A stretch of DNA of 64,000 nucleotides from a virus, in the IMG/VR virus record IMGVR_UViG_3300047301_000191. One strand, written 5' to 3'. Under the pieces are notes generated by a model. It was not told the origin of the DNA. It saw only the letters and a list, made by a program, of their open reading frames with translations, and did no database searches. The translations under genes were made by a program, and so were the position numbers. Below, piece by piece: positions 1 to 64,000 of this stretch. Numbering within the stretch: the first letter of the stretch is position 1; each line of letters opens with the position of its first letter.

Positions 1-8
1 CCATTTTC

Positions 9-1406
9 ATGGCAGCAGGATCCGCATCTGCGCAGAGTGCGGAGTCTCCTCGACTTTTATATGATGAGACTGTAGAGTCTCAATGGGTTGGTAATGACCC
101 TGCATTCGTACTTAGTGCACCGCCTGTTCCATCTGGCTCCTCTACGGCGATGCTGGCGCAGAATTGCGATCAGGGCCGAAAGGCAGCGGGTCTAGCTGTG
201 CGATCATCTGGTCCAAATTCGTCAGTAGGGCTTAGTATTGATGCTTTTAGTTTGGCGAGTGCTGTCCCAACAGGCGGAAAGATTGTTACGTTTCGATTCA
301 GAATTTGTGCGGCAGTTGTAGGAGTGACTACATCAGATTCTGTAACCTCAAATCAACTACGGCCCTTTGTCAAAGACCTTGAAACAGGCGAGACATGGAG
401 CGCAATCGGCCCGGATTACGGCTTCAATAAGCCACGGACCATTGATACCTTTACTTCTACCGCCGTTCTTCGTCGAGTATCCAACGGCGTCGTCGGTAGT
501 ACAATTACCGTTTTAGATATTCCTGTCTCCACCTCGGCACGAAATACAGATGGCACTGTTAAAAAGTTTGAAGTGGGACTGATTGACATAAATTCCTTTA
601 ATCCAGTTCGCACGGAAGTGTATCGAATGGATGTATCCGTTGTCGTTACTGATCCAACTTCTATTTATTTCGGCACATCTAAACCAAATTTTAGAGTTAC
701 GATGCCGACAGAAGTGACTGTACCAGCACAATCCTCCGTTTGGATTCCAGTTACAACCGAAATGATTTCAGGTACTGGCATTGGTCGCGTTACCGTATTT
801 GGAGGAACAGGATTAGCTGACCTGGGCTCAGACGACACATTTTCGGGTCGCCCGGTTGTGGGCCTAGACTCCAATGTGATAAAAGATACGTTTTCTCCAG
901 GGCAAAGTTTCGCAATTAGAATCGACAAAATAAGCATTGCCCCAGCAAGGAATACTAAGCTCTTGGTGGTGTTTGAGACAACACGCACGAGCGGCTCTTA
1001 TAGGGAGGCTACATATCGCGTAATAGATGTCGTAGGCCTTGCTGCCCCCGGCAGCGGTGGTGGTGGCTGCACTCCGAATCTAACCCTTCCCCCTCCAAAT
1101 CCAGCTTTTCTTTCTGTTGAGCGAGTTCAGAACAACGGAACAAAATTGACATTCGATCACGTTTGTTCTGCGACAAGCTATTCGATTACGGGGACAACAT
1201 CGGCGGGAGTGCAGTTCACTGAAACTCTTATGAACACCACCAGCACCGCCAATCTGACATTTTTCGACAATCGGGCTTACGCTCAGACCAATCGCAATCC
1301 ACAGGTTGTCATTACATATCGGGTAGTTGCGCGAAATGGTTCAGGCAGTTCTATCGGCATTTCTGAGACTTGCAACGGCACCCCCATCCAAGGTGGCCCT
1401 TGCTGA
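9..1406 (+). CDS. Virion structural-like protein; Thr/Ser/Val-rich beta-type composition with a C-terminal Ig/FN3-like segment; may be 5'-partial (frame open to window edge)
   Basis: 465-aa ORF; tail-fibre/decoration-like composition; strong terminator immediately downstream. Confidence 0.55.
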   Translation: MAAGSASAQSAESPRLLYDETVESQWVGNDPAFVLSAPPVPSGSSTAMLAQNCDQGRKAAGLAVRSSGPNSSVGLSIDAFSLASAVPTGGKIVTFRFRICAAVVGVTTSDSVTSNQLRPFVKDLETGETWSAIGPDYGFNKPRTIDTFTSTAVLRRVSNGVVGSTITVLDIPVSTSARNTDGTVKKFEVGLIDINSFNPVRTEVYRMDVSVVVTDPTSIYFGTSKPNFRVTMPTEVTVPAQSSVWIPVTTEMISGTGIGRVTVFGGTGLADLGSDDTFSGRPVVGLDSNVIKDTFSPGQSFAIRIDKISIAPARNTKLLVVFETTRTSGSYREATYRVIDVVGLAAPGSGGGGCTPNLTLPPPNPAFLSVERVQNNGTKLTFDHVCSATSYSITGTTSAGVQFTETLMNTTSTANLTFFDNRAYAQTNRNPQVVITYRVVARNGSGSSIGISETCNGTPIQGGPC

Positions 1407-1441
1407 ATCTGGCCGGGTTGAATAAAACTTAACCAATGCAC

Positions 1442-1465
1442 AGCCGGGCTAGTCCCGGCTTTTTG
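1442..1465 (+). terminator. Rho-independent terminator (agccggg-ctagt-cccggct + TTTT)
   Basis: 7-bp GC stem, 5-nt loop, T-run, 36 nt after the stop at 1406. Confidence 0.65.
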
Positions 1466-1509
1466 CATTAAAGCGTGCTACGAACAAACAACCGCACCAA
1501 AGGAAAAAT

Positions 1510-1737
1510 ATGTCTAAGTCTAGCTATCGCAATATTGAAGTTGATGGTCGCAGTTATCGCTGGAAGGTTGGCAAATCTTTTGTGAAGATTTCTGGACTGC
1601 CCGCTGTACCACACAATAAAGAGCAGCCATTCCCTAGAACGATCTTTCAGCTAGATTCAGATCTCGAACTAATTACCTTTGCAAAGGGAACGCCTGGTCA
1701 CATCGCAGCCTACATCAAGACAAAGGTAGAGAAGTGA
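1510..1737 (+). CDS. Hypothetical protein
   Basis: ORF with AGGAAA RBS 6 nt upstream of the ATG. Confidence 0.5.
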   Translation: MSKSSYRNIEVDGRSYRWKVGKSFVKISGLPAVPHNKEQPFPRTIFQLDSDLELITFAKGTPGHIAAYIKTKVEK

Positions 1738-2066
1738 AGCTCGAAGACTTAAATAGAGTGGTAATATTCAGGTCGACTTCAGGAGCAGGTGCCAGTCTAA
1801 TTCTTGACGCTATGCTTTCTTTCAAAGCACAGGGACACTCTGGGTTGGAGGCGGAACTGCGCAACCACAGGCTGCTGGCCCGTCCAGACACTATCTACCT
1901 CGGAAGCCTATGGGAAACTGAAGATGAAAAATTGCTCCGGGCATACTTCAATTTAAACTTTGACAAAATAAACCAGATAGCCCAAAGACGAATGGGACTC
2001 ATGGGAATGGCTGGCTTTAGTTTAAACCTGCCAACCTTGGCGGAGCTGATAAGCTCTAAATCCTAA
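1734..2066 (+). CDS. Hypothetical protein (N-term MKLEDL)
   Basis: GTG start overlapping the upstream stop (GTGA); + strand operon context. Confidence 0.45.
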   Translation: MKLEDLNRVVIFRSTSGAGASLILDAMLSFKAQGHSGLEAELRNHRLLARPDTIYLGSLWETEDEKLLRAYFNLNFDKINQIAQRRMGLMGMAGFSLNLPTLAELISSKS

Positions 2067-2114
2067 ATGTAATCCAAAGTCTCTGGAAGATTTAACTAAC
2101 AAAAGGAAAACATT

Positions 2115-2669
2115 GTGAAGTTGGACTACGTCTCCTATCATAATGCCAAAGGCAATATTGATTTGCGAAAGCTATCTAATTCAGACATGAAGTTACTTGC
2201 AGATAGTAAAGAGAGCTTTAAATTTGAGTTTGAAGTTGGAACTGTTAAAGTATGGCAAAGATTTACGTATAGCTCAATCATTAGATATGGGGCAATGGCA
2301 GACGTGCTCTCAATAGTGACTTTGCTATCTCTTTTCGCTGGCTTGGCTGCCGTTGCTTTTGCTGCTGGCGGGACTATACTTATGCTGGCATCAGTCGTCG
2401 CGACATACCTTTTTATGATTCAAACATCAAGACATTATCCACAGGACACATGTTGCTCGGCACACAGTCTTAGCTTTCTCGTTGCTGAGAAAGCAAATGG
2501 TATAATAAGTATACTGGGTGCAGATCACGTACTCATCCAAACGGAATTTGGTTCTCGTGTTCGACCAGGAGAAAAGATTGAGTTTGTAAGCACGATCAGG
2601 ACGAATGGCTCAGGTATATTTATATTAGGTTTCCCATCCAAAAATCTAATCTCAAGAACAAAGGCATAG
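2115..2669 (+). CDS. Membrane protein (two predicted TM helices)
   Basis: GTG start after AAAGGAAAA RBS; hydrophobic stretch ADVLSIVTLLSLFAGLAAVAFAAGGTILMLASVVATYLF. Confidence 0.5.
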   Translation: MKLDYVSYHNAKGNIDLRKLSNSDMKLLADSKESFKFEFEVGTVKVWQRFTYSSIIRYGAMADVLSIVTLLSLFAGLAAVAFAAGGTILMLASVVATYLFMIQTSRHYPQDTCCSAHSLSFLVAEKANGIISILGADHVLIQTEFGSRVRPGEKIEFVSTIRTNGSGIFILGFPSKNLISRTKA

Positions 2670-2676
2670 TCAATTT

Positions 2677-2991
2677 ATGAAAAAGAAATTCATTCAGCGC
2701 GGAAGCATTCCAATATCATATCTGCATACGCAGTTGTCTCTTGGTGCACTCAAGGAATTGATCGTAAAGAAATCAAAAGGAAAGATCTCCCCTGAAGAAG
2801 ACGTACAGATCCAGATGAAAATCTGGAGTCACGTCCAGGCGCCCAGCCCAGAATACGAGCTTGTTTACTTTTCAATTGAGACAGACGCAGAGTTTGAAGA
2901 GCGAAAGTCAAATCTCAGTCCGCCTCGGTATCATGCAAGTACAGACGCGGCGCTAGCTACATCGATGATTGAAGCGGCAAACAAACACTAA
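2677..2991 (+). CDS. Hypothetical protein
   Basis: ORF, + strand, tight spacing. Confidence 0.45.
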   Translation: MKKKFIQRGSIPISYLHTQLSLGALKELIVKKSKGKISPEEDVQIQMKIWSHVQAPSPEYELVYFSIETDAEFEERKSNLSPPRYHASTDAALATSMIEAANKH

Positions 2992-3013
2992 TGTCGATCC
3001 AGAAAGACAGATT

Positions 3014-3547
3014 ATGAATCAAAGGAAACTCGCCCCTCTTGGCGATCTTGCAGAGGGATCCGATGGTGATCGGTTGTTCAGCGCACTAGCAAAGTGCGTA
3101 GATAGTTTTGCAAGAGAGCACGGGAAGAATCGAACGTCAGGTGGGTTTAGTGGTCCGCTTGCCCTTCGCATCATGGCGTCGCTACAAAAATATGTTGACG
3201 GGCAACCTCTTGAAGAAGTGTTTGATCGTCTACTCTCTGCAGAACAAAAAGAAAAGATTGCGAATCCCAATCTAAAAGAAATCGAAGACGACCGCATAGA
3301 AAACTTTGACGAAGACTCAGAGATAACAGATCATCCAGATTTTGAAAGCTTTAACCGCTCTCGATTAGAATTCCTTAAGCGAGCACATGATGCAGAGGAT
3401 AAGGTCAAAGAGCTAGAGTCTCAACTCAAATGCGCTAAAGAAACGGCAGATATGCTTGCTCCCATGAGAGACGAGGATTACTACAGCCAAGTAGTCGAAG
3501 AGCAATTGGACAGATACTATGAAATTGTTACAAAGCAAAGCAAGTAA
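3014..3547 (+). CDS. Hypothetical acidic coiled-coil protein
   Basis: ORF-track 2969 is a TTG; first ATG at 3014; charged helical composition. Confidence 0.45.
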   Translation: MNQRKLAPLGDLAEGSDGDRLFSALAKCVDSFAREHGKNRTSGGFSGPLALRIMASLQKYVDGQPLEEVFDRLLSAEQKEKIANPNLKEIEDDRIENFDEDSEITDHPDFESFNRSRLEFLKRAHDAEDKVKELESQLKCAKETADMLAPMRDEDYYSQVVEEQLDRYYEIVTKQSK

Positions 3548-3758
3548 GCAGGAGTATAGTTTCATTAGTTCTGCCCAAGTTCCGTGGGCTGATCCTACTT
3601 CTTTAGTCTTCTTCATTGAAGAGTGCATCTATGGAACGACTGAGCTGACAGAAGTCAAGTGGAAATATTGTTCCACCTACGGCCGTGTTCCTGCAAATCC
3701 CTGTGACACCTGCGGCTGCCCCGAAGAGATTTGCAACAACAGCCCACCAGGACATTAA
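3519..3758 (+). CDS. Small Cys-rich protein
   Basis: ORF overlaps upstream gene by 29 nt; C-terminal CxxCxCPxxxC cluster. Confidence 0.3.
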   Translation: MKLLQSKASKQEYSFISSAQVPWADPTSLVFFIEECIYGTTELTEVKWKYCSTYGRVPANPCDTCGCPEEICNNSPPGH

Positions 3759-3958
3759 TGACGAGTAACAATAAGAATAACGATCTCTCAGAAAAAGAAG
3801 TAATCATGGAAGCAAACTTACGTGGGCTTGCCGAATTTTCAGCTTTGCCACTGGCTGAGCGAATCGAAAGGCTAAAGCAAATTGGTATCCTTAATGAGCA
3901 GGGAGAGTTGGCCGAAGAGTATGGCGGCGCCCAGCAGGACGTCGGCCTAGAGGATTGA
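3758..3958 (+). CDS. Hypothetical small protein
   Basis: ATG in TAATG overlap with the upstream stop. Confidence 0.4.
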   Translation: MTSNNKNNDLSEKEVIMEANLRGLAEFSALPLAERIERLKQIGILNEQGELAEEYGGAQQDVGLED

Positions 3959-3962
3959 TTTT

Positions 3963-4787
3963 ATGAAAGAACCTGGCATAGCCTCTCCATCTTGGAGAAT
4001 CACTGGCAGCACAGCAGCCTATCATTGGTTCTCAGATTTCAGAATTCCAAAAGATATTGACCTTTTCACTCCTGCAAAAATAACTAGCAGCCAAACTTCT
4101 AGCTGTATGATTGATTCAACGTGGCATGAGGCTGCAGAATTAATTATCTCAAAGAATTTGGATCCAGTTTTTGTCGACCCGAATACATTGTATACCATCA
4201 AAGTCTCCCACGCCAATTGGGATATCAAATGGGAAAAGACAATGTCAGATATCGAGTTCTTCAAAAGCAAAGGCTGCCAAATTGATGAAGAGATATATGG
4301 CGCATTACTTCCTGTTTGGAAGCGAGTGCATGGAAGCAAGCACGTCAACCTCAATCAGCCAGTTGAAACATTCTTCAACGACTATGTCCAAAGAGAATTT
4401 GATCATGAGTGGTTGCATGAACAAGTGGCGGCACCCAACCGACCAATGCATGAAAAGATTAGACCCGACCTTAGTAGTGTTTGGTGTAGTCGTCAGATGT
4501 TTGAATCGCTAGCCTTTGAAGATCAGTACCTGACGGCGCTAGAAGAAATGATCGTGACTGCAATCGAGCGGTCAAAACTTAATGCAAGTTCAACCAGCGT
4601 AGACAAAAGCAAGGCGATGCATCGTGCTCATCGATTGCTATGCACATCTATGACGACAGGTTGGTTTGCAAGATTCCTAATAACAAATCAAAAAGAACTG
4701 TTAGCAACAAGAAAGAAACTATGGACTACGAAGATGGATTCAACCCTTTCAAAATTAATGACGAAGGATATCTCAAAGGATGGATAG
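3963..4787 (+). CDS. Hypothetical protein
   Basis: 274-aa ORF; no recognisable motif. Confidence 0.5.
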   Translation: MKEPGIASPSWRITGSTAAYHWFSDFRIPKDIDLFTPAKITSSQTSSCMIDSTWHEAAELIISKNLDPVFVDPNTLYTIKVSHANWDIKWEKTMSDIEFFKSKGCQIDEEIYGALLPVWKRVHGSKHVNLNQPVETFFNDYVQREFDHEWLHEQVAAPNRPMHEKIRPDLSSVWCSRQMFESLAFEDQYLTALEEMIVTAIERSKLNASSTSVDKSKAMHRAHRLLCTSMTTGWFARFLITNQKELLATRKKLWTTKMDSTLSKLMTKDISKDG

Positions 4788-5125
4788 AGTGGATCCTTAA
4801 AGATGACAGCATCAGTACCTTCTTAGACGAAGGTGAGTGCCTTGACGAAAGCACTCTCAATGTGGACCCGCTAGGTTTCGCTTTGCACCTGGTGGATTCA
4901 AAGGGCGGGCGGCAAGGCGGCGGCGAAGACGTATGGTATGTCTATGCAATTTGCCAAGGTCCGCCAGAAGAAGAGCAGCATTACAATTGCTCGGTGATTA
5001 AGAATGCATTTGTTTATATCCGGTTCAATGGATTCTACAGCTCCTATAATGGCACGGAATGGGATGATGACTTTGTCGTTGTGAAGCCGAAAGTTGTAGA
5101 GTCGGTTGTTTTTGTAAGTGTGTAG
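4721..5125 (+). CDS. Hypothetical protein
   Basis: Internal ATG of ORF 4640..5125 chosen (MDYEDGF...); overlaps upstream ORF by 66 nt. Confidence 0.4.
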   Translation: MDYEDGFNPFKINDEGYLKGWIEWILKDDSISTFLDEGECLDESTLNVDPLGFALHLVDSKGGRQGGGEDVWYVYAICQGPPEEEQHYNCSVIKNAFVYIRFNGFYSSYNGTEWDDDFVVVKPKVVESVVFVSV

Positions 5126-5141
5126 TAAGGCAAGAGCAAAA

Positions 5142-5168
5142 AAGCAAAACCACCGCGACCGGATCCAA
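5142..5168 (+). promoter_or_regulatory. Recurrent intergenic motif copy 1 (aaGCAAAACC-N10-GATCCA), degenerate
   Basis: AAAACC and GATCC half-sites with exact 10-nt GC-rich spacer, 31 nt upstream of ATG 5199. Confidence 0.35.
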
Positions 5169-5198
5169 CCGGCGCCGACAGCGCAGAGGGAATCGATT

Positions 5199-5504
5199 AT
5201 GAAATGGCACATTGTCAATAAAGACTCTGATGAAAATCGAGAGCTTAATCTAAGGGTCAATGGCAGAAATGTTGCCACAGTGTGGCGCACTGGCACTTGG
5301 CATACATGGGACCACGATGGCTGCGGAGGAGAAAACTCTCGCGAAACTTTTGACCAGTTCATTGAGTGGCCATTTGGTTCAGGAGTTCAAGAGAAGATTA
5401 GAGACAGTGATCCTGATGTGCCAAAGGCAATGGCTGAAGCTGAGGCATCAGTAATCAGGCAAGGCTTTGATCGGCCGCGAGTAAAGATTAAGAAAGAAAA
5501 ATAG
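5199..5504 (+). CDS. Hypothetical protein
   Basis: ATG downstream of motif copy 1, in frame within ORF 5118..5504. Confidence 0.45.
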   Translation: MKWHIVNKDSDENRELNLRVNGRNVATVWRTGTWHTWDHDGCGGENSRETFDQFIEWPFGSGVQEKIRDSDPDVPKAMAEAEASVIRQGFDRPRVKIKKEK

Positions 5505-5518
5505 TTGTAAGATATTTT

Positions 5519-5594
5519 GCGGGAGTAGCTCAGTTGATAGAGCGCTTTCTTTCCACGTAAGAGGTCGCGGGTTTGAATCCCGTCTTCCGCTCCA
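5519..5594 (+). tRNA. tRNA-Gly (anticodon UCC)
   Basis: 76-nt cloverleaf: acceptor GCGGGAG/CTTCCGC, D-arm GCTC-AGTTGATA-GAGC, anticodon loop TTTCCAC, T-arm GCGGG-TTTGAAT-CCCGT, encoded CCA. Confidence 0.75.
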
Positions 5595-5636
5595 CCTTAC
5601 AAAAAACAAAAAACAATTCTCTCCCAAGTGGGAAAC

Positions 5637-5855
5637 ATGGGAACGGTATTTATCGTCATCGGTTTTGTTGCTAGTGTTCCAATTGGAGTTGTTCTAGAAC
5701 ATCTATTCTTGAAAGCCAAGAACGGTTGCTCTGCAACCAACTTGGACGGAGACACCTGTCGAGGGTCGCGCAGCAAGGTATGTGTTGATAATCTTTGCGC
5801 AGAGCATTGCAAAACAATCCACGGTGGTAAATGCGTGGAAATTCTAAGGAGCTAA
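5637..5855 (+). CDS. Small membrane protein with Cys-rich C-terminus
   Basis: TM helix VFIVIGFVASVPIGVVL; six Cys in the last 40 aa; alternative GTG at 5628. Confidence 0.4.
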   Translation: MGTVFIVIGFVASVPIGVVLEHLFLKAKNGCSATNLDGDTCRGSRSKVCVDNLCAEHCKTIHGGKCVEILRS

Positions 5856-5857
5856 TT

Positions 5858-6682
5858 TTGAATAAGTTTTTGTCCGGTGTTCTTTTCGCTATGGTTGCCG
5901 CGGTGACATCCATGGCGACTGGCTGTGGTTATTCAATTGTCGACCCTGGCAATCGAGGTGTCGTAGTTGATTGGGGCAACGTAAAGGAGCCAGCACTTTC
6001 AGAAGGCTTTCACTTCTATTGCGTTTTTCCTGGATGCCATATGACTGAAGTATCTGTTCGACAGCAGCGGCAAGAGATTGAAGCCGCATGCTCAACCTCT
6101 GATATGCAAGAGGTGATCTTGAAGGTTGCGATTCTTTATCGCATCCCCGAAAGCTCTGTCACGAAGGTCTTTCGAGACTATCATGGTGAGCCATTTGAAA
6201 GCTTGATTCTTTCGCAAGCTCAAGAGTCAATCAAGGATGCCACCACCACTCGCTCGGCGGAACTTGTTGTCAAGCAACGTCTTGCTGTGAAGACCGAAGC
6301 TCTTGCGTCACTCCGCAAGAATGTTGGAGATATCATTGTCATTGAAGATCTGATTGTCACCGATGTTGTTCTTAGCAAGATGCTGACTGCGTCAATTGAA
6401 TCAAAGATGGTTCAGGAGCAAGAGGCCGAGAAGGCCAAGTTCACGAAGCAGAAAGCTGAAATTGATACGGAAATGGCGGTAGCTGTTGCACAGGGTGAGG
6501 CAACCGCGACCCTTGCCCGAGCAGGGGCAGAGGCAGAGAGTATCCGTATTCGTGGTAAGGCCCTTAGCGAAAACCCCAGCGTCATCCAGCTTCAGCTTGT
6601 TGAACGCTGGAATGGTGTCAGCCCTCAAGTTGTCACTGGCGGTGGTGGGTTGAATATTGTACTGCCTGCATTGAAGCAGTGA
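5858..6682 (+). CDS. SPFH/band-7 (prohibitin/HflC-like) lipoprotein
   Basis: TTG start 7 nt after AAGGAG; signal peptide + lipobox MATGC; SPFH core SIVDPGNRGVVVDWGNV; C-terminal coiled coil. Confidence 0.75.
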   Translation: MNKFLSGVLFAMVAAVTSMATGCGYSIVDPGNRGVVVDWGNVKEPALSEGFHFYCVFPGCHMTEVSVRQQRQEIEAACSTSDMQEVILKVAILYRIPESSVTKVFRDYHGEPFESLILSQAQESIKDATTTRSAELVVKQRLAVKTEALASLRKNVGDIIVIEDLIVTDVVLSKMLTASIESKMVQEQEAEKAKFTKQKAEIDTEMAVAVAQGEATATLARAGAEAESIRIRGKALSENPSVIQLQLVERWNGVSPQVVTGGGGLNIVLPALKQ

Positions 6683-6692
6683 CAGTTTAGCG

Positions 6693-6729
6693 AGCAGGCC
6701 GTTAGGAATACAATTCTTCGCGGCCTGCT
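6693..6729 (+). terminator. Stem-loop (agcaggccg / cggcctgct, 19-nt loop), possible terminator or RNA structure
   Basis: 9-bp perfect inverted repeat 11 nt after the SPFH stop; no T-run. Confidence 0.3.
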
Positions 6730-6758
6730 TCATTGAGAATGAATATTTTAATTCCAGT

Positions 6759-6842
6759 GCTGGAATCCCATAGTGGTCAATTGGACAATACTTGTAATAT
6801 TGCGCGCAAGCTTCGTGGGTTCGAATCCCACTTCCAGCTCCA
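6759..6842 (+). tRNA. tRNA-Thr (anticodon UGU), 84 nt with extended variable region
   Basis: Acceptor GCTGGAA/TTCCAGC; perfect anticodon stem CAATA/TATTG, loop CTTGTAA; T-arm GTGGG-TTCGAAT-CCCAC; encoded CCA. Confidence 0.6.
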
Positions 6843-6884
6843 TATTAAAAAATTTCTTCTTCTCAATTAACAACAAAGGCCAAC

Positions 6885-7178
6885 ATGATGGACCGCGGCT
6901 TCGTATTCGTTATTGTTTTGTTTGGGTTCCTTTTTGCTGGCGCGATGGTATTTGCTTCGCGAGCCGCTGATGATAGAAAGCATCTCGCCAAGCTTGCAGA
7001 ATTGGTCGAAGTAACTCGCACGCCAATCGACAAGCAGCTATCTGTCGAAAGAGCGGGAACATTTAAGTCGGGCTCTAGCCTCTGTGAAGTAGTTATGCTG
7101 GACAACGGGGACGTGGTCCGCACAATTTTGATCTGCAATACTTACAATGATGGGATCGCCGTTATCGATCTTCACTGA
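6885..7178 (+). CDS. Small membrane-anchored protein
   Basis: N-terminal TM helix FVFVIVLFGFLFAGAMVFA. Confidence 0.45.
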   Translation: MMDRGFVFVIVLFGFLFAGAMVFASRAADDRKHLAKLAELVEVTRTPIDKQLSVERAGTFKSGSSLCEVVMLDNGDVVRTILICNTYNDGIAVIDLH

Positions 7179-7196
7179 GCGGCACAGGAACAACCG

Positions 7197-7547
7197 ATGA
7201 TAGACATGTTTGGCAATGAAGTTCGGGCAGGAGATTGGATAAGATATCCGGCACCAGGCCCGTCTAATCGCGCGCATATAAGATATGCTAAGGTGCTGGA
7301 GGTGATAGAGTCAACCACACAAGGCGTCCGCATTAAGAAGTTAAAAGTGCGTGCAGCCCATGCCAAAGGATGGTATGAAGTACAGCGTCTCAAGCCACCA
7401 GAATGGGAACTATTGGAAAAAACATCCACCCTGCAAAATCTTGCCTACATGGAAAAAGTAGACGTTCTTCCTGAAAGAGTACAGGCTGCATTTGCAGATA
7501 TGATTTGCGATGAGTCAACTGACGTGAATGGAGAATCAGATGTCTAA
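7197..7547 (+). CDS. Hypothetical protein
   Basis: ORF, + strand. Confidence 0.45.
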   Translation: MIDMFGNEVRAGDWIRYPAPGPSNRAHIRYAKVLEVIESTTQGVRIKKLKVRAAHAKGWYEVQRLKPPEWELLEKTSTLQNLAYMEKVDVLPERVQAAFADMICDESTDVNGESDV

Positions 7548-7752
7548 GGAAAGCTATCCACTCGACGGTCCGCTCGAAGAAGATCCATCTGAGATTGAAG
7601 ACTACTCAGAGATTGAATACTTTGAAAAGAAGATCGCAAAGCTCAAGGCTCGATATGCAGATCGCCCGACCAACAAAGATCTCAACCAGATCCGGCATCT
7701 AGAAGAATCTCTTGCCCAAGTAAAAGAAAGTTTCAACGATGACCACCTTTGA
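7528..7752 (+). CDS. Hypothetical acidic protein
   Basis: ORF overlapping the upstream gene end by 20 nt. Confidence 0.4.
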   Translation: MENQMSKESYPLDGPLEEDPSEIEDYSEIEYFEKKIAKLKARYADRPTNKDLNQIRHLEESLAQVKESFNDDHL

Positions 7753-8080
7753 GGTAGAGTGGGCACTCCGTGTGCTATCAGAATTACCTGATGACTGGGA
7801 TAGTTGGGGCGCACCGCCACCAAGTAAAGAAGCAATTGCTTGTGCGAGCAGCTTTGTTTTGGATATGAAAAATAAGTTTGGCATTGAGCCAGACTTGATT
7901 GACCCAGATGCAATGGGCGGAGTCGCCGTTTACTTTACTGCAAACCAAAATCAGTATTGGGTTTGCGTGTCGAATTATCTGCGCATCGCTGCAGTCTCGC
8001 TTACTGAAGACAACGCAAAGGCAATGTCGATTGAGACTGCCGAGGATCTTGCAGTCCTTCTGAATAAAGATCTGATGTAA
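7739..8080 (+). CDS. Hypothetical protein
   Basis: ORF, + strand. Confidence 0.45.
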   Translation: MTTFEVEWALRVLSELPDDWDSWGAPPPSKEAIACASSFVLDMKNKFGIEPDLIDPDAMGGVAVYFTANQNQYWVCVSNYLRIAAVSLTEDNAKAMSIETAEDLAVLLNKDLM

Positions 8081-8095
8081 CGTTACCTTCTCGCT

Positions 8096-8806
8096 TCATT
8101 GAGCAATCGTGGCAATCTTCTGAAGCCTGCCATTAGACATGAAGCGAGCACTAATGCTGGCAGCCAAAGCCTCTCTGTGATTTGAAATGTCGGAATCCTT
8201 AGGCAGAGTAATTGCATTCGCATGAAGTTTACGATGACAGTTTGAGCATAGAATGATGCACTTTGTTACTTCTGCAAGCAATGCAGGCACTCCAATCTCA
8301 GCTGCCATTTTTGATATAGAGCCCTCCTTATCATCATCCGTATGATGGAAGTCGAGGCACGCCGAAAATGTCTCTTTACATAAAAAGCATCCAACATCAG
8401 ATTTTGCTAAATATATTTTTTCACGTAGTAGTTTTGCTCGTGCCCTGCTTTTGGCAAAATAATATTGCTTGTTGGCAAGGTAATGTTCTTTTGACCTATG
8501 GTTGCTGCACTCTCGACAGAAGACATGAAAACCTTTTCCTTTTTTGTTGAAAAGAGAAACATCTTTTGTCACTTCGCATTCTGCACATGTTCGCACATTT
8601 GTTTCATCTGACTTGCTCCGCTTTATCTTCAGACGGTCCATTTTGAAATGAGTAGTGTCAACCTTGAGTCGCATCCTATAGTTGTGAAATAAACGGTAGT
8701 AGCTTTTGTTGGCTGGTGAACCTAGTCCCAAGACGACATCTTTTATTGCTTCAGATTTTGCAACCATGTCGATATAACTCTTATCATCCCATTTCATAAG
8801 CTTCAT
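8096..8806 (-). CDS. HNH homing endonuclease with Zn-finger region (free-standing, opposite strand)
   Basis: CAECEV...CRECSNH Zn cluster and C-terminal HNH core CIILCSNCHRKLH; only - strand gene in this stretch. Confidence 0.7.
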   Translation of the reverse strand: MKLMKWDDKSYIDMVAKSEAIKDVVLGLGSPANKSYYRLFHNYRMRLKVDTTHFKMDRLKIKRSKSDETNVRTCAECEVTKDVSLFNKKGKGFHVFCRECSNHRSKEHYLANKQYYFAKSRARAKLLREKIYLAKSDVGCFLCKETFSACLDFHHTDDDKEGSISKMAAEIGVPALLAEVTKCIILCSNCHRKLHANAITLPKDSDISNHREALAASISARFMSNGRLQKIATIAQ

Positions 8807-8850
8807 AAGATCTCCTTGGATATATTTACCGCAACCAGAAAGAAGAAGCC

Positions 8851-9105
8851 ATGAATAAAGAACTAATTGAAATTGTTGCCCGTTATGTGAAGGCAGTGAC
8901 GATTGACCGAGCGTGCGATGCCAGCGACGTCAGTCCCACAAGGATGCTGGCAGACATTGCGGCATTAATGGTTGAGATTCAGCCAGACACTGCTGAAACT
9001 TTCAGAGAAGCAATCAAGGTCGGAATCAAACAATCTGCATACAATTTCAGAGAGAGTATAAAAGACTTCCAGCCATGCACTGAATTCAAAATTAAAGGTG
9101 TTTGA
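8851..9105 (+). CDS. Hypothetical protein
   Basis: ORF with AGAAG RBS. Confidence 0.45.
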   Translation: MNKELIEIVARYVKAVTIDRACDASDVSPTRMLADIAALMVEIQPDTAETFREAIKVGIKQSAYNFRESIKDFQPCTEFKIKGV

Positions 9106-9108
9106 GAT

Positions 9109-9519
9109 ATGACAACTGCAGCCACCGACTTCATAAATAAATTGGTCGGCATGCCTCAGGGCAATCGAAAAAATGATTGCAAGATCGCAAGAGAAATCCT
9201 TGAGTGGATTTCTAATCGACTCCAGACCGCTGGCGCTGATGCATTCACCACTATCTTTACCAAGCCTCTTGGTAGTAGCGGACAAGACGCGGGCATCTCA
9301 TCTACTGAAACGCCAGCAGTAGAAGAGATTTTTGATTTTCTACGAGAGAGCTCTTCTCGTGTAGATGAGTTGAGTGCACAAGCTATTGTCAGTATTCTTT
9401 GCAGCACACTTCCAGTGCGAAAACATGCTGAACGCGCAACCTTTGTTGTAGCCGCTGAAAGGCGCCTCGTTGAGACAAAGGAAGAGGATATTGAAAATTT
9501 GATGCGTGGATTGCGTTGA
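9109..9519 (+). CDS. Hypothetical protein
   Basis: ORF, + strand. Confidence 0.45.
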   Translation: MTTAATDFINKLVGMPQGNRKNDCKIAREILEWISNRLQTAGADAFTTIFTKPLGSSGQDAGISSTETPAVEEIFDFLRESSSRVDELSAQAIVSILCSTLPVRKHAERATFVVAAERRLVETKEEDIENLMRGLR

Positions 9520-9523
9520 GTAA

Positions 9524-9898
9524 ATGAATCTGCAAACATGGGAAGAAGTCCAGAGATTGACTTCAGAGTATGGTCCACCAAGATTCGTTTCAAAAAAATA
9601 CGTTAGGTTCCAAACGGGCGAGAGATACGCAGAGATCAGATTTTTCGATCATGGTGTGATTGGAAACATAATGCTCGGCTACATTAAATCCAATGGCAAA
9701 GAAATAACTCATTGTGATAGTGGTCCATCATTTACGGAGTTCTATCCAGATGGTGCGCTTTACTGCCGCCATTATCATCACAATGGTTTGACGCATCGCA
9801 CTGATGGACCAGCGATTGAGAAGTTTGAAAAAAATGGACATTGTCGCTATAAGGCGTATTACATAGATGGCGTCGAGAAGTCAGTCACCCGAGACTAA
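9524..9898 (+). CDS. MORN-variant repeat protein (family member 1)
   Basis: N-term MNLQTWEEVQRLTSEYGPP; repeats HRTDGPAIEKFEKNG...YKAYYIDG. Confidence 0.7.
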   Translation: MNLQTWEEVQRLTSEYGPPRFVSKKYVRFQTGERYAEIRFFDHGVIGNIMLGYIKSNGKEITHCDSGPSFTEFYPDGALYCRHYHHNGLTHRTDGPAIEKFEKNGHCRYKAYYIDGVEKSVTRD

Positions 9899-9910
9899 AG
9901 AAAGAAGATT

Positions 9911-10249
9911 ATGAACCGACTAGGACGATTGCCCCATTTCATTGAAATGGAGTCTGCCATCTTTGTTAAACCAAAAGCCTGCATGGAGTTGGGCCGTCTA
10001 GAGATTTCCTACAAAGTCCTACCCGGTGCAGCAGAAATGCTAAATACAATTGGAGCAGACACGCTGAGTTTGATCGGGACAACTCAGCGATACATGCGCA
10101 TCCTAAATCTAGAAGCGTACGATCAATTCAATTGCCAGGAGCACGACGATGATAGACTCGTTGTCGATCTTGCTGTAACGGCTTCCCATTTGCAAACCCA
10201 AAAAGACAAGATCAACGAAGAGCTTGCCAAAAAGAAAAAGAAAATCTAA
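9911..10249 (+). CDS. Hypothetical protein
   Basis: ORF, + strand. Confidence 0.45.
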   Translation: MNRLGRLPHFIEMESAIFVKPKACMELGRLEISYKVLPGAAEMLNTIGADTLSLIGTTQRYMRILNLEAYDQFNCQEHDDDRLVVDLAVTASHLQTQKDKINEELAKKKKKI

Positions 10250-10258
10250 GGAGCAAAT

Positions 10259-10975
10259 ATGACTAGCCAACTTGACGCAGCCCTCGATGCTGCTGGCACT
10301 GCCGCCGACTATAGTGCTCGGGCAACTTTCATGAGAGGTTATGAGGCAGGACAAGCCAGCGTGCCCTCCAGTGCAAAGAAAGCCCAGGCACAGATTGACT
10401 CCCTCACTGCAGAACTTGATGCAGCGAAAGCTGAGGCAATTGCTCAGAAAAAGTATATTCAGGATGCCCAAGAACTCGTCATCTACAATACAAATACAAT
10501 GAATGCTGCCGAAGCGAAACGTGATACTGCGGAAAAAATGGTAGCTGAAATGAAAGAAGCTATGATGCTTGTCGTCGGATTTCTTGAGCACCGGAAAGAT
10601 TCTTCGGCGCCAGCTATTCGCGCGGCAATCGACACAGCCAGTCCAATTGCTGATCGATGGCGTCCGGCCAGTGATTTTGATGATCTTAGCAATGCTAGAG
10701 ATGCTTGCAATGATCAGCTGAATGTCGCACTTGATGAACGCGATGACGCAGAGGCCCGTGCCAAAAAGCACATGCTGGAGCGTGATATGAATGTCACGGC
10801 GAGTGTAAAAGCTGAAGCAGAACGTGACACAGCTATTGCCCGCGCTGAGAGTGCGATGATCATTTTGCGCGAGTTGGTAGATGGGGCAAAAGGATTGAAT
10901 GATTTAGGGCTGGAGATGTACGACATCAGGCCCCTCATCGAACGCGCACGAGACATCGCCAAAGGCGACTCATGA
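10259..10975 (+). CDS. Coiled-coil protein (Ala/Glu/Asp-rich)
   Basis: 238-aa ORF; GGAGCAAAT RBS. Confidence 0.5.
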   Translation: MTSQLDAALDAAGTAADYSARATFMRGYEAGQASVPSSAKKAQAQIDSLTAELDAAKAEAIAQKKYIQDAQELVIYNTNTMNAAEAKRDTAEKMVAEMKEAMMLVVGFLEHRKDSSAPAIRAAIDTASPIADRWRPASDFDDLSNARDACNDQLNVALDERDDAEARAKKHMLERDMNVTASVKAEAERDTAIARAESAMIILRELVDGAKGLNDLGLEMYDIRPLIERARDIAKGDS

Positions 10976-11199
10976 ACGTAGCCTTGTATTGGCACTGTCT
11001 TCAGTGTGGCGACCACGAGCCCATCAAGCTAACAGGAGACATAGAAGAATATGGGATAGGTGATAGAGAGAAGTGTATCACATGCGGAGATGGAATAGCT
11101 CATGTGGTAACGCTCGACATTGCCGCAAGATATGAGCAAGGGCGAGCGTTAGGTATGAGTATTGTTGATGCCTGGGATTGGGCCCATGAAATTAAATGA
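10972..11199 (+). CDS. Zn-ribbon protein (CxxC...CxxC)
   Basis: HCLQCGDHE...CITCGDG motifs; ATGA overlap with the upstream stop. Confidence 0.5.
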   Translation: MNVALYWHCLQCGDHEPIKLTGDIEEYGIGDREKCITCGDGIAHVVTLDIAARYEQGRALGMSIVDAWDWAHEIK

Positions 11200-11647
11200 G
11201 TGGGAGGTAATGCAGACAGATATTCTGTTGTATGGCAAACCCGAAAACAGCGAAGGTATTTTTACATACGATACCTCTTCTGTCTTAGGGCCGGGCTCAA
11301 AAATGGAGATGCAGTTCTTCAAAAGCACTGGCACAATTAATTACCGCGAATACCGAAAAGATAGAAAGCAACATCGAATCGATGGACCATCCAGAGAATT
11401 CTTCTATTCGTGTGGAGCGAAAGAATTCGAATCGTGGTTTTTAAATGGGATAAAACATCGTGATGATGGTCCAGCAACGCGATCTTTCTATGAGAGCGGA
11501 AAGATTGAAAAAGAATTGTACATTGTCAATGGGAAGCTTCATCGCATTGGTGGCCCGGCCGATCTAACGTTTTCGGAATCTGGAAGAATAATATACAGTG
11601 AATACTGGTTTGAGGGAACATTTTACCCAAAGAGAGAAAAGAAATGA
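11186..11647 (+). CDS. MORN-variant repeat protein (family member 2)
   Basis: Internal ATG gives MKLNEWEV N-term; repeats HRIDGPSREF, HRDDGPATRSFYESG, HRIGGPADLTFSESG. Confidence 0.65.
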   Translation: MKLNEWEVMQTDILLYGKPENSEGIFTYDTSSVLGPGSKMEMQFFKSTGTINYREYRKDRKQHRIDGPSREFFYSCGAKEFESWFLNGIKHRDDGPATRSFYESGKIEKELYIVNGKLHRIGGPADLTFSESGRIIYSEYWFEGTFYPKREKK

Positions 11648-12069
11648 AATCAAACCGTTGGTGGATTCGCGGCTGCTCCTTGCGTGTGCTTAAACGATAT
11701 TTGCCAAAGAGTAAGTTTAGGCTCTCATATGCCGACATGAAGACCTCCTCGCTTGTTTTTTGGGATGGTTGCGCCTTTCGCATTTCTGATTGGGAGGACA
11801 TGCTCAATGAAGTGCGCGCGCTAAAACCAGGAGATCGAATCTTTAATCCCTATCGTAAGACATGGCAAACAATTACCGAGATTAAATTTGTATGGGATAC
11901 TGGTTCGCATCCGGCTTCTCGCAAAAAGCTTTCCCGCATTTTTGATTTGGTTAGTCGCTACCAATATATTGGTGGCTTCATCATTTGTGACGACACCCAT
12001 GCCTGTATCTACGATACGCCATCAGACATGGCGTACAGATACTCAGACTATCACCAGCCCATTCGCTAA
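11644..12069 (+). CDS. Hypothetical protein
   Basis: ORF, ATGA overlap. Confidence 0.4.
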   Translation: MKSNRWWIRGCSLRVLKRYLPKSKFRLSYADMKTSSLVFWDGCAFRISDWEDMLNEVRALKPGDRIFNPYRKTWQTITEIKFVWDTGSHPASRKKLSRIFDLVSRYQYIGGFIICDDTHACIYDTPSDMAYRYSDYHQPIR

Positions 12070-12079
12070 AGGAAAACAA

Positions 12080-13240
12080 ATGCGAAAACTTGCTTCAATC
12101 CAAAAGATCGTCAACATCTTCCCCATTCCAAATGCAGACCTGCTTGTTCTTGCGCAGGTAAACGATTGGCTTTCTATTGTGAAGAAGGGTGAGTTCCAGG
12201 TTGGCGAGCTTGTCGTCTACTGCGAAATTGATTCCGTTCTTCCAGAAATCCCTGCGTTTGAATTCATGAGGCAGCGAGATTATCGAGTCAATACAATTAA
12301 GCTGCGCGGCACACTGAGCCAAGGCCTCATTGTCGGTACATCGGTTCTGCCCGAAGGTACCGCGATTATTGAAGACTTTGATGTCAGCAGTATTCTTGGA
12401 GTCGTTAAGCCTATCCCTGGAAAGTCTCGCAAAGGAACACGGCAGCCTAATCGTCAAGGTCGACGGAGCAACTTCCCAAACTTCATTAAGAAAACTGACG
12501 AGACTCGTATTCAGTCCAAGTCATCTGTGCTTGATGAGCTGGAAGGTGTAGAGGTTTATGCTGCCGTCAAAATGGATGGTCAGTCATTGACGTTCGCAAA
12601 CTACGCAGCAAAAGAAGAAGATAATCCGTTTATTGTTTGCTCGCGCAACTTCAAGAAGGACCGAACGATTATCGTCAAGAGCCGAGACGAAAATGTTCCT
12701 GACCGGGAAGAGATCGACACTCATTGGCAAATCGCAGACCGACTAAAGATCTTTGAAAATCTTCCGTATGGTTTTGCAATGCAGGGAGAGTACCTTTCCG
12801 ACAAAATTCAAGGCAATCACCTAGGTGTAAAAGAGCCGGAATGGCACTGTTTTCAAGTGTTTGATATTGTGAGTCAAAAGTATCTGGACTACGCGAACTT
12901 CGTTCAGTTTTGTTTGACGATGAATATCAAGACAGTTCCAATTGAAAGAGTTTGGAAATTCTGTAAGCAAGAGTTCATAGATCTTCACGCAAAAACCTAT
13001 CCTGACTCCCTTTGTCAATCTGCAGTTGGCGGTCTGTTGCAGTTTGCAAGAGGCCGGTACAGCTCAGGCTTTCCGCGAGAAGGTCTAGTGATTCGCCCAA
13101 CTACAGAGCAATATAGCGAGTCTCTTAAAGGAAGGGCTTCATTCAAAGTCATTAATAATGACTTTCTACTGAAAGTAAAAGGCAAAGAAGATATTTATGA
13201 CGAGGATGGAGACGACGAACAGACTATAACTTCTGATTGA
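12080..13240 (+). CDS. ATP-dependent RNA ligase-family nucleotidyltransferase (KxDG motif I; Rnl2/DraRnl-like with N-terminal OB-like domain)
   Basis: ATG after AAAGGAAAA RBS; motif I AVKMDGQSL; ligase-like downstream motifs. Confidence 0.6.
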   Translation: MRKLASIQKIVNIFPIPNADLLVLAQVNDWLSIVKKGEFQVGELVVYCEIDSVLPEIPAFEFMRQRDYRVNTIKLRGTLSQGLIVGTSVLPEGTAIIEDFDVSSILGVVKPIPGKSRKGTRQPNRQGRRSNFPNFIKKTDETRIQSKSSVLDELEGVEVYAAVKMDGQSLTFANYAAKEEDNPFIVCSRNFKKDRTIIVKSRDENVPDREEIDTHWQIADRLKIFENLPYGFAMQGEYLSDKIQGNHLGVKEPEWHCFQVFDIVSQKYLDYANFVQFCLTMNIKTVPIERVWKFCKQEFIDLHAKTYPDSLCQSAVGGLLQFARGRYSSGFPREGLVIRPTTEQYSESLKGRASFKVINNDFLLKVKGKEDIYDEDGDDEQTITSD

Positions 13241-14070
13241 ACTACCTCCAATTTCCAGCCGATGACATTTAGCGATGCCTCTGTGGATTGATTGCCTTTT
13301 GAGTTTTTCAACAATGGTACCGTTATACCTGCATATCTTAATAATTTCGTGCGTGAAAGGTTTTTATCTTTGCAAAATTTGGCTAGCCCGTCATCTACAA
13401 AGAAGGTCTCTCCACTCGGCGAAGTCAGACAAAATCTTTTTGTGCCAGGATGATTTTTGCCAGAGCGCTTGTTAGGTGACTTCTTAATCGCATGCGACAA
13501 GGCCGCTCTTTTTTCTATCGTCCATTCGATTGGAGTTGCTTTCATCCTGGCGGTCATCCTTTGTCGGCACCCCTCTCTCTGTTCTGCTGAAAAAGTTTTG
13601 TTTTGATTGGCGGCACTAATTATGGCCTTTGCCTCTGGGGTATGCTTTCTGCCCCACATCCCATTGTCTTTTCCTTTCCTTGAGAGAAATGTTCGTGAGT
13701 TTTTACGAAAAAACTCTACATCTCTACTTTTCATAATAAAGCTATGCTGCATTTTGGTTCTACATTTGAACATGGCATAGTACGCCTGTATGATCTTTCT
13801 ATTTTGTGGAAGGATATAACAGAGAATTCTATGTGCGATTAAATGTTCGCGAGCAGTAAGTAAAACAATATTGAGTGTATCTTTAATTTGACAACTGTCG
13901 GTACACATTGATCTGGGTAAGATATGATGTTTTTCATAATAATCTCCATCTTGCTGGAGTGATTGTCGCAGAATTTGTTCATTCGCTCCTCGTTGAATGA
14001 TATTTTTATACCATGTGAAGTGTTTTTTGGACACAGCATTTTGTTGAATTATCAAGAGATAGTTGGTCAT
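13195..14070 (-). CDS. HNH homing endonuclease with NUMOD3-like DNA-binding motifs (free-standing)
   Basis: EKHHILPRS...NIVLLTAREHLIAH HNH core; GKDNGMWGRKHTPEAKAIIS NUMOD3-like; 3' end overlaps the RNA ligase 3' end convergently. Confidence 0.75.
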   Translation of the reverse strand: MTNYLLIIQQNAVSKKHFTWYKNIIQRGANEQILRQSLQQDGDYYEKHHILPRSMCTDSCQIKDTLNIVLLTAREHLIAHRILCYILPQNRKIIQAYYAMFKCRTKMQHSFIMKSRDVEFFRKNSRTFLSRKGKDNGMWGRKHTPEAKAIISAANQNKTFSAEQREGCRQRMTARMKATPIEWTIEKRAALSHAIKKSPNKRSGKNHPGTKRFCLTSPSGETFFVDDGLAKFCKDKNLSRTKLLRYAGITVPLLKNSKGNQSTEASLNVIGWKLEVVQSEVIVCSSSPSSS

Positions 14071-14110
14071 ATGTCTATGTTACAGCCAAGCCAACAGATA
14101 AAAAGCAATG

Positions 14111-14138
14111 CCAGCAAAACCGCGTCGGCCCGATCCAG
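14111..14138 (+). promoter_or_regulatory. Recurrent intergenic motif copy 2 (CCAGCAAAACC-N10-GATCCAG)
   Basis: Exact core, 13 nt upstream of ATG 14152. Confidence 0.45.
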
Positions 14139-14151
14139 AAGGTAGAGCCAG

Positions 14152-14544
14152 ATGAAGCTTGACGTATGGGAGCAGGTACGAGATCTTACCATCCAGTTTG
14201 GCAAGCCTGCATTTGTCTCCAATGTAATTCATTTTGTCAATTCTGATGAGGCTAGCGCAAGTATTTTTCTTCACGGCAATGGAAGCGTTTGGGTAATTCA
14301 ATACACGAAAGGCAGCCATCCTTTCCAGTTCCATCGTAAAGATGCTCCTGCCGTCATAGAGTACTACGAGGATGGCCAGATAGCTGGAGAGTTTTGGCAC
14401 ATAAATAATCGACGTCATCGAGCAGATGGCCCTGCTGCCATATACTTTAACAAAGACGGCAGCATATCGTACAAAGAATACTGGATTGACGGAAAAAGAA
14501 AAGGAGACTCAAATGATCAAAGATCACCTCATTGTAATGGCTAA
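14152..14544 (+). CDS. MORN-variant repeat protein (family member 3)
   Basis: N-term MKLDVWEQVRDLTIQFGKP; repeats HRKDAPAVIEYYEDG, HRADGPAAIYFNKDG. Confidence 0.7.
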   Translation: MKLDVWEQVRDLTIQFGKPAFVSNVIHFVNSDEASASIFLHGNGSVWVIQYTKGSHPFQFHRKDAPAVIEYYEDGQIAGEFWHINNRRHRADGPAAIYFNKDGSISYKEYWIDGKRKGDSNDQRSPHCNG

Positions 14545-14707
14545 GGCAATCGACATCTGTATCTTTGTTCCTCAGAGACTGATGAATCGCAAAGAAGTTT
14601 CCCCTGGAAAAATATCGATGTATTTCTTCTCGGATGTGCTTCACTACTTGTTGGCATGGCCTTGTCTTCATTCGGCGATACACTTGGCGCGCAGGCAACC
14701 GGACTAG
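14513..14707 (+). CDS. Small membrane protein (possibly the 5' part of a frameshifted gene)
   Basis: ATG after AAAGGAGA RBS; hydrophobic C-term; overlaps the next ORF in another frame. Confidence 0.3.
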   Translation: MIKDHLIVMAKAIDICIFVPQRLMNRKEVSPGKISMYFFSDVLHYLLAWPCLHSAIHLARRQPD

Positions 14708-14859
14708 CACTTTTGGTCTTTGGTGGCTGGTCTGCCATGCAACCATTGTTCGTCGTTGGTTGGAGTATTTTGGTTTGGATGTTTGGAGATCATGTAGACA
14801 ATCTGCGTTGCTGGTATCTTGAAGAGCTGGCATCACTCAAGGATGCTCGAAAGAACTAA
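14656..14859 (+). CDS. Small membrane protein (possibly the 3' part of a frameshifted gene)
   Basis: TM-like GAQATGLALLVFGGWSAMQPLFVVGWSILVWMF. Confidence 0.3.
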   Translation: MALSSFGDTLGAQATGLALLVFGGWSAMQPLFVVGWSILVWMFGDHVDNLRCWYLEELASLKDARKN

Positions 14860-14877
14860 ATAGAAAGTAGAGGTTGT

Positions 14878-16128
14878 ATGCGTAAGATCATTTCTTTTGC
14901 TATCTTCACTTCACAATATCTTTTGGGATGCGATCCTGTCGAGCCCCTGATTCCAGGGCAGCACTGCGGAGAAGTCTGCGCAATAGATGCGGAAGGTGAG
15001 ATTGCAATTGGCAATCTTGCGTTTAACTATACGTGCAATGTCGGGCAAGTCAACTGTGAAGTTGTGGATGAAGAAATGATTGTTACCTGCAAAGGCAGCA
15101 TTCCTTTTTCAGAAGAAATTTGCGATACAGATAATGTTGACGAAGACTGCAATGAAGAAAACAATGACATTGAGTATACCAGTTTTGATTATCGAAACAC
15201 ATGCGAGGGGGTAGGCGAGTGCGCTTATCAAAAACAAATCTGCTCCGCTGATGGAGACTTTATCTGTATTCCAACTTCTGTGTTTTTTGGGGCAGAGGTC
15301 TGCGACGAAGAGTTCAGAGATGAAGATTGTGACGGGCTTGTCAATGAACAAGATCCAGATCTTCAACGTGGGGAATTTAGCTATAGCGGTCCACCAAGCA
15401 CGGCAAACGTTGGAGTTTGCCGTGCAGGGGTAACTAGATGCCAAAGAGGCTCTACTCAATTTTTTGGAGAAGTTCTTCCTTCAGAAGAAATTTGTGGGAA
15501 CGGCCTTGATGACGATTGTGATGGGCTCACCGATGAAGATGAGCAAGATACGGAGCCAGACTCTTTTCTATTGAGCATCGATGTATCAGGTTCAATGGAA
15601 ACGTATATTCAAGAAGTAGCCATTGCCCTTTGCGAATGGTCAGACAATCCAGAATTTGCAAACTCACTCTTTGCTATTCAGGCAGTTGGCACATTCACAT
15701 TCGAAGAACCATACGTGGGAATTGTTACTCCTTTTGTAAGTGCGGCAGACGCCTGCATAGCTCTAGCAGACTATGTTGACTCAGACAATCTTAGTGGCGG
15801 ATTTGAGTTTGTTCCTCTCGCCATCAGAGCTAACAATGACCAAGAAACAGATGTTTATATTCCTTGGCCGAGAGAGTCTGAGCGCAAAGTGATTTTCTTT
15901 TCTGATGAGCCACCGCAGAGTATGACTGGCACGATTGAAGAAGACATTCAACTTACGGTCGAAGATTGCGCAGTCAACAACTATCAGGTAAGTGGCTTCG
16001 TCCTATATGACTTTAGTATGTGGGCGAATATGACCGACCCATGCGGTGGCTGGCTAGAGAGCTTGACTCCTAATGCAAATAGTTTGCGAGAGGCTCTTGA
16101 TCGTAGATTTACTTCTACTTGCCATTAG
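14878..16128 (+). CDS. Cys-rich lipoprotein: repeated C..G.D[DE]DC[DN] metal-binding-like motifs plus a von Willebrand A domain
   Basis: Signal peptide + lipobox LLGCD; repeats EICDTDNVDEDCNEEN, EVCDEEFRDEDCDG, EICGNGLDDDCDGLTDEDE; MIDAS motif DVSGSM. Confidence 0.7.
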   Translation: MRKIISFAIFTSQYLLGCDPVEPLIPGQHCGEVCAIDAEGEIAIGNLAFNYTCNVGQVNCEVVDEEMIVTCKGSIPFSEEICDTDNVDEDCNEENNDIEYTSFDYRNTCEGVGECAYQKQICSADGDFICIPTSVFFGAEVCDEEFRDEDCDGLVNEQDPDLQRGEFSYSGPPSTANVGVCRAGVTRCQRGSTQFFGEVLPSEEICGNGLDDDCDGLTDEDEQDTEPDSFLLSIDVSGSMETYIQEVAIALCEWSDNPEFANSLFAIQAVGTFTFEEPYVGIVTPFVSAADACIALADYVDSDNLSGGFEFVPLAIRANNDQETDVYIPWPRESERKVIFFSDEPPQSMTGTIEEDIQLTVEDCAVNNYQVSGFVLYDFSMWANMTDPCGGWLESLTPNANSLREALDRRFTSTCH

Positions 16129-16172
16129 AGCTTGCAGTCTCGGCACACACCTTTGGATAGACAGGCGAAGAC

Positions 16173-16466
16173 ATGAATCTAGAAGGATTTGAAGTAATAG
16201 AACACGCAGCAAAGAAGAGCGCTATATCACAGAGCAAGCGAGATTCTTATTGGAATGGCGCACAGGCATCTTTGGATGGCTTCACAGTAAAAACATATCA
16301 GACAGATAAATCTGTAGAAATAAGGATTGACTTCCTATCCCTTCACTCAAGGATAGAGCCTTTTATTGGTGCAATCCTCCTTCCAGCGTGCTACTTCTAT
16401 GCCGCTGGAGAAGAACATTTTGGATGTCAAAAACTAAGATGTCTTTGGAGAGATTCGGCAAATTGA
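16173..16466 (+). CDS. Hypothetical protein (N-term MNLEGFEVIE)
   Basis: ORF, + strand. Confidence 0.4.
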   Translation: MNLEGFEVIEHAAKKSAISQSKRDSYWNGAQASLDGFTVKTYQTDKSVEIRIDFLSLHSRIEPFIGAILLPACYFYAAGEEHFGCQKLRCLWRDSAN

Positions 16467-16630
16467 ACAGACAAGGCCAACGACAATAAGATAGCACACT
16501 TCATCAAAGTCATTGATGCGTATGTCTCTTATTCTCAAGGTCTATGCTGTTGCCAAACCTGCAGAAAAACAAATATCGACACGCTTATGCGTAATCACCA
16601 AGAAGAACTAAAATCAAACAAAGGAAAGCA

Positions 16631-16885
16631 ATGAGTAGCTTTGACAAAGAAACGCTCAAAAGAACTGGCGATTGGATTGAGAAGAATTACGACCCAGATA
16701 AGGAGTTGTTTTCGTATCGCATCCTTGGATTGCTCGCAGAGCAAGAGAAGTCTGTCGCCCCGGCACAAGCGGTACGAGCCTTCTTCCAAAGCATTGCAAA
16801 TATGATGGTTCCTACCATTGTGCTATCTTATTGTCGTTGGCCTATTAGGCGTGTTCATCAACTTAGTGCGCACAGAACACTATAA
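16631..16885 (+). CDS. Hypothetical protein
   Basis: ORF with AAAGGAAAG RBS; overlaps the next ORF in another frame. Confidence 0.35.
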   Translation: MSSFDKETLKRTGDWIEKNYDPDKELFSYRILGLLAEQEKSVAPAQAVRAFFQSIANMMVPTIVLSYCRWPIRRVHQLSAHRTL

Positions 16886-17129
16886 AGAAAATGCAATGGC
16901 GGAGGCAAAAATCGCAATAGACGCCTCAGTCCTTGATTTTAGAAACAAGGCAAACATCAGAATTGCAGCACTTGAAGCTGAAATGCAAACGAAGAAGCAA
17001 GAGCATAGCCAGTGTGAAGTAAATCTTCGAGAAGCAGAGTCTGCTCACAATAAAAAGATTGAAGCAGCACGACTCGTAATTGCAGAAACTGCAGCAATCT
17101 GTCGCCCGGCAAATCCAGCGATCCCTTAA
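16818..17129 (+). CDS. Hypothetical protein with N-terminal TM helix and coiled coil
   Basis: YLIVVGLLGVFINLV helix; possible frameshift partner of 16631..16885. Confidence 0.35.
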   Translation: MCYLIVVGLLGVFINLVRTEHYKENAMAEAKIAIDASVLDFRNKANIRIAALEAEMQTKKQEHSQCEVNLREAESAHNKKIEAARLVIAETAAICRPANPAIP

Positions 17130-17175
17130 GTATAATATAAAAGCAGAAGTCGAATGTCAACAAACCCAACCAAGG

Positions 17176-19440
17176 ATGGTAAGCGTGAAGTGTTTTAGTT
17201 TGTTTCTCCCTATTGTTTTTCTTTTTGCTGGATTTTCCCAAGCCAGCGAAGGCCATGATCGACGACATCGAGTCGATATCTGTCATAACAACCATGAGAT
17301 TAGGGTTGATGAGCACTCCGTCAAGGCTCATATGGCGCATGAAGATTGTCTTGGAGAATGCCCATGCGAAGCCCCAGAGCCAGAGTGCGAATGCGATGCA
17401 GATTGCACCGACAATCTTTTCTGCAGTGGTGATGATTTTTGCCGAGATGGAGTCTGTCATACTTTGCCACGAGAATGTCGCCCCACTGAAGTGTGTGATG
17501 AAGACAGGGATGCCTGTGTGGCTGTTCCGGAATGCAGTGAAGATTGCGATTGCGACAATGGTCTAGCTTGTGATGGTGCCGAATTTTGTGTTGGGGGCGT
17601 ATGCCTTGAAGGACAAAGCCCATGCCAAGATCAGCAAGTTTGCGATATTGAACATGATTTGTGCGTACCACCACCAGAATGCCTTGTCGACGAAGACTGC
17701 TCAGATAACATTTTCTGCAATGGTTACGAGCAATGTGTTGATGGAAGCTGTGCGGTAACTTTCCTTCCTTGTCTTGAAACCGAAGTGTGCTCAGAGGAGT
17801 TTGTTTATTGCACGCCTGTTTCTGGTGAAGGCGAGGGTGAGTCCAGTGAAGGAGAAGGGGAACCACCATGCCCTTCAGAGGGCGAGGGCGAAGTAGATCC
17901 CGCAGAGGGAGAAGGGGAAGGGGAGTCAAGCGAAGGCGAGGGCGAAGGTGAACCTTCCGAGGGCGAAGGCGAGCCAGAGCAACAAGAAAAATTGTTTATC
18001 TCTGGTAGCAGCGCATTCACTTGCCAGTCTTCTGATGGCACATCCTTTGCTATGTTCGCAATGCTCACTCCGTTTGCGAGTCTTTTTTCACGACGAAAGA
18101 AGGCAATTGCCAGCGCGGCTGTGATTGCAATGATTGCGATGGCGAACCCTGTCAAGGCAGAAGGACTTAACCGATCAGTTGGCGCAATCATCGAACATGA
18201 CACCGCCAATGTTCAATCTCCACTTCTGCTTGATGCTGGTACTATTCTGGTGGGCGGAAGTCTCGATTACTCTCATCAGCCTGTGGTTTTCCGCAATGAA
18301 GCTTTTGAAAATAAAATCACGGCAGTCGAACACCAGGGCACCGCTCGCCTTAACCTTGCATTTGGATTGACCGACAATCTTCAAATTGAAGGAAGTGTCC
18401 CGGCGTCATTGACTGTGGGAAAGGGTTTGGATCTAACAGGTCGTCCATCTGTTGGCATGGCTGACTCTTTGCTGGGGGCTCGACTGTCTCTGCTAGAAAA
18501 AGGTCAGCCACTGCAGGTTGCAATGTCTTTTCAGCTTGGTGTGCCGACGTCTTTTGCTTCATCTAATGGCCAACCAATCCTTGGAGAATCATTTTTAACT
18601 GGTCGCCCAGCCCTACTGGTTTCAGTTGGTGACGATATTGTTCGTGCGACTGGAAATGTAGGCTATACTTTTCGCAAAGAGAAATCGGTTGCTGATCTTA
18701 CTATTGGTGATGAGTTTGATGTGGGTGGAGCACTGAGTGTTCAATTAGTTCCAAAGGCTCTCTGGGTGACTGCTGATATTGCCAGCACTCTCAGCAGTCC
18801 ATCAATTCGTTCAAGCCGAATGATGTTTCCAACAGAAGCTAGTGTTGGCCTCCGTGGTGTATCTGGTCCACTGTTCGCGTCGGCGTCTGTTGGAACGGGA
18901 TTGGTTGCAGACGTAGGTACTCCTGATGTTCGAGCTACGCTAGCGGCAGGAATTACTTTTGATTTTGTTGAGCGACAAGTTCCTGCGAGCCATTGTCCTC
19001 CTGTAGTGGAACCAGCCGAACCAACTATTGCAAAGCCAACCGACAAGCCTGCCTTGGACTTAGTTGAAATCACTGATGATCGAATTGTCATTCTAAAGCC
19101 AGTGTTTTTCTATTACGATTCTTCCCGCATTCGCCCTGAAAGTATTGCGGTGCTAATGCAAGTTGCGGAAGCCATGGATCAACACCAGGAAATTCTAAGC
19201 CTTTCTGTTGAAGGTCATACAAGCTCTGAAGGGACAAGCCTATACAATCTTGACCTAAGTCAGCGTCGTGCAGCAGAAGTAAAGAGTTTTCTGGAGGCGT
19301 ATGGAATCAGTCCTTATCGTCTTCGCTCAATGGGATTTGGCGAGGTAGTGCCAATCGCTTCGAATGAAACGCAAGCAGGCCGCGAATCAAATCGTCGTGT
19401 AGAGTTTGTGATTCTAGAACGCAAGTTATTAAAGCAATAA
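17176..19440 (+). CDS. OmpA-family outer-membrane protein with N-terminal Cys-rich repeat domain and Gly-Glu low-complexity linker
   Basis: Signal peptide MVSVKCFSLFLPIVFLFAGFSQA; repeats of the C..G.C....C type; C-terminal OmpA/MotB domain (NLDLSQRRAAEVKSFL...GRESNRRVEFVILE). Confidence 0.7.
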   Translation: MVSVKCFSLFLPIVFLFAGFSQASEGHDRRHRVDICHNNHEIRVDEHSVKAHMAHEDCLGECPCEAPEPECECDADCTDNLFCSGDDFCRDGVCHTLPRECRPTEVCDEDRDACVAVPECSEDCDCDNGLACDGAEFCVGGVCLEGQSPCQDQQVCDIEHDLCVPPPECLVDEDCSDNIFCNGYEQCVDGSCAVTFLPCLETEVCSEEFVYCTPVSGEGEGESSEGEGEPPCPSEGEGEVDPAEGEGEGESSEGEGEGEPSEGEGEPEQQEKLFISGSSAFTCQSSDGTSFAMFAMLTPFASLFSRRKKAIASAAVIAMIAMANPVKAEGLNRSVGAIIEHDTANVQSPLLLDAGTILVGGSLDYSHQPVVFRNEAFENKITAVEHQGTARLNLAFGLTDNLQIEGSVPASLTVGKGLDLTGRPSVGMADSLLGARLSLLEKGQPLQVAMSFQLGVPTSFASSNGQPILGESFLTGRPALLVSVGDDIVRATGNVGYTFRKEKSVADLTIGDEFDVGGALSVQLVPKALWVTADIASTLSSPSIRSSRMMFPTEASVGLRGVSGPLFASASVGTGLVADVGTPDVRATLAAGITFDFVERQVPASHCPPVVEPAEPTIAKPTDKPALDLVEITDDRIVILKPVFFYYDSSRIRPESIAVLMQVAEAMDQHQEILSLSVEGHTSSEGTSLYNLDLSQRRAAEVKSFLEAYGISPYRLRSMGFGEVVPIASNETQAGRESNRRVEFVILERKLLKQ
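17824..17985 (+). repeat. In-frame low-complexity Gly-Glu repeat (GEGEGESSEGEGEP...)
   Basis: Reiterated ggcgagggcgaa units inside the OmpA-domain gene. Confidence 0.7.
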
Positions 19441-19442
19441 CA

Positions 19443-19475
19443 AGACAGGCCTTCAATGAGGGCCTGTCTTCATTT
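19443..19475 (+). terminator. Rho-independent terminator (agacaggcc-loop-ggcctgtct)
   Basis: 9-bp perfect stem 3 nt after stop 19440, followed by TCATTT. Confidence 0.5.
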
Positions 19476-19483
19476 AAGGCAAA

Positions 19484-19840
19484 ATGAAACTAATCGCATG
19501 GAAGGCTATCCAAGAAGGAAGCCTAGCACTGGATGAATTAACAAAGCAAGATCTCTCAGATTTGTCTGAAGAACTGATGACTCTTGTCGCCGCCATAGAA
19601 GACCTGCACTACACTCCCATCTTCTTATCCTGGCGAGCTTTTGCAAAAGACAAAGTGGAAGTAAAGATTAAGGCAAGAGTTAGATTTTTATTTCATGACG
19701 CTATCGTAAAAACAGGAAGGATAAGTCGGCAAATCATAGAGGCAGCGTCACTTAGTGGTGAACCAATCGCAATGCGCGGAGTTCTGTTTTTTGATTCAAA
19801 TGCAAACCAAGTGTCGTTTCATGTCCATGAAATTGTGTAG
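19484..19840 (+). CDS. Hypothetical protein (N-term MKLIAWKAIQEG)
   Basis: ORF after terminator. Confidence 0.45.
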   Translation: MKLIAWKAIQEGSLALDELTKQDLSDLSEELMTLVAAIEDLHYTPIFLSWRAFAKDKVEVKIKARVRFLFHDAIVKTGRISRQIIEAASLSGEPIAMRGVLFFDSNANQVSFHVHEIV

Positions 19841-19867
19841 ACTATAACAACCTAAGGGGATTCATAA

Positions 19868-20320
19868 TTGAAATTAGATGACTATGAGATTCTAAAAGTA
19901 GCAATTAACATTGCGCCAGAAGGCTCTACATTTTTAAGCCAATTTGATTTTGAGGATACGGACTATCAACACCCAAGCTGGCGCATTACCAAGGGAAAAG
20001 AAGTTAGATTCTCTGTCAAGCAAAAGATTAACATTTCAATAGGCATTGATGGCGTGAATCAATATGTAAGAAGAACTCAACTCCTACGTCGACATAAGAA
20101 TGGCAACAACATAGTACATAAAGCATACTATCAAAATTCTTTTGGCAAGTGTCTTGTTGTTGACAGCAATGGTTATAGCACTCCAATTAAACGATCAGAG
20201 TTCCAAGACGTTCTTGAAGGTAGATATATTTTTGTCAAGAACATACTTTGCCCCTTGCCATTGTCAGCAAAACCGCCGCCGCCGGATCCAAGCGGCGTTA
20301 CATTGCCTCGGCAACAATAA
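19868..20320 (+). CDS. Hypothetical protein (N-term MKLDDYEIL); C-terminus overlaps motif copy 3
   Basis: TTG start after AAGGGGA RBS. Confidence 0.45.
   Translation: MKLDDYEILKVAINIAPEGSTFLSQFDFEDTDYQHPSWRITKGKEVRFSVKQKINISIGIDGVNQYVRRTQLLRRHKNGNNIVHKAYYQNSFGKCLVVDSNGYSTPIKRSEFQDVLEGRYIFVKNILCPLPLSAKPPPPDPSGVTLPRQQ
20265..20290 (+). promoter_or_regulatory. Recurrent motif copy 3 (CAGCAAAACC-N10-GATCCA), inside the 3' end of the upstream CDS
   Basis: Exact half-sites and 10-nt spacer gccgccgccg. Confidence 0.4.
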
Positions 20321-20442
20321 AGGGAATACCATGTCTAGCCCTATCTCTAATCCCGCTTTGGTGACTTCGCGTTACCGGCGGTGGGTTCTACCTAGCTGAC
20401 CGCATCGCTAGGAAGAACTGCAATCATTATCAGCATCAGGTA

Positions 20443-20862
20443 GTGGCGTTGGCGGTCAGCTCTGGCTGCCCTGTCGACTATGGTGTCAATTCAATCAGGT
20501 ACTCTCGCCAGCAGGCTTACTGTGGAACATCTGTTCATGCAGAAGTTGACTTGGTTAAGAGCCTAGGTGCTCGCGCCAAGAACGCAAAGATTTTTGTATA
20601 CCGTTTCAATTCCAGAGACACTAATGAATGTCGCGAGCCTCACTCCAGCATTCCCTGCAACCTTTGTCAGCACGCATTGAAAGAAGCTGGCATCAGCAGA
20701 GTCTACAGTCTCAATGAAGAGGGGGCGCTGGTTACGATGAAAAAGTCTGATCTTAATTCTTTTTCAGTGGATCCATTTTTGCTTTCTGCAAACATAGCAA
20801 AGGACAATCGTATGCTAACAAGTCAACTCAATAGACATCTGGTATTTGCCAATGGAACTTGA
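20443..20862 (+). CDS. Cytidine/deoxycytidylate deaminase-fold protein (zinc-binding HAE...PCxxC)
   Basis: GTG start; SVHAEVDLV and PCNLCQHAL motifs with 29-residue spacing. Confidence 0.6.
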   Translation: MALAVSSGCPVDYGVNSIRYSRQQAYCGTSVHAEVDLVKSLGARAKNAKIFVYRFNSRDTNECREPHSSIPCNLCQHALKEAGISRVYSLNEEGALVTMKKSDLNSFSVDPFLLSANIAKDNRMLTSQLNRHLVFANGT

Positions 20863-21223
20863 TAAGTTTGAATTCTTTAAGTGGAAAGCAATCAGCGGGC
20901 TAATGAGTGCTAAGACAGCACCCGCCCTAGCCGAAGCAATTAAAATTCAAACAGGCCTTGTCTTGGAATATCCAAATAAGTTTCCAACTGCAGTGGAGCT
21001 TCTCACAAGGCAATATCTTTTTCTTTTTCAAGATGACTTCATCTGGACTGCTTCTTCTTTAGCTTGGGAAAATCCAAGCAAATCTCCACTCCATATAGGA
21101 GCATCAGCGTGGAAGTTGAATGCAGTCGACCCGAAGACATTCACAGAGAAAACAGGCATTTACTTATTCAAGCAAGATGGCTCGCTTGAAGCAATTTGTC
21201 AGGTCAGTACCTTTAACATCTAG
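20852..21223 (+). CDS. Hypothetical protein (N-term MELDKFEFFKW)
   Basis: ATG 6 nt inside TTG ORF 20846. Confidence 0.4.
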   Translation: MELDKFEFFKWKAISGLMSAKTAPALAEAIKIQTGLVLEYPNKFPTAVELLTRQYLFLFQDDFIWTASSLAWENPSKSPLHIGASAWKLNAVDPKTFTEKTGIYLFKQDGSLEAICQVSTFNI

Positions 21224-21246
21224 CGAAAGCTAGCGAAAGCCGAAAC

Positions 21247-22398
21247 ATGACCTCCATGTACGATGACCTTTCCAATCTCATTGCCAATAACCGTCATGTT
21301 GAAACCCTTGAAGCCGTAGGAGTGGCCTGCAAGCAGTCAGGATCATTCCTGATTTTTGACTATGAGATTACTGCCAACTGGGATTCTCCCTTTCCTTTTA
21401 TCTGCCGTGGTTTGGTCGCCGACCAATCAGGTAAGATTGTTTGCGCTCCAATGAGGAAGTTTTGGAACGCGGGGGAAAGCAAGGCTGATAAGATCGATTG
21501 GTCAAAGGCCTTGGCATTTGAGAAGATGGACGGTTCAATGGTGAACCGTTGGTTTGCAAACGGCGAGTGGCATGTCTCCACCAGGTATAATCTGGGAGAA
21601 GGTCTTAACTCAAGGATGTCGGATATCCATTCAATTGAATGGCGCCAGCTCATCGATAAGTGTTTGGAAACGGTTGACCTTACTCTGCAGCCCCCTGAAG
21701 AAACTTGGACCTATGAGATCTGCTCTCAGTACAACCGAGTTGTCGTCAAGTATCAAAAGCCATTTGCGGTATTGCTTAGCCGCCGAGTGACCGCCACAGG
21801 CCAAGAAATCCCAATCACTGGAATGGCTGACGCCTGCCGGACCCACGACCTTTCCAACCTTGAGGCTGCACAGTCTTATGTCGGTGGATTTGATGGCGGG
21901 GAATTTGAAGGAGTCGTCGTCTATGACGGCGAGAACCGAATCAAGATTAAGAATCCTTCTTATGTCTGGTGGCATCACATCCGTGGAGAGGTAGGCGCAA
22001 CTTGGAAGAATATGCTTTCTGTTTACTTCAAGGATGAAGACAGTGAGTTCGTATCCCAGTTCCCCGACTTTGGAAAGCACTTTCAGGTCATTGACTATTT
22101 CTTCAAAGAACAAATGTCTGGTGCAGAAACCCTGTGGGATTCAATCAAGATTGCTCCTACTCGCAAAGAGTTTGCTGCGCTGGTAGAAGCGACCGGCACT
22201 TCAATGAAGGGTTGGCTTTTCAAGCGGTATGGTGGTGGAACTGACTTGAGTGCCGAGCAGTTTGTTCGTTCGCTGGATGAACCAACGAGGAACCGTTGGG
22301 CAGAAAATGCTGGACTCAAGGGCCGACTTGAGAAGATTGGTTCACTTGCCAAGTGGGGAGAAGATGCCCCAGAGACCCCCACCATGGAGGAGGAATGA
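21247..22398 (+). CDS. ATP-dependent RNA ligase, Rnl1-like
   Basis: Motif I EKMDGSM (KxDGS), motif IV FEGVVVY, motif V IKIKN; 383 aa. Confidence 0.7.
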   Translation: MTSMYDDLSNLIANNRHVETLEAVGVACKQSGSFLIFDYEITANWDSPFPFICRGLVADQSGKIVCAPMRKFWNAGESKADKIDWSKALAFEKMDGSMVNRWFANGEWHVSTRYNLGEGLNSRMSDIHSIEWRQLIDKCLETVDLTLQPPEETWTYEICSQYNRVVVKYQKPFAVLLSRRVTATGQEIPITGMADACRTHDLSNLEAAQSYVGGFDGGEFEGVVVYDGENRIKIKNPSYVWWHHIRGEVGATWKNMLSVYFKDEDSEFVSQFPDFGKHFQVIDYFFKEQMSGAETLWDSIKIAPTRKEFAALVEATGTSMKGWLFKRYGGGTDLSAEQFVRSLDEPTRNRWAENAGLKGRLEKIGSLAKWGEDAPETPTMEEE

Positions 22399-22655
22399 CT
22401 GAAGTACTTTCGCTAAATCAGCAAGGAAAGATGGCTGGTTGGCGTGCCATGAAGAATATTATCTTCTTGCCAGTCAGCTTGCTGATGCTATTTGTTTGGG
22501 CAAAGTGCATCGATGCAATCGGAACAACCGACAGCTTCTTTCTAGCTTTGCTGGCGTTCTCGATTTCCTTGGCAGCAGTATATTTGCCTGTCTATAATTT
22601 TTTCTGCGCAGTTATTTCGTTCGTGGAATATAGCGCCAAAACAATGAGGGAGTAA
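22395..22655 (+). CDS. Small membrane protein
   Basis: ATGA overlap with the Rnl1 stop; two TM helices. Confidence 0.45.
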   Translation: MTEVLSLNQQGKMAGWRAMKNIIFLPVSLLMLFVWAKCIDAIGTTDSFFLALLAFSISLAAVYLPVYNFFCAVISFVEYSAKTMRE

Positions 22656-22657
22656 TT

Positions 22658-22852
22658 ATGCCAATCCGAGATTTTGTTTGCAAGAAGTGCAACTATATGT
22701 TTGAGAGGCTTGTTCGCAACGGAGAAGTTCCTGAGTGTGACAGGTGTCATTCCAAAGAATTGGAAGTACAAATCGCTCGCAGCGGTACCTTTGTACTTAA
22801 GGGCCAGGGGTGGTACAAGGATGGCTACTCTGGCGAAAGCAATAAGCGATGA
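22658..22852 (+). CDS. FmdB-family zinc-ribbon protein
   Basis: MPIRDFVCKKCNYMFE...CDRCHS...FVLKGQGWYKDGY matches the FmdB CxxC_CxxC_SSSS signature. Confidence 0.75.
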   Translation: MPIRDFVCKKCNYMFERLVRNGEVPECDRCHSKELEVQIARSGTFVLKGQGWYKDGYSGESNKR

Positions 22853-23226
22853 CGTTTGCGTCACTGTTACTGACGGGCTGCGTGATGGTGACATCCGCTT
22901 GGTTGTCTGTTGATTTCTCAACCAGCCAAATCATGAGTTGCCCGATCAGTTTGAAAGATAACGAGTTCGCTTTTCTTAAAGAAGAAAAGAACCATCAAGG
23001 CAAAGTCTTTGCTCAATCCAGCAGTGACGAAAACTTCTTTTCTTATGTTCTTGACGCAACAAGAAGCGAGGACTGTCGCTTGCTAATTACTTATGGTGGT
23101 ACCGTTCAAGTAGGAAGCCAGGCGTATGGCCTTCTTGGCACAGAATACTATTGCGAAGATAGCCGGTCCTATATTGTCATTGAGAGTGGCGGCCCGTATT
23201 TCTTCGCATCAATCAAGAATCAATGA
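22849..23226 (+). CDS. Lipoprotein
   Basis: Signal peptide + lipobox LLLTGC. Confidence 0.5.
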   Translation: MTFASLLLTGCVMVTSAWLSVDFSTSQIMSCPISLKDNEFAFLKEEKNHQGKVFAQSSSDENFFSYVLDATRSEDCRLLITYGGTVQVGSQAYGLLGTEYYCEDSRSYIVIESGGPYFFASIKNQ

Positions 23227-23232
23227 GCTGAA

Positions 23233-24027
23233 ATGAATCTACTTCAATGGCAGGAAATACAAAAATACACGCAAGAGTACGGACCTCCCAGTAAGATTGA
23301 AGGGCCTTCTCCGGGCGTTCCAAGTAACGCTTTGCGCTTTTCTCTTGAAGTGACGGACGGGCTGAAAGAAGTCATTTTAGTTTCCAACCCAAATGGGCAA
23401 ACTAAATTCATCACGCATTTTCTAAATAAAGAATTTCATCGTCCTATTGAGGAAGGCAGGGCCCTTATAGATTACCGAGAGGACGGCACTCTTAAGCGCT
23501 ATGAGTATTGGGAAAAAGGAAACAGGGTATTTATGCAAACAATGTATATCATGCGAGGCGTGCCTGGCTCAGGTAAAAGCTACATGGCAAAGCAAATCGC
23601 TACAGAGCAGTGCGGGACAATTTTCTCTACAGACGACTTCTTTATGAAGGGAGGAGAATATTTGTTTGACCCGGCTAAGCTCGGTTATTTTCATGAGCTT
23701 AACCGTCTCGCTGTCGAAAGGGCAACGGCGTCAAACGTCGAAACAATTGTTGTTGACAACACAATGACTACTCTTAAAGAAGCCAGGCAATACTGTCGAC
23801 TTGCCATGATAAATAACTACAAAGTCGTGTTTGTAGAACCAAAGACAGAGTGGGCTTTTAATGCAGAAGAGTGTGCCCGGCGAAATCAGCACGGAGTGCC
23901 TCTGGAGGCAATTGAAAGAATGCTTGCCAGATATGTTCCGGCAGAGAATTTCACCTTGGAAGCTTGCCTTGGCAAGAATTCCAATGGGGAAGATTGGACG
24001 GTCAAGGATGCCAAAGAAAGTACTTAG
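23233..24027 (+). CDS. Fusion protein: family N-terminal domain + one MORN-like repeat + P-loop kinase (polynucleotide-kinase/AAA_33-like)
   Basis: N-term MNLLQWQEIQKYTQEYGPP; Walker A GVPGSGKS; kinase-like remainder. Confidence 0.7.
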   Translation: MNLLQWQEIQKYTQEYGPPSKIEGPSPGVPSNALRFSLEVTDGLKEVILVSNPNGQTKFITHFLNKEFHRPIEEGRALIDYREDGTLKRYEYWEKGNRVFMQTMYIMRGVPGSGKSYMAKQIATEQCGTIFSTDDFFMKGGEYLFDPAKLGYFHELNRLAVERATASNVETIVVDNTMTTLKEARQYCRLAMINNYKVVFVEPKTEWAFNAEECARRNQHGVPLEAIERMLARYVPAENFTLEACLGKNSNGEDWTVKDAKEST

Positions 24028-24032
24028 AGGGC

Positions 24033-24311
24033 ATGATGTATCCACTTGACGTGTTATCTAATTTCTCAGCCGCAATGAGGAAGAATGGCTATACTCAAAA
24101 ACCAATCATTCATAACTTTTCTGAATCGGGGGTAGAGTGTATTTATTCCAATGCGAACTTTAAGTTGACCGCGCAATGTCAGGCTGACAAACTTTGTTTT
24201 GATGGAGTTAGTTTTCCAGAAGGAAATAATATCTCGTCCAATGGCATGGACCCTGATTTTGCTGCGAAGATCATTTGCCGATGGATTGAGCTTTGTGAAA
24301 AAGCTAAGTAG
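24033..24311 (+). CDS. Hypothetical protein
   Basis: Internal ATG just after upstream stop 24027. Confidence 0.35.
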   Translation: MMYPLDVLSNFSAAMRKNGYTQKPIIHNFSESGVECIYSNANFKLTAQCQADKLCFDGVSFPEGNNISSNGMDPDFAAKIICRWIELCEKAK

Positions 24312-24353
24312 TCTGTCGCAGGCTCGACACTCGGTCTCAGATACGGAGTAACT

Positions 24354-24674
24354 GTGCTTCTTGTTGAATACGAAGAGATAGCGAAATGGCTACCCAAATA
24401 TGACGCCTTTTCATCCAATAACGATTTGTATATCTTCACACGCTGTGAAGAAGAAGCCACCAATCATATTCTTGCTTTAAAGTTTGACAAAGAAGGCCGG
24501 TTATCTCATAGAATGTTTTGGCGCAACAACCAAAGACATAGACCAGTAGAAGAAGGACCAGCCTATGAGAGTTGGCATAAAGGAGAATCTCATTACTGGG
24601 AGTACTGGCAATTCGGGATTGAATACAATGTCGACGGCACATTGCCTCCATCTATAATAGATCCAATTGTTTAG
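24354..24674 (+). CDS. MORN-variant family member (short, one repeat)
   Basis: GTG start; N-term LLVEYEEIAKWLPKYDAF; repeat HRPVEEGPAYESWHKG. Confidence 0.5.
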   Translation: MLLVEYEEIAKWLPKYDAFSSNNDLYIFTRCEEEATNHILALKFDKEGRLSHRMFWRNNQRHRPVEEGPAYESWHKGESHYWEYWQFGIEYNVDGTLPPSIIDPIV

Positions 24675-24687
24675 CAAAGGATAATTT

Positions 24688-25026
24688 GTGCAACTTTATA
24701 TCTGGGAACACCTAAGCAAATTGATTGCCGACTACGGCAAATGTAGATACGATTACCTGGCTGGATATGGGAAGCATATATGGACATTTCATGTCAGCAG
24801 CATCTGTGTTTCCAGGTTAAAAATTCCAGCCTATGGCGATTACTATTTTGTAGATTATATCGAAGGAGGTGAAATTAGCAGAGATCCTGCAATGGGACCA
24901 GCCCATATCATCTTTGAAAAAAATAGTGGCAGGTATATAAATTGCGAATTCCGTAAGAATGGGCTTCTTGTCCCAGACCAAAGGGAAGCACAAATTCAAT
25001 TTCGTCGAAGTATTGTAAGGCCATAG
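24688..25026 (+). CDS. MORN-variant family member (divergent)
   Basis: GTG start; N-term LQLYIWEHLSKLIADYGK; one repeat GPAHIIFEKNSG. Confidence 0.45.
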   Translation: MQLYIWEHLSKLIADYGKCRYDYLAGYGKHIWTFHVSSICVSRLKIPAYGDYYFVDYIEGGEISRDPAMGPAHIIFEKNSGRYINCEFRKNGLLVPDQREAQIQFRRSIVRP

Positions 25027-25052
25027 CAGCAAAACCACCGCCGCCAGATCCC
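25027..25052 (+). promoter_or_regulatory. Recurrent motif copy 4 (CAGCAAAACC-N10-GATCCC)
   Basis: Starts the nucleotide after stop 25026; 27 nt upstream of ATG 25080. Confidence 0.45.
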
Positions 25053-25079
25053 AGTTTCGTCGCCAGAAAGAAGTTCATC

Positions 25080-25496
25080 ATGAACATTGAGGCATGGGCT
25101 ACGATTCAATCTTTAAGAGCAAAGTATGGCGAGCCTACCGTCATAAACAGTAGACATGGGCAATATCAAGGAATTGATGATTACCTGTACCTTCACATCG
25201 CCAGTCATGATCGAATACTTGAAGTAAGAATTTACCCACATGGAACCATGAAGAGCTTGACATTTTACATGGCGGAAAAGGGCGCACCTATCGCACTAGA
25301 TAGGGCATGGCAAGAAGGTCCCGCTTACGAATCCTACTATCCTAACGGAGTAGTTGCGGCAAGAGAATATCGCAAGGTCGGAAAGGCTCACCGGCCAATA
25401 GAAGACGGGCCTGCGTTTGAATATTTCGACAGCCGAGGAGAAAAAACCAACGTATGGTACTATGAGAATGGTCGAGAAGTGATTCTATACAGTTAA
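25080..25496 (+). CDS. MORN-variant repeat protein
   Basis: N-term MNIEAWATIQSLRAKYGEP; repeats GPAYESYYPNG, HRPIEDGPAFEYFDSRG. Confidence 0.7.
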   Translation: MNIEAWATIQSLRAKYGEPTVINSRHGQYQGIDDYLYLHIASHDRILEVRIYPHGTMKSLTFYMAEKGAPIALDRAWQEGPAYESYYPNGVVAAREYRKVGKAHRPIEDGPAFEYFDSRGEKTNVWYYENGREVILYS

Positions 25497-25538
25497 TTGT
25501 TTCAATGTAACATTCAGTCTAAACCTACGAGGTCAAAC

Positions 25539-27887
25539 GTGCTTACTCCTTCTGCTGAGATTTCCATTCGTGTTGCGATCAATGAAGCTCAGAGTCGAGG
25601 GCACGAGTTTGCCACTCCCGAGCACCTTGCTTTTTCCATGCTTCATGACGATGAGATCGAGGTTGTCATTCGTCATCTTGGCGCAGACATTAAGACTCTT
25701 CGGAAGAGTTTTGACGATTTCCTTGATCAGTCGATTGAAATGTCGATTGATTTGATTGGCGGCAACCCAGCCCCAAGCATTGGCTTTGAAAAGATTGTTA
25801 CGCTTGCAATTCAGCACGCTGCCAACTCTGGTACCAATAAGGTCAGTGTTGAGAACTTGCTTGTCGCGCTTCTCACTGACAACAGCAGCAATGCTGCACA
25901 GATTTTTGAAAATGCAGAAATCAATCGTCTCAAGGTCATTAGCTATCTGGCGCATGGCAAGACGGCGGTTGACCCAAAGACTGCCGATCCATTTGCCGGC
26001 ACTGATGGGGTTGGAAAAGGCGCATCAAAGGACAAGGGAGACAAGAGCGATCCTCTTGACACCTACTGTGTCAATCTTTGTGAGCAGGCTCGTAATGGCA
26101 AGCTTGATCCACTGATTGGCCGAGCCGCCGAATTGGAGCGAGCCGTTCATGTTCTTTGTCGCCGCCGCAAGAACAATCCTCTTTTCGTTGGCGAAAGCGG
26201 TGTTGGCAAGACTGCGCTTGCTGAAGGACTTGCTTTGCTTATTGTTGCGGGCAAGGTTCCGGCCGTGCTTAAGGATAGCGAAGTTTATTCGCTTGACCTT
26301 GGCTCTCTTGTCGCTGGTACAAAGTATCGCGGCGAGTTTGAAGAGCGACTCAACGCAGTGCTCAAGTCACTGACCGCTAAGCCAAAGTCAATTCTTTTCA
26401 TTGACGAAATCCACACGATTGTTGGCGCTGGTGCTTCTGGCGGCAGTTCAATGGATGCAAGCAATCTCCTGAAGCCCGCCCTTCAAGGTGGAGACATTCG
26501 CTTCATGGGCAGCACCACCTATAAGGAGTTTCGCACCAACTTTGAGAAGGACAAGGCCCTTGTTCGTCGCTTCCAAAAGATTGATGTTGACGAACCAACC
26601 GAAGCAGAAGCCATCCTTATCCTCCAAGGACTCAAGGCTCAGTACGAAGAGTTCCATGGCATCACCTACGCACCAGGAGCGATTGAGGCAGCCGTTCGCT
26701 TGTCTGCCCGGTACCTGCAGGACCGCCGTCTTCCCGATAAGGCATTCGATCTTATTGACGAAGCCGCGGCAGGATTGAAGCTGACTCCTGAGGTTACTGT
26801 CGTCACTGAGGCGCACATCGAGGCAACCGTTGCAAAGATTGCACAGATTCCTCCCAAGTCTGTTTCAATGGATGACCGCGATGCCCTGCGAGAACTTGAG
26901 AATGACCTTAAGGCTGCGGTCTTTGGGCAGGACCCAGCGGCAGAACAATTGTCAAATGTTATCAAGATGAGTCGAGCAGGTCTGCGTGAGCCTGAGAAGC
27001 CCATCGGGAGTTTCTTGTTCACTGGTCCAACTGGTGTCGGCAAGACCGAAATGGCCAAGCAGCTTGCCAAAACTCTTGGTATTAACTTCCTGCGCATCGA
27101 TATGTCTGAGTACATGGAGAAGCATAGTGTGAGCCGATTGATTGGCGCTCCTCCGGGTTACGTTGGTTTTGACAATGGCGGCATCCTTACGGAGGCAATC
27201 AACAAGGCGCCGCATACGGTCCTACTCCTTGACGAAATCGAGAAGGCCCATCCTGATATTTTCAACATCCTGTTGCAGGTGATGGACCACGGCAAGCTCA
27301 CCGACAACAACGGCAAGGCCGCGGACTTCCGTCAGGTTGTTTTGATTATGACCAGCAATGTCGGCGCCAAAGAAGTAGTTAAGCAGCGACCCACAATTGG
27401 GTTCGTTGATGTCAAGCCTGCTCAAACTGTTGATACGGCCGCTTATCAAGAGATGTTCAGTCCTGAATTCCGCAATCGTCTCGATGGTCGTGTGGCATTC
27501 GCTTCGCTTCAGCCAGCGTCAATGGACAAGATTGTTGCAAAGTTTATCAGGCAGTTGTCTGCGCAGCTTGCTGATCGCAAGATTACGTTGTCGATTACTG
27601 ACCGTGCTAAGACATGGTTGGGCGAAAAGGGTTACGACCGAGCGATGGGCGCTCGACCCTTGCAGCGAGTAATCAGTGACGAACTTAAGCGTCCGCTCTC
27701 GGATGAGATCTTGTTTGGCTCTCTACAGAATGGTGGAGATGTGTGCATCGATCTGGACGCAGAGAGTGCCCTTCGATACGAGTGGCAGGGCAGCGGGCCA
27801 AAAACTGGTCGCCTAACCTTTGCCTTTGTAAAGGAAGAGGCTTCTGCCGAACCTACTATTGCAGTGGAGCCTGTGCTTGAATCTTGA
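25539..27887 (+). CDS. clpA: ClpA-type ATP-dependent Clp protease ATP-binding subunit (double AAA+ unfoldase with Clp_N domain)
   Basis: GTG start aligns with ClpA N-term; Walker [10 protein letters not shown] (D1) and GPTGVGKTE (D2); D2 signature [22 protein letters not shown]. Confidence 0.85.
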
Positions 27888-27924
27888 CGCCCGACCGCTA
27901 CAAAATCAAACAAAGGACAAAATA

Positions 27925-28152
27925 ATGGAAAAGATGCATCGCTATTCTGTGTTCATGGTAAAGCTAACCGCACTCAACCTACTGATGTTTATCGGCTATA
28001 TGGTGGTTGCTTCAATTGTTCCAAGTTCTCAAGCTGTCGACAAATCAAATCAGCCTGTGCCGCCCACCCACACGTATTCTGACTATGCAAGCTTCATCGC
28101 ACCTATGACGGGACTCACCTTTCAAAGCCATGACTGCCATGTCCTCGAATAA
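27925..28152 (+). CDS. Small membrane protein
   Basis: ATG after AAAGGACAAAATA RBS; TM helix LNLLMFIGYMVVASIVP. Confidence 0.4.
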   Translation: MEKMHRYSVFMVKLTALNLLMFIGYMVVASIVPSSQAVDKSNQPVPPTHTYSDYASFIAPMTGLTFQSHDCHVLE

Positions 28153-28594
28153 AAAGAGCAAGTCAGCACCGTCAGTCGCAATGATTGGCCGGACAGATCA
28201 CTGTGAATATTTTGCAGATATCGCTTTGGCGGCAAACCAATTGGCTTTTCGCATAGACCGCGGAGAGTACGCAGCTAGTAGCGGAGTATGTCGTAGTGAT
28301 CAGACTTCTCTTGTGAGAGAATGTGAGCGTATGGCTGATATTGGAAGAATGCCATACCCAATCAAAAAAGCTATTGCAGAAGAGTATATCAGGGCAAGGC
28401 GATGGCTGGATGGCTACCCTGTCGTCAATGGTGGGCCGTCAGCCTTGTGTGAGCCGACGTTTAGGTTATATCACTTTGCTGCGATCATGCTTAAAATGCG
28501 ACACGCTGTGTGCCTTGATTGGTCAGCGTTTCGCATGACTACTGAGCAGCGGAAACAGTTTGCAATCATTTGCCGTAGAAAATATCAAGAGTAA
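28130..28594 (+). CDS. Hypothetical protein
   Basis: ORF overlapping the upstream gene by 23 nt. Confidence 0.4.
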   Translation: MTAMSSNKKSKSAPSVAMIGRTDHCEYFADIALAANQLAFRIDRGEYAASSGVCRSDQTSLVRECERMADIGRMPYPIKKAIAEEYIRARRWLDGYPVVNGGPSALCEPTFRLYHFAAIMLKMRHAVCLDWSAFRMTTEQRKQFAIICRRKYQE

Positions 28595-28605
28595 GGTGGG
28601 CGGTT

Positions 28606-28992
28606 ATGCATCTTGACCTCTGGGGAAAGATCCAGGAATGCGTTTTAGAGTATGGGCCTTTAAGGGTTCGTGACGATGGACCTGGGCAAATCTGTTTGAT
28701 TGCAGAACATATTTCGATATTCATTCCTATCTCAGGATTTGGCTCTGGGACTTATTCGATATATCACTACCAGAATGGCATGCGACATAGAGAGGCAGGC
28801 CCTGCGTTTGAGCGCTGGGAAAACAACATTCTGCGGCAAAGTCATTACTTTCACAAAGACCTACTCCATCGTCCAAAAGAAGAAGGCCCGGCTGCATCCA
28901 CATTTGATCGCAATGGTGTATGTATATCCAAACGCTACTACCAGTATGGAATAGAAATATCTCCCGACTACTTGGAAAAGGAATCTATATGA
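28606..28992 (+). CDS. MORN-variant repeat protein
   Basis: N-term MHLDLWGKIQECVLEYGP; repeats HREAGPAFERWENN, HRPKEEGPAASTFDRNG. Confidence 0.7.
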   Translation: MHLDLWGKIQECVLEYGPLRVRDDGPGQICLIAEHISIFIPISGFGSGTYSIYHYQNGMRHREAGPAFERWENNILRQSHYFHKDLLHRPKEEGPAASTFDRNGVCISKRYYQYGIEISPDYLEKESI

Positions 28993-29372
28993 AGCTAAGT
29001 GTTTGGGAAAAGATAAACGTTTTGTCTAGGGAGTTTGGACCTCCGCTTGAAAACAGAAGCCAACCTAAGAAATTTGTTTTTGGCCGAATTGGCAACTCAG
29101 CAATTATATGGCTACATAGCAATGGCGAGGTCAGGAGCATCGTCTTTTATCAAAATAGTGTTATCCACAGAAACTCTGGGCCAGCCATCGAAAGCTATTT
29201 AGATAATGGCCGAATTCAGCAGCAAGAGCATCTCCAAAAAGGTAATCTCCACCGTTCTAGGATTGAAGGTCCGGCGGTCACAACGTACGATGATTGCGGC
29301 AAAGTTAGACTGTTTGAATTCTGGGAGCGCGGGCGCCACATAAGTTCCCATCTAAACAAAGGAATTGTATGA
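28989..29372 (+). CDS. MORN-variant repeat protein
   Basis: ATGA overlap; N-term MKLSVWEKINVLSREFGPP; repeats HRNSGPAIESYLDNG, HRSRIEGPAVTTYDDCG. Confidence 0.7.
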   Translation: MKLSVWEKINVLSREFGPPLENRSQPKKFVFGRIGNSAIIWLHSNGEVRSIVFYQNSVIHRNSGPAIESYLDNGRIQQQEHLQKGNLHRSRIEGPAVTTYDDCGKVRLFEFWERGRHISSHLNKGIV

Positions 29373-29623
29373 TCTCCGCTACCGTAGTAAGCAAACAAGA
29401 TTACTTTCGTTCTCTTTGCAGTGCGTCAGTCAGTGGCGACAAGCGAGTCGCCAGTCAGGCCGCGAAGGAGATCATTGCAGTCTGTCTATTGTCAGAAGGC
29501 AATGATTGGATTGTTTTGGTTCGCAAAGAGGAAAATGGTCGCTATGTCACAGGTCGTTATCTTTGCGCAAGCGAAGTCGTAGCAGAAGAACTAAAAGAAA
29601 GTCTCCTTGGTAAAGAGGGATGA
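29369..29623 (+). CDS. Hypothetical protein
   Basis: ATGA overlap. Confidence 0.4.
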   Translation: MISATVVSKQDYFRSLCSASVSGDKRVASQAAKEIIAVCLLSEGNDWIVLVRKEENGRYVTGRYLCASEVVAEELKESLLGKEG

Positions 29624-29940
29624 AACTTGAGACTTGGGATCTCCAAAAGAAAGTCAGCGCTAACTTCCGCATCGTGGAGAATGACCCAATTGGATACAAT
29701 ATAAGACTTGCATCAAATCTAAAACTAGGTATGGCGAACTATCTTCTTACTGAGAATGGATATGAGTGTTTTAGTTTTTGGATAGACCGGCCCAGAGTAG
29801 AGGCGTGTTTTTGCTGTGTCTTTTATGACAACCGCTGGACACAGAGATGGACATTCACATCATCAACTAACAATATCACTCTTGAGGGAGTCACCAGCTA
29901 TATAAAAGAGCTAGGCCTTAGCTTGAATTATCCAGCATAG
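29620..29940 (+). CDS. Tandem paralog family D, member 1 (C-terminal ELGLSLNYP motif)
   Basis: N-term MKLETWDLQKKV; shared C-terminal LGL.L.Y motif. Confidence 0.5.
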   Translation: MKLETWDLQKKVSANFRIVENDPIGYNIRLASNLKLGMANYLLTENGYECFSFWIDRPRVEACFCCVFYDNRWTQRWTFTSSTNNITLEGVTSYIKELGLSLNYPA

Positions 29941-29952
29941 AAAAGGAAGCGA

Positions 29953-30309
29953 ATGACTCTTGACGAATGGAACGTACAAGAAAAAGTAGGACCTTGCTTT
30001 AGAGTGCAATCAAATCCTGAACCTTCAGAAGGATTCATGATATCCAGAGTTAATGAATCAGATTTTATTGTTGCAGAATATCTCTGCACAGAGTACCAAA
30101 TTCTTTGTATTCGCTTCTGGGCTCCTGAGGACGGCCGGGAACCAGACATAAAAGCCGACACTAGATTCGAATGCCTCGGCACAGGCACCTGGACTGCGAC
30201 CGATTCAGGTAATTATTCAACGAGCATTTGTGAAAAGGAAGATGTTGCTTTGAAAATTAAAACTATTGGGCTTGAGTTGTCTTATCTGATTGGCAAAAAT
30301 GAACCTTGA
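29953..30309 (+). CDS. Tandem paralog family D, member 2
   Basis: N-term MTLDEWNVQEKV; C-term KTIGLELSYLIG. Confidence 0.5.
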   Translation: MTLDEWNVQEKVGPCFRVQSNPEPSEGFMISRVNESDFIVAEYLCTEYQILCIRFWAPEDGREPDIKADTRFECLGTGTWTATDSGNYSTSICEKEDVALKIKTIGLELSYLIGKNEP

Positions 30310-30352
30310 TGCATGGGCGCTTCAATAAAAGATAGGCCCTGGCTTTTCGATA

Positions 30353-30613
30353 TTGGATTACAGTAATGCGTTTGATTACGCCGTTAGTTATGTCGGAATC
30401 GACAACACGATTGCAGAGTACCAATATAAAGATGGGCTATATCATTGTCATGCATTTTGGATTCCAAAAAATGACGACTCAAATGCAGAAATATTTTACT
30501 ATTATGATGTTGATATTGGTTGGGTAATTGCTTCCGGTCTAGGCAAAAACAAAATTACAATCGAAGATGCATCGAATGAAATCTCTAAACTTGGGCTGGA
30601 GCTGCTCTATTAG
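30353..30613 (+). CDS. Tandem paralog family D, member 3 (N-terminally truncated)
   Basis: C-term EISKLGLELLY; lacks the family N-term. Confidence 0.4.
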   Translation: MDYSNAFDYAVSYVGIDNTIAEYQYKDGLYHCHAFWIPKNDDSNAEIFYYYDVDIGWVIASGLGKNKITIEDASNEISKLGLELLY

Positions 30614-30643
30614 GACGAAAAGTATTTTCCTGAAAGGAACTCA

Positions 30644-31114
30644 ATGTACCTGGAAGATTGGTCAATAAGAAAAGAAATGCCTGAGACTCCGCTGACAAAA
30701 ATCGTGCGGCGGCCTATACTTACTCCAACAGTGGGATCTGCCCATACTCATACGGTCTGGGAAAGCTTTACTCTGCAGGGAGAAAAAGATATGATGGGAC
30801 CGATAGCCATCTATTTAGCTTGTGGCAACACATACCAAATCTTTTCTGTGTTTCATGCCTACACCATGAGTATGTTTTTTTGCGATTTCATCTTGTCAAA
30901 CACAAGTATCACACTATCGGAAAATACTCCGATTTGGGAATGCGCAAAAGACGAGTCAAAAAACTTCATAAACATGAAATCCACAAGTCAAATTTGGACT
31001 TACGAATCGTACGATAATCGAGTCTCATCGATTGTCACAGGCGACTCCCAAAAATTGCAAGCTTACTTGGCAGACTTAAAGCTTCTACCAGAGTATCCTA
31101 GGACTATGCCTTGA
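30644..31114 (+). CDS. Tandem paralog family D, member 4 (longer)
   Basis: N-term MYLEDWSIRKE; C-term LQAYLADLKLLPEYP. Confidence 0.45.
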   Translation: MYLEDWSIRKEMPETPLTKIVRRPILTPTVGSAHTHTVWESFTLQGEKDMMGPIAIYLACGNTYQIFSVFHAYTMSMFFCDFILSNTSITLSENTPIWECAKDESKNFINMKSTSQIWTYESYDNRVSSIVTGDSQKLQAYLADLKLLPEYPRTMP

Positions 31115-31140
31115 CAGCAAAACCGATCTGAGCAGATCCC
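31115..31140 (+). promoter_or_regulatory. Recurrent motif copy 5 (TTGACAGCAAAACC-N10-GATCCC)
   Basis: Immediately follows the stop of the upstream gene; includes a perfect TTGACA. Confidence 0.45.
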
Positions 31141-31150
31141 ACTTAAGTAA

Positions 31151-31348
31151 ATGAGGTTGACCGTGAAACTTGAAACCTACGAAGTACTTGCCAAGTACGT
31201 AGATACATGGGGTCTGCCTCGCTTCTATAGTCCAAACTATTGGTATTTCTTCAGACTCGACCGGGAGCTTACTATCTATTTTTATGACGAAGGACCTATT
31301 TTGTACATTGAGCACTGGGTAGATGGAGTTAAACATGATTTGCGATAA
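31151..31348 (+). CDS. Short family member (N-terminal domain + one degenerate repeat)
   Basis: VKLETYEVLAKYVDTWGLPRF resembles the family N-term; GTG alternative at 31163. Confidence 0.4.
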   Translation: MRLTVKLETYEVLAKYVDTWGLPRFYSPNYWYFFRLDRELTIYFYDEGPILYIEHWVDGVKHDLR

Positions 31349-31582
31349 GAGCATTCCTCCTGAGTATGGTCCAACCTGGTGTCCGGAGATTGGTGTAACA
31401 GGTAGCGTCTGGCGGTGGATCTTTTGGTGGTGTCGCAATGGAGTTTCTTATGTAGCAGGCCAGTCTTGTCTAAAACATAAGAAGCATTGTGAGCGGCGGC
31501 GCCACACAATCAAAGAAGAACTTGAAGCAGAAATAGATTTACTTGGGGTGCAGGCGGCAGTTGTCTGTAAAAACAATTACTT

Positions 31583-31656
31583 GGGCTGTTAGTTAAGTGA
31601 TATAACAAGAGCTTTGCAAGCTTTGATCGGGAGTTTGATTCTCCCACGGTCCACCA
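31583..31656 (+). tRNA. tRNA-Ala (anticodon UGC)
   Basis: 74 nt: acceptor GGGCTGT/ACGGTCC (2 G-U), D-arm GTTA-AGTGATA-TAAC, anticodon arm AGAGC-TTTGCAA-GCTTT, T-arm GGGAG-TTTGATT-CTCCC, encoded CCA. Confidence 0.75.
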
Positions 31657-31711
31657 GTTAAACAAGTTTGTCAAGACACTTCGCCTTGGCATTTAAAAAG
31701 AAAGAAACATT

Positions 31712-31984
31712 ATGAACGACAATAAGCTTTTTGTAGGTCTTTTGGTTGGTGCTGTCGCCTTGGTTGGCGCCCTAATGGTCAAGAGTTTTGTGCTTGACGA
31801 GCGTGTCAGCACTGTAGCTTCGCCTGTTGAAGCCCCTGCAACGGACACTGCTGACGCGGTTTCGGTCGATACGGTTGTTGGTACCGATACCGACAGCGGT
31901 GCCGTTGATGGCGTGATCCCTGCTGTTGAGACGGTCACCCCCGTTGTTGACACTGGTACCTCCACTGAGAGTTCCGCTCAGTGA
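31712..31984 (+). CDS. Membrane-anchored Val/Thr/Asp-rich protein
   Basis: ATG after AAAGAAAGAAA RBS; TM helix LFVGLLVGAVALVGALMV. Confidence 0.5.
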   Translation: MNDNKLFVGLLVGAVALVGALMVKSFVLDERVSTVASPVEAPATDTADAVSVDTVVGTDTDSGAVDGVIPAVETVTPVVDTGTSTESSAQ

Positions 31985-32337
31985 AGCGACACTACCGAAC
32001 AGTGCTGTGGATAGCAATCGTATTGGGGCTGCCTGCAGCACTGTTCTCTGTAGGTGTCCTATTGCCGAAGTTTTTCGCTGTAGAAAGTAAGATAGCGGAT
32101 CCAGTAGAAGAGACTCAATCGGCAAGACGAGATGCCTGTCGAGAGGTCATTCTAAAGTATTGCGTTGCTTCACAATCTTGCAGCGGTGTGCCGTATGAAG
32201 ATTGCTTTCGTCTATCTATGGAGAACGACGTGTGCAACTTTGAAATCCAGTCAACACTTGCTGATATTGCTGTCTGCAGTACCGATATTGACGGCGCTCC
32301 ATGTGGCAGTGCATCTAGTTGCATTGGGCTTCATTAA
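31981..32337 (+). CDS. Secreted Cys-rich small protein
   Basis: GTGA overlap; N-terminal signal/TM; 10 Cys. Confidence 0.45.
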   Translation: MKRHYRTVLWIAIVLGLPAALFSVGVLLPKFFAVESKIADPVEETQSARRDACREVILKYCVASQSCSGVPYEDCFRLSMENDVCNFEIQSTLADIAVCSTDIDGAPCGSASSCIGLH

Positions 32338-32352
32338 AGATAAAGAGGTAAA

Positions 32353-32760
32353 ATGAAGATAGATGATTTCGATCTATTTCAAAAGCTAATAGAAGAGTGT
32401 GGACAAATTAGAAAGCTAGGGTTTTGCGAACTAGCTTTCTCTGGTAAAACTGCCAATGCAAATTGCATTGTTGGCTGCAATCCTAATGGAACAGTCATTA
32501 CGGTTAGACATTATTTGGACATTGCCGGACTAACTCATTTTAGCCGCCGCCCAACTAATGGTCCAGCTTACGAGGTATTCCGTCCAGACGGAAGTCTTTA
32601 CGTAAGAGAGTACATTTACCTTGGTAAACGTTATCGCAATTGTTATGACGGGCCAGCCTATGAAATTTTTAATCGCAATGGCGAAGCTACCACAAAGAAA
32701 TTCTATTACAAAAACGACAAAGAAAGGCTGCGCCATATTGCGAGTGGCGCTGCAGAATAG
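32353..32760 (+). CDS. MORN-variant repeat protein
   Basis: N-term MKIDDFDLFQKLIEECGQ; repeats RRPTNGPAYEVFRPDG, YDGPAYEIFNRNG. Confidence 0.65.
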   Translation: MKIDDFDLFQKLIEECGQIRKLGFCELAFSGKTANANCIVGCNPNGTVITVRHYLDIAGLTHFSRRPTNGPAYEVFRPDGSLYVREYIYLGKRYRNCYDGPAYEIFNRNGEATTKKFYYKNDKERLRHIASGAAE

Positions 32761-32768
32761 GAAGCATT

Positions 32769-33233
32769 ATGCTACATCTAGATATTAAAGAAGCCTGGAA
32801 GTCAGCTATGAAAGCCGGCTCCTCCGAGAAAACAATTCTTTCTACAATGACTGCAGAAATTAAGAATCGAGCAATCTCCCAAGGAGAAGATCGAGATTCT
32901 CCCTCGGACGCTCTCGCTGTTGACACTCTTTCTAAGATGAGCAAGCAGCGCACAGACAACGCAGAGACTTATCGGCAGGCAGGACGTGAAGATCTAGCCG
33001 CCGTCGAAGACACTGAGCGTTCAGTAATTGCTCGCTATTTACCAGTTCAACTTTCGGAAGAAGACGTCCGCCAGATGATTGGCGAAATTATCGCAGCGCA
33101 GCAACTAAAGACTGTATCAGACTCTGGCAAAGTGATGAAGGAAATATCTCCCAGAATCAAAGGTAAGTTTGACGGAAAGGTTGCCGCACAGCTAGCAAAG
33201 TCTATGCTGGAAGCCATTAAAGATGAGGCGTGA
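32769..33233 (+). CDS. GatB/YqeY domain protein
   Basis: ETYRQAGREDLAAVEDTERSVIARYLPVQLSEEDV and GKVMKEISPRIKGKFDGK align with YqeY. Confidence 0.8.
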   Translation: MLHLDIKEAWKSAMKAGSSEKTILSTMTAEIKNRAISQGEDRDSPSDALAVDTLSKMSKQRTDNAETYRQAGREDLAAVEDTERSVIARYLPVQLSEEDVRQMIGEIIAAQQLKTVSDSGKVMKEISPRIKGKFDGKVAAQLAKSMLEAIKDEA

Positions 33234-33420
33234 CGGCAAAGTCGTTGTTGCGACCATACCAGCCTGCGAGCTAGACGGACCTATCGCATCATTTTCTCAA
33301 CGACATCTGTCTCAGATGCCAGAGATGACCCAAGAGAATCTAGCAGACTTGGAGATCAAATTCGACCATTTCGACAGGGTCTATTTGATTTTTGGAATCT
33401 GAAAAAAATAAGGAACTAGA

Positions 33421-33864
33421 ATGAGTTGTTGTGATTGTGGTTATGACAGAAACGGCGTTAGCGAAAGCACGCTTCAGGACTTCAAAAAAAGACTACTTAC
33501 CCCTCTCTGCAGAGAGATCGCAAGAACAGAATTGTCTGATGTAGATCTACCAGATATGATGAGTACATTTACAGAGTGCCTTGGCACTAGCGAAATCTAC
33601 GGAGCTGCACGCACAATTTGCGAACCATGGGGAGATGTGCCCAAATTGTATCCTAGGCCGGCGCTGGCAGGCAAGCAAGTTAATCTCAATCTTCAGGTCT
33701 ATTATCTACGCAAAGAAATCACTCATCAGGATAGAATGGACTTTGCAGACAAACTAAAGAAATATGTTGAAGAACTTAGTTCGACGTATGGCAGGTACGG
33801 AATTTCATTTATGCTAACCGATACCAACAAAGAACTGCATACACCCAAGCGACAAGAGAGTTAA
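33421..33864 (+). CDS. Hypothetical protein
   Basis: ORF after 187-nt non-coding gap; AAGGAACTAGA RBS. Confidence 0.45.
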   Translation: MSCCDCGYDRNGVSESTLQDFKKRLLTPLCREIARTELSDVDLPDMMSTFTECLGTSEIYGAARTICEPWGDVPKLYPRPALAGKQVNLNLQVYYLRKEITHQDRMDFADKLKKYVEELSSTYGRYGISFMLTDTNKELHTPKRQES

Positions 33865-33866
33865 GA

Positions 33867-34361
33867 ATGGATTTAGCAAAGTCAGAGATACAATTCTTTT
33901 TTGCTAGTCCAGCCGGCAAAAAGATTGAGCATATTATTCCTGAGCCAGAGGGCGTGCTGCTGCCTCCTTTGTTTTGGGAGGGCGTTAATCTGTTTTTCCA
34001 AAAGGTTCTTGAGGAAAAGCCGAATGCTGAAATCAAACAGATATCGTTGACGTATAGTAAGCTTTGTCGACAATGCACGGGATCAATTAAAGTTTACGCG
34101 AAACCCCACCTTGACGTAAAACATACGTTTCGAACAGGAGGCGGTTTTTGTAATTGTACGATTGGGCACAATACAGGACAACCTGCGAAGCTCAGTATCG
34201 GTATTGACTTCTCAGTGGCGCTTGTTCCCTATCAGCATTTTAAAGCGACAGGCAATAGGCACTCAATGATGAAGATAGTAGACGGAGCAATTGAGTTCAA
34301 AGGATACGAAAGCCTTCCTGAAGAAACATATAACCTGAATATAAGTTCTCCATGGCCTTAA
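33867..34361 (+). CDS. Hypothetical protein
   Basis: ORF, + strand. Confidence 0.45.
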   Translation: MDLAKSEIQFFFASPAGKKIEHIIPEPEGVLLPPLFWEGVNLFFQKVLEEKPNAEIKQISLTYSKLCRQCTGSIKVYAKPHLDVKHTFRTGGGFCNCTIGHNTGQPAKLSIGIDFSVALVPYQHFKATGNRHSMMKIVDGAIEFKGYESLPEETYNLNISSPWP

Positions 34362-34585
34362 ATAATGCTGTCGCAAGGCAAGATATGTTTAGCACAGATG
34401 GCTATTGGCGCAGGAAGCAATTGAGAACCGAACGATTCTGGAAAGAAGTGCATGGCAAAAAGTTTGAATTTTGCTGGGCGTGCAGTGGGACTGGATACTA
34501 TGACAATGACGGTGCTCCGTTTTGTGGTTCTTGCTCTGGCAAAGGAAAGACGCCACCACGTCGAGAAGCGAGTTTAGATCGATGA
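34352..34585 (+). CDS. Zn-ribbon protein
   Basis: CWACSGTGYYDNDGAPFCGSCSGKG. Confidence 0.45.
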   Translation: MALNNAVARQDMFSTDGYWRRKQLRTERFWKEVHGKKFEFCWACSGTGYYDNDGAPFCGSCSGKGKTPPRREASLDR

Positions 34586-34923
34586 TTTTAAGTCAGTGGA
34601 AAATAATTAGTGATGCTTATAAGAAGTATGGCTCTCCTGCTATATATAAGCGTAACGAGATAGTCGAGGCATTTGAATTTGGCAAGGGCTCATTCTCCGA
34701 ATTTTCGTTATTTTTTCGAAGTGACGGCAGTCTACAAGCCCGCGAATATTATGAGCGAAACTCTTTGCGTAATCACCGGCCAATCGAGGAGGGTCCAGCC
34801 GTTGAAGTTTTTAAGCCCAATGGCGATTTGCATTATGTGAAATATTATTTGAATGGAGTATTCCTGGGATGGTCAAAACACGAAGCAGAACAAATTATCA
34901 AAAGAACCTCCAACCTACATTGA
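34582..34923 (+). CDS. MORN-variant repeat protein
   Basis: ATGA overlap; N-term MILSQWKIISDAYKKYGSP; repeat NHRPIEEGPAVEVFKPNG. Confidence 0.6.
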   Translation: MILSQWKIISDAYKKYGSPAIYKRNEIVEAFEFGKGSFSEFSLFFRSDGSLQAREYYERNSLRNHRPIEEGPAVEVFKPNGDLHYVKYYLNGVFLGWSKHEAEQIIKRTSNLH

Positions 34924-34928
34924 AATCT

Positions 34929-35126
34929 ATGTTTCTTTCACTTCTCAAAGTTTGGAAAAAGCAAATAGAATCAAGTAAAGCAAGCCCAGTTGTTACTGTC
35001 GAGTCGACGCCAATTACTTCAGCTTTCAAACCTCCACCCACTCTTTCGCCCGAAGAGAGGGCCGATGCGATCAAAAGAATTAAGGCAGCCGCCGCCCAGG
35101 TTGGGAAGCTAAAATGTTATGAGTGA
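34929..35126 (+). CDS. Hypothetical small protein
   Basis: Internal ATG of ORF 34869. Confidence 0.3.
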   Translation: MFLSLLKVWKKQIESSKASPVVTVESTPITSAFKPPPTLSPEERADAIKRIKAAAAQVGKLKCYE

Positions 35127-35394
35127 ATTCAACGCAACCATGGCCAAGGAATTCCACTCACAAGTCAGGCTTGTCCTAGCTGGACAATGGACAGTAGCTA
35201 TAACTATTTACGGCTGTACGTCAAACAATGAAACGATTGACGCCGACGACTTGAATGTTCCTAATTGGATTCCACAAGATTTTTCCAGACTGCCATCCGC
35301 CTATCAACAAGTAATGGAGTTGCGTCCTGAGCTGTTCGCGCTTTCTGGAGAAGTTCTTCCAGTAAAGAAGCCACGAGCCAGGAAAAGGTCGTAG
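35119..35394 (+). CDS. Hypothetical protein
   Basis: ORF, + strand. Confidence 0.4.
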   Translation: MSEFNATMAKEFHSQVRLVLAGQWTVAITIYGCTSNNETIDADDLNVPNWIPQDFSRLPSAYQQVMELRPELFALSGEVLPVKKPRARKRS

Positions 35395-35395
35395 C

Positions 35396-35743
35396 ATGAA
35401 GCTAGATCTTATGGCTGTGGTTATGGAGACTGCAATGCCAAAAGTTTTTAACCGATATCATCGTACTGCAGGTGCAGATGCAATTTATGTAGGTCGTCCA
35501 ACTAAATGGGGAAACCCATATACGCATCAAGCAGATAAGGCGACGCTCGCCGACTATGTTGTAGCTTCAAGAGAAGAGGCAGTCGATATGTACAGAGAGT
35601 ACATAATGGCAAACCCAATCCTCCTAAAGGCATGTCAAGAAGAGCTAAAAGGAAAAGATCTAGTTTGTTTCTGCGCGCCCAAAGCATGCCATGCCGATAT
35701 TCTAATTGAAATAGCCAATCAAACTCCAAAGGAGACATCGTGA
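35396..35743 (+). CDS. DUF4326-domain protein
   Basis: YVGRPTKWGNPY ... LKGKDLVCFCAPKACHADIL matches the DUF4326 signature. Confidence 0.65.
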   Translation: MKLDLMAVVMETAMPKVFNRYHRTAGADAIYVGRPTKWGNPYTHQADKATLADYVVASREEAVDMYREYIMANPILLKACQEELKGKDLVCFCAPKACHADILIEIANQTPKETS

Positions 35744-35855
35744 ATAAAAAGACCATGGAGGCAATAGCAACAGTCGTATTGTCATCTGTACTGATCTCCT
35801 TGCCAATTGCGGCTCTAGCATTGATTGAGCACTTGATAATCTCGGGGCAATAAAT

Positions 35856-36893
35856 ATGAGCAAGCTACTAACAAGAGATGAATTCAGGCGCGCAGTATTT
35901 GCGCGCGACAATAATCTTTGCGTTGTTTGCAAAGAGCCGGCTGACGCTGCCCATCACATCATTGAGCGAAGACTCTTTGTTGATGGAGGTTATTACCTTG
36001 ACAACGGAGCTTCGCTTTGTCCAGCTTGCCATATTCGTGCAGAAGAAACAACTCTTTCAGTAGAGGATGTCAGGTCGGCTGCCGAGATAAGAAACAAAGT
36101 AATTCCACCTCATCTATATGATGACACAGAGTACACGAAGTGGGGAGACGTAATCCTTAGCAATGGCGACAGGCTCCGCGGTGAATTGTTTGATGACGCC
36201 TCTGTGCAAAAGATATTGGCGCAAGGCAAAGTATTAAATCTCTATCGCCATTACGTAAAATATCCGCGCACGAATCATTTTCATTTTTCTCCTGGAATGA
36301 ACTCAGATGATCGCGCACTGCCGGATGAGTCTTGCTTTGAAGGCAAAGATGTCGTTGTAACAGAGAAACTCGACGGAGAGTCCTGTACTCAATATTCTGA
36401 CCACATCCATGCGCGATCAGTTGAATCAAAAAATCACTTATCTAGAAACGCAGTAAAGGTAATCCATGGCGCGATTGCCCATGACATCCCAAATGGTTGG
36501 AGAATTTGCGGTGAGAATCTCTGGGCAAAGCACTCAATCTATTACGACAATTTGAAATCGTACTTTATGGTATTTTCGATTTGGAATGAAAAGAACATTT
36601 GCCTGTCATGGAAGGAGACTTTGGAATGGTGCGAGTTGCTCGGCCTAACTCCAGTGCCAGTACTATATGAAGGCAAGTTTGACATCAATGAGCTTAAAAA
36701 GATTGAGAAGAGTCTTGACTTAACAAAGTCAGAAAGCTACGTTTGCCGAGACAGTGGTAGCTTTCATTTCTCTAAGTTTCCTGTGAGTGTTGCTAAATTC
36801 GTTCGAGCCGGCCACGTTCAAACAAGTCAGCACTGGATAAACCAAAAGCTGACTCCTAATTTACTAGCAGACAGAAACATTAAAGTAGGCTAA
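35856..36893 (+). CDS. HNH nuclease domain fused to an RNA-ligase-like nucleotidyltransferase domain
   Basis: HNH: CVVCKEPADAAHHIIERRL...NGASLCPACH; ligase motif I VVTEKLDGESC; later ICGENLWAKHS and KFVRAGH. Confidence 0.6.
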   Translation: MSKLLTRDEFRRAVFARDNNLCVVCKEPADAAHHIIERRLFVDGGYYLDNGASLCPACHIRAEETTLSVEDVRSAAEIRNKVIPPHLYDDTEYTKWGDVILSNGDRLRGELFDDASVQKILAQGKVLNLYRHYVKYPRTNHFHFSPGMNSDDRALPDESCFEGKDVVVTEKLDGESCTQYSDHIHARSVESKNHLSRNAVKVIHGAIAHDIPNGWRICGENLWAKHSIYYDNLKSYFMVFSIWNEKNICLSWKETLEWCELLGLTPVPVLYEGKFDINELKKIEKSLDLTKSESYVCRDSGSFHFSKFPVSVAKFVRAGHVQTSQHWINQKLTPNLLADRNIKVG

Positions 36894-36904
36894 AGGCCTA
36901 AAGA

Positions 36905-37255
36905 TTGGATCGACAAATGGCAAAGTGGAATCGGTTAATTCCTTATGTAAAAGATCAAATAGTAGAGTATGCAGGCACAAGCACTCGCGGATTCTCCAAC
37001 CCTAATCCAGATATCGTATGGAGACCGCTATTTGAATTTGAAGCGTCAATGACATTTTCATCTATTCAAAAGGGAAGAAGTAGCGTCACCGTTTACTTCA
37101 CAGACACAAAGGGTAAAACGCACCCATTCTTTCTGTCTGAATTCCAGAGGGCAATTCCTTTTATGTCAAGAGGAAAAATCAAAGGGAAATTCACTCAAGC
37201 CAAAAGAGGTTCTAACTTCGGGACGTGCGTTGTTGATCTTGAGCAGCTACCATAA
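36905..37255 (+). CDS. Hypothetical protein
   Basis: ORF; alternative ATG at 36917. Confidence 0.4.
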   Translation: MDRQMAKWNRLIPYVKDQIVEYAGTSTRGFSNPNPDIVWRPLFEFEASMTFSSIQKGRSSVTVYFTDTKGKTHPFFLSEFQRAIPFMSRGKIKGKFTQAKRGSNFGTCVVDLEQLP

Positions 37256-37293
37256 GGGGCAATAATACAGTAAGTTCTTAGGACTGTTGTTGC

Positions 37294-37319
37294 CAGCAAA
37301 ACCTCGGCCAGCAGATCCT
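37294..37319 (+). promoter_or_regulatory. Recurrent motif copy 6 (TTGCCAGCAAAACC-N10-GATCCT)
   Basis: 26 nt upstream of ATG 37346. Confidence 0.45.
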
Positions 37320-37345
37320 CGTCGACGTCATCAAAGAAGGCAAGC

Positions 37346-37636
37346 ATGAGCGAAGAAAACAAAGAAGCAATTTGTACAACAAGGACAGATGACAAACCTT
37401 GCCTTAAGCCAATCGCTGACTGGATTGCTTCTCCTGAGGCAAATGTCGCGCCGCAAGGCTACTGTACAGATGCATTCTATTTTAAATTTAACTGTGAAGA
37501 GATTGCTGATCGTTTTAATAACCTTCACATCGATCTAGTTGGAATTATGGGAGAAGACCTTGTGAAACTCTCAGGCGTTACGGATGTCTTGGCTTTGCTA
37601 ACGGCAATAAGTAAAATGCCAACCGCTGACGAATAA
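37346..37636 (+). CDS. Hypothetical protein
   Basis: ORF downstream of motif copy 6. Confidence 0.45.
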   Translation: MSEENKEAICTTRTDDKPCLKPIADWIASPEANVAPQGYCTDAFYFKFNCEEIADRFNNLHIDLVGIMGEDLVKLSGVTDVLALLTAISKMPTADE

Positions 37637-37653
37637 AGCATATAGGAGCGCCC

Positions 37654-37866
37654 ATGATCATCATAGACATTTCTTCAGGTGAAAGTATTGACCTACCTGC
37701 CACTACAGCCAACACTCCGCCAGTTGAACTTGAAGGCTATGACAGTCTCCCGCTTGGCCAGCTTGAGGTGGTTCCTGCCGAAAACAAAACAGAGGAGTTC
37801 GATCCAAGCTGGGCAGATAGCGAAGCATACCCAGTGATTGATTTTAACAAGATTGCACCGCAATGA
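37654..37866 (+). CDS. Hypothetical acidic small protein
   Basis: ORF with GGAGCG RBS. Confidence 0.4.
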   Translation: MIIIDISSGESIDLPATTANTPPVELEGYDSLPLGQLEVVPAENKTEEFDPSWADSEAYPVIDFNKIAPQ

Positions 37867-38237
37867 ATTTAAGCCTTTGGAGTATTGTATCAAATCCAGG
37901 ACATATGCTGCACAAAAATGCGCATGTATTAAAAATGGAAAACTCAAAACATATTCCAGCCATCTGGATTCCAAACGTCATCCCGGTCTATGAAAGAGAT
38001 ATCTGGATTCTGGATGATGCGTTGCACGTCGCAACCCTAAATGAAGAACAGGTTTTGCCTTCTGTGATTTGGCGAGACGCACTGTTTTGGTATTTTGAAA
38101 AGAAGCTTCACCGTATCAGCGGACCTGCCATAATTTGTTTGCGAAGAAAGGTTGCCACCTACGTTACCAATGGTAGTAACAGGGAAGAAAGGCAACTAAC
38201 AGAAAGTGAAATCAATGAGTTTCTACACGGGTTTTAG
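37863..38237 (+). CDS. Hypothetical protein (N-term MNLSLWSIV)
   Basis: ATGA overlap. Confidence 0.4.
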   Translation: MNLSLWSIVSNPGHMLHKNAHVLKMENSKHIPAIWIPNVIPVYERDIWILDDALHVATLNEEQVLPSVIWRDALFWYFEKKLHRISGPAIICLRRKVATYVTNGSNREERQLTESEINEFLHGF

Positions 38238-38332
38238 CACAGCAGTCGGAGCAAGCAGTGGCTTGCTCTTTTTTGTTCTTCTTGCGCCATTCTTCCTACT
38301 GGGTTTGGTCTTGTTATTCTTTGGAGGTTGAG

Positions 38333-39472
38333 ATGATGGACTTCGATCTATATAGTCATACCAGCCTACTTTGCCGTTCGGGCAGCAGGCTGTACGGAAT
38401 CAATAACGCTGATTCCGACATCGATGTGCAGGGCTGCGCAGTACCGCCGGTTAAGTACTGGCTTTCAAACCTAGAGTTTGAACAGTCAAACGATGCGGCA
38501 AAGCTACAAGACGCACGATTCATGGCATTGTTTACTGACGATGAACGAAAGATCATCGCAGCGACTAAGCTTGAAGGAACAATCTACGGCGTAAAGAAGT
38601 ACATTCATCTGGCGGGAGAAAGCAATCCCAATGTGCTTGATGGTGTTTGGGCTCCAGATAGCGCAGTCCTTCGTTGCGACCGAATCGGAGAATTGATTCG
38701 AGAGAATCAAAAATTGTTCCTTACCCTGTCGGCACTTCCTCGGTTTGTTGGTTACTCAGTTGGCCAGCTTAAAAAGATGAACTTGCACAGGCAGTATTTT
38801 GCCAATCCTAGGCTTGTCAAACCAGAGCGAGCCAACTACAATCTCAACGCCCCAGACGATTATACACCTAATGAATTGGACGCGCTGCGAGCCGCAATCA
38901 AAAAGCAGGTAGATTCTTGGCAGCCATCTTTCACCGACAAAATGAGTCAGGTGGATATCATTGCAATCAAAGATCACTTTAGCCGAACTCTTGAAGAGAT
39001 GTCAATCGCCCAGGAAGATCGATACCTACTGGCGGAACGTCGACTCGGGGTGCCCGGCTCACTAAAGGAATACTTTGAGAAGGAGCGCCGCTTCCAATTG
39101 GATATGGATGCATTCAAAGATTACCAGAAGTGGCTTAAGGATCGCAACCCAGCGCGTGCGGCCTTGGAAGCAAAGGTTGGATACGACACTAAGTTTGCCG
39201 TGCATCTGATTCGTTTGCTTCGTGCTTGCTGTGATATCTTGCGCACTGGAACCTATATGGTTGATCGTACAAATATTGACGCAGAGCTGCTACGAGAAAT
39301 CCGAGCTGGCAACTTTAAGTATGAAGATATTCTTGCCATGAGTGATGCACTAAAGGTAGAGGCTTTTGAGCTTGGAAAGTTAAATCCTAAAGGCTTGCCA
39401 CAGCAGCCACAGCATGACAAAATCAATGATCTTCTGGTCAATATTGCAAAGAGTAGCTTTGGATGGAACTAG
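38333..39472 (+). CDS. Pol-beta-superfamily nucleotidyltransferase (predicted; PF10127-like)
   Basis: ATG after GGAGG RBS; NTase motif GSRLYGINNADSDIDVQG. Confidence 0.6.
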   Translation: MMDFDLYSHTSLLCRSGSRLYGINNADSDIDVQGCAVPPVKYWLSNLEFEQSNDAAKLQDARFMALFTDDERKIIAATKLEGTIYGVKKYIHLAGESNPNVLDGVWAPDSAVLRCDRIGELIRENQKLFLTLSALPRFVGYSVGQLKKMNLHRQYFANPRLVKPERANYNLNAPDDYTPNELDALRAAIKKQVDSWQPSFTDKMSQVDIIAIKDHFSRTLEEMSIAQEDRYLLAERRLGVPGSLKEYFEKERRFQLDMDAFKDYQKWLKDRNPARAALEAKVGYDTKFAVHLIRLLRACCDILRTGTYMVDRTNIDAELLREIRAGNFKYEDILAMSDALKVEAFELGKLNPKGLPQQPQHDKINDLLVNIAKSSFGWN

Positions 39473-39711
39473 CGGTATATAAAATCCTCAAGCCATACAT
39501 TGAGATGTATGGCCTCTCTCCGCCAGTAAAGAATATGTGGCATACAGATACTGAAAGCTTAACGTTTAATTTCCCAAGCGAAGATGGACGTTGCCTATGT
39601 AGTGTTTGGATTTCTGGAGATAGAAGTATCGCTCAAGTCACAATTCAAAACGGACCTACCCGATGGGTCAAGACCCCTGCAACAGTAGTAGGTCAAAGGA
39701 ATCTGCGATAG
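39463..39711 (+). CDS. Hypothetical small protein
   Basis: ORF overlapping the upstream stop. Confidence 0.3.
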   Translation: MELAVYKILKPYIEMYGLSPPVKNMWHTDTESLTFNFPSEDGRCLCSVWISGDRSIAQVTIQNGPTRWVKTPATVVGQRNLR

Positions 39712-40165
39712 ACTCAAAGCCAAGTTCATCAGCCAGATTTGCAGACTTGACGAGCTCAATCGCCAAGCTAGATTTAATGCCAATTGAGTGAGTCGTTGCT
39801 CCAAAAAAAGAACTTTGTTCCTTTTCTTTGGAGAGTTCTTTTAGTCTAGCCGCACCACCCCAGTCAGCGAAAACGCGGTCGAGAACTTTGGCTAGCTTAG
39901 TGGCAGAACGACCAAACTCTTTGTCAAGATCAGCTTGCTCTTCTGCACTCAGATACTTGAACTCAATCAAGTCTTTGCTAGCGGCGTTAAGTTCATCATG
40001 AAGCAACATAGTCGCGTAAATGTACGAATGCCAACTTCTGAACGTGCTCACGTAATATTTGACAGAGTCAATAAGATTGTTAGCCTCCAAAGTTTTAGGA
40101 TTGGCGGCCAGCTCAACATAATGGCGAAGTCTTTCTATTGCAAACGTAACACCTAGGCTTCTCAT
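39668..40165 (-). CDS. Hypothetical protein (opposite strand)
   Basis: 165-aa ORF with no competing + strand ORF over most of its length. Confidence 0.35.
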   Translation of the reverse strand: MRSLGVTFAIERLRHYVELAANPKTLEANNLIDSVKYYVSTFRSWHSYIYATMLLHDELNAASKDLIEFKYLSAEEQADLDKEFGRSATKLAKVLDRVFADWGGAARLKELSKEKEQSSFFGATTHSIGIKSSLAIELVKSANLADELGFESIADSFDLLLLQGS

Positions 40166-40198
40166 ATGTAGATTCGCAACGATTAAAAGAAAGCAACT

Positions 40199-40414
40199 AT
40201 GCCATTTAGACCAAAGCCAAAAAAGAAAACGAAGGTCGACAAAGCTATCTCTAAGGCGATGATAGTGATTGGCTATGCTTTGGGTTTAGCTGTTGTTGCG
40301 TTACATGGCATAGGAATAAAAGGACCGGCGGAAAAACTTCTCGCCCGCACGCCGCCGACTAAGTATAGACGAAATTCACAGAAACAAAAAGACGGAAACC
40401 CAAGTGACTCTTGA
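40199..40414 (+). CDS. Small membrane protein
   Basis: TM helix AMIVIGYALGLAVVALHGIGI. Confidence 0.4.
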   Translation: MPFRPKPKKKTKVDKAISKAMIVIGYALGLAVVALHGIGIKGPAEKLLARTPPTKYRRNSQKQKDGNPSDS

Positions 40415-40763
40415 TGAATTTGAGGCGCTCAAAACAGGTCTTCTCTTTACTCGTGTCGAAGACATCGACATGGCCCCAGAAACAAATCCCTGGAGCGGAG
40501 CAGAGAACGATTGTTGCAGAATTTTTACTTGCATATTTGCAGACTTTGAAGTCATTGGAGAAGTCTACCGATCAGACCCTGATGACGTCATATGGTGCGA
40601 ATCATGGGAAATAAAGGATGGTGTTGCAGCGGGGCCATATGAAGTCTGGCCTGACGCTGGCCTTAGAATTGTCCTTGATCTCCTAATAAAAAAATACAAC
40701 CAATCCTATCCGATAGGCAATAGCAAAAACTTGGCATTGCCAAGTGCCTATAAAATAATGTGA
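40404..40763 (+). CDS. Hypothetical protein (N-term MTLDEFEAL)
   Basis: GTG start; stop immediately precedes motif copy 7. Confidence 0.4.
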   Translation: MTLDEFEALKTGLLFTRVEDIDMAPETNPWSGAENDCCRIFTCIFADFEVIGEVYRSDPDDVIWCESWEIKDGVAAGPYEVWPDAGLRIVLDLLIKKYNQSYPIGNSKNLALPSAYKIM

Positions 40764-40778
40764 ATCTATTGGGACTGC

Positions 40779-40804
40779 CAGCAAAACCGCGCCGCCACGA
40801 TCCA
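40779..40804 (+). promoter_or_regulatory. Recurrent motif copy 7 (CTGCCAGCAAAACC-N10-GATCCA)
   Basis: 20 nt upstream of ATG 40825. Confidence 0.45.
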
Positions 40805-40824
40805 GACTTCGTAGAAGGAAACCA

Positions 40825-41142
40825 ATGCAAAATCTTACAGAGGAAATGCTAGCTTATTATGGAAGCGAAGAGAATTTGCAATTCATAATGTCTACTAGGG
40901 AATGGGATTTTGAACGGGCAAAGCTTGAGGGCGAAACTTACGAAATCATTTGCAACTATCATTGGGATGAGTCTTTCTCTGGGATTGATAAAGTTCGCAA
41001 GTACATTGAGAAATACTCACTTGATTCTGCAAAAGCCAGTCTCACTCCTCTTGTTCCTGTCGAACTTCCTCGAAAGCAAAAGGTTGCTAATCTTACTGCA
41101 GTCGACACTTTGCAAAAAATACGAGCGCTGCTAAACAAATAA
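40825..41142 (+). CDS. Hypothetical protein
   Basis: ORF with AGGAAACCA RBS. Confidence 0.45.
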   Translation: MQNLTEEMLAYYGSEENLQFIMSTREWDFERAKLEGETYEIICNYHWDESFSGIDKVRKYIEKYSLDSAKASLTPLVPVELPRKQKVANLTAVDTLQKIRALLNK

Positions 41143-41172
41143 ATATATCTAGGGAGCGCCTCGGTGAAGCCA

Positions 41173-42117
41173 TTAACAAAAACGGCCTGAATCATCCCTT
41201 TTTATTTTCTTCGGTGGCTTTGTTAATACCAAATTTGAAACTTGGGTTATCAATTCTAGATTCTTTGGTACCTTTGTCCATGTGACATGAACTCTGGGAC
41301 TCTTTGTGCATGCAAGCCAATCCTTCTTTTTAAGGATATAGAATGTCCCGTTTAGAGGGGTGTCTATCCTCCACATAGTATCTTTGTTGATGGCTTTGCC
41401 CATTCGTCGCAATGATATCTTTGCCTGCATTTCCATAGCTCTTTCTTCACCGTATATTTCTTTAAACGTCTTCCCCTTTAATGCTAAAGGTTTGGCTCGA
41501 ATCCACTCTGGAAAAACATATGTATCTGAACACAGTGGTGATAGTTTTGCGTAGGCGCTTACTCTATCGGTCATCCATTCATTTTCCCAAATCGTGATTA
41601 TGTGGTAACCGAGATTTCGCAACAGAAACTTTCTTCGCATATCTTTGCTCCATTTCTCTTTCGCCGTCATTTTCAATATAGGGTGAAAATAATCGGGAGC
41701 GTAAAGCTTTGGGTTGCAATGCCAGAAGTCCCCATTGTATTCTACGATAATTTTCTTGTCAATGTTTAAGATGTCCGCTGTAAGGCCTGAGCCTGGGATG
41801 AGTATTTCTAATTCGTATCCGTATATTTTCAACATTTCGTAAATCGCAGTTTGCGCTTTTGATATATACCCTACGTGGGAGTTTTTAAAGTATTTGCGAA
41901 AATGCAGTTCCTTTGCAATTGGGTCTTTTAACTTTTCACGCAGAGCAGAGTTGGCCCGCTTAACCTGTGTCTGTTGGGCCTCAGGACTCATCGCCTGGTA
42001 ACGTTCGCTTGTGAAGCGACCTCTGTTTGGCTTTAATTCACCCATTTCATTATAGGTAGCTAGCAACCCGGCCGCTCTACTGTTGAGAGGTCGGGAGCAT
42101 TTGCCGCAATACTCCAT
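41173..42117 (-). CDS. Putative homing endonuclease, Vsr/DUF559-like PD-(D/E)XK fold with NUMOD3-like motif (free-standing, opposite strand)
   Basis: IVEYNGDFWH core; GEERAMEMQAKISLRRMGK resembles NUMOD3; AT-rich divergent promoter region at 42118-42262. Confidence 0.5.
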   Translation of the reverse strand: MEYCGKCSRPLNSRAAGLLATYNEMGELKPNRGRFTSERYQAMSPEAQQTQVKRANSALREKLKDPIAKELHFRKYFKNSHVGYISKAQTAIYEMLKIYGYELEILIPGSGLTADILNIDKKIIVEYNGDFWHCNPKLYAPDYFHPILKMTAKEKWSKDMRRKFLLRNLGYHIITIWENEWMTDRVSAYAKLSPLCSDTYVFPEWIRAKPLALKGKTFKEIYGEERAMEMQAKISLRRMGKAINKDTMWRIDTPLNGTFYILKKKDWLACTKSPRVHVTWTKVPKNLELITQVSNLVLTKPPKKIKRDDSGRFC

Positions 42118-42262
42118 ACCATGAAACGATAATCGTTTTACAAAAACCCTTTCCTTTTCGTAAAAAAACCTTATGGCAACTGTCGCATTTTATCTCCATG
42201 TATGGCACGCATGTTTTTTTATTTATTTTCGCCTTTGTGCCATTGTCATGAACTAATATAAT

Positions 42263-42706
42263 ATGCGGCCACTTAAGTATCATATATCTTCCTCAGTTAA
42301 TTGTGAGGACAATTACAGCAAGGCAAGGGAACAAGTGAACCTATCGGCATACTACATCAGACACTTAAATCTTGCCGAGCAATTTGCTGAGTATGCTATT
42401 GATTCGGCTGAATCGGAGCTGACCACTCTCTCAGATAAAGATTACATATCTATATACCGACATGAAACACAAGTCTCATTCTTTCAAGTTGGAGCAACTG
42501 CTTTCGGTACTCGTGATAATGAAACTCTTAGAGACGTATTTGTAATAAATGGCGGTGATCGCATCACGATGAGAGTCTTTAAAGATCAAGATTTAGTTTG
42601 CATGTATATTCAAAGCAAAAGAGTTTTCGATATCTTGGCAGTTAAATCTCATCCTATGTGGAGTAGGGTTGACAGGCGAATCGCTAAAATTGTAGACCAC
42701 CTCTGA
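42263..42706 (+). CDS. Hypothetical protein
   Basis: ORF after AT-rich intergenic region. Confidence 0.45.
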   Translation: MRPLKYHISSSVNCEDNYSKAREQVNLSAYYIRHLNLAEQFAEYAIDSAESELTTLSDKDYISIYRHETQVSFFQVGATAFGTRDNETLRDVFVINGGDRITMRVFKDQDLVCMYIQSKRVFDILAVKSHPMWSRVDRRIAKIVDHL

Positions 42707-42722
42707 AACCCAGAAAGAAAAA

Positions 42723-43163
42723 ATGACTACTGCAAATTCACCGACAACCACAGAACAATTTGTGTCTGACCTAAAAGTCTATCTTCAGGCATTTCATAAA
42801 AATGCTGTACTTGACTCAAAGAGATCAAAGCGACTCAAGAAATATTGTGATAACCTACTAACTGCAAGGCCAGAATTCCGCTTCTATCAAGCCGAGTTAG
42901 TATTTTCTTGCACGATTCCTTTGATGGCCAAGGATAAAAAGACTCCATTCTACCTTGAAAAGAAGGTGACAACAAGGGATGGCTGGGAATACTTTGTCAC
43001 TGTAGCAAACTCAATTCCAGAAGAGTTCGCTCAAACGATTGAGGAATCCTCGCACCTTAGAGCAAAAATTTATGCAGCAGAAGATCCGGCTGGCCAGAGG
43101 TCTTGGAACAGCCGTCAATTGCTAAGCTTTAGCTTTGATCTAACTTCAAAAGAAGGCAAGTAA
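42723..43163 (+). CDS. Hypothetical protein
   Basis: ORF with AGAAAGAAAAA RBS. Confidence 0.45.
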   Translation: MTTANSPTTTEQFVSDLKVYLQAFHKNAVLDSKRSKRLKKYCDNLLTARPEFRFYQAELVFSCTIPLMAKDKKTPFYLEKKVTTRDGWEYFVTVANSIPEEFAQTIEESSHLRAKIYAAEDPAGQRSWNSRQLLSFSFDLTSKEGK

Positions 43164-43165
43164 AA

Positions 43166-43498
43166 ATGCTACCAGATATTAGAATACTTCAAGCTGCGAT
43201 TGACAAAAACAAAGAGGACCAAGCAGCCGCGAATACGCTTGCCAATAAAGCGGCCGTAATTTCATCAATAGACTCGGTATTAATTCCAAGTCTTAAGAAT
43301 GCCGTAGCAGAAATCATCGCAGGAAAATCATCCAGAAGTTACTGGAAGGATCGAGTAACGGTCGCTGGTACAATCATTGACTCATTGACATTACTAGACA
43401 TTCAACAGCATTACGCAGATCTGATGCCAGGTTACGTAGTTACCGTGTCAAGCAAACTCGATCAGTACACTATGCATGTGCAATTTAGCGAAAGATGA
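43166..43498 (+). CDS. Hypothetical protein
   Basis: ORF, + strand. Confidence 0.4.
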   Translation: MLPDIRILQAAIDKNKEDQAAANTLANKAAVISSIDSVLIPSLKNAVAEIIAGKSSRSYWKDRVTVAGTIIDSLTLLDIQQHYADLMPGYVVTVSSKLDQYTMHVQFSER

Positions 43499-43504
43499 AC
43501 GGCA

Positions 43505-43873
43505 GTGAACATTGAGGACTACCAATTCATCAAGCCATTCTCTGATCGATATGAGCTTGTTAAAATACCAAATGACCTACCTAGATTTCGCCCACCACTT
43601 GCTGTGGCTCAGGTGTTTGACAAATTCTTTATAAAAATTCGATCAACAAGTTTGACTGAAGACAAGTACAAGGGATGGTATTTTCTAGAGATGTCAGAGC
43701 AGCCGACCCATGATTTATTCGAATTAAGTCTTAATTGGATCAGGTGTTCTCTTGATGGTAGTTCTTTAGAGTGTGGAGGCGATTGGGACAAGCTGTTTCC
43801 ACTGCAAAAATGGTGGCCATTTGTTTATACAAAAGTAGTCTTTTTAGACAGGACAAATGACGATGCAGCTTAA
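43505..43873 (+). CDS. Tandem paralog family C, member 1
   Basis: N-term MNIEDYQFIKPFSDRYELVKIP; C-term LFPLQKWWPF. Confidence 0.5.
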   Translation: MNIEDYQFIKPFSDRYELVKIPNDLPRFRPPLAVAQVFDKFFIKIRSTSLTEDKYKGWYFLEMSEQPTHDLFELSLNWIRCSLDGSSLECGGDWDKLFPLQKWWPFVYTKVVFLDRTNDDAA

Positions 43874-44216
43874 TGATTATGAGTTTCTCAGCGCCTTTGC
43901 AAATCGCTTCACGCTGATTAAAATGCCTGCTCGCGGACCTTATGATCCGCCAGGAGGAATTGCTGTGTTTATGGTTGCAGACTCGCTCTTCTTGAAGATA
44001 TCGTATTGTAGCGGTGACAACGACTGCTACTTTGTGGACTTCTCCAGGTACACATCCCCCTTTGCTTTTGAAGAGAGCACGGCCTGGCTAATATCCGACG
44101 GTAATGGAAAGATCATAAAATGTGCGCCCTACAGCATAGAAGACACATCCAATCATTGGTTTGAAAATATTCCTCTGTCAACCTATTGGCCATTTGATGT
44201 GGAGCAGAAGAAATGA
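43857..44216 (+). CDS. Tandem paralog family C, member 2
   Basis: N-term MQLNDYEFLSAFANRFTLIKMP; C-term IPLSTYWPF. Confidence 0.5.
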   Translation: MTMQLNDYEFLSAFANRFTLIKMPARGPYDPPGGIAVFMVADSLFLKISYCSGDNDCYFVDFSRYTSPFAFEESTAWLISDGNGKIIKCAPYSIEDTSNHWFENIPLSTYWPFDVEQKK

Positions 44217-44587
44217 ATTTAGACCATTATGCGTTCCTTCAGCCTTTCATTGAGCGTTACGAATGTCGCACGGTTGATGTTGATGGCAGTCATTACCTAA
44301 TCGTCAAAGTGCATGATCATCTTTTCTTTTGCATTGAAAGAATGCGGGCAATGCCCGAAGAGTATTGGTGGATAGATATTTCGCAGTCTGACATCATGAA
44401 TAAATTCGTGGTTTCGTCTGTCTACATTCATGCGTCCAAAGATGGGATGCGATTGACGATGGAACGCGGCGTTATTGATCGTGAGTGGAATGCAGCTCAA
44501 GTAGGCGCATTTTGGTTTTACCAGACAGATCTATTGAGTCTCTGGCCATTTGCTGGAGCTACTCTTTCTCCTTTCAAAGAAGAATAA
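44213..44587 (+). CDS. Tandem paralog family C, member 3
   Basis: N-term MNLDHYAFLQPFIERYECRTVD; C-term LLSLWPF. Confidence 0.5.
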   Translation: MNLDHYAFLQPFIERYECRTVDVDGSHYLIVKVHDHLFFCIERMRAMPEEYWWIDISQSDIMNKFVVSSVYIHASKDGMRLTMERGVIDREWNAAQVGAFWFYQTDLLSLWPFAGATLSPFKEE

Positions 44588-44588
44588 C

Positions 44589-44933
44589 GTGAACTTAGAA
44601 TGTTATGCCTTTATCAAGCCGTTCATGGATCAATATAAATTCAAAATAGCCCCCATCGACGATGGCAGTGGTGAAGTCATGATGACTGTAGAAATAGAAG
44701 AAGATTTCTATTTACGCTTCGCATCTAGATTGAATTTATCAGACCCATATTTCTTTATTGCATTTGCGTCTACCGATAGCGATAAGGCATTCGGAAATTC
44801 TATGATCTACATGTCTGCCTCGTTGCTGTCTTCTAGGATTAGAGTCTACTCGACTAACGAAATCGTGGCTAAGAAGATCGCAGCGATTTGGCCACACTAT
44901 CCCAGAGACATAGTTCTGGTAAATGACTTATGA
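44589..44933 (+). CDS. Tandem paralog family C, member 4
   Basis: GTG start; N-term VNLECYAFIKPFMDQYKFKIAP; C-term IAAIWPHYP. Confidence 0.45.
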   Translation: MNLECYAFIKPFMDQYKFKIAPIDDGSGEVMMTVEIEEDFYLRFASRLNLSDPYFFIAFASTDSDKAFGNSMIYMSASLLSSRIRVYSTNEIVAKKIAAIWPHYPRDIVLVNDL

Positions 44934-45199
44934 GGTTTGTTTCATGGCTCATTGAAAAGATCACAGCTGGACGTGAAGACATTTGGTCCGCGCTTGAGGG
45001 GCTTGAGGAGCCTGAGCCAGAGTGGACGGTTCTTTACACAAATAATGGTAGCCGCACCATGTACCAAGTTCTACACAAAGAACAATCCAAATGGAAAGTC
45101 TGGGGCTTGCCACAATATTCTTTGCTTTGGGCTAACCAACTCATTGAACGCTCAAAAGGACCACAATGTATTTCGACTGCAAAAACTGCAAAAAAGTAA
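44930..45199 (+). CDS. Hypothetical protein
   Basis: ATGA overlap. Confidence 0.4.
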   Translation: MRFVSWLIEKITAGREDIWSALEGLEEPEPEWTVLYTNNGSRTMYQVLHKEQSKWKVWGLPQYSLLWANQLIERSKGPQCISTAKTAKK

Positions 45200-45597
45200 C
45201 CCATTTGAAAACAGAGCCTGGTACAGCACCACCAGATTATTGTTTTGATTGCTGGAAGAAAGAAGTACCGACTACTGACGATGAGGCGGTAGCTTCTCTT
45301 GCGCTGTTCTCCGGCAGTATTGCATCAGAGTCGCTATCACATGATGAGGCCATGGCGTTAGCCGCAGACAGCAATGGAAACGTGACGACCACAAGTATGA
45401 CGTTGTTGGTAGAACTCGTTGTATTTCTTCTGGAATCATATTCCTCCAAAGGAGTTCGTCAGTGGTTCAATCGCAACAGGACCGAGCTTGGCGGACTCAC
45501 CCCAGCCGAGTTTGTTCGTGCAAGTAATGGCGGCGGCAGCAACGGTTTGCTAAGACTTCAGGTTCTAGCCGAGGGTATTGACAACATGAACTCGTAA
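45166..45597 (+). CDS. Zn-ribbon + DUF2384 (Xre/MbcA/ParS-type antitoxin toxin-binding domain) protein, no adjacent toxin
   Basis: N-term CKNCKK...CFDCW; C-term RQWFNRNRTELGGLTPAEFVRASNGGGSNGLLRLQVLAEGI. Confidence 0.5.
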   Translation: MYFDCKNCKKVTHLKTEPGTAPPDYCFDCWKKEVPTTDDEAVASLALFSGSIASESLSHDEAMALAADSNGNVTTTSMTLLVELVVFLLESYSSKGVRQWFNRNRTELGGLTPAEFVRASNGGGSNGLLRLQVLAEGIDNMNS

Positions 45598-45668
45598 TTG
45601 ACTTACGCCAGAGCATACGAAATTGTTCGTATAGCAAATAAGAGTTAGAGTTAGATTGAGGAACGACA

Positions 45669-46046
45669 TTGAAGTTAAGTAACTTTTTATTGGTGAAGAT
45701 GGGCGACGAAGGCTGGAGCCGCCGCGAGCAAACATTGATCGCATCCTCCCTTGATGCAGAACAGTTGGATCGCGCCTACCGCCTTGGAGTAGAGCAGCTT
45801 GGGTTTGATGTTCTTGAGGTAACCCTATCAAGCTCAAATCTGGAAGCAAAGTACATCGATGCGCTGGGAGACTCTGGTTTTCCAATCACAGAAGAATTCA
45901 TGAAAGAAGATGTGCTATCAAGCGACGACTTATTTCAGATCTTTATGCACACCGTAAGTATGGGGAATCATGGCTTCGCATGGGCCGGTCTTGATTATGG
46001 TTCGGTAGATATAGGCCCGACTTCTACACTTGACGTAATTCACTGA
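45669..46046 (+). CDS. Hypothetical acidic protein
   Basis: TTG start; internal ATG at 45699 possible. Confidence 0.4.
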   Translation: MKLSNFLLVKMGDEGWSRREQTLIASSLDAEQLDRAYRLGVEQLGFDVLEVTLSSSNLEAKYIDALGDSGFPITEEFMKEDVLSSDDLFQIFMHTVSMGNHGFAWAGLDYGSVDIGPTSTLDVIH

Positions 46047-46056
46047 GAGGTGATGC

Positions 46057-46254
46057 TTGCAAACAATAGTGCTACACCCCGATGATGCAGAGATGGTATT
46101 GCTTGCTTTTGGTTTTAGACCCTCCGCGCTATCTGTTGGCCTAACGTTGAAAGACTGCCAACTCCAGAGAATTGGAGATTATGTCTATGCGACTGGAGAC
46201 AATCTTAAATTAAAGCAATTATTGGGAGACATCTCGAAGCATGGATGCGGCTGA
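46057..46254 (+). CDS. Hypothetical small protein
   Basis: ORF. Confidence 0.3.
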   Translation: MQTIVLHPDDAEMVLLAFGFRPSALSVGLTLKDCQLQRIGDYVYATGDNLKLKQLLGDISKHGCG

Positions 46255-46391
46255 AAAGTAGTATGGATTGTTGCCGCACAAAGTGTGATGCTTTACCTTT
46301 CGATAGGAATTCTCCTTACGTTACCAGCAGGAATTGTACTTGCCTCTCTATTTGTAGAAAGCTGGCAAGAAATAAAAAAGTGGAAAGCAAA

Positions 46392-46847
46392 ATGAATTGG
46401 TTAGAGTACATACGACAAATATCACTGCACCGCCAACGAGTCTATAGGGTCGCCTGTCGTATTTATGGCAATGAGCACCTTGTCGCAAAAATGATGAAGC
46501 TTCATGACATTGAAAAATGGCTTTTTCTACCAGCATTGCTTCTCGTTAAAAACAGGAAGGGTGACTGGATTGCCCGAACTGTGTATGATGCAATGAATGA
46601 CATTGGCTATCTTTTGCAAGACTGCTGGTTTTATCAAGCAGCTAGGGACAACCTTGCTGCATTCGACAATGCAAAAGACATCGAAAGAGTGATCGACGTT
46701 CTTGACAGGAATCAGGATCCCGCCGCAAGAAAAGAATTCGGCAGGCCAAACGAGCCATGGCAAAAGTTCCTAACGCCTCCCCAAACAAAGATTGCTGAAA
46801 GCATTCTGATTGGCAACCATTGGCACGGAGAATTCGATAACGTTTGA
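46392..46847 (+). CDS. Putative HD-domain phosphohydrolase (weak)
   Basis: Internal ATG (MNWLEY...); H..R...then MKLHDIEKW resembles an HD motif. Confidence 0.35.
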   Translation: MNWLEYIRQISLHRQRVYRVACRIYGNEHLVAKMMKLHDIEKWLFLPALLLVKNRKGDWIARTVYDAMNDIGYLLQDCWFYQAARDNLAAFDNAKDIERVIDVLDRNQDPAARKEFGRPNEPWQKFLTPPQTKIAESILIGNHWHGEFDNV

Positions 46848-47122
46848 CAGTGGAGGGTACCTTGACTAAGCTGATAGATAATGCCATTGAGCCTGCTAAG
46901 CTATTTGTTGGTCAGAAAATCAAGTTAGTTTGTCCATATTTATCTACAGTATTTCGTCACAATGACGGCACAATGGTTGCCACTGTGACCGACATATTTT
47001 GTGTCGACGATGTTGCCTGGCAAATTTCCTTAAAGAGCAACACATCGTACTTCCGTTGGGATTCCCGCCGTGACGGTGGGGTCTTTTTTCTATTGAATGA
47101 AAGAAAATATGAAGGCATCTAA
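46844..47122 (+). CDS. Hypothetical protein
   Basis: GTGA overlap. Confidence 0.35.
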   Translation: MTVEGTLTKLIDNAIEPAKLFVGQKIKLVCPYLSTVFRHNDGTMVATVTDIFCVDDVAWQISLKSNTSYFRWDSRRDGGVFFLLNERKYEGI

Positions 47123-47324
47123 ACCAAGAAACACCGCTCACGCCGTAGCAATCCTTACCAAAAAAGGCGGGCCTATGCGCAGTGAGGACGATCAATATCG
47201 TGCGGCCAAACTGGAATTTCTTTCGGAAGAAGACGAAGAAGAACTTCCGCCGGTGTGTAAAGTCAATCTTGTCTGCGATTCGAACTGCCGCAAGCTTTGT
47301 AAGAAAGCTCCCAATGAATCTTGA
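47097..47324 (+). CDS. Hypothetical small protein
   Basis: ORF. Confidence 0.3.
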   Translation: MKENMKASKPRNTAHAVAILTKKGGPMRSEDDQYRAAKLEFLSEEDEEELPPVCKVNLVCDSNCRKLCKKAPNES

Positions 47325-47892
47325 TACTTATCCGATCTTGGCCTGGATTGAGAAAGCTAGGAATTCTCCAGACAGCATCAGGCACACCGCCCATAAAAAA
47401 TACTCTTTGCACTGGGAAGAGTTTGAAGTTGTGGACAAAGACGTAGTTGTTGATTATTACGCAGACAAAAACATATACATAAAGACTGGTAACATCGACA
47501 AGCCAGCAAATCTCCAAATAGAACTTCCGTCGCTAATTCTTTCATTCACATATCAATGTAGCATCGAAGGAATAACAGAAATAACGGAGTGGATAGTTTC
47601 AGGAGATGTTAGTCGTTACTATTTCTCTGCCGGCTTTTTTCCAAAGCTAAACGTAGCTATAGCAGACATCCTACGAAAGTCTAAATCAAGCCAAGACGAC
47701 TATGTTGATGTGTTGCAAGACGGCACAGTTAAGGTCAACCATTTACTTGTTGATGGCGAGGCAAAAGAAGCCGTGATGGATTTTGTAAGGCGGTCGCTAC
47801 CTGATGAGCCGCAAATTTGTGAATGCCTAGCAGACATGGGCGTACTGCATTTGGCTTCAAGAATTCTCAAAGGGGCAAGCTGTGAAGATTGA
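47314..47892 (+). CDS. Hypothetical protein (N-term MNLDTYPILAWIEK)
   Basis: Internal ATG carrying the family-type N-term. Confidence 0.45.
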   Translation: MNLDTYPILAWIEKARNSPDSIRHTAHKKYSLHWEEFEVVDKDVVVDYYADKNIYIKTGNIDKPANLQIELPSLILSFTYQCSIEGITEITEWIVSGDVSRYYFSAGFFPKLNVAIADILRKSKSSQDDYVDVLQDGTVKVNHLLVDGEAKEAVMDFVRRSLPDEPQICECLADMGVLHLASRILKGASCED

Positions 47893-48415
47893 AGAATGGG
47901 AGTGCTTGCGCAGAGAGATGGATTATCAATCGGTGATTGATCAATGCGCTGCAGCAATGCATATCCAGCAGATCAGAAACTACAAGATTGTTCGATTTGA
48001 AATTGTTAGATCATTTTTGATCAACTTACCTTATCGTCCAACTTACGCTATATCCAGCCTAAAAAACCGAGACATAGGTTATTCAATCGCTGTACGAGGG
48101 CTTAACGAAACTCAGGAAAGCTGGGATGATAGTCCGGTAGAAATCTTCAAAGACAACAACATTGTTGTATGGCGTTGGGGGAGCTTAACTTCTCCAGCAA
48201 AGTCGAAAGAATTGTTCGACGTTGACCTAGGCACACCTGCAGTTATGAAGTACTTCATGAGTAAAGAGTTGTATGACATTGTATCCATTGAGGAATACGA
48301 AGAACTTATGCTGCAATACTGGAATAAAAAGTTTGGCCAAAAGCACAACAAGTCATTACTAGGGTTGCTTGCGACGCACCGCCGTCGGCTTGGCACCCAT
48401 CCAAAGATAGACTGA
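47882..48415 (+). CDS. Hypothetical protein (N-term VKIEEWECL)
   Basis: GTG start; stop precedes motif copy 8. Confidence 0.45.
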   Translation: MKIEEWECLRREMDYQSVIDQCAAAMHIQQIRNYKIVRFEIVRSFLINLPYRPTYAISSLKNRDIGYSIAVRGLNETQESWDDSPVEIFKDNNIVVWRWGSLTSPAKSKELFDVDLGTPAVMKYFMSKELYDIVSIEEYEELMLQYWNKKFGQKHNKSLLGLLATHRRRLGTHPKID

Positions 48416-48422
48416 GCCTTAC

Positions 48423-48448
48423 CAGCAAAACCGCTGGCGCAAGATCCA
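48423..48448 (+). promoter_or_regulatory. Recurrent motif copy 8 (TTACCAGCAAAACC-N10-GATCCA)
   Basis: 8 nt after stop 48415; 38 nt upstream of ATG 48487. Confidence 0.45.
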
Positions 48449-48486
48449 GCCGCCAGCAACACTCACCAGCAGCAACAAGGAATACA

Positions 48487-48735
48487 ATGCCAAGTTTTGA
48501 TGACGAGACAATTGAGAAGTGGCGTCATGAGCGAGTTACCTGCACAGCCACAAAGAAAAACACACACCCTGTGCAGGCAGGAATGGCAATCCGAACAGTA
48601 GAGGAAGACATAGCAGAAGAGCAGAGGCGACTTGGCCGAGCAATTCAACAAGTAAAAGACAGTACTGAAATCCTCAAAAATCTTGCCAGGCGCCGCGCCA
48701 GTATTTTGCAAGATATTGCAGACCTTAACAAATAA
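48487..48735 (+). CDS. Hypothetical protein
   Basis: ORF downstream of motif. Confidence 0.45.
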   Translation: MPSFDDETIEKWRHERVTCTATKKNTHPVQAGMAIRTVEEDIAEEQRRLGRAIQQVKDSTEILKNLARRRASILQDIADLNK

Positions 48736-48748
48736 GACGAGGAATACA

Positions 48749-49288
48749 ATGAACATCTTTGCGAGAATTCTTTTCATTCCACTCAACTTATTGTTGCTGC
48801 TTGTTGACAAGATTGTCTTTCCATTCCTGCAATCCAAACCACACTTTTGGCAAGTGACCGCTAAGAAGAATCAAATCTACCTAGAGATAGAGAGAAACCA
48901 TTTCCTGTTTTCTCGTCTTTTTGATGAAGATGTATTTTCTCCTGTTGCCCGGCAGGAACTACTGTCTGCCTCTAAGGCCGCAAACCAAACGGCGGCAGTA
49001 CTCCATCTTTACTCTGCGTATGCGGCTCTCTCGGAATTTGCAAGGAATTGCGAAGCTGCAGGATTTGAGCTTAACGCACAGTGGATTGAAAGACTTAACT
49101 CCGCCAATCAACACCTCTTTGAGCGAGTATTGGCCAAGTTTTCAAAGTATGATCAAACTCTAATTTACCATAATTTGCCCAGACTTTATTCTGCCACTTC
49201 ACGAGCGATTCATCGCACAGAATTCAGTGGCGTAGTTACCGTAGGGAATACCGATGAGCTTGACACATTCCAACTCACTGCAGAATAA
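48749..49288 (+). CDS. Hypothetical protein with N-terminal TM helix
   Basis: ATG after GAGGAATACA RBS. Confidence 0.45.
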   Translation: MNIFARILFIPLNLLLLLVDKIVFPFLQSKPHFWQVTAKKNQIYLEIERNHFLFSRLFDEDVFSPVARQELLSASKAANQTAAVLHLYSAYAALSEFARNCEAAGFELNAQWIERLNSANQHLFERVLAKFSKYDQTLIYHNLPRLYSATSRAIHRTEFSGVVTVGNTDELDTFQLTAE

Positions 49289-49808
49289 GCAGGACAACAG
49301 GCCAATCATTGTTCTTGATTTTGATGGAACAATGAACCCTGTCCCATTTTATGGACAAGAAGACCACGACTTTGTTTTTGATATTAGCACATGGGTAAAT
49401 ACAACAAATGAAGATGGATCGGCTTGGCGATACAAGGTGAATCTTTCCACAGAGATGGCCGCTGAAATAATTCAGCTTGGCACAGTCATGTGGCTTACGT
49501 CATGGGTCCGTTGGGCCGATGATGCAAATACAGTTATTGCGCCATTGCTTGGGTGGGGCCGCTTGCCTATTGTTCCCTTTGAAAAGGATCGGCCAGATTG
49601 GAAGCATCATGCAATGCAGCAATTGCTAGCGGATGACGGCCCACCAGTTGTTTGGATCGATGACGAAGCAGAACAAATTATTGAAGAGGGAAGAAATCGA
49701 ATTCCATTGGATCCTTATGATAGGCTGATTGTGTGCGCCCCTTGGACCGACTATGGAATGCGCAGGTCAGACTTTAATCAAATAACCTCTGGCCTCAAGG
49801 AAAAGTAA
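49254..49808 (+). CDS. HAD-superfamily phosphatase (DxDGT motif; candidate polynucleotide 3'-phosphatase)
   Basis: Motif I IIVLDFDGTM near the N-term; WIDDEAE later. Confidence 0.55.
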   Translation: MSLTHSNSLQNKQDNRPIIVLDFDGTMNPVPFYGQEDHDFVFDISTWVNTTNEDGSAWRYKVNLSTEMAAEIIQLGTVMWLTSWVRWADDANTVIAPLLGWGRLPIVPFEKDRPDWKHHAMQQLLADDGPPVVWIDDEAEQIIEEGRNRIPLDPYDRLIVCAPWTDYGMRRSDFNQITSGLKEK

Positions 49809-50450
49809 ATGACTTCATTTCCACCACACCTGCCTTTCAGGAGCACCTATCTCCTTAATAGGGCCACCGCCCAAGCTGCACTGGCGAAGCTGAATAAGAA
49901 ATCGCCGGTTAGTGACCTATTGGTTCAGCACTTTCCAAAAGTTGTCAGTGAAGTTGGCTATTATCATCCTCTTTATCTGGCTAACGCATACGCAGAATTC
50001 TGCGAAGACAGCCGGCCCAATAAACACCTAGGATTTACCAGCCGATACAATATGTCAGTATTTACTGAGCGTCATTTTAAGAATGAAGCAGAGTTCAAGA
50101 GAACAGAAGAACTATTTAAAGCTTGTCTAGCTGGTCACATCACAACTACTAGAATTCTGCAATTACAAAGACTAAGAAATGAACTAAACACAGAAAGTAA
50201 CTATTGGAACTTTCAAGCTATTTGGCCGAATAAGAGGCACAAGAAGTCTCCTCGGCATGCTTCTGCCGCTACAATGCTAAATGTCTTGTTGGCTCATTTT
50301 GCCAATAAGCCGCATGCAGCACTTGCAGGATATACCTTGCTTGAGCAAGACGAGCTTATCGCCTGGGTTCAGCAGCATGCCCCTCGTATCAGCGGCTGCT
50401 TCCTTTCCAAAATTATCCCCATCGAACAAGACGACTACGAAGAAGACTAA
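49809..50450 (+). CDS. Hypothetical protein
   Basis: ORF; TAAATG junction. Confidence 0.45.
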   Translation: MTSFPPHLPFRSTYLLNRATAQAALAKLNKKSPVSDLLVQHFPKVVSEVGYYHPLYLANAYAEFCEDSRPNKHLGFTSRYNMSVFTERHFKNEAEFKRTEELFKACLAGHITTTRILQLQRLRNELNTESNYWNFQAIWPNKRHKKSPRHASAATMLNVLLAHFANKPHAALAGYTLLEQDELIAWVQQHAPRISGCFLSKIIPIEQDDYEED

Positions 50451-50462
50451 AGAAGGAAAGCA

Positions 50463-51197
50463 ATGTCATACATTAAGCATCAAATGATTGAGCGCAGAGA
50501 GATCAATCTAAAGATCAGCAAAGACGAACTACTACGCAAGATTCTTGCGTCCTATGAGATTAACGAACCAAGCGAGTCTTTGCTCAAGGCGCTTCGCGTG
50601 TCATTGACGGGTGACAGTTTGCTTATTGTTGGAACAGAGGAATCTCTTGTCGCCGATATGAGTCCAGAGTTCAATGATTTGCTTTCGACAGAGAACTCTG
50701 CCATCAAGAAGACGATTAATGCTGTTCTACCAGCTGGTGAAAAGTGGTACAAGATCTCAAGCCCTGAATGGCACTCAAAATGTACTTCAATCTCCCGAGA
50801 CAAAAAGCTCCAGTTTCATGCCATTCCTGGATGGATAAGCCTGACAGAAAAAGAGTCGCAGCAATACGGATTGTTTAACGAGCTAGCCCTACAGGATACT
50901 AAGCATCGATATTTCATTAACAGCGCTATTACAACAACCTCGGATGTAGATCGCTTCTTCTTGTTTGGAGAGGGCGGACTTGTTCGACGTTTTGATAACA
51001 CATATCTTGTTAATTCAGACGACCACCTTGATGACATTCCCCCTCACGTCAACTATTGTCGCAAAAGCGGCAACATTTGGCAGATGTGCAAGATGACTGG
51101 GGAAACTGATACTCGCGGGAGGAAACAGGTGGAAGTAATTAAAAATGGCATTACACTATTTGATGCTTTGACCCAAATGGGTTATGAGCAGCTATGA
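50463..51197 (+). CDS. Hypothetical protein
   Basis: ORF with GGAAAGCA RBS. Confidence 0.45.
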   Translation: MSYIKHQMIERREINLKISKDELLRKILASYEINEPSESLLKALRVSLTGDSLLIVGTEESLVADMSPEFNDLLSTENSAIKKTINAVLPAGEKWYKISSPEWHSKCTSISRDKKLQFHAIPGWISLTEKESQQYGLFNELALQDTKHRYFINSAITTTSDVDRFFLFGEGGLVRRFDNTYLVNSDDHLDDIPPHVNYCRKSGNIWQMCKMTGETDTRGRKQVEVIKNGITLFDALTQMGYEQL

Positions 51198-51961
51198 AGG
51201 CCAATTTTGGCGAAACCCTAAAGGCCTTAACTAGAACGGGCGTGGCTTTTTCATTTAGCAACAAGCTATTGAAAAAAAGAACTACTTATGTTCATACTGG
51301 TGACTACGCGGGACTTTGGGTCTATAGACTTGATGTCAAAAGAGTTACGTGGCGACCGATTCATATAGTGGCCAGGAAAGAACTCGTCACTTACGTTGCA
51401 GGTGGCAAAACAAAGAAATACACATTGCCGATTCCAGCCTTATTGTTTGGCAACCTAACTGGTCAGACAAGTCGGCATCGTCAAGCCTATCGTACGATGA
51501 GAGTAGAGATCTTGTCTACGACTAAGTACTGGAATAAGTATTGCGATGGGATTGGCATCGATGGCACAGACAGCATTGCTTTTAAAGAGTCGCTAGAGGC
51601 GTGCTACTCTGTAGAGCCAAACTCTAGTATCCTACCATTAAAGCTGTTGGTTGGCGGTTGGCTTAATACCAAAAGCCCGAAGTACAGAAATAAGTTTGTT
51701 CAAAGCTATTGCAAAGTTGGCTTGGTTGAGGCCTGTCGAAATAATACTAGGTTGCCACCAAAGGCATTAGTCGCCCTTGCTACTGCAGAAGACGCAGTTC
51801 AAAAAAGCATTGGCACAGGAGGATGGAACCCCAGTACGAAACCAGACACAATTATCACAACCAGAGGCTACTGGGATCGAGTAGATATGAAATCGGCAAT
51901 AGCTAAGACCAGAACAGTAATTATATTGGGTGCAGTACGAACAGGAGACTATAATGAATAA
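51194..51961 (+). CDS. Hypothetical protein
   Basis: ATGA overlap. Confidence 0.45.
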   Translation: MKANFGETLKALTRTGVAFSFSNKLLKKRTTYVHTGDYAGLWVYRLDVKRVTWRPIHIVARKELVTYVAGGKTKKYTLPIPALLFGNLTGQTSRHRQAYRTMRVEILSTTKYWNKYCDGIGIDGTDSIAFKESLEACYSVEPNSSILPLKLLVGGWLNTKSPKYRNKFVQSYCKVGLVEACRNNTRLPPKALVALATAEDAVQKSIGTGGWNPSTKPDTIITTRGYWDRVDMKSAIAKTRTVIILGAVRTGDYNE

Positions 51962-52334
51962 AGACGACATGTGGACAAGCGGTTATGATCAAATGAAGAC
52001 TACTTATAGCCCCTATACATCTGGTACTGACGATTATGGAACAGTCTCCAGAGGTGGCCAGCGCGATGGCGGGTACGCAAAGCGAAAGGCAGAGTACGAA
52101 ATAAAGCAACAGATGGATCAACAAGAACAAGAAGCTCAGTTGATTTTGCAAGAAATTGTGGCATTGGCTAAGGCTTCTCTTAAGGCTGAAGGCCATGGCG
52201 ACACAAAAGATGGCGTGGCAGGCAAGCTTGATTTGCTTGCTGATTTGCGGGCAATGATTTGCTCAGGTGACGACATCAACAAAATGCTAGAAAAAATCGA
52301 CACACTGGAGCGGGCGATTCAGGGAACTAAGTGA
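51954..52334 (+). CDS. Hypothetical protein
   Basis: Internal ATG overlapping the upstream stop. Confidence 0.4.
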   Translation: MNKDDMWTSGYDQMKTTYSPYTSGTDDYGTVSRGGQRDGGYAKRKAEYEIKQQMDQQEQEAQLILQEIVALAKASLKAEGHGDTKDGVAGKLDLLADLRAMICSGDDINKMLEKIDTLERAIQGTK

Positions 52335-52684
52335 AGCTTGATTTCGCTATTGCCGCGCAGGTATTAAGTGCGACCGACTTACGTCAATACATTAATGCAA
52401 GCTATGGAGTTCTGCTACCAGGATCTGCGATAACAAAGATTCAAAAGCTACAATCCTATGATCTTTGTATTTATGCCAAGCGCAAAGAATTAAACTACAT
52501 GGTTCATTTGCACAAACGATTTAGTCTGAATGGTAAGACTTCCGCCGTTTGCCGAGTGAGAATCTGCCCAAACCAATATATGCCTATCTCTGATGGCGCT
52601 GAGTTTACCGTGTGTGCAGAAATCTACTGTGTCAATTCTAAGAAAACCTGGGCATATCTAGGGAAAGATGAAAGGCAACTATGA
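52331..52684 (+). CDS. Hypothetical protein (N-term MKLDFAIAAQ)
   Basis: GTGA overlap. Confidence 0.4.
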   Translation: MKLDFAIAAQVLSATDLRQYINASYGVLLPGSAITKIQKLQSYDLCIYAKRKELNYMVHLHKRFSLNGKTSAVCRVRICPNQYMPISDGAEFTVCAEIYCVNSKKTWAYLGKDERQL

Positions 52685-53097
52685 ACAACATTCTCTATAA
52701 GCGTGCGCCGCCAGAACGAGTACCAAGGAATAAGGGTGGAGATGCGCCGCTACCAGGTACTTTTAGTGGAACTATTTTTGCCGACGATGGTCACATTGCC
52801 GGGCAGCATTACCCACGTCCTGCTCCGGCCGCAGTCCCCACTATTACTCCAAAACCAAGCGAGACTGTGAAGAATTCGCTATTAGAATTCACAAAAATGG
52901 CGCAGGACTTGCGTGTCCAAATTATATCTGAAGCCAGTGCAGCAGATCTTCTGGCGGCGCTAGCTATGATGGAAGATTTCGCTGCCAAAAATCTTAAGAA
53001 TAGTGAGATTGTTTTGCAGCATTCTTCGGCCTCAACACATCCGAGCTCCACTAGAGTTGTAGGCTATAATGCTATGACTGGTCATTGGCAATATTAA
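52681..53097 (+). CDS. Hypothetical protein
   Basis: ATGA overlap. Confidence 0.4.
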   Translation: MNNILYKRAPPERVPRNKGGDAPLPGTFSGTIFADDGHIAGQHYPRPAPAAVPTITPKPSETVKNSLLEFTKMAQDLRVQIISEASAADLLAALAMMEDFAAKNLKNSEIVLQHSSASTHPSSTRVVGYNAMTGHWQY

Positions 53098-53717
53098 TGG
53101 CGCAAAATTTTACTGGTCTTAGTGCAAGTCAAATCAACGCAATGATGAATCGCTCAACTATGAGCCCGGAGGATTGCGCGGCAGCAGCAGTGCAGGCAAT
53201 GATGGACGCGGGCCAATACATGCCTGCAGAAAAACCAGACCCGAATAAAGAGATGCTGGACGCCTTATCTGACATGCGAGTGGCAATCATTAGCTCGAAT
53301 GCAGAAGTAGCGCTGGTTGACTCTTTGCTAGCAGGTTTGCTTAAGATTGAATCGTTGATTGAAAAATCAATGATTCAACCGACCGTATACTTAAAGGCAA
53401 ATACTAACCAAACGCGGCTCGCTGACAGTTCAGAGCGAGAGTCAACCCTCTACCTTGAAAAAATCCTGAAAATCTTTCAGCAAGAGGGAAATGATTTTAT
53501 TAAAATGGATCTGTTGAATCAGGTCATTAGTGACATTCATTGCTATAATTATGAAACATGCCAGCATATCGCCGATTATATGTCAGGTGTACTTAAGCAG
53601 CACAATGACCCAAATCTAGATCAAATTTCTGAAGGAGTTTTGCTCACTAGAAATTCAAAAGAAATAGACACATTAAGTAAGCTGTACTGGCGCGGAGCTC
53701 TTAAACACTTACTTTAG
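53085..53717 (+). CDS. Hypothetical protein
   Basis: ORF; stop precedes motif copy 9. Confidence 0.45.
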   Translation: MAILMAQNFTGLSASQINAMMNRSTMSPEDCAAAAVQAMMDAGQYMPAEKPDPNKEMLDALSDMRVAIISSNAEVALVDSLLAGLLKIESLIEKSMIQPTVYLKANTNQTRLADSSERESTLYLEKILKIFQQEGNDFIKMDLLNQVISDIHCYNYETCQHIADYMSGVLKQHNDPNLDQISEGVLLTRNSKEIDTLSKLYWRGALKHLL

Positions 53718-53730
53718 GAATTGCTCCTGC

Positions 53731-53757
53731 CAGCAAAACCGCCGGCGGCGGATCCAG
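53731..53757 (+). promoter_or_regulatory. Recurrent motif copy 9 (CTGCCAGCAAAACC-GCCGGCGGCG-GATCCAG; palindromic spacer)
   Basis: 14 nt after stop 53717; 35 nt upstream of ATG 53793. Confidence 0.45.
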
Positions 53758-53792
53758 TTAGCAGCCCGGCTCCATAACTATTTGGGAGAGAG

Positions 53793-54170
53793 ATGAATCT
53801 GAATCAATGGGAAGTGATCGCTGAATTAGCTGAACAATACTCTTCCCCTAAGATTACTCATGGATCCTTCGTCTTTCTTAAAGAAGAAAAATCAGCGATT
53901 GTCTGTTTTTATGAGTGTGGTCAAATCAAATCTTGTACCTACTCCAACAGAGTAGGTTATCATCGCCCCCATCAGGAAGGCCCTGCAAATCAGATTTTCT
54001 ATAGGGATGGAAATATCAGCTGCACCCAGTACTTCTTAGATGGACTACTTTATCGGCCACCTCATTTGGGGCCTGCCTATAAGAGTCTATATCAGGATGG
54101 ACGAGTTTTGCTCGCAGAGTACTGGCAGTATGGGAAGAAGTTCGCGCCTCTACAATCGGCGCCACTCTAA
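53793..54170 (+). CDS. MORN-variant repeat protein
   Basis: N-term MNLNQWEVIAELAEQYSSP; repeats YHRPHQEGPANQIFYRDG, YRPPHLGPAYKSLYQDG. Confidence 0.7.
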   Translation: MNLNQWEVIAELAEQYSSPKITHGSFVFLKEEKSAIVCFYECGQIKSCTYSNRVGYHRPHQEGPANQIFYRDGNISCTQYFLDGLLYRPPHLGPAYKSLYQDGRVLLAEYWQYGKKFAPLQSAPL

Positions 54171-54183
54171 GTGGGGGGTGACT

Positions 54184-54594
54184 GTGAATATCGATAGTTG
54201 GCAAAAGATACGAGAGCTTACTGAAAAGTACGGACCTCCCAAAAGTGACGGGCGAAAGGGAAACGGATTAACATTCGAGAAATCAAACACTAGCGTTTGG
54301 GTGGGCCTTCGTCCATCTGGTTCGATTTCATATATCGAGTACAGTGAATCAAGTAGCGAACACTCTATTTTAATGCTTTCCAGACCACATCTAGATGGAC
54401 CTGCTGTAGAATCATTCCATGACAATGGCAAAGTCCATTGCAGATACCATTACAAAAGTTCGTTGCTGCACAGGCCTACTGATCTAGGACCAGCCTACGT
54501 AAACTACGGTTATGATGGGGCGCTCATGGGATGTTCATACTATCATATGGGAATTTCGCAGCAAAAAGTGGATGCAATTAGCCTAAGGAGTTGA
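54184..54594 (+). CDS. MORN-variant repeat protein
   Basis: GTG start; N-term VNIDSWQKIRELTEKYGPP; repeats SRPHLDGPAVESFHDNG, HRPTDLGPAYVNYGYDG. Confidence 0.65.
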   Translation: MNIDSWQKIRELTEKYGPPKSDGRKGNGLTFEKSNTSVWVGLRPSGSISYIEYSESSSEHSILMLSRPHLDGPAVESFHDNGKVHCRYHYKSSLLHRPTDLGPAYVNYGYDGALMGCSYYHMGISQQKVDAISLRS

Positions 54595-55355
54595 GCTTGC
54601 TAGTCTATAATACAGATCAGCTTAATGAAGTACGTGCAGTAATCACTGCGCACGCCAATATGCATCGCGGTCTAATCAGTGAGCTGCCAGAGGCAAGTCC
54701 TTACGCTACAGCAGAGGGGCTTCGCTGCTGGCTGAATTCTCGTCGCGATCTTAAAAGCAGAATCCTTGAGATGATTAAAGACTTGAAAGAAGAAGAGTCT
54801 GCAATTGCCACACTAGAGAATTTTGTCTGTATCTATAAGCCACGCCCGGTTAGCAATAAGAAACAAAAAACTCCAGCAAAGCCAACGCCCAAAGTCACAG
54901 AACCAAGTTGCTTTCATTGGCGGCGAAGAGTCCGCCCTACAGTCATTGTGGATTTGATCCAGATATGGAATGCCGCGCCTAGCTTTGATATATATGGTGC
55001 AATTCTAGACGGAAGAGCAGCTACCCCAAGCGACCTTTTCGCGCCAGTTGAAGGGTGGACGCCTGACTCTATGCCAGATTCAGTTCTTGCGCTAAGAGAG
55101 GCAGAGTCCACTTTCGTCAAAGAAGATAACGAATACATCCCATATCGCACTGGCTTTTACCAATCTCTCATGATGACAAAGTCATCCAATGTTCTTTGGT
55201 TTCTTCAGGCTTTTATGATTGGGTTCCTTTTTGTATTTTTGTTCTCCAGAGATGGCCAAATACAAATGTTTAGTCAGGTAATGCTGATTCTTAGTGGGAT
55301 AGCTATTGCGATAACAGCAAGTACATCATGCCATTCTCCAAAGGCAAAAGTATGA
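54591..55355 (+). CDS. Hypothetical protein with C-terminal TM helices
   Basis: TTG start; VLWFLQAFMIGFLFVFLF hydrophobic segment. Confidence 0.45.
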   Translation: MSLLVYNTDQLNEVRAVITAHANMHRGLISELPEASPYATAEGLRCWLNSRRDLKSRILEMIKDLKEEESAIATLENFVCIYKPRPVSNKKQKTPAKPTPKVTEPSCFHWRRRVRPTVIVDLIQIWNAAPSFDIYGAILDGRAATPSDLFAPVEGWTPDSMPDSVLALREAESTFVKEDNEYIPYRTGFYQSLMMTKSSNVLWFLQAFMIGFLFVFLFSRDGQIQMFSQVMLILSGIAIAITASTSCHSPKAKV

Positions 55356-55672
55356 AGCTTAACACATTTGCTGCCATTTGCACGTCTGATAAAGTAAAGG
55401 TCCTTGCCGGAGTAGATGCTGAGTTACGAAAATTTACGACCACAGAAAAATATAACGGTCATCGACTGAACTTCACAGCACACAATCGTAGCGCTATATC
55501 AGGCAAGTGGTATACAGAGATACATCTCTACAGGTATTTTACAAACGCACATTATGCAAGATGTATGCAGTGGGAAGGCTCCACCGTGAACTGGGTATTC
55601 TCTCATAGAGATTACCATGAGCTGATTTCTGCCTGCAAAATCTTTGTCGATGAAATCGCCATCTTTGAATGA
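55352..55672 (+). CDS. Hypothetical protein (N-term MKLNTFAAI)
   Basis: Internal ATG overlapping the upstream stop. Confidence 0.4.
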   Translation: MKLNTFAAICTSDKVKVLAGVDAELRKFTTTEKYNGHRLNFTAHNRSAISGKWYTEIHLYRYFTNAHYARCMQWEGSTVNWVFSHRDYHELISACKIFVDEIAIFE

Positions 55673-55715
55673 GTAGACACTAATCTAAATATCCAGAATC
55701 CACCGGAGACAAAAA

Positions 55716-56462
55716 ATGAGACAAATAGTACTTACTGATCTCCATGGCTGCTACGATGAAATGCGCCGCCTGCTGGATCAAATCAAATTCGACAGCACCG
55801 ATACGATTATTGGTGCGTCTGACGCCGTAGACAAAGGCCCTCATTCTGCTGAAGTTGTGCGTTTTCTTGCGGATCTAGGTTGCCAAGTCAGGCAAGTCCG
55901 AGGCAATCATGAGATGAAGTTCTTGCGCTTTGTAAAGGCTTATCGAAAAGATTCGTCTAAAGCTATGGAGCGCCGTGGCTCTCGCGACATGGAGCGCACA
56001 ATGAATGGACTCAGGGAATCTGATCTTGAATGGCTTGCGAGTGGAGCGACGTGGGCGGATGTCAAGGGACACAACGCAATCGTAGTTCATGCTGGTATTG
56101 AGCCCGCCATGAAGCGACTGCCGGAACAATTTCCTGAAGACAAAAAGAAGCTCGAATCTTGCTCGGCGCTGTGGTACACTCGTTTCGTCAAGAACGGGCG
56201 GATGGTCAAGCTTGGTGAAGAAGACCCAGAATGTCAATTCTGGGCGGATGTTTATGACGGCAGGTACGGCACCGTCTACTATGGTCACCAGCCATTTATG
56301 CAGGCTGACCCTCGCATCTCAGAGCACGCCGTAGGGCTCGATCTTGGTGGAGTTATGGGTGGGCAACTTGCTGCCGCTATCTTCTACGAAGACAGGGTTG
56401 AGTTTGATAAAGTGGCTTGTCAAGAATATGTTTCGCCAAAAGCCGCGTATGGTGACGAATGA
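55716..56462 (+). CDS. Calcineurin-like metallophosphoesterase (PPP-family phosphatase, lambda-PPase/ApaH-like)
   Basis: Motifs TDLHGC (GDxHG), SDAVDKGP (GDxxDRG), RGNHE (GNHE). Confidence 0.8.
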   Translation: MRQIVLTDLHGCYDEMRRLLDQIKFDSTDTIIGASDAVDKGPHSAEVVRFLADLGCQVRQVRGNHEMKFLRFVKAYRKDSSKAMERRGSRDMERTMNGLRESDLEWLASGATWADVKGHNAIVVHAGIEPAMKRLPEQFPEDKKKLESCSALWYTRFVKNGRMVKLGEEDPECQFWADVYDGRYGTVYYGHQPFMQADPRISEHAVGLDLGGVMGGQLAAAIFYEDRVEFDKVACQEYVSPKAAYGDE

Positions 56463-56851
56463 ACTTGGATGCGACCGCAAGAATCCTGTCAACAGGCCTT
56501 TGGGTTAAGTCAAAAGAAAAGCCACCAAGCCCAGTGTCACAGTGGTGGGATGATATTGCTGAGCGTCGATACCGGCTAAATATCGTGAATTTCCAAACAG
56601 TTTACATTGTCTCTGTGTCGGATATGAGGGCTGAAGATTTTTGGCGGGGCGAAGGCAGACTGTTTTACGTCGCATTTGATAATGAAGCCCAGAGTGCCGA
56701 GGATGCTCTATTTGTAAACCTAAAGGAGGATGCTCTACTTGTAAACCTAAAGAGTTCCTTCGATGAAGCCACTGTTCTAGCCGCCTACAATCGTTTCATT
56801 CCCAGTGACTTGCGTGAATACGCACCATTTTGTGACAAGAGGAAAGTATGA
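56459..56851 (+). CDS. Hypothetical protein containing a 27-nt tandem duplication
   Basis: ATGA overlap on both sides (operon with phosphoesterase and Thg1-like gene). Confidence 0.45.
   Translation: MNLDATARILSTGLWVKSKEKPPSPVSQWWDDIAERRYRLNIVNFQTVYIVSVSDMRAEDFWRGEGRLFYVAFDNEAQSAEDALFVNLKEDALLVNLKSSFDEATVLAAYNRFIPSDLREYAPFCDKRKV
56699..56752 (+). repeat. 27-bp direct tandem duplication (gaggatgctctaYttgtaaacctaaag x2), in-frame (EDALFVNLK EDALLVNLK)
   Basis: Two adjacent copies differing at one position. Confidence 0.8.
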
Positions 56852-57708
56852 CGACAACCACCACAGAAGCAACTGCGCGCCTGCCTTCTCTTGAAGAACA
56901 ATTCCAAGAATTGGAGCGACTTGAAGACCAGCGCATTCCGTCCTCTCAAGGTTTCATCACCAGGCTTGATGGTCGAGGTTTCTCAAAGCTAACGCAGAAA
57001 CTTGATAAGCCATTCGATTCCGACTTCAATCGAGCAATGAGGGCTGCGGCAGTATCTTTGTTTGTAGACTTTAACCCGCTGCTCATCCACACAGGCAGTG
57101 ACGAAATTTCTGCATACTTTCCTGCTCAAAAAGGAGAAACAGGGGAACACCCATTTAATGGAAGGATTCAAAAGATTCTTTCGGTTGTAGCTGGCGTCGT
57201 TTCCACTGCCTTTAATCAAGTCACATCGAGCCAAGAGTTTAAGGCAAAGCTGACTGATCGTGCAGTATTTGATGCACGAATCGTAAAGGTTACTCCCGAG
57301 TTGGCTGCTGCGTATTTTGTTTGGCGAGAGCAAAACACAAAGAGAAATTCTGTTCAAATGGCTTGTCGCACCGTTATGTCGCACAAGGCAATGAATGGGC
57401 TGAATCAAACGCAGCAGTTTCTTGCGCTTCAAGAATACGGCATTGATTGGAACAATTATGACCGCATGAATAAGCGCGGAATCTTGCTACAAAAGCAATC
57501 CAATCAGCTTCGGCTCACAGCACAAGATATCTCACAATTGCCCGAGAGGCATGATCTGCGCGTGGCGGCAAGTTCATCAGAGGGTGGCGACGTTGTCATT
57601 GTTCGCAACGAAGTTGTGGAGCTTGACTTGCCCCCATTGGCTTCAGTTGCAAATCTGTATGAATGCCTTTTTGAGAAGGCAATCCCGGAGCTAAAAGATG
57701 ACAAATGA
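56848..57708 (+). CDS. Thg1-like protein (tRNA-His guanylyltransferase family, 3'-5' nucleotide-addition/tRNA 5'-end repair enzyme)
   Basis: FITRLDGRGFSKLT, TGSDEISAYFP, FNGRIQKILSVVAGVVSTAFN, VFDARIV, YFVWREQNTKRNSVQMACRTV, EYGIDWNNYDRMNKRGILL align with conserved Thg1 blocks. Confidence 0.8.
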   Translation: MTTTTTEATARLPSLEEQFQELERLEDQRIPSSQGFITRLDGRGFSKLTQKLDKPFDSDFNRAMRAAAVSLFVDFNPLLIHTGSDEISAYFPAQKGETGEHPFNGRIQKILSVVAGVVSTAFNQVTSSQEFKAKLTDRAVFDARIVKVTPELAAAYFVWREQNTKRNSVQMACRTVMSHKAMNGLNQTQQFLALQEYGIDWNNYDRMNKRGILLQKQSNQLRLTAQDISQLPERHDLRVAASSSEGGDVVIVRNEVVELDLPPLASVANLYECLFEKAIPELKDDK

Positions 57709-57889
57709 TAATGAAGTTTCGGTTTACTGTGAGCTATTGAAGTATCTCTCTACTCATTCGATTGGCGATGCGGCAGAGGCACTTGGTGTAACTAGCGACA
57801 CAATTGCTCTTTGGCTCAGGCGAGATGCAAGGACCCCTGCATGTATTGCTAGCGCAGTAATTCAGGTTCTTGCGCTCAGGAATTCCTAA
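57698..57889 (+). CDS. Small HTH DNA-binding protein (putative regulator)
   Basis: IGDAAEALGVTSDTIALWLRRD helix-turn-helix; overlaps the Thg1-like stop. Confidence 0.45.
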   Translation: MTNDNEVSVYCELLKYLSTHSIGDAAEALGVTSDTIALWLRRDARTPACIASAVIQVLALRNS

Positions 57890-57890
57890 T

Positions 57891-58286
57891 ATGCAAATTG
57901 ATGAATGGGAATGGATTTCAGCGGTTGCGATAGCAAATAAAAATCTATGCAGAGAGTCCATTCTTGACATGGGAGAGACGCTTGGAATTCGATTTGTTAT
58001 GCCAAGATTTACCAATAGTATTCTGAAGTCAAGCACTCCATATATCTTTATAGAATACGATTATGAATCGGGAAAACATATCCCAAACAAACACATACTT
58101 AATTCCCGCATTCACGCGGGTACGAATGGCCTGCGCGCACTTGAATTACAAACAGTCATTCATCTGGGCAAAACACTTCATATGTGCATTCACGATATAC
58201 ATTTCCATGAGACTATCGTTGGATATCAGGAAGAAAAATATTGGAAGATATCGGGAAGCTGGAATGTGTTTGCGCCAGAACACTGA
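57891..58286 (+). CDS. Hypothetical protein (N-term MQIDEWEWISAV)
   Basis: Internal ATG of ORF 57870. Confidence 0.4.
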   Translation: MQIDEWEWISAVAIANKNLCRESILDMGETLGIRFVMPRFTNSILKSSTPYIFIEYDYESGKHIPNKHILNSRIHAGTNGLRALELQTVIHLGKTLHMCIHDIHFHETIVGYQEEKYWKISGSWNVFAPEH

Positions 58287-58294
58287 GGGATTAA

Positions 58295-58741
58295 ATGCAA
58301 CTAGACTCGTTCACAGAAATCATTCTTTCTCTAAACAAACCAGTCCAGATTTCATCTGATACTTTTTGGGATAAAGATCGTCTCTATCGGTTTGATAGTG
58401 ACCTTCACAACCTTGCCGACAAGCCAACCGCAGAATCATTCTGCAAGTATATGTCCGTAGAAAATAGATTAAGTCAAAAAAATGAAGAAATCGCCATATC
58501 GGAAGAAAGTCTAAACGGCATCAAGTGGCGATGCTTCTACTGGCGAAGAAATCAAATCTATCGCCGAGATGATTGGACAAGCGTTAAATCAGTGTTCTTA
58601 AGGTTGGCTGGAGATTCTTATGGATTCCTCGGTGAGGAAAAATCACATGTTGACTATTCGTTGCCGAAGCTTCAGCTTGAAGACTTGGGCATCTTTTCAG
58701 AAGAAGTGGTGCTGAAGTTTTTTGGAGATAATATTGAATAA
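58295..58741 (+). CDS. Tandem paralog family E, member 1
   Basis: N-term MQLDSFTEIILSLNKPVQIS; shared YW..NQIYR and GIFSE motifs. Confidence 0.5.
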   Translation: MQLDSFTEIILSLNKPVQISSDTFWDKDRLYRFDSDLHNLADKPTAESFCKYMSVENRLSQKNEEIAISEESLNGIKWRCFYWRRNQIYRRDDWTSVKSVFLRLAGDSYGFLGEEKSHVDYSLPKLQLEDLGIFSEEVVLKFFGDNIE

Positions 58742-58792
58742 TAACCTCATGGTTGAGGCAAGCGGGTTGAAGGTCGTACGCCGGAGGATTGA

Positions 58793-59209
58793 TTGGAATT
58801 AGATATATTTACGGAAGTTATTCTTTCGCTAAACGATCCTCGCGAAATCAGCCGCGAGCAATTCTGGAGCGTTCGTCGTCAAGAATTCGATGGAGATCTT
58901 CGCATGTTACTTGGTGAACCAGACTGCACCGTGAAGTACTTAACGGTGGACAATTTGATTACAGGACAAAAAGAAGATATCGCAATCGCACATGAGGGAA
59001 ATAACGGGGACTGCCTTTACTGGCAACAAAATCAAATCTATAGGTCGGCCGAAAGAGTGCCGGTAACTTACTTCAAGGCTTCTGGTGTCCGTTATGGGCG
59101 GCTAATGCTTGGCGGATTCAGGAATGAAAAAGCACTCTCTGTAGAAAGCCCTGGTATATTTTCCGAATACATCGCGCAGAAATACATTAGGATCAGCCGT
59201 GAAACTTGA
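58793..59209 (+). CDS. Tandem paralog family E, member 2
   Basis: TTG start; N-term MELDIFTEVILSLNDPREIS; YWQQNQIYR; GIFSEYI. Confidence 0.5.
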   Translation: MELDIFTEVILSLNDPREISREQFWSVRRQEFDGDLRMLLGEPDCTVKYLTVDNLITGQKEDIAIAHEGNNGDCLYWQQNQIYRSAERVPVTYFKASGVRYGRLMLGGFRNEKALSVESPGIFSEYIAQKYIRISRET

Positions 59210-59663
59210 TTTTATGAGCGAGTTGCTCGCAGCAATAAACGATCCTATTATCGTCGGAGAAGAGGATTTTCATCGAGACTCTCCTGCCTGTATGTATTTT
59301 CACACAAGTTACTACGACGCGGTCGATTATCGCTGTCCAATCACATACTACTCTGTATGGAATGCCTTTAAGTCCTGCAGAGAGATTTGCGCACAAGCCA
59401 TTGAGATGTCGTCGAGGGTTACAGCCATGTCGAGAACTGTGTCGGGGAAAGAAACCACGTTTTATTGGCAGAACGAAAAGATATACTATAACTTCATAAT
59501 AGACGAATTTTGCATCAGCTGTGATTCTCATGATTTTGGCAACGAGCCGAAATTCTTTAATCCGCGAGACACAAATGACACTAAGTATGAACTTACAAAA
59601 GATCAAGCGGGAATCTTTTCAGAAAACTTCTATCTGAAACACTTTTTAATCTTAAGCAATTAG
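59199..59663 (+). CDS. Tandem paralog family E, member 3
   Basis: GTG start; N-term VKLDFMSELLAAINDPIIV; YWQNEKIYY; GIFSENF. Confidence 0.45.
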   Translation: MKLDFMSELLAAINDPIIVGEEDFHRDSPACMYFHTSYYDAVDYRCPITYYSVWNAFKSCREICAQAIEMSSRVTAMSRTVSGKETTFYWQNEKIYYNFIIDEFCISCDSHDFGNEPKFFNPRDTNDTKYELTKDQAGIFSENFYLKHFLILSN

Positions 59664-59686
59664 CCCTGACTGGCCCTTGGCCTTGC

Positions 59687-59713
59687 CAGCAAAACCGCCG
59701 CCGACGGATCCAG
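59687..59713 (+). promoter_or_regulatory. Recurrent motif copy 10 (TTGCCAGCAAAACC-N10-GATCCAG followed by an inverted repeat of the spacer)
   Basis: 24 nt after stop 59663; spacer GCCGCCGACG is complemented by downstream CCGTCGGCGGC. Confidence 0.45.
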
Positions 59714-59753
59714 AAGCCGTCGGCGGCGACGAAACGAGAAAGCAGTAGCAAAG

Positions 59754-60122
59754 ATGAGTTTCGATATTCCGACTGCATATTCAGAAATGCCGCCAGCGCC
59801 GCAGAGTATGGCTTCCGCCCACAGAAGGCCGAGGACATCGCGTAAATCATCCAATTATCTTAGGACCTTGATTGGGCCACCACATGGATGGAAGCCTCAG
59901 ACCTACTACATAGGTGACTGCTCAGTTGGAGTAGGAAATCCCACATGGCGGTGCATTGTTTTTTCTGGCTTCCTTAATGGACCGAACGGCGATCCTGGAG
60001 GTTACTCTTGCATCTGGAGTGCGACTGGAGATCAAATGCCAATAGACGAATCCTATTATCTTGCTATTGTCATGGAGATTGGCAACATCAACGGCCCTCC
60101 TCAACTCCCAGAGCAACCATGA
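59754..60122 (+). CDS. Hypothetical Gly/Pro-rich protein
   Basis: ORF downstream of motif copy 10. Confidence 0.45.
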   Translation: MSFDIPTAYSEMPPAPQSMASAHRRPRTSRKSSNYLRTLIGPPHGWKPQTYYIGDCSVGVGNPTWRCIVFSGFLNGPNGDPGGYSCIWSATGDQMPIDESYYLAIVMEIGNINGPPQLPEQP

Positions 60123-60448
60123 ATCTAAAACAATGGGAAGAAATCAGCAAGCATCTCGAAGAGTACAGCGAGCTATCTGTTGTTGGTGACCATCGTGACT
60201 GCTTTTCGCTTTGTACTCCAACCAATCCCAAACACAGAGTTTTTCTTTCGTTTTTCAGCAATGGGCAGGTGCATTCACGTCGCTACATGGATGGCCTTGT
60301 AACCCATCGCCCTATCTCCGAAGGGCCTGCTTTTGAAAGCTTTGGCATGGACGGCAGTATTTTTACCCGCGCCTTTTGCGTAAATGGTCACTATGTGGCG
60401 ACAGATAAAAATTATCCTAAATCATACAGTCGGAAGGATGACAAATGA
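60119..60448 (+). CDS. MORN-variant repeat protein
   Basis: ATGA overlap; N-term MNLKQWEEISKHLEEYSEL; repeat HRPISEGPAFESFGMDG. Confidence 0.6.
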   Translation: MNLKQWEEISKHLEEYSELSVVGDHRDCFSLCTPTNPKHRVFLSFFSNGQVHSRRYMDGLVTHRPISEGPAFESFGMDGSIFTRAFCVNGHYVATDKNYPKSYSRKDDK

Positions 60449-60744
60449 GCCACTATTGCCTGCAAGATAAACATAAAAAGGTAGGCGCAAGAATTAGGAC
60501 GTGGAGTAGCGATAATGCCGCCCTAATGAAGCTTATCGAGGACCACCCCTTGACTCAAGACATTAAGCCGATGCACCCTGATCTTCCTCGGCGGCCTATT
60601 GTCGTCAAGGTAGAGAGTTGGGACAAAAAGAGAGACACGATAGTCGTACGGGCAATCTACATGCTAAACAACGAAGGTTCAAAAGAAACCAGCGTCTACA
60701 TTGAAGTCCCATATGATCGCGAACTTGTATGCGAAGGAAACTAG
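60445..60744 (+). CDS. Hypothetical protein
   Basis: ATGA overlap. Confidence 0.4.
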   Translation: MSHYCLQDKHKKVGARIRTWSSDNAALMKLIEDHPLTQDIKPMHPDLPRRPIVVKVESWDKKRDTIVVRAIYMLNNEGSKETSVYIEVPYDRELVCEGN

Positions 60745-60752
60745 ACAAGCCA

Positions 60753-61139
60753 ATGAAGCTAAATATAAATGAATGTCTTCACTTCGCATTGAACTCTGAT
60801 TTTGTCAAAACAGACGCAAATGTTTTTAGTTCTGATCGAGAAGAGATGAATAATGCGAAATGGTTGCTTAGTGGATACAGACTATGCAAAGACTACACAT
60901 TTCGATGCTATGAGAAGCAGCCGGGATTCTCGTCGTCAGATTCGCTGGTTGGTAACTTTGCCGACAGCAAGCTAATCCTACGGTTTAGGATTATGCAAAG
61001 AAGAACATCAGGCAACAGATGGAACTGGATTGTCTTTGACGAACAAACGTCGACAATACATGACATCGACTACATGTTGAAGTTCCCAGAGATTTTCGAC
61101 ACAGGCAGACTGAGTGCCTTGCTCGAAATCAGCATTTAA
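60753..61139 (+). CDS. Hypothetical protein (N-term MKLNINECL)
   Basis: Internal ATG of ORF 60729. Confidence 0.4.
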   Translation: MKLNINECLHFALNSDFVKTDANVFSSDREEMNNAKWLLSGYRLCKDYTFRCYEKQPGFSSSDSLVGNFADSKLILRFRIMQRRTSGNRWNWIVFDEQTSTIHDIDYMLKFPEIFDTGRLSALLEISI

Positions 61140-61172
61140 AGAATACAATTTCTTTTACCCTTTTTCGTTCTC

Positions 61173-61205
61173 CCATTGCGCCGGCTGACAAACGCAATGG
61201 TTTTA
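61173..61205 (+). terminator. Stem-loop ccattgcg-N12-cgcaatgg followed by TTTTA (terminator candidate)
   Basis: 8-bp perfect stem 34 nt after stop 61139. Confidence 0.4.
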
Positions 61206-61257
61206 CCCGTCAGGCTTCGTAAGAAGTTAGCTTTAACCCCCAGCCAAGGATAGTAAG

Positions 61258-62367
61258 ATGGACATTAAGCAGCTGATTGATTTTGACTCTGGCCTTCACC
61301 CCCACATGCCCCGCTTCTTGGGCGGGCCTGCTGGTCTTGGTAAGTCAAGTGTCGTGAAGATGATTGCCAAACTGCGCGGTATGCGAGTTGTTGATCTTCG
61401 CCTTTCCGAGCTTGAGCCTGCCGACCTTGTCGGTATGCCTTATGTTGACAAGACCGTAGATGGTCAGGTTGTGACCCGCTACGCTGCCCCGACCTGGTGG
61501 TACAATCTTGAGAACGCCATCCTGCTGCTGGACGAGCTGGACCGTGCTCGTGAAGATATGCAGCCTCTGGCGATGCAGTTGACCTTGGACCGCCGTGCCG
61601 GTGGTCGTGATCTGCCAGCCAGCACGATTGTGTTCGCTGCAGGTAACGGTCTCAAGTACCAGACCGCTACGATTGACCAGGCTCTCTGCAACCGTATGGC
61701 CATGATTGAGTTCACGCCTACCGCTGCAGAGTGGACCGCTTGGGCTCAGGAAGAAAGCAGCAACGTTCACCCTGCCGTCGCCCAGTTCATTCAGCAGAAC
61801 AAGCAACTGCTTGATATCTCTGATGCTGACGTTGGCAAGCCCAACCTTCCTGTTCCTAGCCGTCGTAGCTGGGCCAACTTTGGTGGGATGCTGCTTGACC
61901 GCGAAGACTCCAAGAAGGCGATTCAGGATATCGCCAAGGCAAGCAACAACCTGCTTGTTTGGGGTGAGCCGTTCGTTGGTCAGGTGGCCGCTCATGCTTT
62001 CGCAAGCTGGGTGAAGGATAAGTTCAACCCGCTCGATATCATGGATATCTTCAACGGCAAGATCAAGGATGCTGAAGGTTTCCCCATCACCCAGGTCATT
62101 CAGTCTCTGAGCGACGTGATGGAAATCTTTATCTCCGACAAGGTCGATGACAAGCAGCGTACCAACGCCGGCCTGTTCTACGCCGCCATCGGTCGTGAAA
62201 CCTTTGCCGCCTTCTTCAACCGTCTGCCCAACGAATACGCTGGTATTGTTGTCGGTAACAAGACCCTGCAGGAAGCCACCAACGCCCTGCTTGAAGCCAA
62301 GCGTTCGGCGAATGCCAAGCCCAAGAAGGAAGGCGAGGCTGACGGCGAAGCCGCTGCCAGCAAGTGA
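61258..62367 (+). CDS. MoxR-like AAA+ ATPase (CbbQ/NorQ/CobS-type)
   Basis: Walker A GGPAGLGKS, Walker B LLLDELDRA; GC-rich codon usage versus window background. Confidence 0.8.
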   Translation: MDIKQLIDFDSGLHPHMPRFLGGPAGLGKSSVVKMIAKLRGMRVVDLRLSELEPADLVGMPYVDKTVDGQVVTRYAAPTWWYNLENAILLLDELDRAREDMQPLAMQLTLDRRAGGRDLPASTIVFAAGNGLKYQTATIDQALCNRMAMIEFTPTAAEWTAWAQEESSNVHPAVAQFIQQNKQLLDISDADVGKPNLPVPSRRSWANFGGMLLDREDSKKAIQDIAKASNNLLVWGEPFVGQVAAHAFASWVKDKFNPLDIMDIFNGKIKDAEGFPITQVIQSLSDVMEIFISDKVDDKQRTNAGLFYAAIGRETFAAFFNRLPNEYAGIVVGNKTLQEATNALLEAKRSANAKPKKEGEADGEAAASK

Positions 62368-62375
62368 GCTAAAAG

Positions 62376-62420
62376 CTAGGCGGGGAAGCCTACAGGTAAT
62401 CCCCGCCTAGTTTCTCACTT
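62376..62420 (+). terminator. Rho-independent terminator (ctaggcgggg-N15-ccccgcctag + T-rich tail)
   Basis: 10-bp perfect GC stem 9 nt after stop 62367. Confidence 0.55.
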
Positions 62421-62455
62421 GTTTCTGTTTTTAACCCGAGCCAAAAGGAAAGAAG

Positions 62456-63625
62456 ATGGCACAATCGTATAACCTACGATCCCTGACCGTAGAAGAGATT
62501 GTTGAGCTGACCGACACAGAGCCAATGATTTCGTATTTTTTGCATCTCTCCCACATCCATGAAGATGACGAGATGAAGTTTGCCGCAGGCGTGTATGTAA
62601 AGGCGGGGCAGCCCCACCTACTGATGAACCCAACCATGATGAACACCTTTTCTGTACGAGAAAAGATTGGTGTTATTGTGCACGAGTTTATGCACGCGAT
62701 GTTGGCTCACTGCACGACACGCACGACCAATGAAGAGAATCGGCGTAAGACTGAGAACATCGCGAAAGACATGGCGATCAATCAGCTTATCGTTGACCCG
62801 CGCTATGGGAACTGGGATTTGCCAAACGGTTGCGTTTCGCATACCGATCCTCGTTTCAACTATCCAGCGGGACTCTCGGCGGAAGAGTATTACGCCAAGA
62901 TTAAGGAGGAGCATTCCGAAGACGACATCAGCAAGAACTTCGGTGACCTTGGTTTTGACGACCACTCGAACTGGAGTGAGGATGACGACATGGCTGGTAC
63001 GCAGGTAATCAAGCAAATGGCCCGGCGCTATTTGACTGGTACCAACGCCCAGCGTGGTCGCACTCTTGCTGCTGGTACACTGGCGAACTCAATGATTGAA
63101 GAAATTCTCAGCGTGGAGAATAACGACATTGATTGGCGAGCCAAGACCCGTCAGTGGCTTTGTCGTGTAGCCGATCCCAAGGCTAAGTTTACTTGGAAGC
63201 GAATGAGCAAGCGCTATGGGGCTCCATTCCAAGGCACGAAGATGAAGACCAAGAATAAGGTCTGTGCGATTGTCGATACATCTGGCTCCATGAGTCAGTC
63301 ATTCTTGGCTCACATCGGTGGCCAGTTGAACCAGATGTCTCGCATCATGCAGGTTGATGTTGTGTTCGTAGACGCTGAAGTGCATGGAGCGATTAAGAAG
63401 TTTCGTCCATCCGCTCAGCTAGCATTCCCAGGGCGTGGCGGCACCGACATGCAGCCAGGTTTTGACTATGCGATGGAAGAAGGATATCGTGGAGTTATTT
63501 GCTTTACGGACGGCGGCCTCTGGCGCCAACCAGAATGCAATCTCAAGACGCTTTGGGTAGTAATGAACAACCGTGGCTTTACTTCGCCTATTGGCGAGGT
63601 GGTTCACGTTGATTGGCGGGAGTGA
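62456..63625 (+). CDS. VWA-domain protein with N-terminal HExxH putative metallopeptidase domain (DUF2201-like MoxR partner)
   Basis: VIVHEFMHAMLAH zinc-binding motif; C-terminal MIDAS motif VDTSGSM; directly follows the MoxR ATPase with a conserved leader. Confidence 0.75.
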   Translation: MAQSYNLRSLTVEEIVELTDTEPMISYFLHLSHIHEDDEMKFAAGVYVKAGQPHLLMNPTMMNTFSVREKIGVIVHEFMHAMLAHCTTRTTNEENRRKTENIAKDMAINQLIVDPRYGNWDLPNGCVSHTDPRFNYPAGLSAEEYYAKIKEEHSEDDISKNFGDLGFDDHSNWSEDDDMAGTQVIKQMARRYLTGTNAQRGRTLAAGTLANSMIEEILSVENNDIDWRAKTRQWLCRVADPKAKFTWKRMSKRYGAPFQGTKMKTKNKVCAIVDTSGSMSQSFLAHIGGQLNQMSRIMQVDVVFVDAEVHGAIKKFRPSAQLAFPGRGGTDMQPGFDYAMEEGYRGVICFTDGGLWRQPECNLKTLWVVMNNRGFTSPIGEVVHVDWRE

Positions 63626-63627
63626 AT

Positions 63628-63855
63628 ATGACGTTATTTGGAATTATTCGAGAGATGCTTGCTCGTGGCGAACTTGGTACGGTACGTACCTTTCATCCTC
63701 AAATGGGAGAAGGAGAACGGCTGACCTATCTGGGTGAGCCGGTTACGATTCTGACGGGCACGCATCAGGCGGCTGGTGTTGTGTTTCGTGACCCACATGA
63801 TGTGATGCTCACCGCGTCAGGTCAGTTGATTACGGCTGCCTACTCGGTAGCTTGA
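63628..63855 (+). CDS. Hypothetical small protein, third gene of the MoxR-VWA unit
   Basis: ATG 3 nt after the VWA stop; strong terminator follows. Confidence 0.4.
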   Translation: MTLFGIIREMLARGELGTVRTFHPQMGEGERLTYLGEPVTILTGTHQAAGVVFRDPHDVMLTASGQLITAAYSVA

Positions 63856-63860
63856 ATGAA

Positions 63861-63898
63861 GGGGCCTGTGTCCGTAGGGATACAGGCCCCTTCTTTTT
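63861..63898 (+). terminator. Rho-independent terminator (ggggcctgt-N12-acaggcccc + TTCTTTTT)
   Basis: 9-bp GC stem and T-run 6 nt after stop 63855. Confidence 0.7.
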
Positions 63899-63910
63899 AA
63901 TGGAGGACTT

Positions 63911-64000
63911 ATGAATCTTCAGCACTGGGAGTATCTACGTTCAGGCCGGTACACTTGGCAAGAAACGCACGAGATGTGGGTCTCTAGGCTTGATGGACTT
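63911..64000 (+). CDS. MORN-family N-terminal domain protein, 3'-truncated by the window edge
   Basis: GGAGG RBS then MNLQHWEYLRSGRYTWQETHEMW. Confidence 0.45.
   Translation, partial: MNLQHWEYLRSGRYTWQETHEMWVSRLDGL

Follow-up and report, generated by a model that had tools for sequence, protein, structure and literature searches.

The 64-kb window analysed here (the whole stretch of 64,000 nucleotides, from an uncultivated huge phage) contains a 25-nt bipartite motif that recurs along one strand, raising the question of what kind of signal it represents. The initial annotation listed ten copies, and all ten proved to be real and located on the plus strand, on which the genes are encoded. Nine were exact matches to CAGCAAAACC-N10-GATCC, starting at positions 14112, 20265, 25027, 31115, 37294, 40779, 48423, 53731 and 59687, against an expectation of 0.00 in shuffled sequence. 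The tenth, at 5142, is genuine and reads AAGCAAAACC with a single mismatch; thus, contrary to the initial description, the half-sites are not strictly invariant. The second copy begins at 14112 rather than at 14111, and the other nine positions agreed with those listed. CAGCAAAACC was the most over-represented 10-mer of the window and was absent elsewhere on both strands. When up to three mismatches were allowed, just two further matches appeared in the window, both on the minus strand; since 2.1 are expected by chance, the motif is all-or-none, and degenerate copies are absent from the window. The distance between neighbouring copies was 3.5–9.0 kb (approximately 5–9 kb as annotated). No copies on the opposite strand were found in the window, in the relatives described below or in the whole of a related 371-kb contig. 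Copies deep inside genes were likewise lacking in the window and in the relatives examined; some copies overlapped the final codons of the ORF before them. The refuting case named in the initial annotation, equal occurrence inside genes on both strands, was thus decided in favour of the motif.

A start codon just downstream of each copy had been reported, and our own ORF tiling placed it 15–42 nt past the motif end in all ten cases, with a Shine-Dalgarno sequence at most of these start codons. Copy 1 (5142..5166; AAGCAAAACC-ACCGCGACCG-GATCC, mismatched at the first base) is followed after 32 nt by ATG 5199. Copy 2 (14112..14136; spacer GCGTCGGCCC) lies 15 nt from ATG 14152, the start of a member of a MORN-like paralog family. 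Copy 3 (20265..20289; spacer GCCGCCGCCG) lies within the 3' end of ORF 19868-20320, 41 nt before ATG 20331. Copy 4 (25027..25051; spacer ACCGCCGCCA) abuts the stop TAG 25024-25026 and is separated by 28 nt from ATG 25080, which opens a 138-aa gene without a homolog outside this phage, a ClpA-like gene being next. Copy 5 (31115..31139; spacer GATCTGAGCA) abuts the stop TGA 31112-31114 and precedes by 23 nt GTG 31163, the start of another paralog-family member with a GAGG ribosome-binding site. Copy 6 (37294..37318; spacer TCGGCCAGCA) is located 27 nt before ATG 37346. For copies 7 (40779..40803; spacer GCGCCGCCAC), 8 (48423..48447; spacer GCTGGCGCAA) and 9 (53731..53755; spacer GCCGGCGGCG), the upstream stop lies 15, 7 and 13 nt before the motif, and the start codons ATG 40825, ATG 48487 and ATG 53793 follow after 21, 39 and 37 nt, respectively; the gene at ATG 53793 also belongs to the paralog family. 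Copy 10 (59687..59711; spacer GCCGCCGACG) is followed after 42 nt by ATG 59754. The same tiling confirmed the reported overlap at 20265, whereas the other copies begin 0–41 nt after an upstream stop, a wider range than the 0–25 nt given previously as usual. Placement of the motif is constrained relative to the start codon and unconstrained relative to the upstream stop.

The spacer measured exactly 10 nt in ten of ten copies, as annotated, and its G+C content reached 82%, compared with approximately 45% for the window. It had been described as GC-rich and variable; the copies in fact show partial conservation of the spacer, around a consensus close to GCCGCCGCCG. The statement that TTGCCA or TTGACA precedes most copies was overstated, exact hexamers being located upstream of only four of the ten; the upstream conservation consists of a T at −3 and a G at −2 within a weak GCCTTGC. 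The base 3' of GATCC was A in seven copies and C in two, in line with the annotated A/C, but T in one. Copy 9 does have a palindromic spacer and copy 10 is indeed followed by an inverted repeat, and the spacer of copy 10 pairs with 59717-59728 in an 11–12 bp hairpin (−32 kcal/mol, z −4.6).

A related phage (proteins 47–83% identical), which together with the window constitutes clade 1, carries the same 10-mer with the same 10-nt spacing in six copies within 42 kb, all on the plus strand, with spacers differing from those of the window and motif ends 17–58 nt from the start codon. The motif is conserved in position, since four of these six copies sit at sites matching window copies: between OmpA and Rnl1, before ClpA, before the homolog of 48749-49288, and between Thg1 and MoxR. 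The counterparts are L244 3671 for copy 3 (20265), L244 8708 for copy 4 (25027; ClpA directly behind), L250 1232 for copy 8 (48423; lacking the 82-aa ORF found behind the motif in the window) and L250 11632 for copy 10 (59687; Thg1 and MoxR genes flanking both). At three of the four orthologous positions, extra small ORFs lie directly behind the motif in one genome, namely the 138-aa ORF ahead of ClpA, the 82-aa ORF preceding the 48749-49288 homolog and, behind L244 3671, a 119-aa ORF together with Metallophos. Moreover, four of about 15 members of the MORN-like family directly follow motif copies. These observations speak for the motif being a recombination or landing site, i.e., a PeSL-like mobile regulatory cassette serving as the crossover or insertion point for small genes and possibly as a promoter as well. 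We consider this rather improbable. The inserted genes lack two flanking motifs, no remnant copy is present at the distal junction, and terminal inverted repeats are absent from the motif. An expression function is indicated by its strict orientation, fixed distance to the start codon and retention across clades before orthologous genes, and gene gain next to a promoter is expected anyway because expression is thereby ensured. The recombination and promoter readings are also mutually compatible.

More distant relatives (clade 2; VWA protein 70% identical, G+C 51%) carry GGCCT-AAA(G/C)CC-N10-GATCC-(T/C)GA in the same layout, the core common to both clades being AAANCC-N10-GATCC. A total of 35 clade-2 copies were collected, all on one strand. 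The strict clade-2 pattern occurred in only three contigs in all of IMG/VR, all related, one of which, of 371,675 bp, gave 16 strict hits on a single strand. Among 185,579 species-representative genomes, none had more than one match to a strict pattern that fits only six of the 16 clade-1 copies; thus, repeated occurrence of the strict form was not seen in any bacterial genome of this collection. Orthologous genes lie behind the version of the motif specific to their clade (L250_19300/L267_12545 and L250_1232/c3_L266_3938). The motif has co-evolved with the phage clade and is conserved in sequence and position among relatives. The clade-2 conserved block spans approximately 55 nt, extends 15 nt beyond GATCC, and contains stops in all three frames that close any ORF entering it, which could also suit an insertion point for incoming ORFs.

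Five of the 16 clade-1 copies and at least 12 of the 35 clade-2 copies are located within the final codons of the ORF before them, a position that a promoter would tolerate, unlike a terminator or cleavage site. This argues against the motif being a sequence-specific signal at which transcription of the upstream unit terminates or pauses, similar to the class II termination signal of T7 RNA polymerase, which is hairpin-independent. The motif often starts at or shortly past the upstream stop codon, and a terminator scan flagged the reverse complement of four of the ten window copies, a minus-strand reading that arises because the motif there presents a GC-rich stem followed by GGTTTTGCTG. Nevertheless, a terminator appears very improbable, given that the distance constraint is toward the downstream start, a stem is absent in six of the ten window copies, and no U-tract is present on the plus strand, with just TTTT on the minus strand. 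The window does contain terminators of the usual hairpin-plus-T type at other sites, and these are not paired with motif copies.

The overlaps with upstream ORFs also permit a coding reading, in which the motif would encode a short peptide rich in proline, (A/L)-K-P-x-x-x-D-P, at C-termini or through stop-codon read-through. The same frame is used by four of the five upstream ORFs running through the clade-1 motif, the upstream stop is in that frame in 20 of the 35 clade-2 copies, and clade-2 entropy (0.61/0.78/1.08) is raised somewhat at third positions, which show GGN and CGN variation. The periodicity is weak, however, at about 1.6 standard errors by a rough estimate, and the in-frame stop is trivial because the stop-containing heptamer TGAYAGG is fixed in the clade-2 element. 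In addition, stops occur in every frame ahead of most window copies, and the motif frame varies relative to both neighbouring genes. Across the 16 clade-1 copies (two genomes), CAGCAAAACC had no synonymous-type variation, which indicates selection on nucleotides rather than on a peptide, and we find the coding reading barely credible.

An element acting at the RNA level would fit the strand and position of the motif equally well as a promoter. The motif would then be transcribed within a 5' UTR or intercistronic region and would determine how strongly the cistron behind it is expressed or how stable it is, either as a translational operator bound by a phage protein or as an endoribonuclease cut site. 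Clade-2 conservation reaches to approximately 20 nt from the ribosome-binding site, hairpins are formed at 59687, 48423 and 20265, about one third of clade-2 copies have z < −1.64, and the phage encodes many enzymes that act on RNA (three RNA ligases, a PNK-like protein, RlaP and Thg1). Single-sequence folding, by contrast, revealed no shared structure, with z between −0.44 and +1.18 in nine of the ten window copies, and RNAalifold gave no consensus structure for the 35 clade-2 copies. Pairing in the best candidate clade-2 helix was 62.6%, compared with 61.9% after shuffling, a value reached by 189 of 500 shuffles, and an Rfam search of the motif returned no match. A selected RNA structure is thus absent from the motif. 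An exact 10-nt gap joining two unstructured elements is more natural in duplex DNA, and a cut within the motif would remove the stop codon from many upstream ORFs. The RNA processing site put forward initially consequently lacked structural and covariation support and conflicted with the copies inside upstream ORFs; we regard an RNA-level role of any kind as unlikely, albeit worth weighing.

The initial idea of a strand-specific signal at the 5' ends of transcription units, read by a phage factor, survived the tests run and was strengthened by the relatives, its narrower variants faring less well. Since relatives keep the motif, identical or co-evolved, a promoter of this phage group is the most likely explanation. 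Specifically, we propose, at about even confidence, a lineage-specific promoter for small-gene operons that is read by a probably phage-encoded factor; judged by sequence, the promoter-like signal is most likely new in its letters and ordinary in kind. The motif would be the promoter, or promoter core, for one class of transcription units in this huge-phage lineage. Two fixed elements, AAANCC (here extended to CAGCAAAACC) and, exactly 10 bp further downstream, GATCC, would lie on the same DNA face and be contacted by a sequence-specific factor, for which a phage-encoded RNA polymerase, sigma-like subunit or activator is most likely. Transcription would presumably start within or just 3' of the motif, giving leaders of 15–60 nt ahead of the first gene in each co-directional block of small genes. 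The positions, strand bias and all-or-none conservation are direct observations. No RNA polymerase, sigma factor or obvious transcription factor was seen among the 126 window ORFs and 10 large ORFs of the relatives, all from partial genomes.

Known phage promoters offer several parallels. In jumbo phages encoding RNA polymerases, a highly conserved, phage-specific motif of approximately 10 nt upstream of early operons turned out to be the early promoter (PMC7598289). Like the window motif, the early promoters of phiKZ, AR9 and phiR1-37, served by virion RNA polymerase, are computationally findable motifs of about 10 nt, located on the coding strand ahead of operons made up of small early-type genes; they vary by phage, as the window motif varies by clade with its position kept. 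They are, however, AT-rich, single and centred near −10, whereas the window motif is 50% A+T and bipartite with a GC-rich 10-nt gap. Multisubunit RNA polymerase genes were not seen in the available partial sequence of the window and relatives. Promoters of the T7/T3/SP6 type are near-identical, all-or-none sequences of approximately 23–25 bp that recur every few kb on one strand, are in some cases embedded in the end of the gene before them and do not require upstream terminators. The window motif shares the near-identity, length, all-or-none character, kb-scale spacing, single strand, occasional embedding and independence of upstream terminators. T7-type promoters form one unbroken conserved block spanning −17 to +6, AT-rich between −4 and −1, and this layout was rejected, the central 10 bp of the window motif being variable and 82% G+C; a single-subunit polymerase gene was not found in the available partial sequence. 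T4 middle promoters combine a MotA box at −30 with a sigma70 −10 element across a gap of roughly 12 bp, through sigma appropriation. They are likewise bipartite, with a 9–10 bp box and a short downstream element about one helical turn away (10 bp here); the downstream element is GATCC instead of TAnnnT, and MotA- or AsiA-like genes were not identified in the available partial sequence. The motif had been judged not to be a sigma70 −10, and with GATCC(A) in that role both geometry and sequence misfit sigma70: a start 7 nt past GATCC in copy 14112 would enter the ribosome-binding site. Sigma70 and ECF promoters were also rejected on motif spacing.

The T4-type PeSL (promoter-early stem-loop) elements, attributed to Arbiol et al. 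in 2010, reportedly consist of a sigma70 early promoter and a stem-loop and flank mobile ORFs on both sides. The window motif is similar in being a repeated intergenic regulatory sequence amid small homolog-less ORFs, with adjoining gene-content differences, the part of that suggestion that stood. Membership fails because a sigma70 promoter and a consistent, selected stem-loop are absent, and there is a single copy per junction. The lambda nut sites (boxA plus boxB hairpin) and T7 RNase III sites are also strand-specific and intergenic, with a fixed part followed by a variable, sometimes hairpin-forming one; the window motif differs from the former in having no conserved hairpin or covariation and in its copy number and position before start codons, and from the latter in having no long double-stranded RNA.

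The 82% G+C stretch between the fixed elements would be an odd place for DNA melting, which counts against a promoter, and known phage promoters are AT-rich in the corresponding stretch. The clade-2 block is also long for a promoter and counts against one, as do the misfit to sigma70, ECF and T7-type layouts, the negative result for RNA polymerase, sigma and transcription-factor genes in the partial genomes, and the intrinsic terminators of the window, which are not paired with motif copies. The MoxR and VWA genes lie behind terminators yet have no motif, and other promoter types must therefore exist.

The motif, a 10-mer (CAGCAAAACC) followed by a 10-nt spacer and GATCC, was present in the window as nine exact copies, all on the plus strand, against 0.00 expected from dinucleotide-preserving shuffles. 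All ten copies listed in the initial annotation were real (5142, 14112, 20265, 25027, 31115, 37294, 40779, 48423, 53731 and 59687), with the second starting at 14112 rather than 14111. The half-sites, described there as invariant, are not entirely so, as the copy at 5142 reads AAGCAAAACC, with one mismatch. Allowing up to three mismatches added two matches, both on the minus strand, where 2.1 were expected by chance, so the motif occurs either in full or not at all. The 10-mer was the top over-represented 10-mer of the window and did not occur elsewhere in it on either strand. A relaxed-core match at 10194-10214 (+), AAACCC-N10-GATCA, which has an AT-rich spacer and lies within a gene end, was judged a chance occurrence. 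GATC itself was neither depleted nor enriched in the window (235 observed versus 244 expected), and a Dam/GATC explanation was dropped. The spacer measured exactly 10 nt in all ten copies, and its reported GC-rich, variable character was borne out, with 82% G+C versus approximately 45% for the window and loose conservation around GCCGCCGCCG. The 10-mer is 50% A+T and contains an AAAA core. Upstream of the motif, the sole positions to stand out were −3 (T) and −2 (G), which form part of a weak GCCTTGC; exact matches to TTGCCA or TTGACA, previously thought to precede most copies, were found in just four of the ten.

The window contains approximately 125 tightly packed ORFs, mostly small and nearly all on the plus strand, with gene coordinates derived from simple ORF tilings and pipeline calls on fetched loci rather than from curated annotation. 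In agreement with the earlier description, every copy was located at a gene junction, beginning 0-41 nt past the upstream stop or, at 20265, within the last codons of the upstream ORF, and a start codon, usually with a Shine-Dalgarno sequence, followed 15-42 nt after the motif end. The other junctions of the window were mostly overlaps or gaps shorter than 45 nt. None of the isolated minus-strand ORFs (8096-8806, 13195-14070, 39668-40165 and 41173-42117) was associated with a motif copy.

Megablast and tblastn searches against 50,697 phage records returned no cultured relatives (best protein identities of 23-39%), and the window derives from an uncultivated huge-phage lineage. A related phage, forming clade 1 together with the window phage, was found in lake metagenomes by means of two window proteins (contigs of 42.7 and 155.7 kb; L244, L245, L250 and L251). 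Its proteins were 47-83% identical to those of the window (Thg1 47%, Rnl1 61%, ClpA 67%, MoxR 74% and VWA 83%). The comparison with related genomes proposed in the initial annotation recovered the same motif six times in 42 kb of this relative, all on the plus strand and ending 17-58 nt upstream of start codons, with spacers differing from those of the window. Four of these copies were exact, one carried CGGC for CAGC and one GATCT for GATCC. Across clade 1, 15 of the 16 copies shared an identical 10-mer and the other had a single mismatch. Four of the six had positional counterparts in the window: in the OmpA/Rnl1 gap, before ClpA, before the homolog of 48749-49288 and in the Thg1/MoxR gap.

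More distant relatives (clade 2; L254, L255, L257-L269), including a 371,675-bp contig, were reached in IMG/VR through the conserved VWA protein (70% identity; G+C 51%). They lacked the clade-1 motif and carried a divergent form of identical layout, (G)GGCCT-AAA(G/C)CC-N10-GATCC-(T/C)GA, in which GGCCTAAAGCC replaces the 10-mer; the core common to both clades is AAANCC-N10-GATCC. The complete clade-2 element spans approximately 55 nt and consists of TGAYAGG, about 5 variable nt, GCCGGGCCTAAAGCCGG, 4 variable nt and CGCCCGATCCTGAAGGNCGAACC. It contains stops in all three frames, at −20/−17, −1 and +21 relative to AAA, each of which is used by upstream ORFs. We collected 35 clade-2 copies, all in a single orientation and most followed by a ribosome-binding site and a start codon 20-60 nt downstream. 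The strand bias expected of a genuine signal was evident on the 371-kb contig, with 16 strict matches on one strand and none on the other. Orthologous genes were led by the version of their own clade (clade-1 copy L250_19300 with clade-2 copy L267_12545, and L250_1232 with c3_L266_3938), and several ortholog pairs within clade 2 were likewise motif-led. The motif is a computationally recognisable, lineage-specific element existing in two co-evolved versions.

Across all of IMG/VR, the strict clade-2 pattern matched just three contigs, which are related to one another. In the genomes of 185,579 bacterial and archaeal species representatives, the strict clade-1 pattern, which fits just 6 of the 16 clade-1 copies, gave 49 scattered single matches; as each matching genome held only one, the pattern is not repeated in any bacterial genome of that set. 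Loose patterns (15-18 specified bases) returned single chance matches in IMG/VR and a metagenome collection, none window-related among the matches listed, and a 20-base version had no match in IMG/VR. An Rnl1-based search of IMG/VR found no relative, and the 138-aa gene behind copy 4 (25027) had no homolog beyond the window phage. Three ClpA homologs (P0003, P0008 and P0021) and a Thg1 homolog (P0126) were rejected as relatives, being bacterial loci devoid of the motif. A literature search for the 10-mer returned nothing but unrelated primer sequences.

The confinement to the coding strand, the short, bounded distance to the first gene of a block, the all-or-none conservation, the retention at orthologs and the clade-by-clade change, in which the two elements stay exactly 10 bp apart, most likely constitute the signature of a phage-specific promoter, and we hold with roughly even confidence that the motif is one. 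The spacing of exactly one helical turn and the free but GC-biased spacer would suit a reader protein that contacts the same face of the DNA duplex at two sites. From the sequence we infer that the expression signal acts as a transcription start, and where that start would lie; the reader would presumably be of phage origin. For a stretch of DNA that has to melt, the GC-rich core is atypical. Sigma70 promoters combine a TTGACA-like −35 with a TATAAT-like −10 (A at position 2, T at position 6), 17±1 bp apart. Assignment to this type did not hold up, as GATCCA, the candidate −10, has no T at position 6 and is separated by 18 bp, and a scan of the window revealed neither enrichment of sigma70-like sites nor their coincidence with the motif. 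ECF/sigma-E promoters have a −35 with AAC and a −10 of CGT/GTC, approximately 16-17 bp apart, whereas here AAC is 11 bp from GATC and nothing is conserved 16-17 bp past AAC. The sigma70, ECF and sigma54 layouts were all rejected after comparison by eye and scanning. Promoters of T7-type single-subunit RNA polymerases show approximately 23 bp of contiguous conservation and an AT-rich melting region just 5' of +1; the central 10 bp of our motif, in contrast, vary and are 82% G+C.

A Pfam and PHROG search of 126 window ORFs and 10 large ORFs of the relatives (25 of 47 PHROG families listed; 64 kb plus partial relatives) gave no match to an RNA polymerase. Split beta/beta'-like subunits were not found in the partial sequence covered (64 kb and parts of the relatives), and neither a sigma factor nor an activator was found by Pfam and PHROG among the window ORFs and the large ORFs of the partially sequenced relatives. 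In RNA-polymerase-encoding jumbo phages, early operons are preceded by a highly conserved, phage-specific motif of approximately 10 nt that serves as the early promoter (PMC7598289). These phages offer the nearest documented precedent for our motif, which is likewise clade-specific, about 10 nt long in its conserved part and always upstream of gene starts. The jumbo-phage promoters are AT-rich and centred near −10 of the mapped start; our 10-mer has 50% A+T and the AAAA core. The motif is in kind like the private, highly conserved promoter-type motif of many large phages, and its sequence and bipartite, GC-cored layout match no promoter class compared.

Action at the RNA level, as an operator or a processing signal, would be compatible with the positions of the copies, but we consider it rather unlikely given the absence of structure and the overlap of copies with upstream ORFs. 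Nine of the ten window copies folded no better than shuffled sequences, with a strong hairpin in copy 10 (59687) only. In clade 2, the G-rich left flank is able to pair with the C-rich spacer; RNAalifold gave no consensus structure for the clade-2 copies, the best candidate helix was paired in 62.6% of cells versus 61.9% in column shuffles, and the mean folding z-score was just −0.97. Rfam returned only tRNAs at the gathering score. A hairpin or structured cis-regulatory RNA (nut/boxB, an RNase III site or an Rfam family) was rejected on the basis of single folds, RNAalifold, pair counts versus shuffles and z-scores. The processing site considered in the initial annotation lost ground, with no shared structure and with the motif extending into the ends of upstream ORFs. 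Of the 16 clade-1 copies, five fall within the terminal codons of the preceding ORF, and in at least 12 of the 35 clade-2 copies the stop of that ORF is supplied from inside the element, by TAA in CCTAAAG or TGA after GATCC. A terminator or a cut at such ORF-embedded copies would yield messages without a stop codon; the motif is probably not a cleavage site. Promoters embedded in gene ends are commonplace.

Intrinsic terminators consist of a GC-rich hairpin directly followed by a U-tract on the transcribed strand. A role of the motif as a terminator or pause signal is very unlikely, since a U-tract is missing from the plus strand, six of the ten window copies are stemless and copies lie inside upstream ORFs. 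A scan flagged four reverse-complemented copies as minus-strand terminators, and this reading was rejected on account of the six stemless copies and a T-run of only 4. Clean hairpin-plus-T terminators were located on the plus strand at 1442-1465, 19448-19480, 38248-38275, 47063-47090, 61190-61225 and 62385-62430; they follow larger or conserved genes (a 465-aa ORF, OmpA and MoxR among them), and none adjoins a motif copy. The motif is missing from genes behind some of these terminators (MoxR, VWA), which must therefore use at least one further type of promoter. A common leader, (T)AACC(A/C)AGGA, was observed a few bases 5' of the ATG of conserved genes in both clades (window 61228-61257 and 62425-62455; L254 6660-6687, 8735-8755 and 9975-10000; L255 9270-9288). 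This leader, which differs from the motif, forms an extended ribosome-binding region, and the genes bearing it are probably highly expressed.

That the motif encodes a peptide is extremely unlikely: the 10-mer shows no synonymous variation across 16 copies in two diverged genomes, and its frame varies relative to both flanking genes. Clade 2 displayed a weak three-base periodicity, not significant by a rough estimate, which arises because of the fixed stop-containing heptamer. All frames were examined and the idea was rejected. A selfish repeat of the MITE/REP type was likewise discarded, as there are no inverted termini, the relation to start codons is fixed and only one orientation occurs, 51 of 51 copies read in their loci (16 in clade 1, 35 in clade 2) being oriented alike.

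A role in recombination, as a PeSL-like landing site for small genes, would be compatible with a promoter, and two observations speak for it: the presence, at three of four orthologous positions, of additional small ORFs immediately after the motif in one of the genomes, and an excess of MORN-like paralogs directly behind the motif (4 of about 15 members versus approximately 1.2 expected). We nevertheless regard it as quite improbable; the inserted genes are not bracketed by a pair of copies. The T4 PeSLs, suggested earlier as a model, join a sigma70 early promoter to a stem-loop, a feature absent here. PeSL copies flank the shuffled ORFs and are sites of variable gene content; in the present case the content varies behind the motif and the extra ORFs have no second copy. 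More speculatively, and with a similarly small probability, the motif could be a compound gene-junction module of the lineage, closing incoming frames, restarting expression through an unconventional polymerase or factor tolerant of the GC core and serving as the preferred landing site for new small genes. Such a module would represent mobile regulatory punctuation, with a mechanism setting it apart from T4 PeSLs and from every phage promoter class described.

To our knowledge, nothing is known about the organisation of transcription in uncultivated huge phages of this kind. The motif may serve as a map of likely transcription-unit starts and as a route to the reader factor, which could be sought among proteins whose DNA-recognition residues change from clade to clade in parallel with the motif. 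It is also a specific marker of relatives in metagenomes, because the strict clade-2 pattern matched only this phage group in all of IMG/VR. Should the reader be a polymerase initiating across the GC-rich core, the promoter architecture would be unusual; an ordinary promoter of new specificity would be a useful annotation but unsurprising. The practical value lies in an entry into the transcription programme of an uncultivated phage lineage with genomes of at least 370 kb.

The gene content of the window includes a ClpA-like chaperone, an OmpA-domain protein, a MoxR/VWA gene pair and three plus-strand tRNA genes: Gly-TCC (5519-5594), Thr-TGT (6759-6842) and Ala-TGC (31583-31656). Two of the tRNA genes lie approximately 350-450 nt downstream of the copies at 5142 and 31115, and the clade-2 relative L254 also has two tRNAs (1599-1681 and 1793-1863). 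RNA-repair genes are unusually dense (11888-13240, 21247-22398, 23233-24027, 35856-36893, 38258-39472 and 56848-57708), comprising three RNA ligases (one HNH-fused), a PNK-like ATPase, an RlaP nucleotidyltransferase and a Thg1-like tRNA-His guanylyltransferase. HNH, homing-endonuclease and REase-type matches were present among the window ORFs. The MORN-like paralogs, about 15 small proteins without a Pfam match, share MORN-like repeats (GPA..Y...G) and often an N-terminal MKL(D/E)x(Y/W)E. They are encoded at 9524-9898, 11159-11647, 14152-14544, 23227-24027, 24312-24674, 24685-25026, 25080-25496, 28579-28992, 28908-29372, 31163-31348, 32344-32760, 34510-34923, 53793-54170, 54040-54594 and 59978-60448, and the family is also expanded in the clade-1 relative (L250, 17.1-20.4 kb). 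The ClpA-like gene (25539-27887), located within a local G+C bump (51.5%), was 63-65% identical to ClpA of Deltaproteobacteria/Myxococcota-type MAG contigs (66-70% G+C); its probable source is a host-like bacterium, and this hints weakly at the host. At 20331-20862, protein-level homology to L244 4686-5210 begins at 20377, upstream of the first canonical start of the frame (GTG 20443), and overlaps a 22-codon ORF starting at ATG 20331 in another frame. L244 is arranged likewise, and the arrangement may reflect a +1 frameshift, a non-canonical start or an assembly error.

Follow-up and report, generated by a model that had tools for sequence, protein, structure and literature searches.

We propose that 14 small paralogous proteins from a virus, all encoded in one 64,000-nucleotide stretch of DNA (the window; IMG/VR record IMGVR_UViG_3300047301_000191), act as diversified binders or inhibitors of proteins, each with a different partner. 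We put the probability of this reading at roughly 45%. It builds on established features of the family: its paralogy, its repeat class, its predicted fold, a fusion to a kinase, its lineage restriction, and its pattern of conserved and variable positions. Judging from gene content, the window would be a fragment of a huge-phage-like genome.

An earlier note, made from the sequence alone, had described a paralogous family of at least 13 full members that accounts for about 10% of the genes in the window. We confirmed 14 full members among the window's ORFs, all on the plus strand and with the starts given below (14-15 of about 130 genes, or about 11%). Leave-one-out HMM comparisons support the paralogy of all 14 (E = 1e-29 to 1e-6), and single-sequence all-versus-all phmmer places 13 of them, along with the ORF at 31151, in the largest paralog cluster of the window. 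The standalone members are 106-153 amino acids long and the fusion member has 264. The N-terminal consensus in the note (MxLxxWExIxxLxxxYGxP) is correct for the family, but the repeat length of about 23 amino acids is not: the HR..GPA anchors are 28-30 amino acids apart in the window members, and the most common spacing among 160 related proteins that we collected is 28. There are 24 repeat units in total, with 1-3 per protein. The members and the related or candidate genes are:

9524..9898, plus strand: member, 124 aa, 2 units (the first degenerate); leave-one-out HMM E = 1.3e-29
11186..11647, plus strand: member, 153 aa, 3 units with 28-aa spacing (anchors at residues 63, 91 and 119); leave-one-out E = 8.9e-29
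14152..14544, plus strand: member, 130 aa, 2 units; leave-one-out E = 2.7e-28
23233..24027, plus strand: fusion protein, 264 aa, N-module (one unit) and AAA_33 P-loop kinase; leave-one-out E = 4.5e-14
24354..24674, plus strand: member, 106 aa, GTG start, 1 unit; leave-one-out E = 1.5e-10; ortholog P0006
24688..25026, plus strand: most divergent member, 112 aa, GTG start, 1 unit (SRDPAMGPA); leave-one-out E = 1.3e-6; ortholog P0008
25080..25496, plus strand: member, 138 aa, 2 units, best direct MORN_2 score; leave-one-out E = 3.3e-25
28606..28992, plus strand: member, 128 aa, 2 units; leave-one-out E = 1.1e-22
28989..29372, plus strand: member, 127 aa, 2 units; leave-one-out E = 2.6e-28
31151..31348, plus strand: N-terminal-domain-only member, 65 aa, without an HR..GPA unit; HMM E = 4e-4, hhalign probability 88.5% over 49 columns
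32353..32760, plus strand: member, 135 aa, 2 units; leave-one-out E = 2.2e-19; ortholog P0004
34582..34923, plus strand: member, 113 aa, 1 unit; leave-one-out E = 2.9e-17
37863..38237, plus strand: 124 aa, possibly a decayed relative, with the N-terminal motif and one HRISGPA unit near the C-terminus; HMM E = 0.22
53793..54170, plus strand: member, 125 aa, 2 units with 30-aa spacing; leave-one-out E = 5.2e-28
54184..54594, plus strand: member, 136 aa, GTG start, 2 units, modelled with AlphaFold; leave-one-out E = 2.8e-29
60119..60448, plus strand: member, 109 aa, 1 unit; leave-one-out E = 8.4e-18
63911..64000, plus strand: 5' part of a 103-aa gene that runs past the end of the window, member of a distinct subfamily (6616-6927 on contig L001); family HMM E = 0.4

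Pairwise identity between paralogs is at most 35%, so we judge that they are old, and their sequences give no sign of ongoing rapid duplication. The GTG starts of 24354 and 24688 are backed by orthologs in a sister genome, which begin with MLLVEYEEI and MQLYIWEHL, respectively. The start of 28989 overlaps the stop of 28606 (ATGA).

Three ORFs had been put forward as partial members. The one at 31151 is a real member that has the N-terminal domain alone, and its N-terminal motif aligns from a GTG at 31163. The gene at 63911 is complete on the overlapping contig L001, where it encodes the N-terminal motif and two units with a 23-aa period (HxxDxPA/HRxxGPA) and is followed by a 100-aa paralog (6935-7237). 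Its sequence indicates a related but distinct short-repeat subfamily rather than a partial member. We rejected the degenerate ORF at 31323-31592, which has no HMM match and whose 3' end overlaps tRNA-Ala (31583-31656). As for 37863..38237, hhalign aligned its single unit at a probability of 23%, which weakly suggests a decayed relative.

The repeats were said to resemble those of MORN_2 and YwqK. Our data support this assignment indirectly, via relatives of the window members and via the predicted fold, but not via direct Pfam matches, which are all below the gathering cut-off. The check that had been proposed was a search with PF02493 and PF07661. No window member reached the 29.6-bit gathering cut-off of MORN_2 (PF07661), and the best score was 18.4 bits (25080). 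The direct MORN_2 matches had E = 0.002-0.3, and the other listed scores were 11.8-14.0 bits (E = 0.06-0.32). Up to E = 1, eight of the 14 members had no listed MORN_2 match, and none had a listed hmmscan match to canonical MORN (PF02493), although HMMER's filters remove the majority of matches weaker than about E = 0.1. The MORN_2 scores are below threshold because short proteins with 1-3 units cannot accumulate score. A scan of NCBIfam (E ≤ 1) found nothing relevant for the six standalone members scanned, nor for the related proteins P0140, P0076, and P0012, and it gave only kinase-type matches for the fusion protein. Overall, the window members that we scanned had no significant direct match to a MORN-like module in Pfam, NCBIfam, or PHROG.

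The evidence from relatives is as follows. A profile built only from window sequences retrieves 11,175 proteins at E ≤ 1e-3, with the matches running through profile positions of about 50-121. We scanned the 50 closest, and 25 of them matched MORN_2 at E ≤ 1e-4 (best E = 8.8e-19). P0015, for instance, matches the window-only profile at E = 4e-62 and scores 62.2 bits against MORN_2; P0024 and P0036 score 31.6 and 30.6 bits. P0140, a member from outside the window with the same N-terminal motif, also passes the cut-off (30.5 versus 29.6 bits). The window family and the Pfam model have in common a beta-hairpin framework, G...aromatic..(N/D)G...aromatic..G. However, the window repeats have a period of 28-30 amino acids with an HR(P)xxGPA turn, while the Pfam model has 22 positions, and the N-terminal capping helix and motif are specific to the window family.

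An AlphaFold model of the member at 54184, built from an alignment of 14 sequences, has a pLDDT of 92.5 and a pTM of 0.85, with a helix at residues 3-16 followed by nine beta strands. In this model the beta-hairpin repeats form an extended antiparallel sheet, as expected for the MORN_2 class. Foldseek against viral models gave 40 matches at E ≤ 1e-3, and nearly all of those with names are "MORN repeat protein" or "YwqK family antitoxin." The best structural matches are from giant eukaryotic viruses (Orpheovirus, Pithovirus, Hokovirus, and Hyperionvirus): the Hokovirus match has E = 1e-5, and the top 50 contain nine or more Orpheovirus paralogs. These expansions are similar in that one virus has many copies of a small MORN-type protein, but their hosts differ (bacterial here), they do not share the N-terminal domain, and identity is 8-21%. 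The eukaryotic MORN repeat proteins MORN1-4, junctophilin, and the N-domain of SET7/9 are also among the closest known systems.

The members vary in a patterned way. Across the 24 units, the entropy at G0, P1, A2, F6, G10, Y17, and G21 is 0.24-1.9 bits (mostly under 1.6), and from G-P-A onward almost every remaining position has about 2.5-3.7 bits. The isoelectric points of the members range from 5.1 to 9.8 and their GRAVY from -0.34 to -0.85. Among the three ortholog pairs from the sister genome, two are strongly diverged just after the N-terminal helix, with the helix itself and the last repeat nearly identical. The clearest case is 32353/P0004, which is 62% identical overall and diverged at residues 15-85. 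The earlier suggestion of diversifying adaptors is thus plausible, as the framework is fixed, other positions have high entropy, and two pairs are locally diverged, but the third pair is conserved throughout. Also, relaxed constraint, rather than selection for new specificities, could account for the high variability.

The P-loop kinase fusion at 23233-24027 was described correctly. Residues 1 to about 101 are the family's N-module with one unit (HRPIEEGRA), and residues 105-236 match AAA_33 (52.0 bits versus a cut-off of 27, E = 1.2e-13), with a Walker A motif, GVPGSGKS. The kinase also matches phrog_2071 (E = 1e-24) and phrog_505, "polynucleotide kinase" (E = 1.7e-13). From these matches, the C-terminal half is a polynucleotide-kinase-like P-loop kinase, with the substrate side being a prediction. 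The listed homologs of the kinase region are mostly about 145-205 amino acids, with a few of up to 424, and among them only the sister-genome ortholog P0161 (91% identity) spans the whole fusion protein. Since the kinase is mostly standalone elsewhere, its joining to the scaffold suggests that the scaffold can serve for targeting; in this case it would probably do so within the surrounding set of tRNA and RNA-repair genes.

The helix-capped family has no model in Pfam, PHROG, or NCBIfam and a search of 50,697 phage records gave no relative. Multiple copies also occur in the sister genome and in one distinct huge-phage-like contig (L003), which has five members within 12.8 kb, so the family is lineage-restricted. 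Genes near members of the family include three RNA ligases, RlaP, a Thg1-like enzyme, a phosphoesterase, YqeY, and three tRNAs. The stop of member 25080 (25496) abuts the start of a ClpA-like gene (25497-27887). The sister genome keeps the order of a kinase fusion, a 90-aa gene, a 107-aa member, a 113-aa member, and a long ORF; this ORF, at the position of clpA, is 500 amino acids, is cut by the contig end, and has no Pfam match on record. Among the neighbours that we scanned, we did not find a recognisable toxin or defence gene next to any member.

Some of these neighbours suggest other roles. The members might bind tRNA, rRNA, or the phage's repair enzymes (ligases, kinase, Thg1-like enzyme, and RlaP) and organise the repair of RNA damage inflicted by the host, and the kinase fusion would then be a covalent version of the same arrangement. 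In favour of this, tRNA and RNA-repair genes abound in the window, a polynucleotide-kinase-like AAA_33 domain forms part of one member, and members adjoin RNA ligases in two lineages (in the window, 11186 is just upstream of the ligase ORF at 11888-13240; in L003, the member at 7298 and the ligase at 6267-7301 overlap at the ligase's stop). However, with 14 members over 50 kb, some adjacency to RNA genes is expected by chance, and most members have unrelated neighbours with no assigned function. Nor do the proteins have nucleic-acid-binding motifs or a consistently basic charge, so we consider this role unlikely. It is more doubtful that the members serve the ClpA-like unfoldase as adaptors, regulators, or substrates and deliver different proteins to it. 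In bacteria, clpS sits upstream of clpA; here three members (24354, 24688, and 25080) are directly upstream of the ClpA-like gene, the sister genome keeps the gene order given above, and the window proteins that we scanned included no recognisable ClpS. But this idea is based only on gene proximity: the other eleven members are elsewhere in the window, those of L003 are not beside a Clp gene, the fold is unrelated to ClpS, and there was no ClpP among the proteins scanned.

Two other alternatives start from the N-terminal motif, which is not confined to the family. M-x-L-x-x-W/F/Y-E-x-I also stands at the start of at least 14 unrelated window genes, where 0.2-0.7 are expected by chance. Three other small paralog groups are among them, genes immediately outside the window begin the same way, and the motif is conserved at the protein level and not in the DNA. 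M-x-L-x-x-(W/F/Y)-E-x-(I/L) may be an N-terminal address or docking element that is used genome-wide, which we think is improbable, if a little less so than a link to ClpA. The phage would then be sending a varied set of small effectors to one destination or partner, such as the capsid (for co-injection), the phage ClpA, or another hub, and the MORN-like proteins would be the largest class of cargo. More specifically, and with a lower probability than either, the proteins could be packaged and ejected with the DNA, with the N-terminal peptide as the capsid-targeting signal. The precedent is the internal proteins of T4, a diverse set of otherwise different small proteins that share only a short capsid-targeting N-terminal sequence and act against restriction and host defence (PMC3012670). 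But the sequence and register of the motif differ from those of T4, no (L/I)xE cleavage motif of the T4 type occurs in register, the helix is predicted to be integral to the folded domain (pLDDT 93-97 for residues 1-20) rather than a detachable tag, and there are no structural genes nearby or anywhere in the window. Least probable is the original idea of membrane or phospholipid binding. The historical name of the repeat class is its main support, and the window does contain genes for an OmpA-domain protein and a lipoprotein-like protein. However, the members are hydrophilic, with no hydrophobic segments and no consistent basic patch or charge, and the published structural study of MORN proteins saw TbMORN1 bind neither membranes nor vesicles and redefined the repeats as protein-protein interaction modules (PMC7725318).

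Our preferred reading is that these are diversified binders. Each is a small soluble protein with a single domain, predicted to be a twisted antiparallel beta-sheet of one layer with an amphipathic N-terminal helix (residues 3-16) as its cap; a degenerate hairpin region and one to three MORN_2/YwqK-type beta-hairpin repeats form the sheet. The turn and core residues (R, G-P-A, F/Y, G, Y/F/W, and G) are a fixed framework, and the remaining strand and loop positions differ freely between copies. The genome thus has no fewer than 14 versions of one scaffold, each with its own surface. Bacterial YwqK-type antitoxins neutralise toxins by binding, and eukaryotic MORN domains bind partners similarly. 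Like YwqK antitoxins, the members are small, soluble, and without a catalytic motif, which is consistent with a binder or antitoxin type of action. (ywqJ-ywqK is a putative toxin-antitoxin pair [PMC8321402]; we saw no toxin domain, such as an LXG/YwqJ deaminase, among the portion of the members' neighbours that was scanned, and most neighbours are small proteins with no assigned function.) By stoichiometric binding, each copy may act in the infected cell on a partner of its own, which it would inhibit or recruit, and the family as a whole may have a role in host takeover or anti-defence.

The MORN-like family in this window is real, well delimited, and lineage-restricted. The earlier note had placed full-length members at 14 starts; translating these gave 14 proteins of 106-264 amino acids, all on the + strand, and all of them are paralogs. 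They align over their whole length, not just at their first residues, with the consensus MxLxxWExIxxLxxxYGxP...HRxxGPAxxxFxxxGxxxxxxYxxxGxxHRPxxxGPAxxxFxxxGxxxxxEYxxxG. When each protein was compared to a profile of the other 13 (with E values scaled to a database of all ORFs in the window), 14 of 14 were recovered, with E from 1.3e-29 to 1.3e-6. In all-vs-all comparisons with phmmer, 13 of the 14 members and 31151 formed the largest paralog cluster in the window. The family accounts for about 11% of the window's roughly 130 genes, or about one gene in nine over 64 kb, which agrees with the earlier estimate of 10%. The public gene call for the member at 54184 (P0001, 165 amino acids; 54040-54594) begins 29 codons upstream, and the family alignment indicates that the true start is the GTG at 54184.

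Three partial members had also been suggested. One of them stands, another is a complete gene of a different subfamily, and we rejected the third, the ORF at 31323, as the family profile matches nothing in it and its end overlaps the tRNA-Ala gene (31583-31656). The other two are:

31151-31348, + strand: genuine member with the N-terminal domain only (E = 4e-4; hhalign probability 88.5%)
63911, + strand, cut by the window end: member of a neighbouring subfamily, not a fragment (family profile E = 0.4), complete on contig L001

Because its E value against the family profile is only 0.4, we assign 63911 to a neighbouring subfamily. L001 overlaps the end of the window and is nearly identical to it there (9 mismatches in 6,705 bases). 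On this contig, the gene encodes 103 amino acids, starts with MNLQHWEYL (first residues as in the family), and has two short units with a 23-amino-acid period; it is followed by a 100-amino-acid paralog and then by a 141-amino-acid gene starting with MKVNEWEEI.

Pairwise identity between the paralogs is at most 35%. Nor does tandem position consistently predict the closest relative, as 53793/54184 are the only neighbours that are reciprocal best matches. The duplications are therefore old. At this level of identity, dN/dS between paralogs is not meaningful.

The earlier note described the repeats as about 23 amino acids long and as resembling the MORN_2/YwqK type. The length was wrong: the family has 24 units, 1-3 per protein, whose HR..GPA anchors are 28-30 amino acids apart. 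A direct search of Pfam does not support the class either, as no member in the window reaches the MORN_2 cut-off of 29.6 bits (the best score is 18.4) and canonical MORN is not listed among their Pfam matches. Scans of the members against PHROG and NCBIfam found nothing significant. The class is supported by more distant relatives and by the predicted fold. We searched 1.84 billion cluster representatives with a profile built from the window's members only, and found 11,175 proteins at E ≤ 1e-3 and 197 at E ≤ 1e-30. Nearly all of these matches run through the repeat part, often as 4-19 stretches, and in the relatives the unit HRxDGPAxIxYxxNGxxxxExYYxNGxx is repeated in long arrays, most often every 28 amino acids. 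Half of the 50 closest relatives (25) match MORN_2 at E ≤ 1e-4 (best E = 8.8e-19). The AlphaFold2 model of the 54184 member, computed from the 14-sequence alignment, places a helix at residues 3-16 ahead of nine strands (pLDDT 92.5, pTM 0.85). Compared to predicted viral structures, it gave 40 matches at E ≤ 1e-3; those with names are nearly all "MORN repeat protein" or "YwqK family antitoxin" from giant viruses, and two matches come from uncultured tailed phages. Among PDB sequences, the profile found nothing beyond chance matches to TyrRS (E ~ 0.3).

From the profile relatives and the model, we conclude that the repeats belong to the MORN_2/YwqK class, with indirect but strong support, and that they are a long-period variant (28-30 amino acids) that Pfam catches only when many units add up. 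The shared N-terminal domain of the earlier note stands in part. Its family-specific part is the helix, MxLxxWExIxxLxxxYGxP; the second half (xxxIxFxxNGxIxxIxY) weakly resembles the repeat units and is a degenerate hairpin. The family thus adds a new variant, capped by a helix and with a long period, to a known repeat class; it has neither a characterised member nor a database model. More broadly, this HR..GPA repeat occurs in 11,175 cluster representatives, which makes it very common, and Pfam covers it only in part; with a model of its own, many proteins could be annotated.

Close relatives are few. Among 5.8 billion proteins, a word-indexed search turned up no more than 11: five that either equal a window protein or have one within them (P0001-P0003, P0005, and P0007), three orthologs from a sister genome that is syntenic with the window (P0004, P0006, and P0008), and three generic short-repeat proteins (P0009-P0011). 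After the 28606/28989 pair, the sister genome carries an additional NADAR-domain gene. L003, a clearly different huge-phage-like contig of 12.8 kb (with genes for an RNA ligase and a release factor, and a TilS-like gene), carries five members with MxLxEWExL starts and SRDPxEGPA-type units (E from 8e-17 to 7e-45); two of them stand in tandem, and one overlaps the ligase gene at its stop. L006, an unrelated phage-like metagenome contig, has its own array about 7 kb from a standalone relative of the 23233 kinase (49% identity):

L006 14249-17616, - strand: tandem array of at least 8 small short-period HREDGPA proteins (23-amino-acid repeats)

These proteins have conserved ends of their own (N-terminus MKNGCIE..., C-terminal tail ...YWKELYKLGKISQEELVLELL). 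Because L003 and L006 also carry several such proteins each, the expansion of small HR..GPA-repeat proteins is recurrent in uncultured phages, with caps that differ by lineage. In 50,697 deposited phage records, tblastn with a member protein found no member of the window's family, megablast with the region 17080-27887 found no match, and a generic 28-amino-acid-repeat protein matched Celeribacter phage P12053L only. Judging from these comparisons, the window is far from any cultured phage.

By its genes, the window looks like the accessory region of a huge phage. Almost everything is encoded on the + strand, no phage structural genes were found among the window proteins that were scanned, and no near relative of the window was found. 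There is a dense tRNA/RNA-repair toolkit, which includes three RNA ligases (one Rnl1-like and one fused to HNH). These and other genes are:

5519-5594, 6759-6842, and 31583-31656: tRNA-Gly, tRNA-Thr, and tRNA-Ala
11888-13240: RNA ligase
17080: OmpA-domain protein
21247-22398: RNA ligase
25497-27887: ClpA-like double-AAA unfoldase, 796 amino acids
32769-33233: YqeY
35856-36893: RNA ligase fused to an HNH nuclease domain
38258-39472: RlaP nucleotidyltransferase
41173-42117, - strand: 314-amino-acid gene with a sub-threshold match to REase_MTES_1575 (31.3 bits vs. a cut-off of 38.2; E = 2e-7)
55716-56462: NinI-like phosphoesterase
56848-57708: Thg1-like tRNA-His guanylyltransferase
61258 and 62456: MoxR/VWA pair

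The gene at 41173-42117, whose sub-threshold match is to a restriction-endonuclease-like domain, is among the few on the - strand. The best identity of the ClpA-like protein is about 50%, to proteobacterial-type ClpA in two phage records, and it is 42% identical to that of PA5oct-like jumbo phages.

In the member at 23233 (23233-24027), the N-terminal module is fused to a P-loop kinase of the AAA_33 type. The kinase half groups with mostly standalone kinases of about 145-205 amino acids, whose source names include "predicted kinase", "NEDD4-binding protein 2", "Kti12", and "2',3'-cyclic-nucleotide 3'-phosphodiesterase". These names fit a polynucleotide-kinase-like enzyme that probably gained its N-module in this lineage only. 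The sister genome has the same fusion (P0161, 91% identity). A search for loci encoding the fusion protein found nothing in viral contigs, and in metagenomes it found one kinase-only relative, on L006. Against PDB sequences, the kinase domain had P-loop matches only, to Vps4.

The N-terminal motif extends beyond the family. We searched for M-x-[LIVM]-x-x-[WFY]-[EQDKGAS]-x-[ILVMF] at start codons followed by at least 50 codons, and found 30 hits on the + strand and 1 on the - strand. Half of those on the + strand belong to the family (its 14 members, and 31151 from the GTG at 31163). The remaining hits open other genes, at the first start or the best-placed one. Including near-variants and L001, these starts are:

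16173, 19484, 19868, 20852, 37863, 39463, 40404, 43505, 43863, 44213, 44589, 47882, 55352, 57891, and possibly 63622, + strand: non-family starts with the pattern
29620 (MKLETWDL), 29953 (MTLDEWNV), 30644 (MYLEDWSI), 58295 (MQLDSFTEI), 58793, and 59199, + strand: near-variants
L001 6616, 6935, and 7234: motif starts

Thus the motif, M-x-L-x-x-(W/F/Y)-E-x-(I/L) in its short form, opens at least 14 genes with unrelated downstream sequence, while 0.2-0.7 such starts are expected by chance (from its internal frequency of 0.0023 in window proteins; P ≤ 3e-14 for at least 14). The starts differ in their synonymous codons and have no upstream sequence in common; we therefore rejected conservation of the 5' ends as DNA and place the conservation at the protein level. 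We do not count the extra ORFs as family: an iterative search with an HMM of the N-terminal domain recruited none of them (the list stayed at 15 over four rounds), and in hhalign they align to the family over the first 10-19 residues only (probability 0.6-25%). Within L003, no genes but the five family members carry the motif. [quoted passage not shown] For the family at least, the model speaks against a detachable tag, as it predicts the packing of the helix with high confidence.

Some of these starts belong to small paralog groups (the last two identified by all-vs-all phmmer):

43505-43873, 43863-44216, 44213-44587, and 44589-44933: four tandem paralogs of 114-124 amino acids
29620-29940, 29953-30309, and 30353-30613: small paralog group
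58295-58741, 58793-59209, and possibly 59199-59663: small paralog group

The four tandem paralogs start with MxLxDYxFxxPFxxRY, end in a conserved WP(F/H), and align with the MORN-like family at residues 1-17 only. Their AlphaFold model (pLDDT 76.6) has a short N-terminal helix and then a beta meander, which is suggestive of a beginning like that of the family. Several proteins in the other two groups bear variants of the motif.

What do the members do? Strong conservation across the 24 units is limited to the R of HR, G-P-A, F/Y at +6, G at +10, an aromatic at +17, and G at +21; from G-P-A onward, nearly all the rest have entropies of about 2.5-3.7 bits. The members' net charges lie between -7 and +6. 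Divergence between orthologs in the sister genome is a mosaic (the pairs are P0004/P0003, P0006/P0005, and P0008/P0007). In two of the three pairs, the stretch just after the N-terminal helix is strongly diverged, and the helix and the last repeat are nearly identical: for 32353/P0004, conservation covers residues 1-14 and 86-135, and the strongly diverged stretch is 15-85. In the 24688/P0008 pair, conservation extends over the whole length. The mosaic could be due to recombination or to localised fast evolution. Together, these conserved and variable positions have the pattern of a fixed scaffold with a changing surface. We also considered DNA mimicry and rejected it, as the members' pI is 5.1-9.8 and strong acidity is absent.

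Our best reading, to which we give a probability of roughly 45%, is that the members are a repertoire of putative protein binders, which would act as inhibitors or adaptors, each toward a different partner, and that one copy would serve as the targeting domain of an RNA-repair-type kinase (23233). Published work documents MORN repeats as modules for protein-protein interaction, not for membrane binding (PMC7725318), so the membrane or phospholipid binding that the earlier note proposed is very improbable and is the lowest rated of the readings. ywqJ-ywqK is among the putative polymorphic toxin-antitoxin pairs (PMC8321402), and multi-gene "polyimmunity" loci are known for immunity genes (PMC3482391). 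It is unlikely that the members are instead accessory factors of RNA repair. Adaptors of ClpA, a reading suggested by the three members that directly precede the ClpA-like gene and by the conserved synteny, seem improbable too. Bacteria carry clpS in the position just before clpA. Packaging into the virion, or ejection from it, is slightly more doubtful.

Huge phages have hundreds of small genes without known function. The family of putative binders offers a tractable way into them: it supplies 14 natural variants of a single fold, which likely differ in their partners and one of which is already joined to an enzyme. Should the genome-wide N-terminal motif prove functional, it would represent a novel form of protein addressing in phages. 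If the partners of the repeat proteins are host defence or toxin proteins, then the family would be a phage counterpart of bacterial immunity-gene arrays, and also a source of natural inhibitors.
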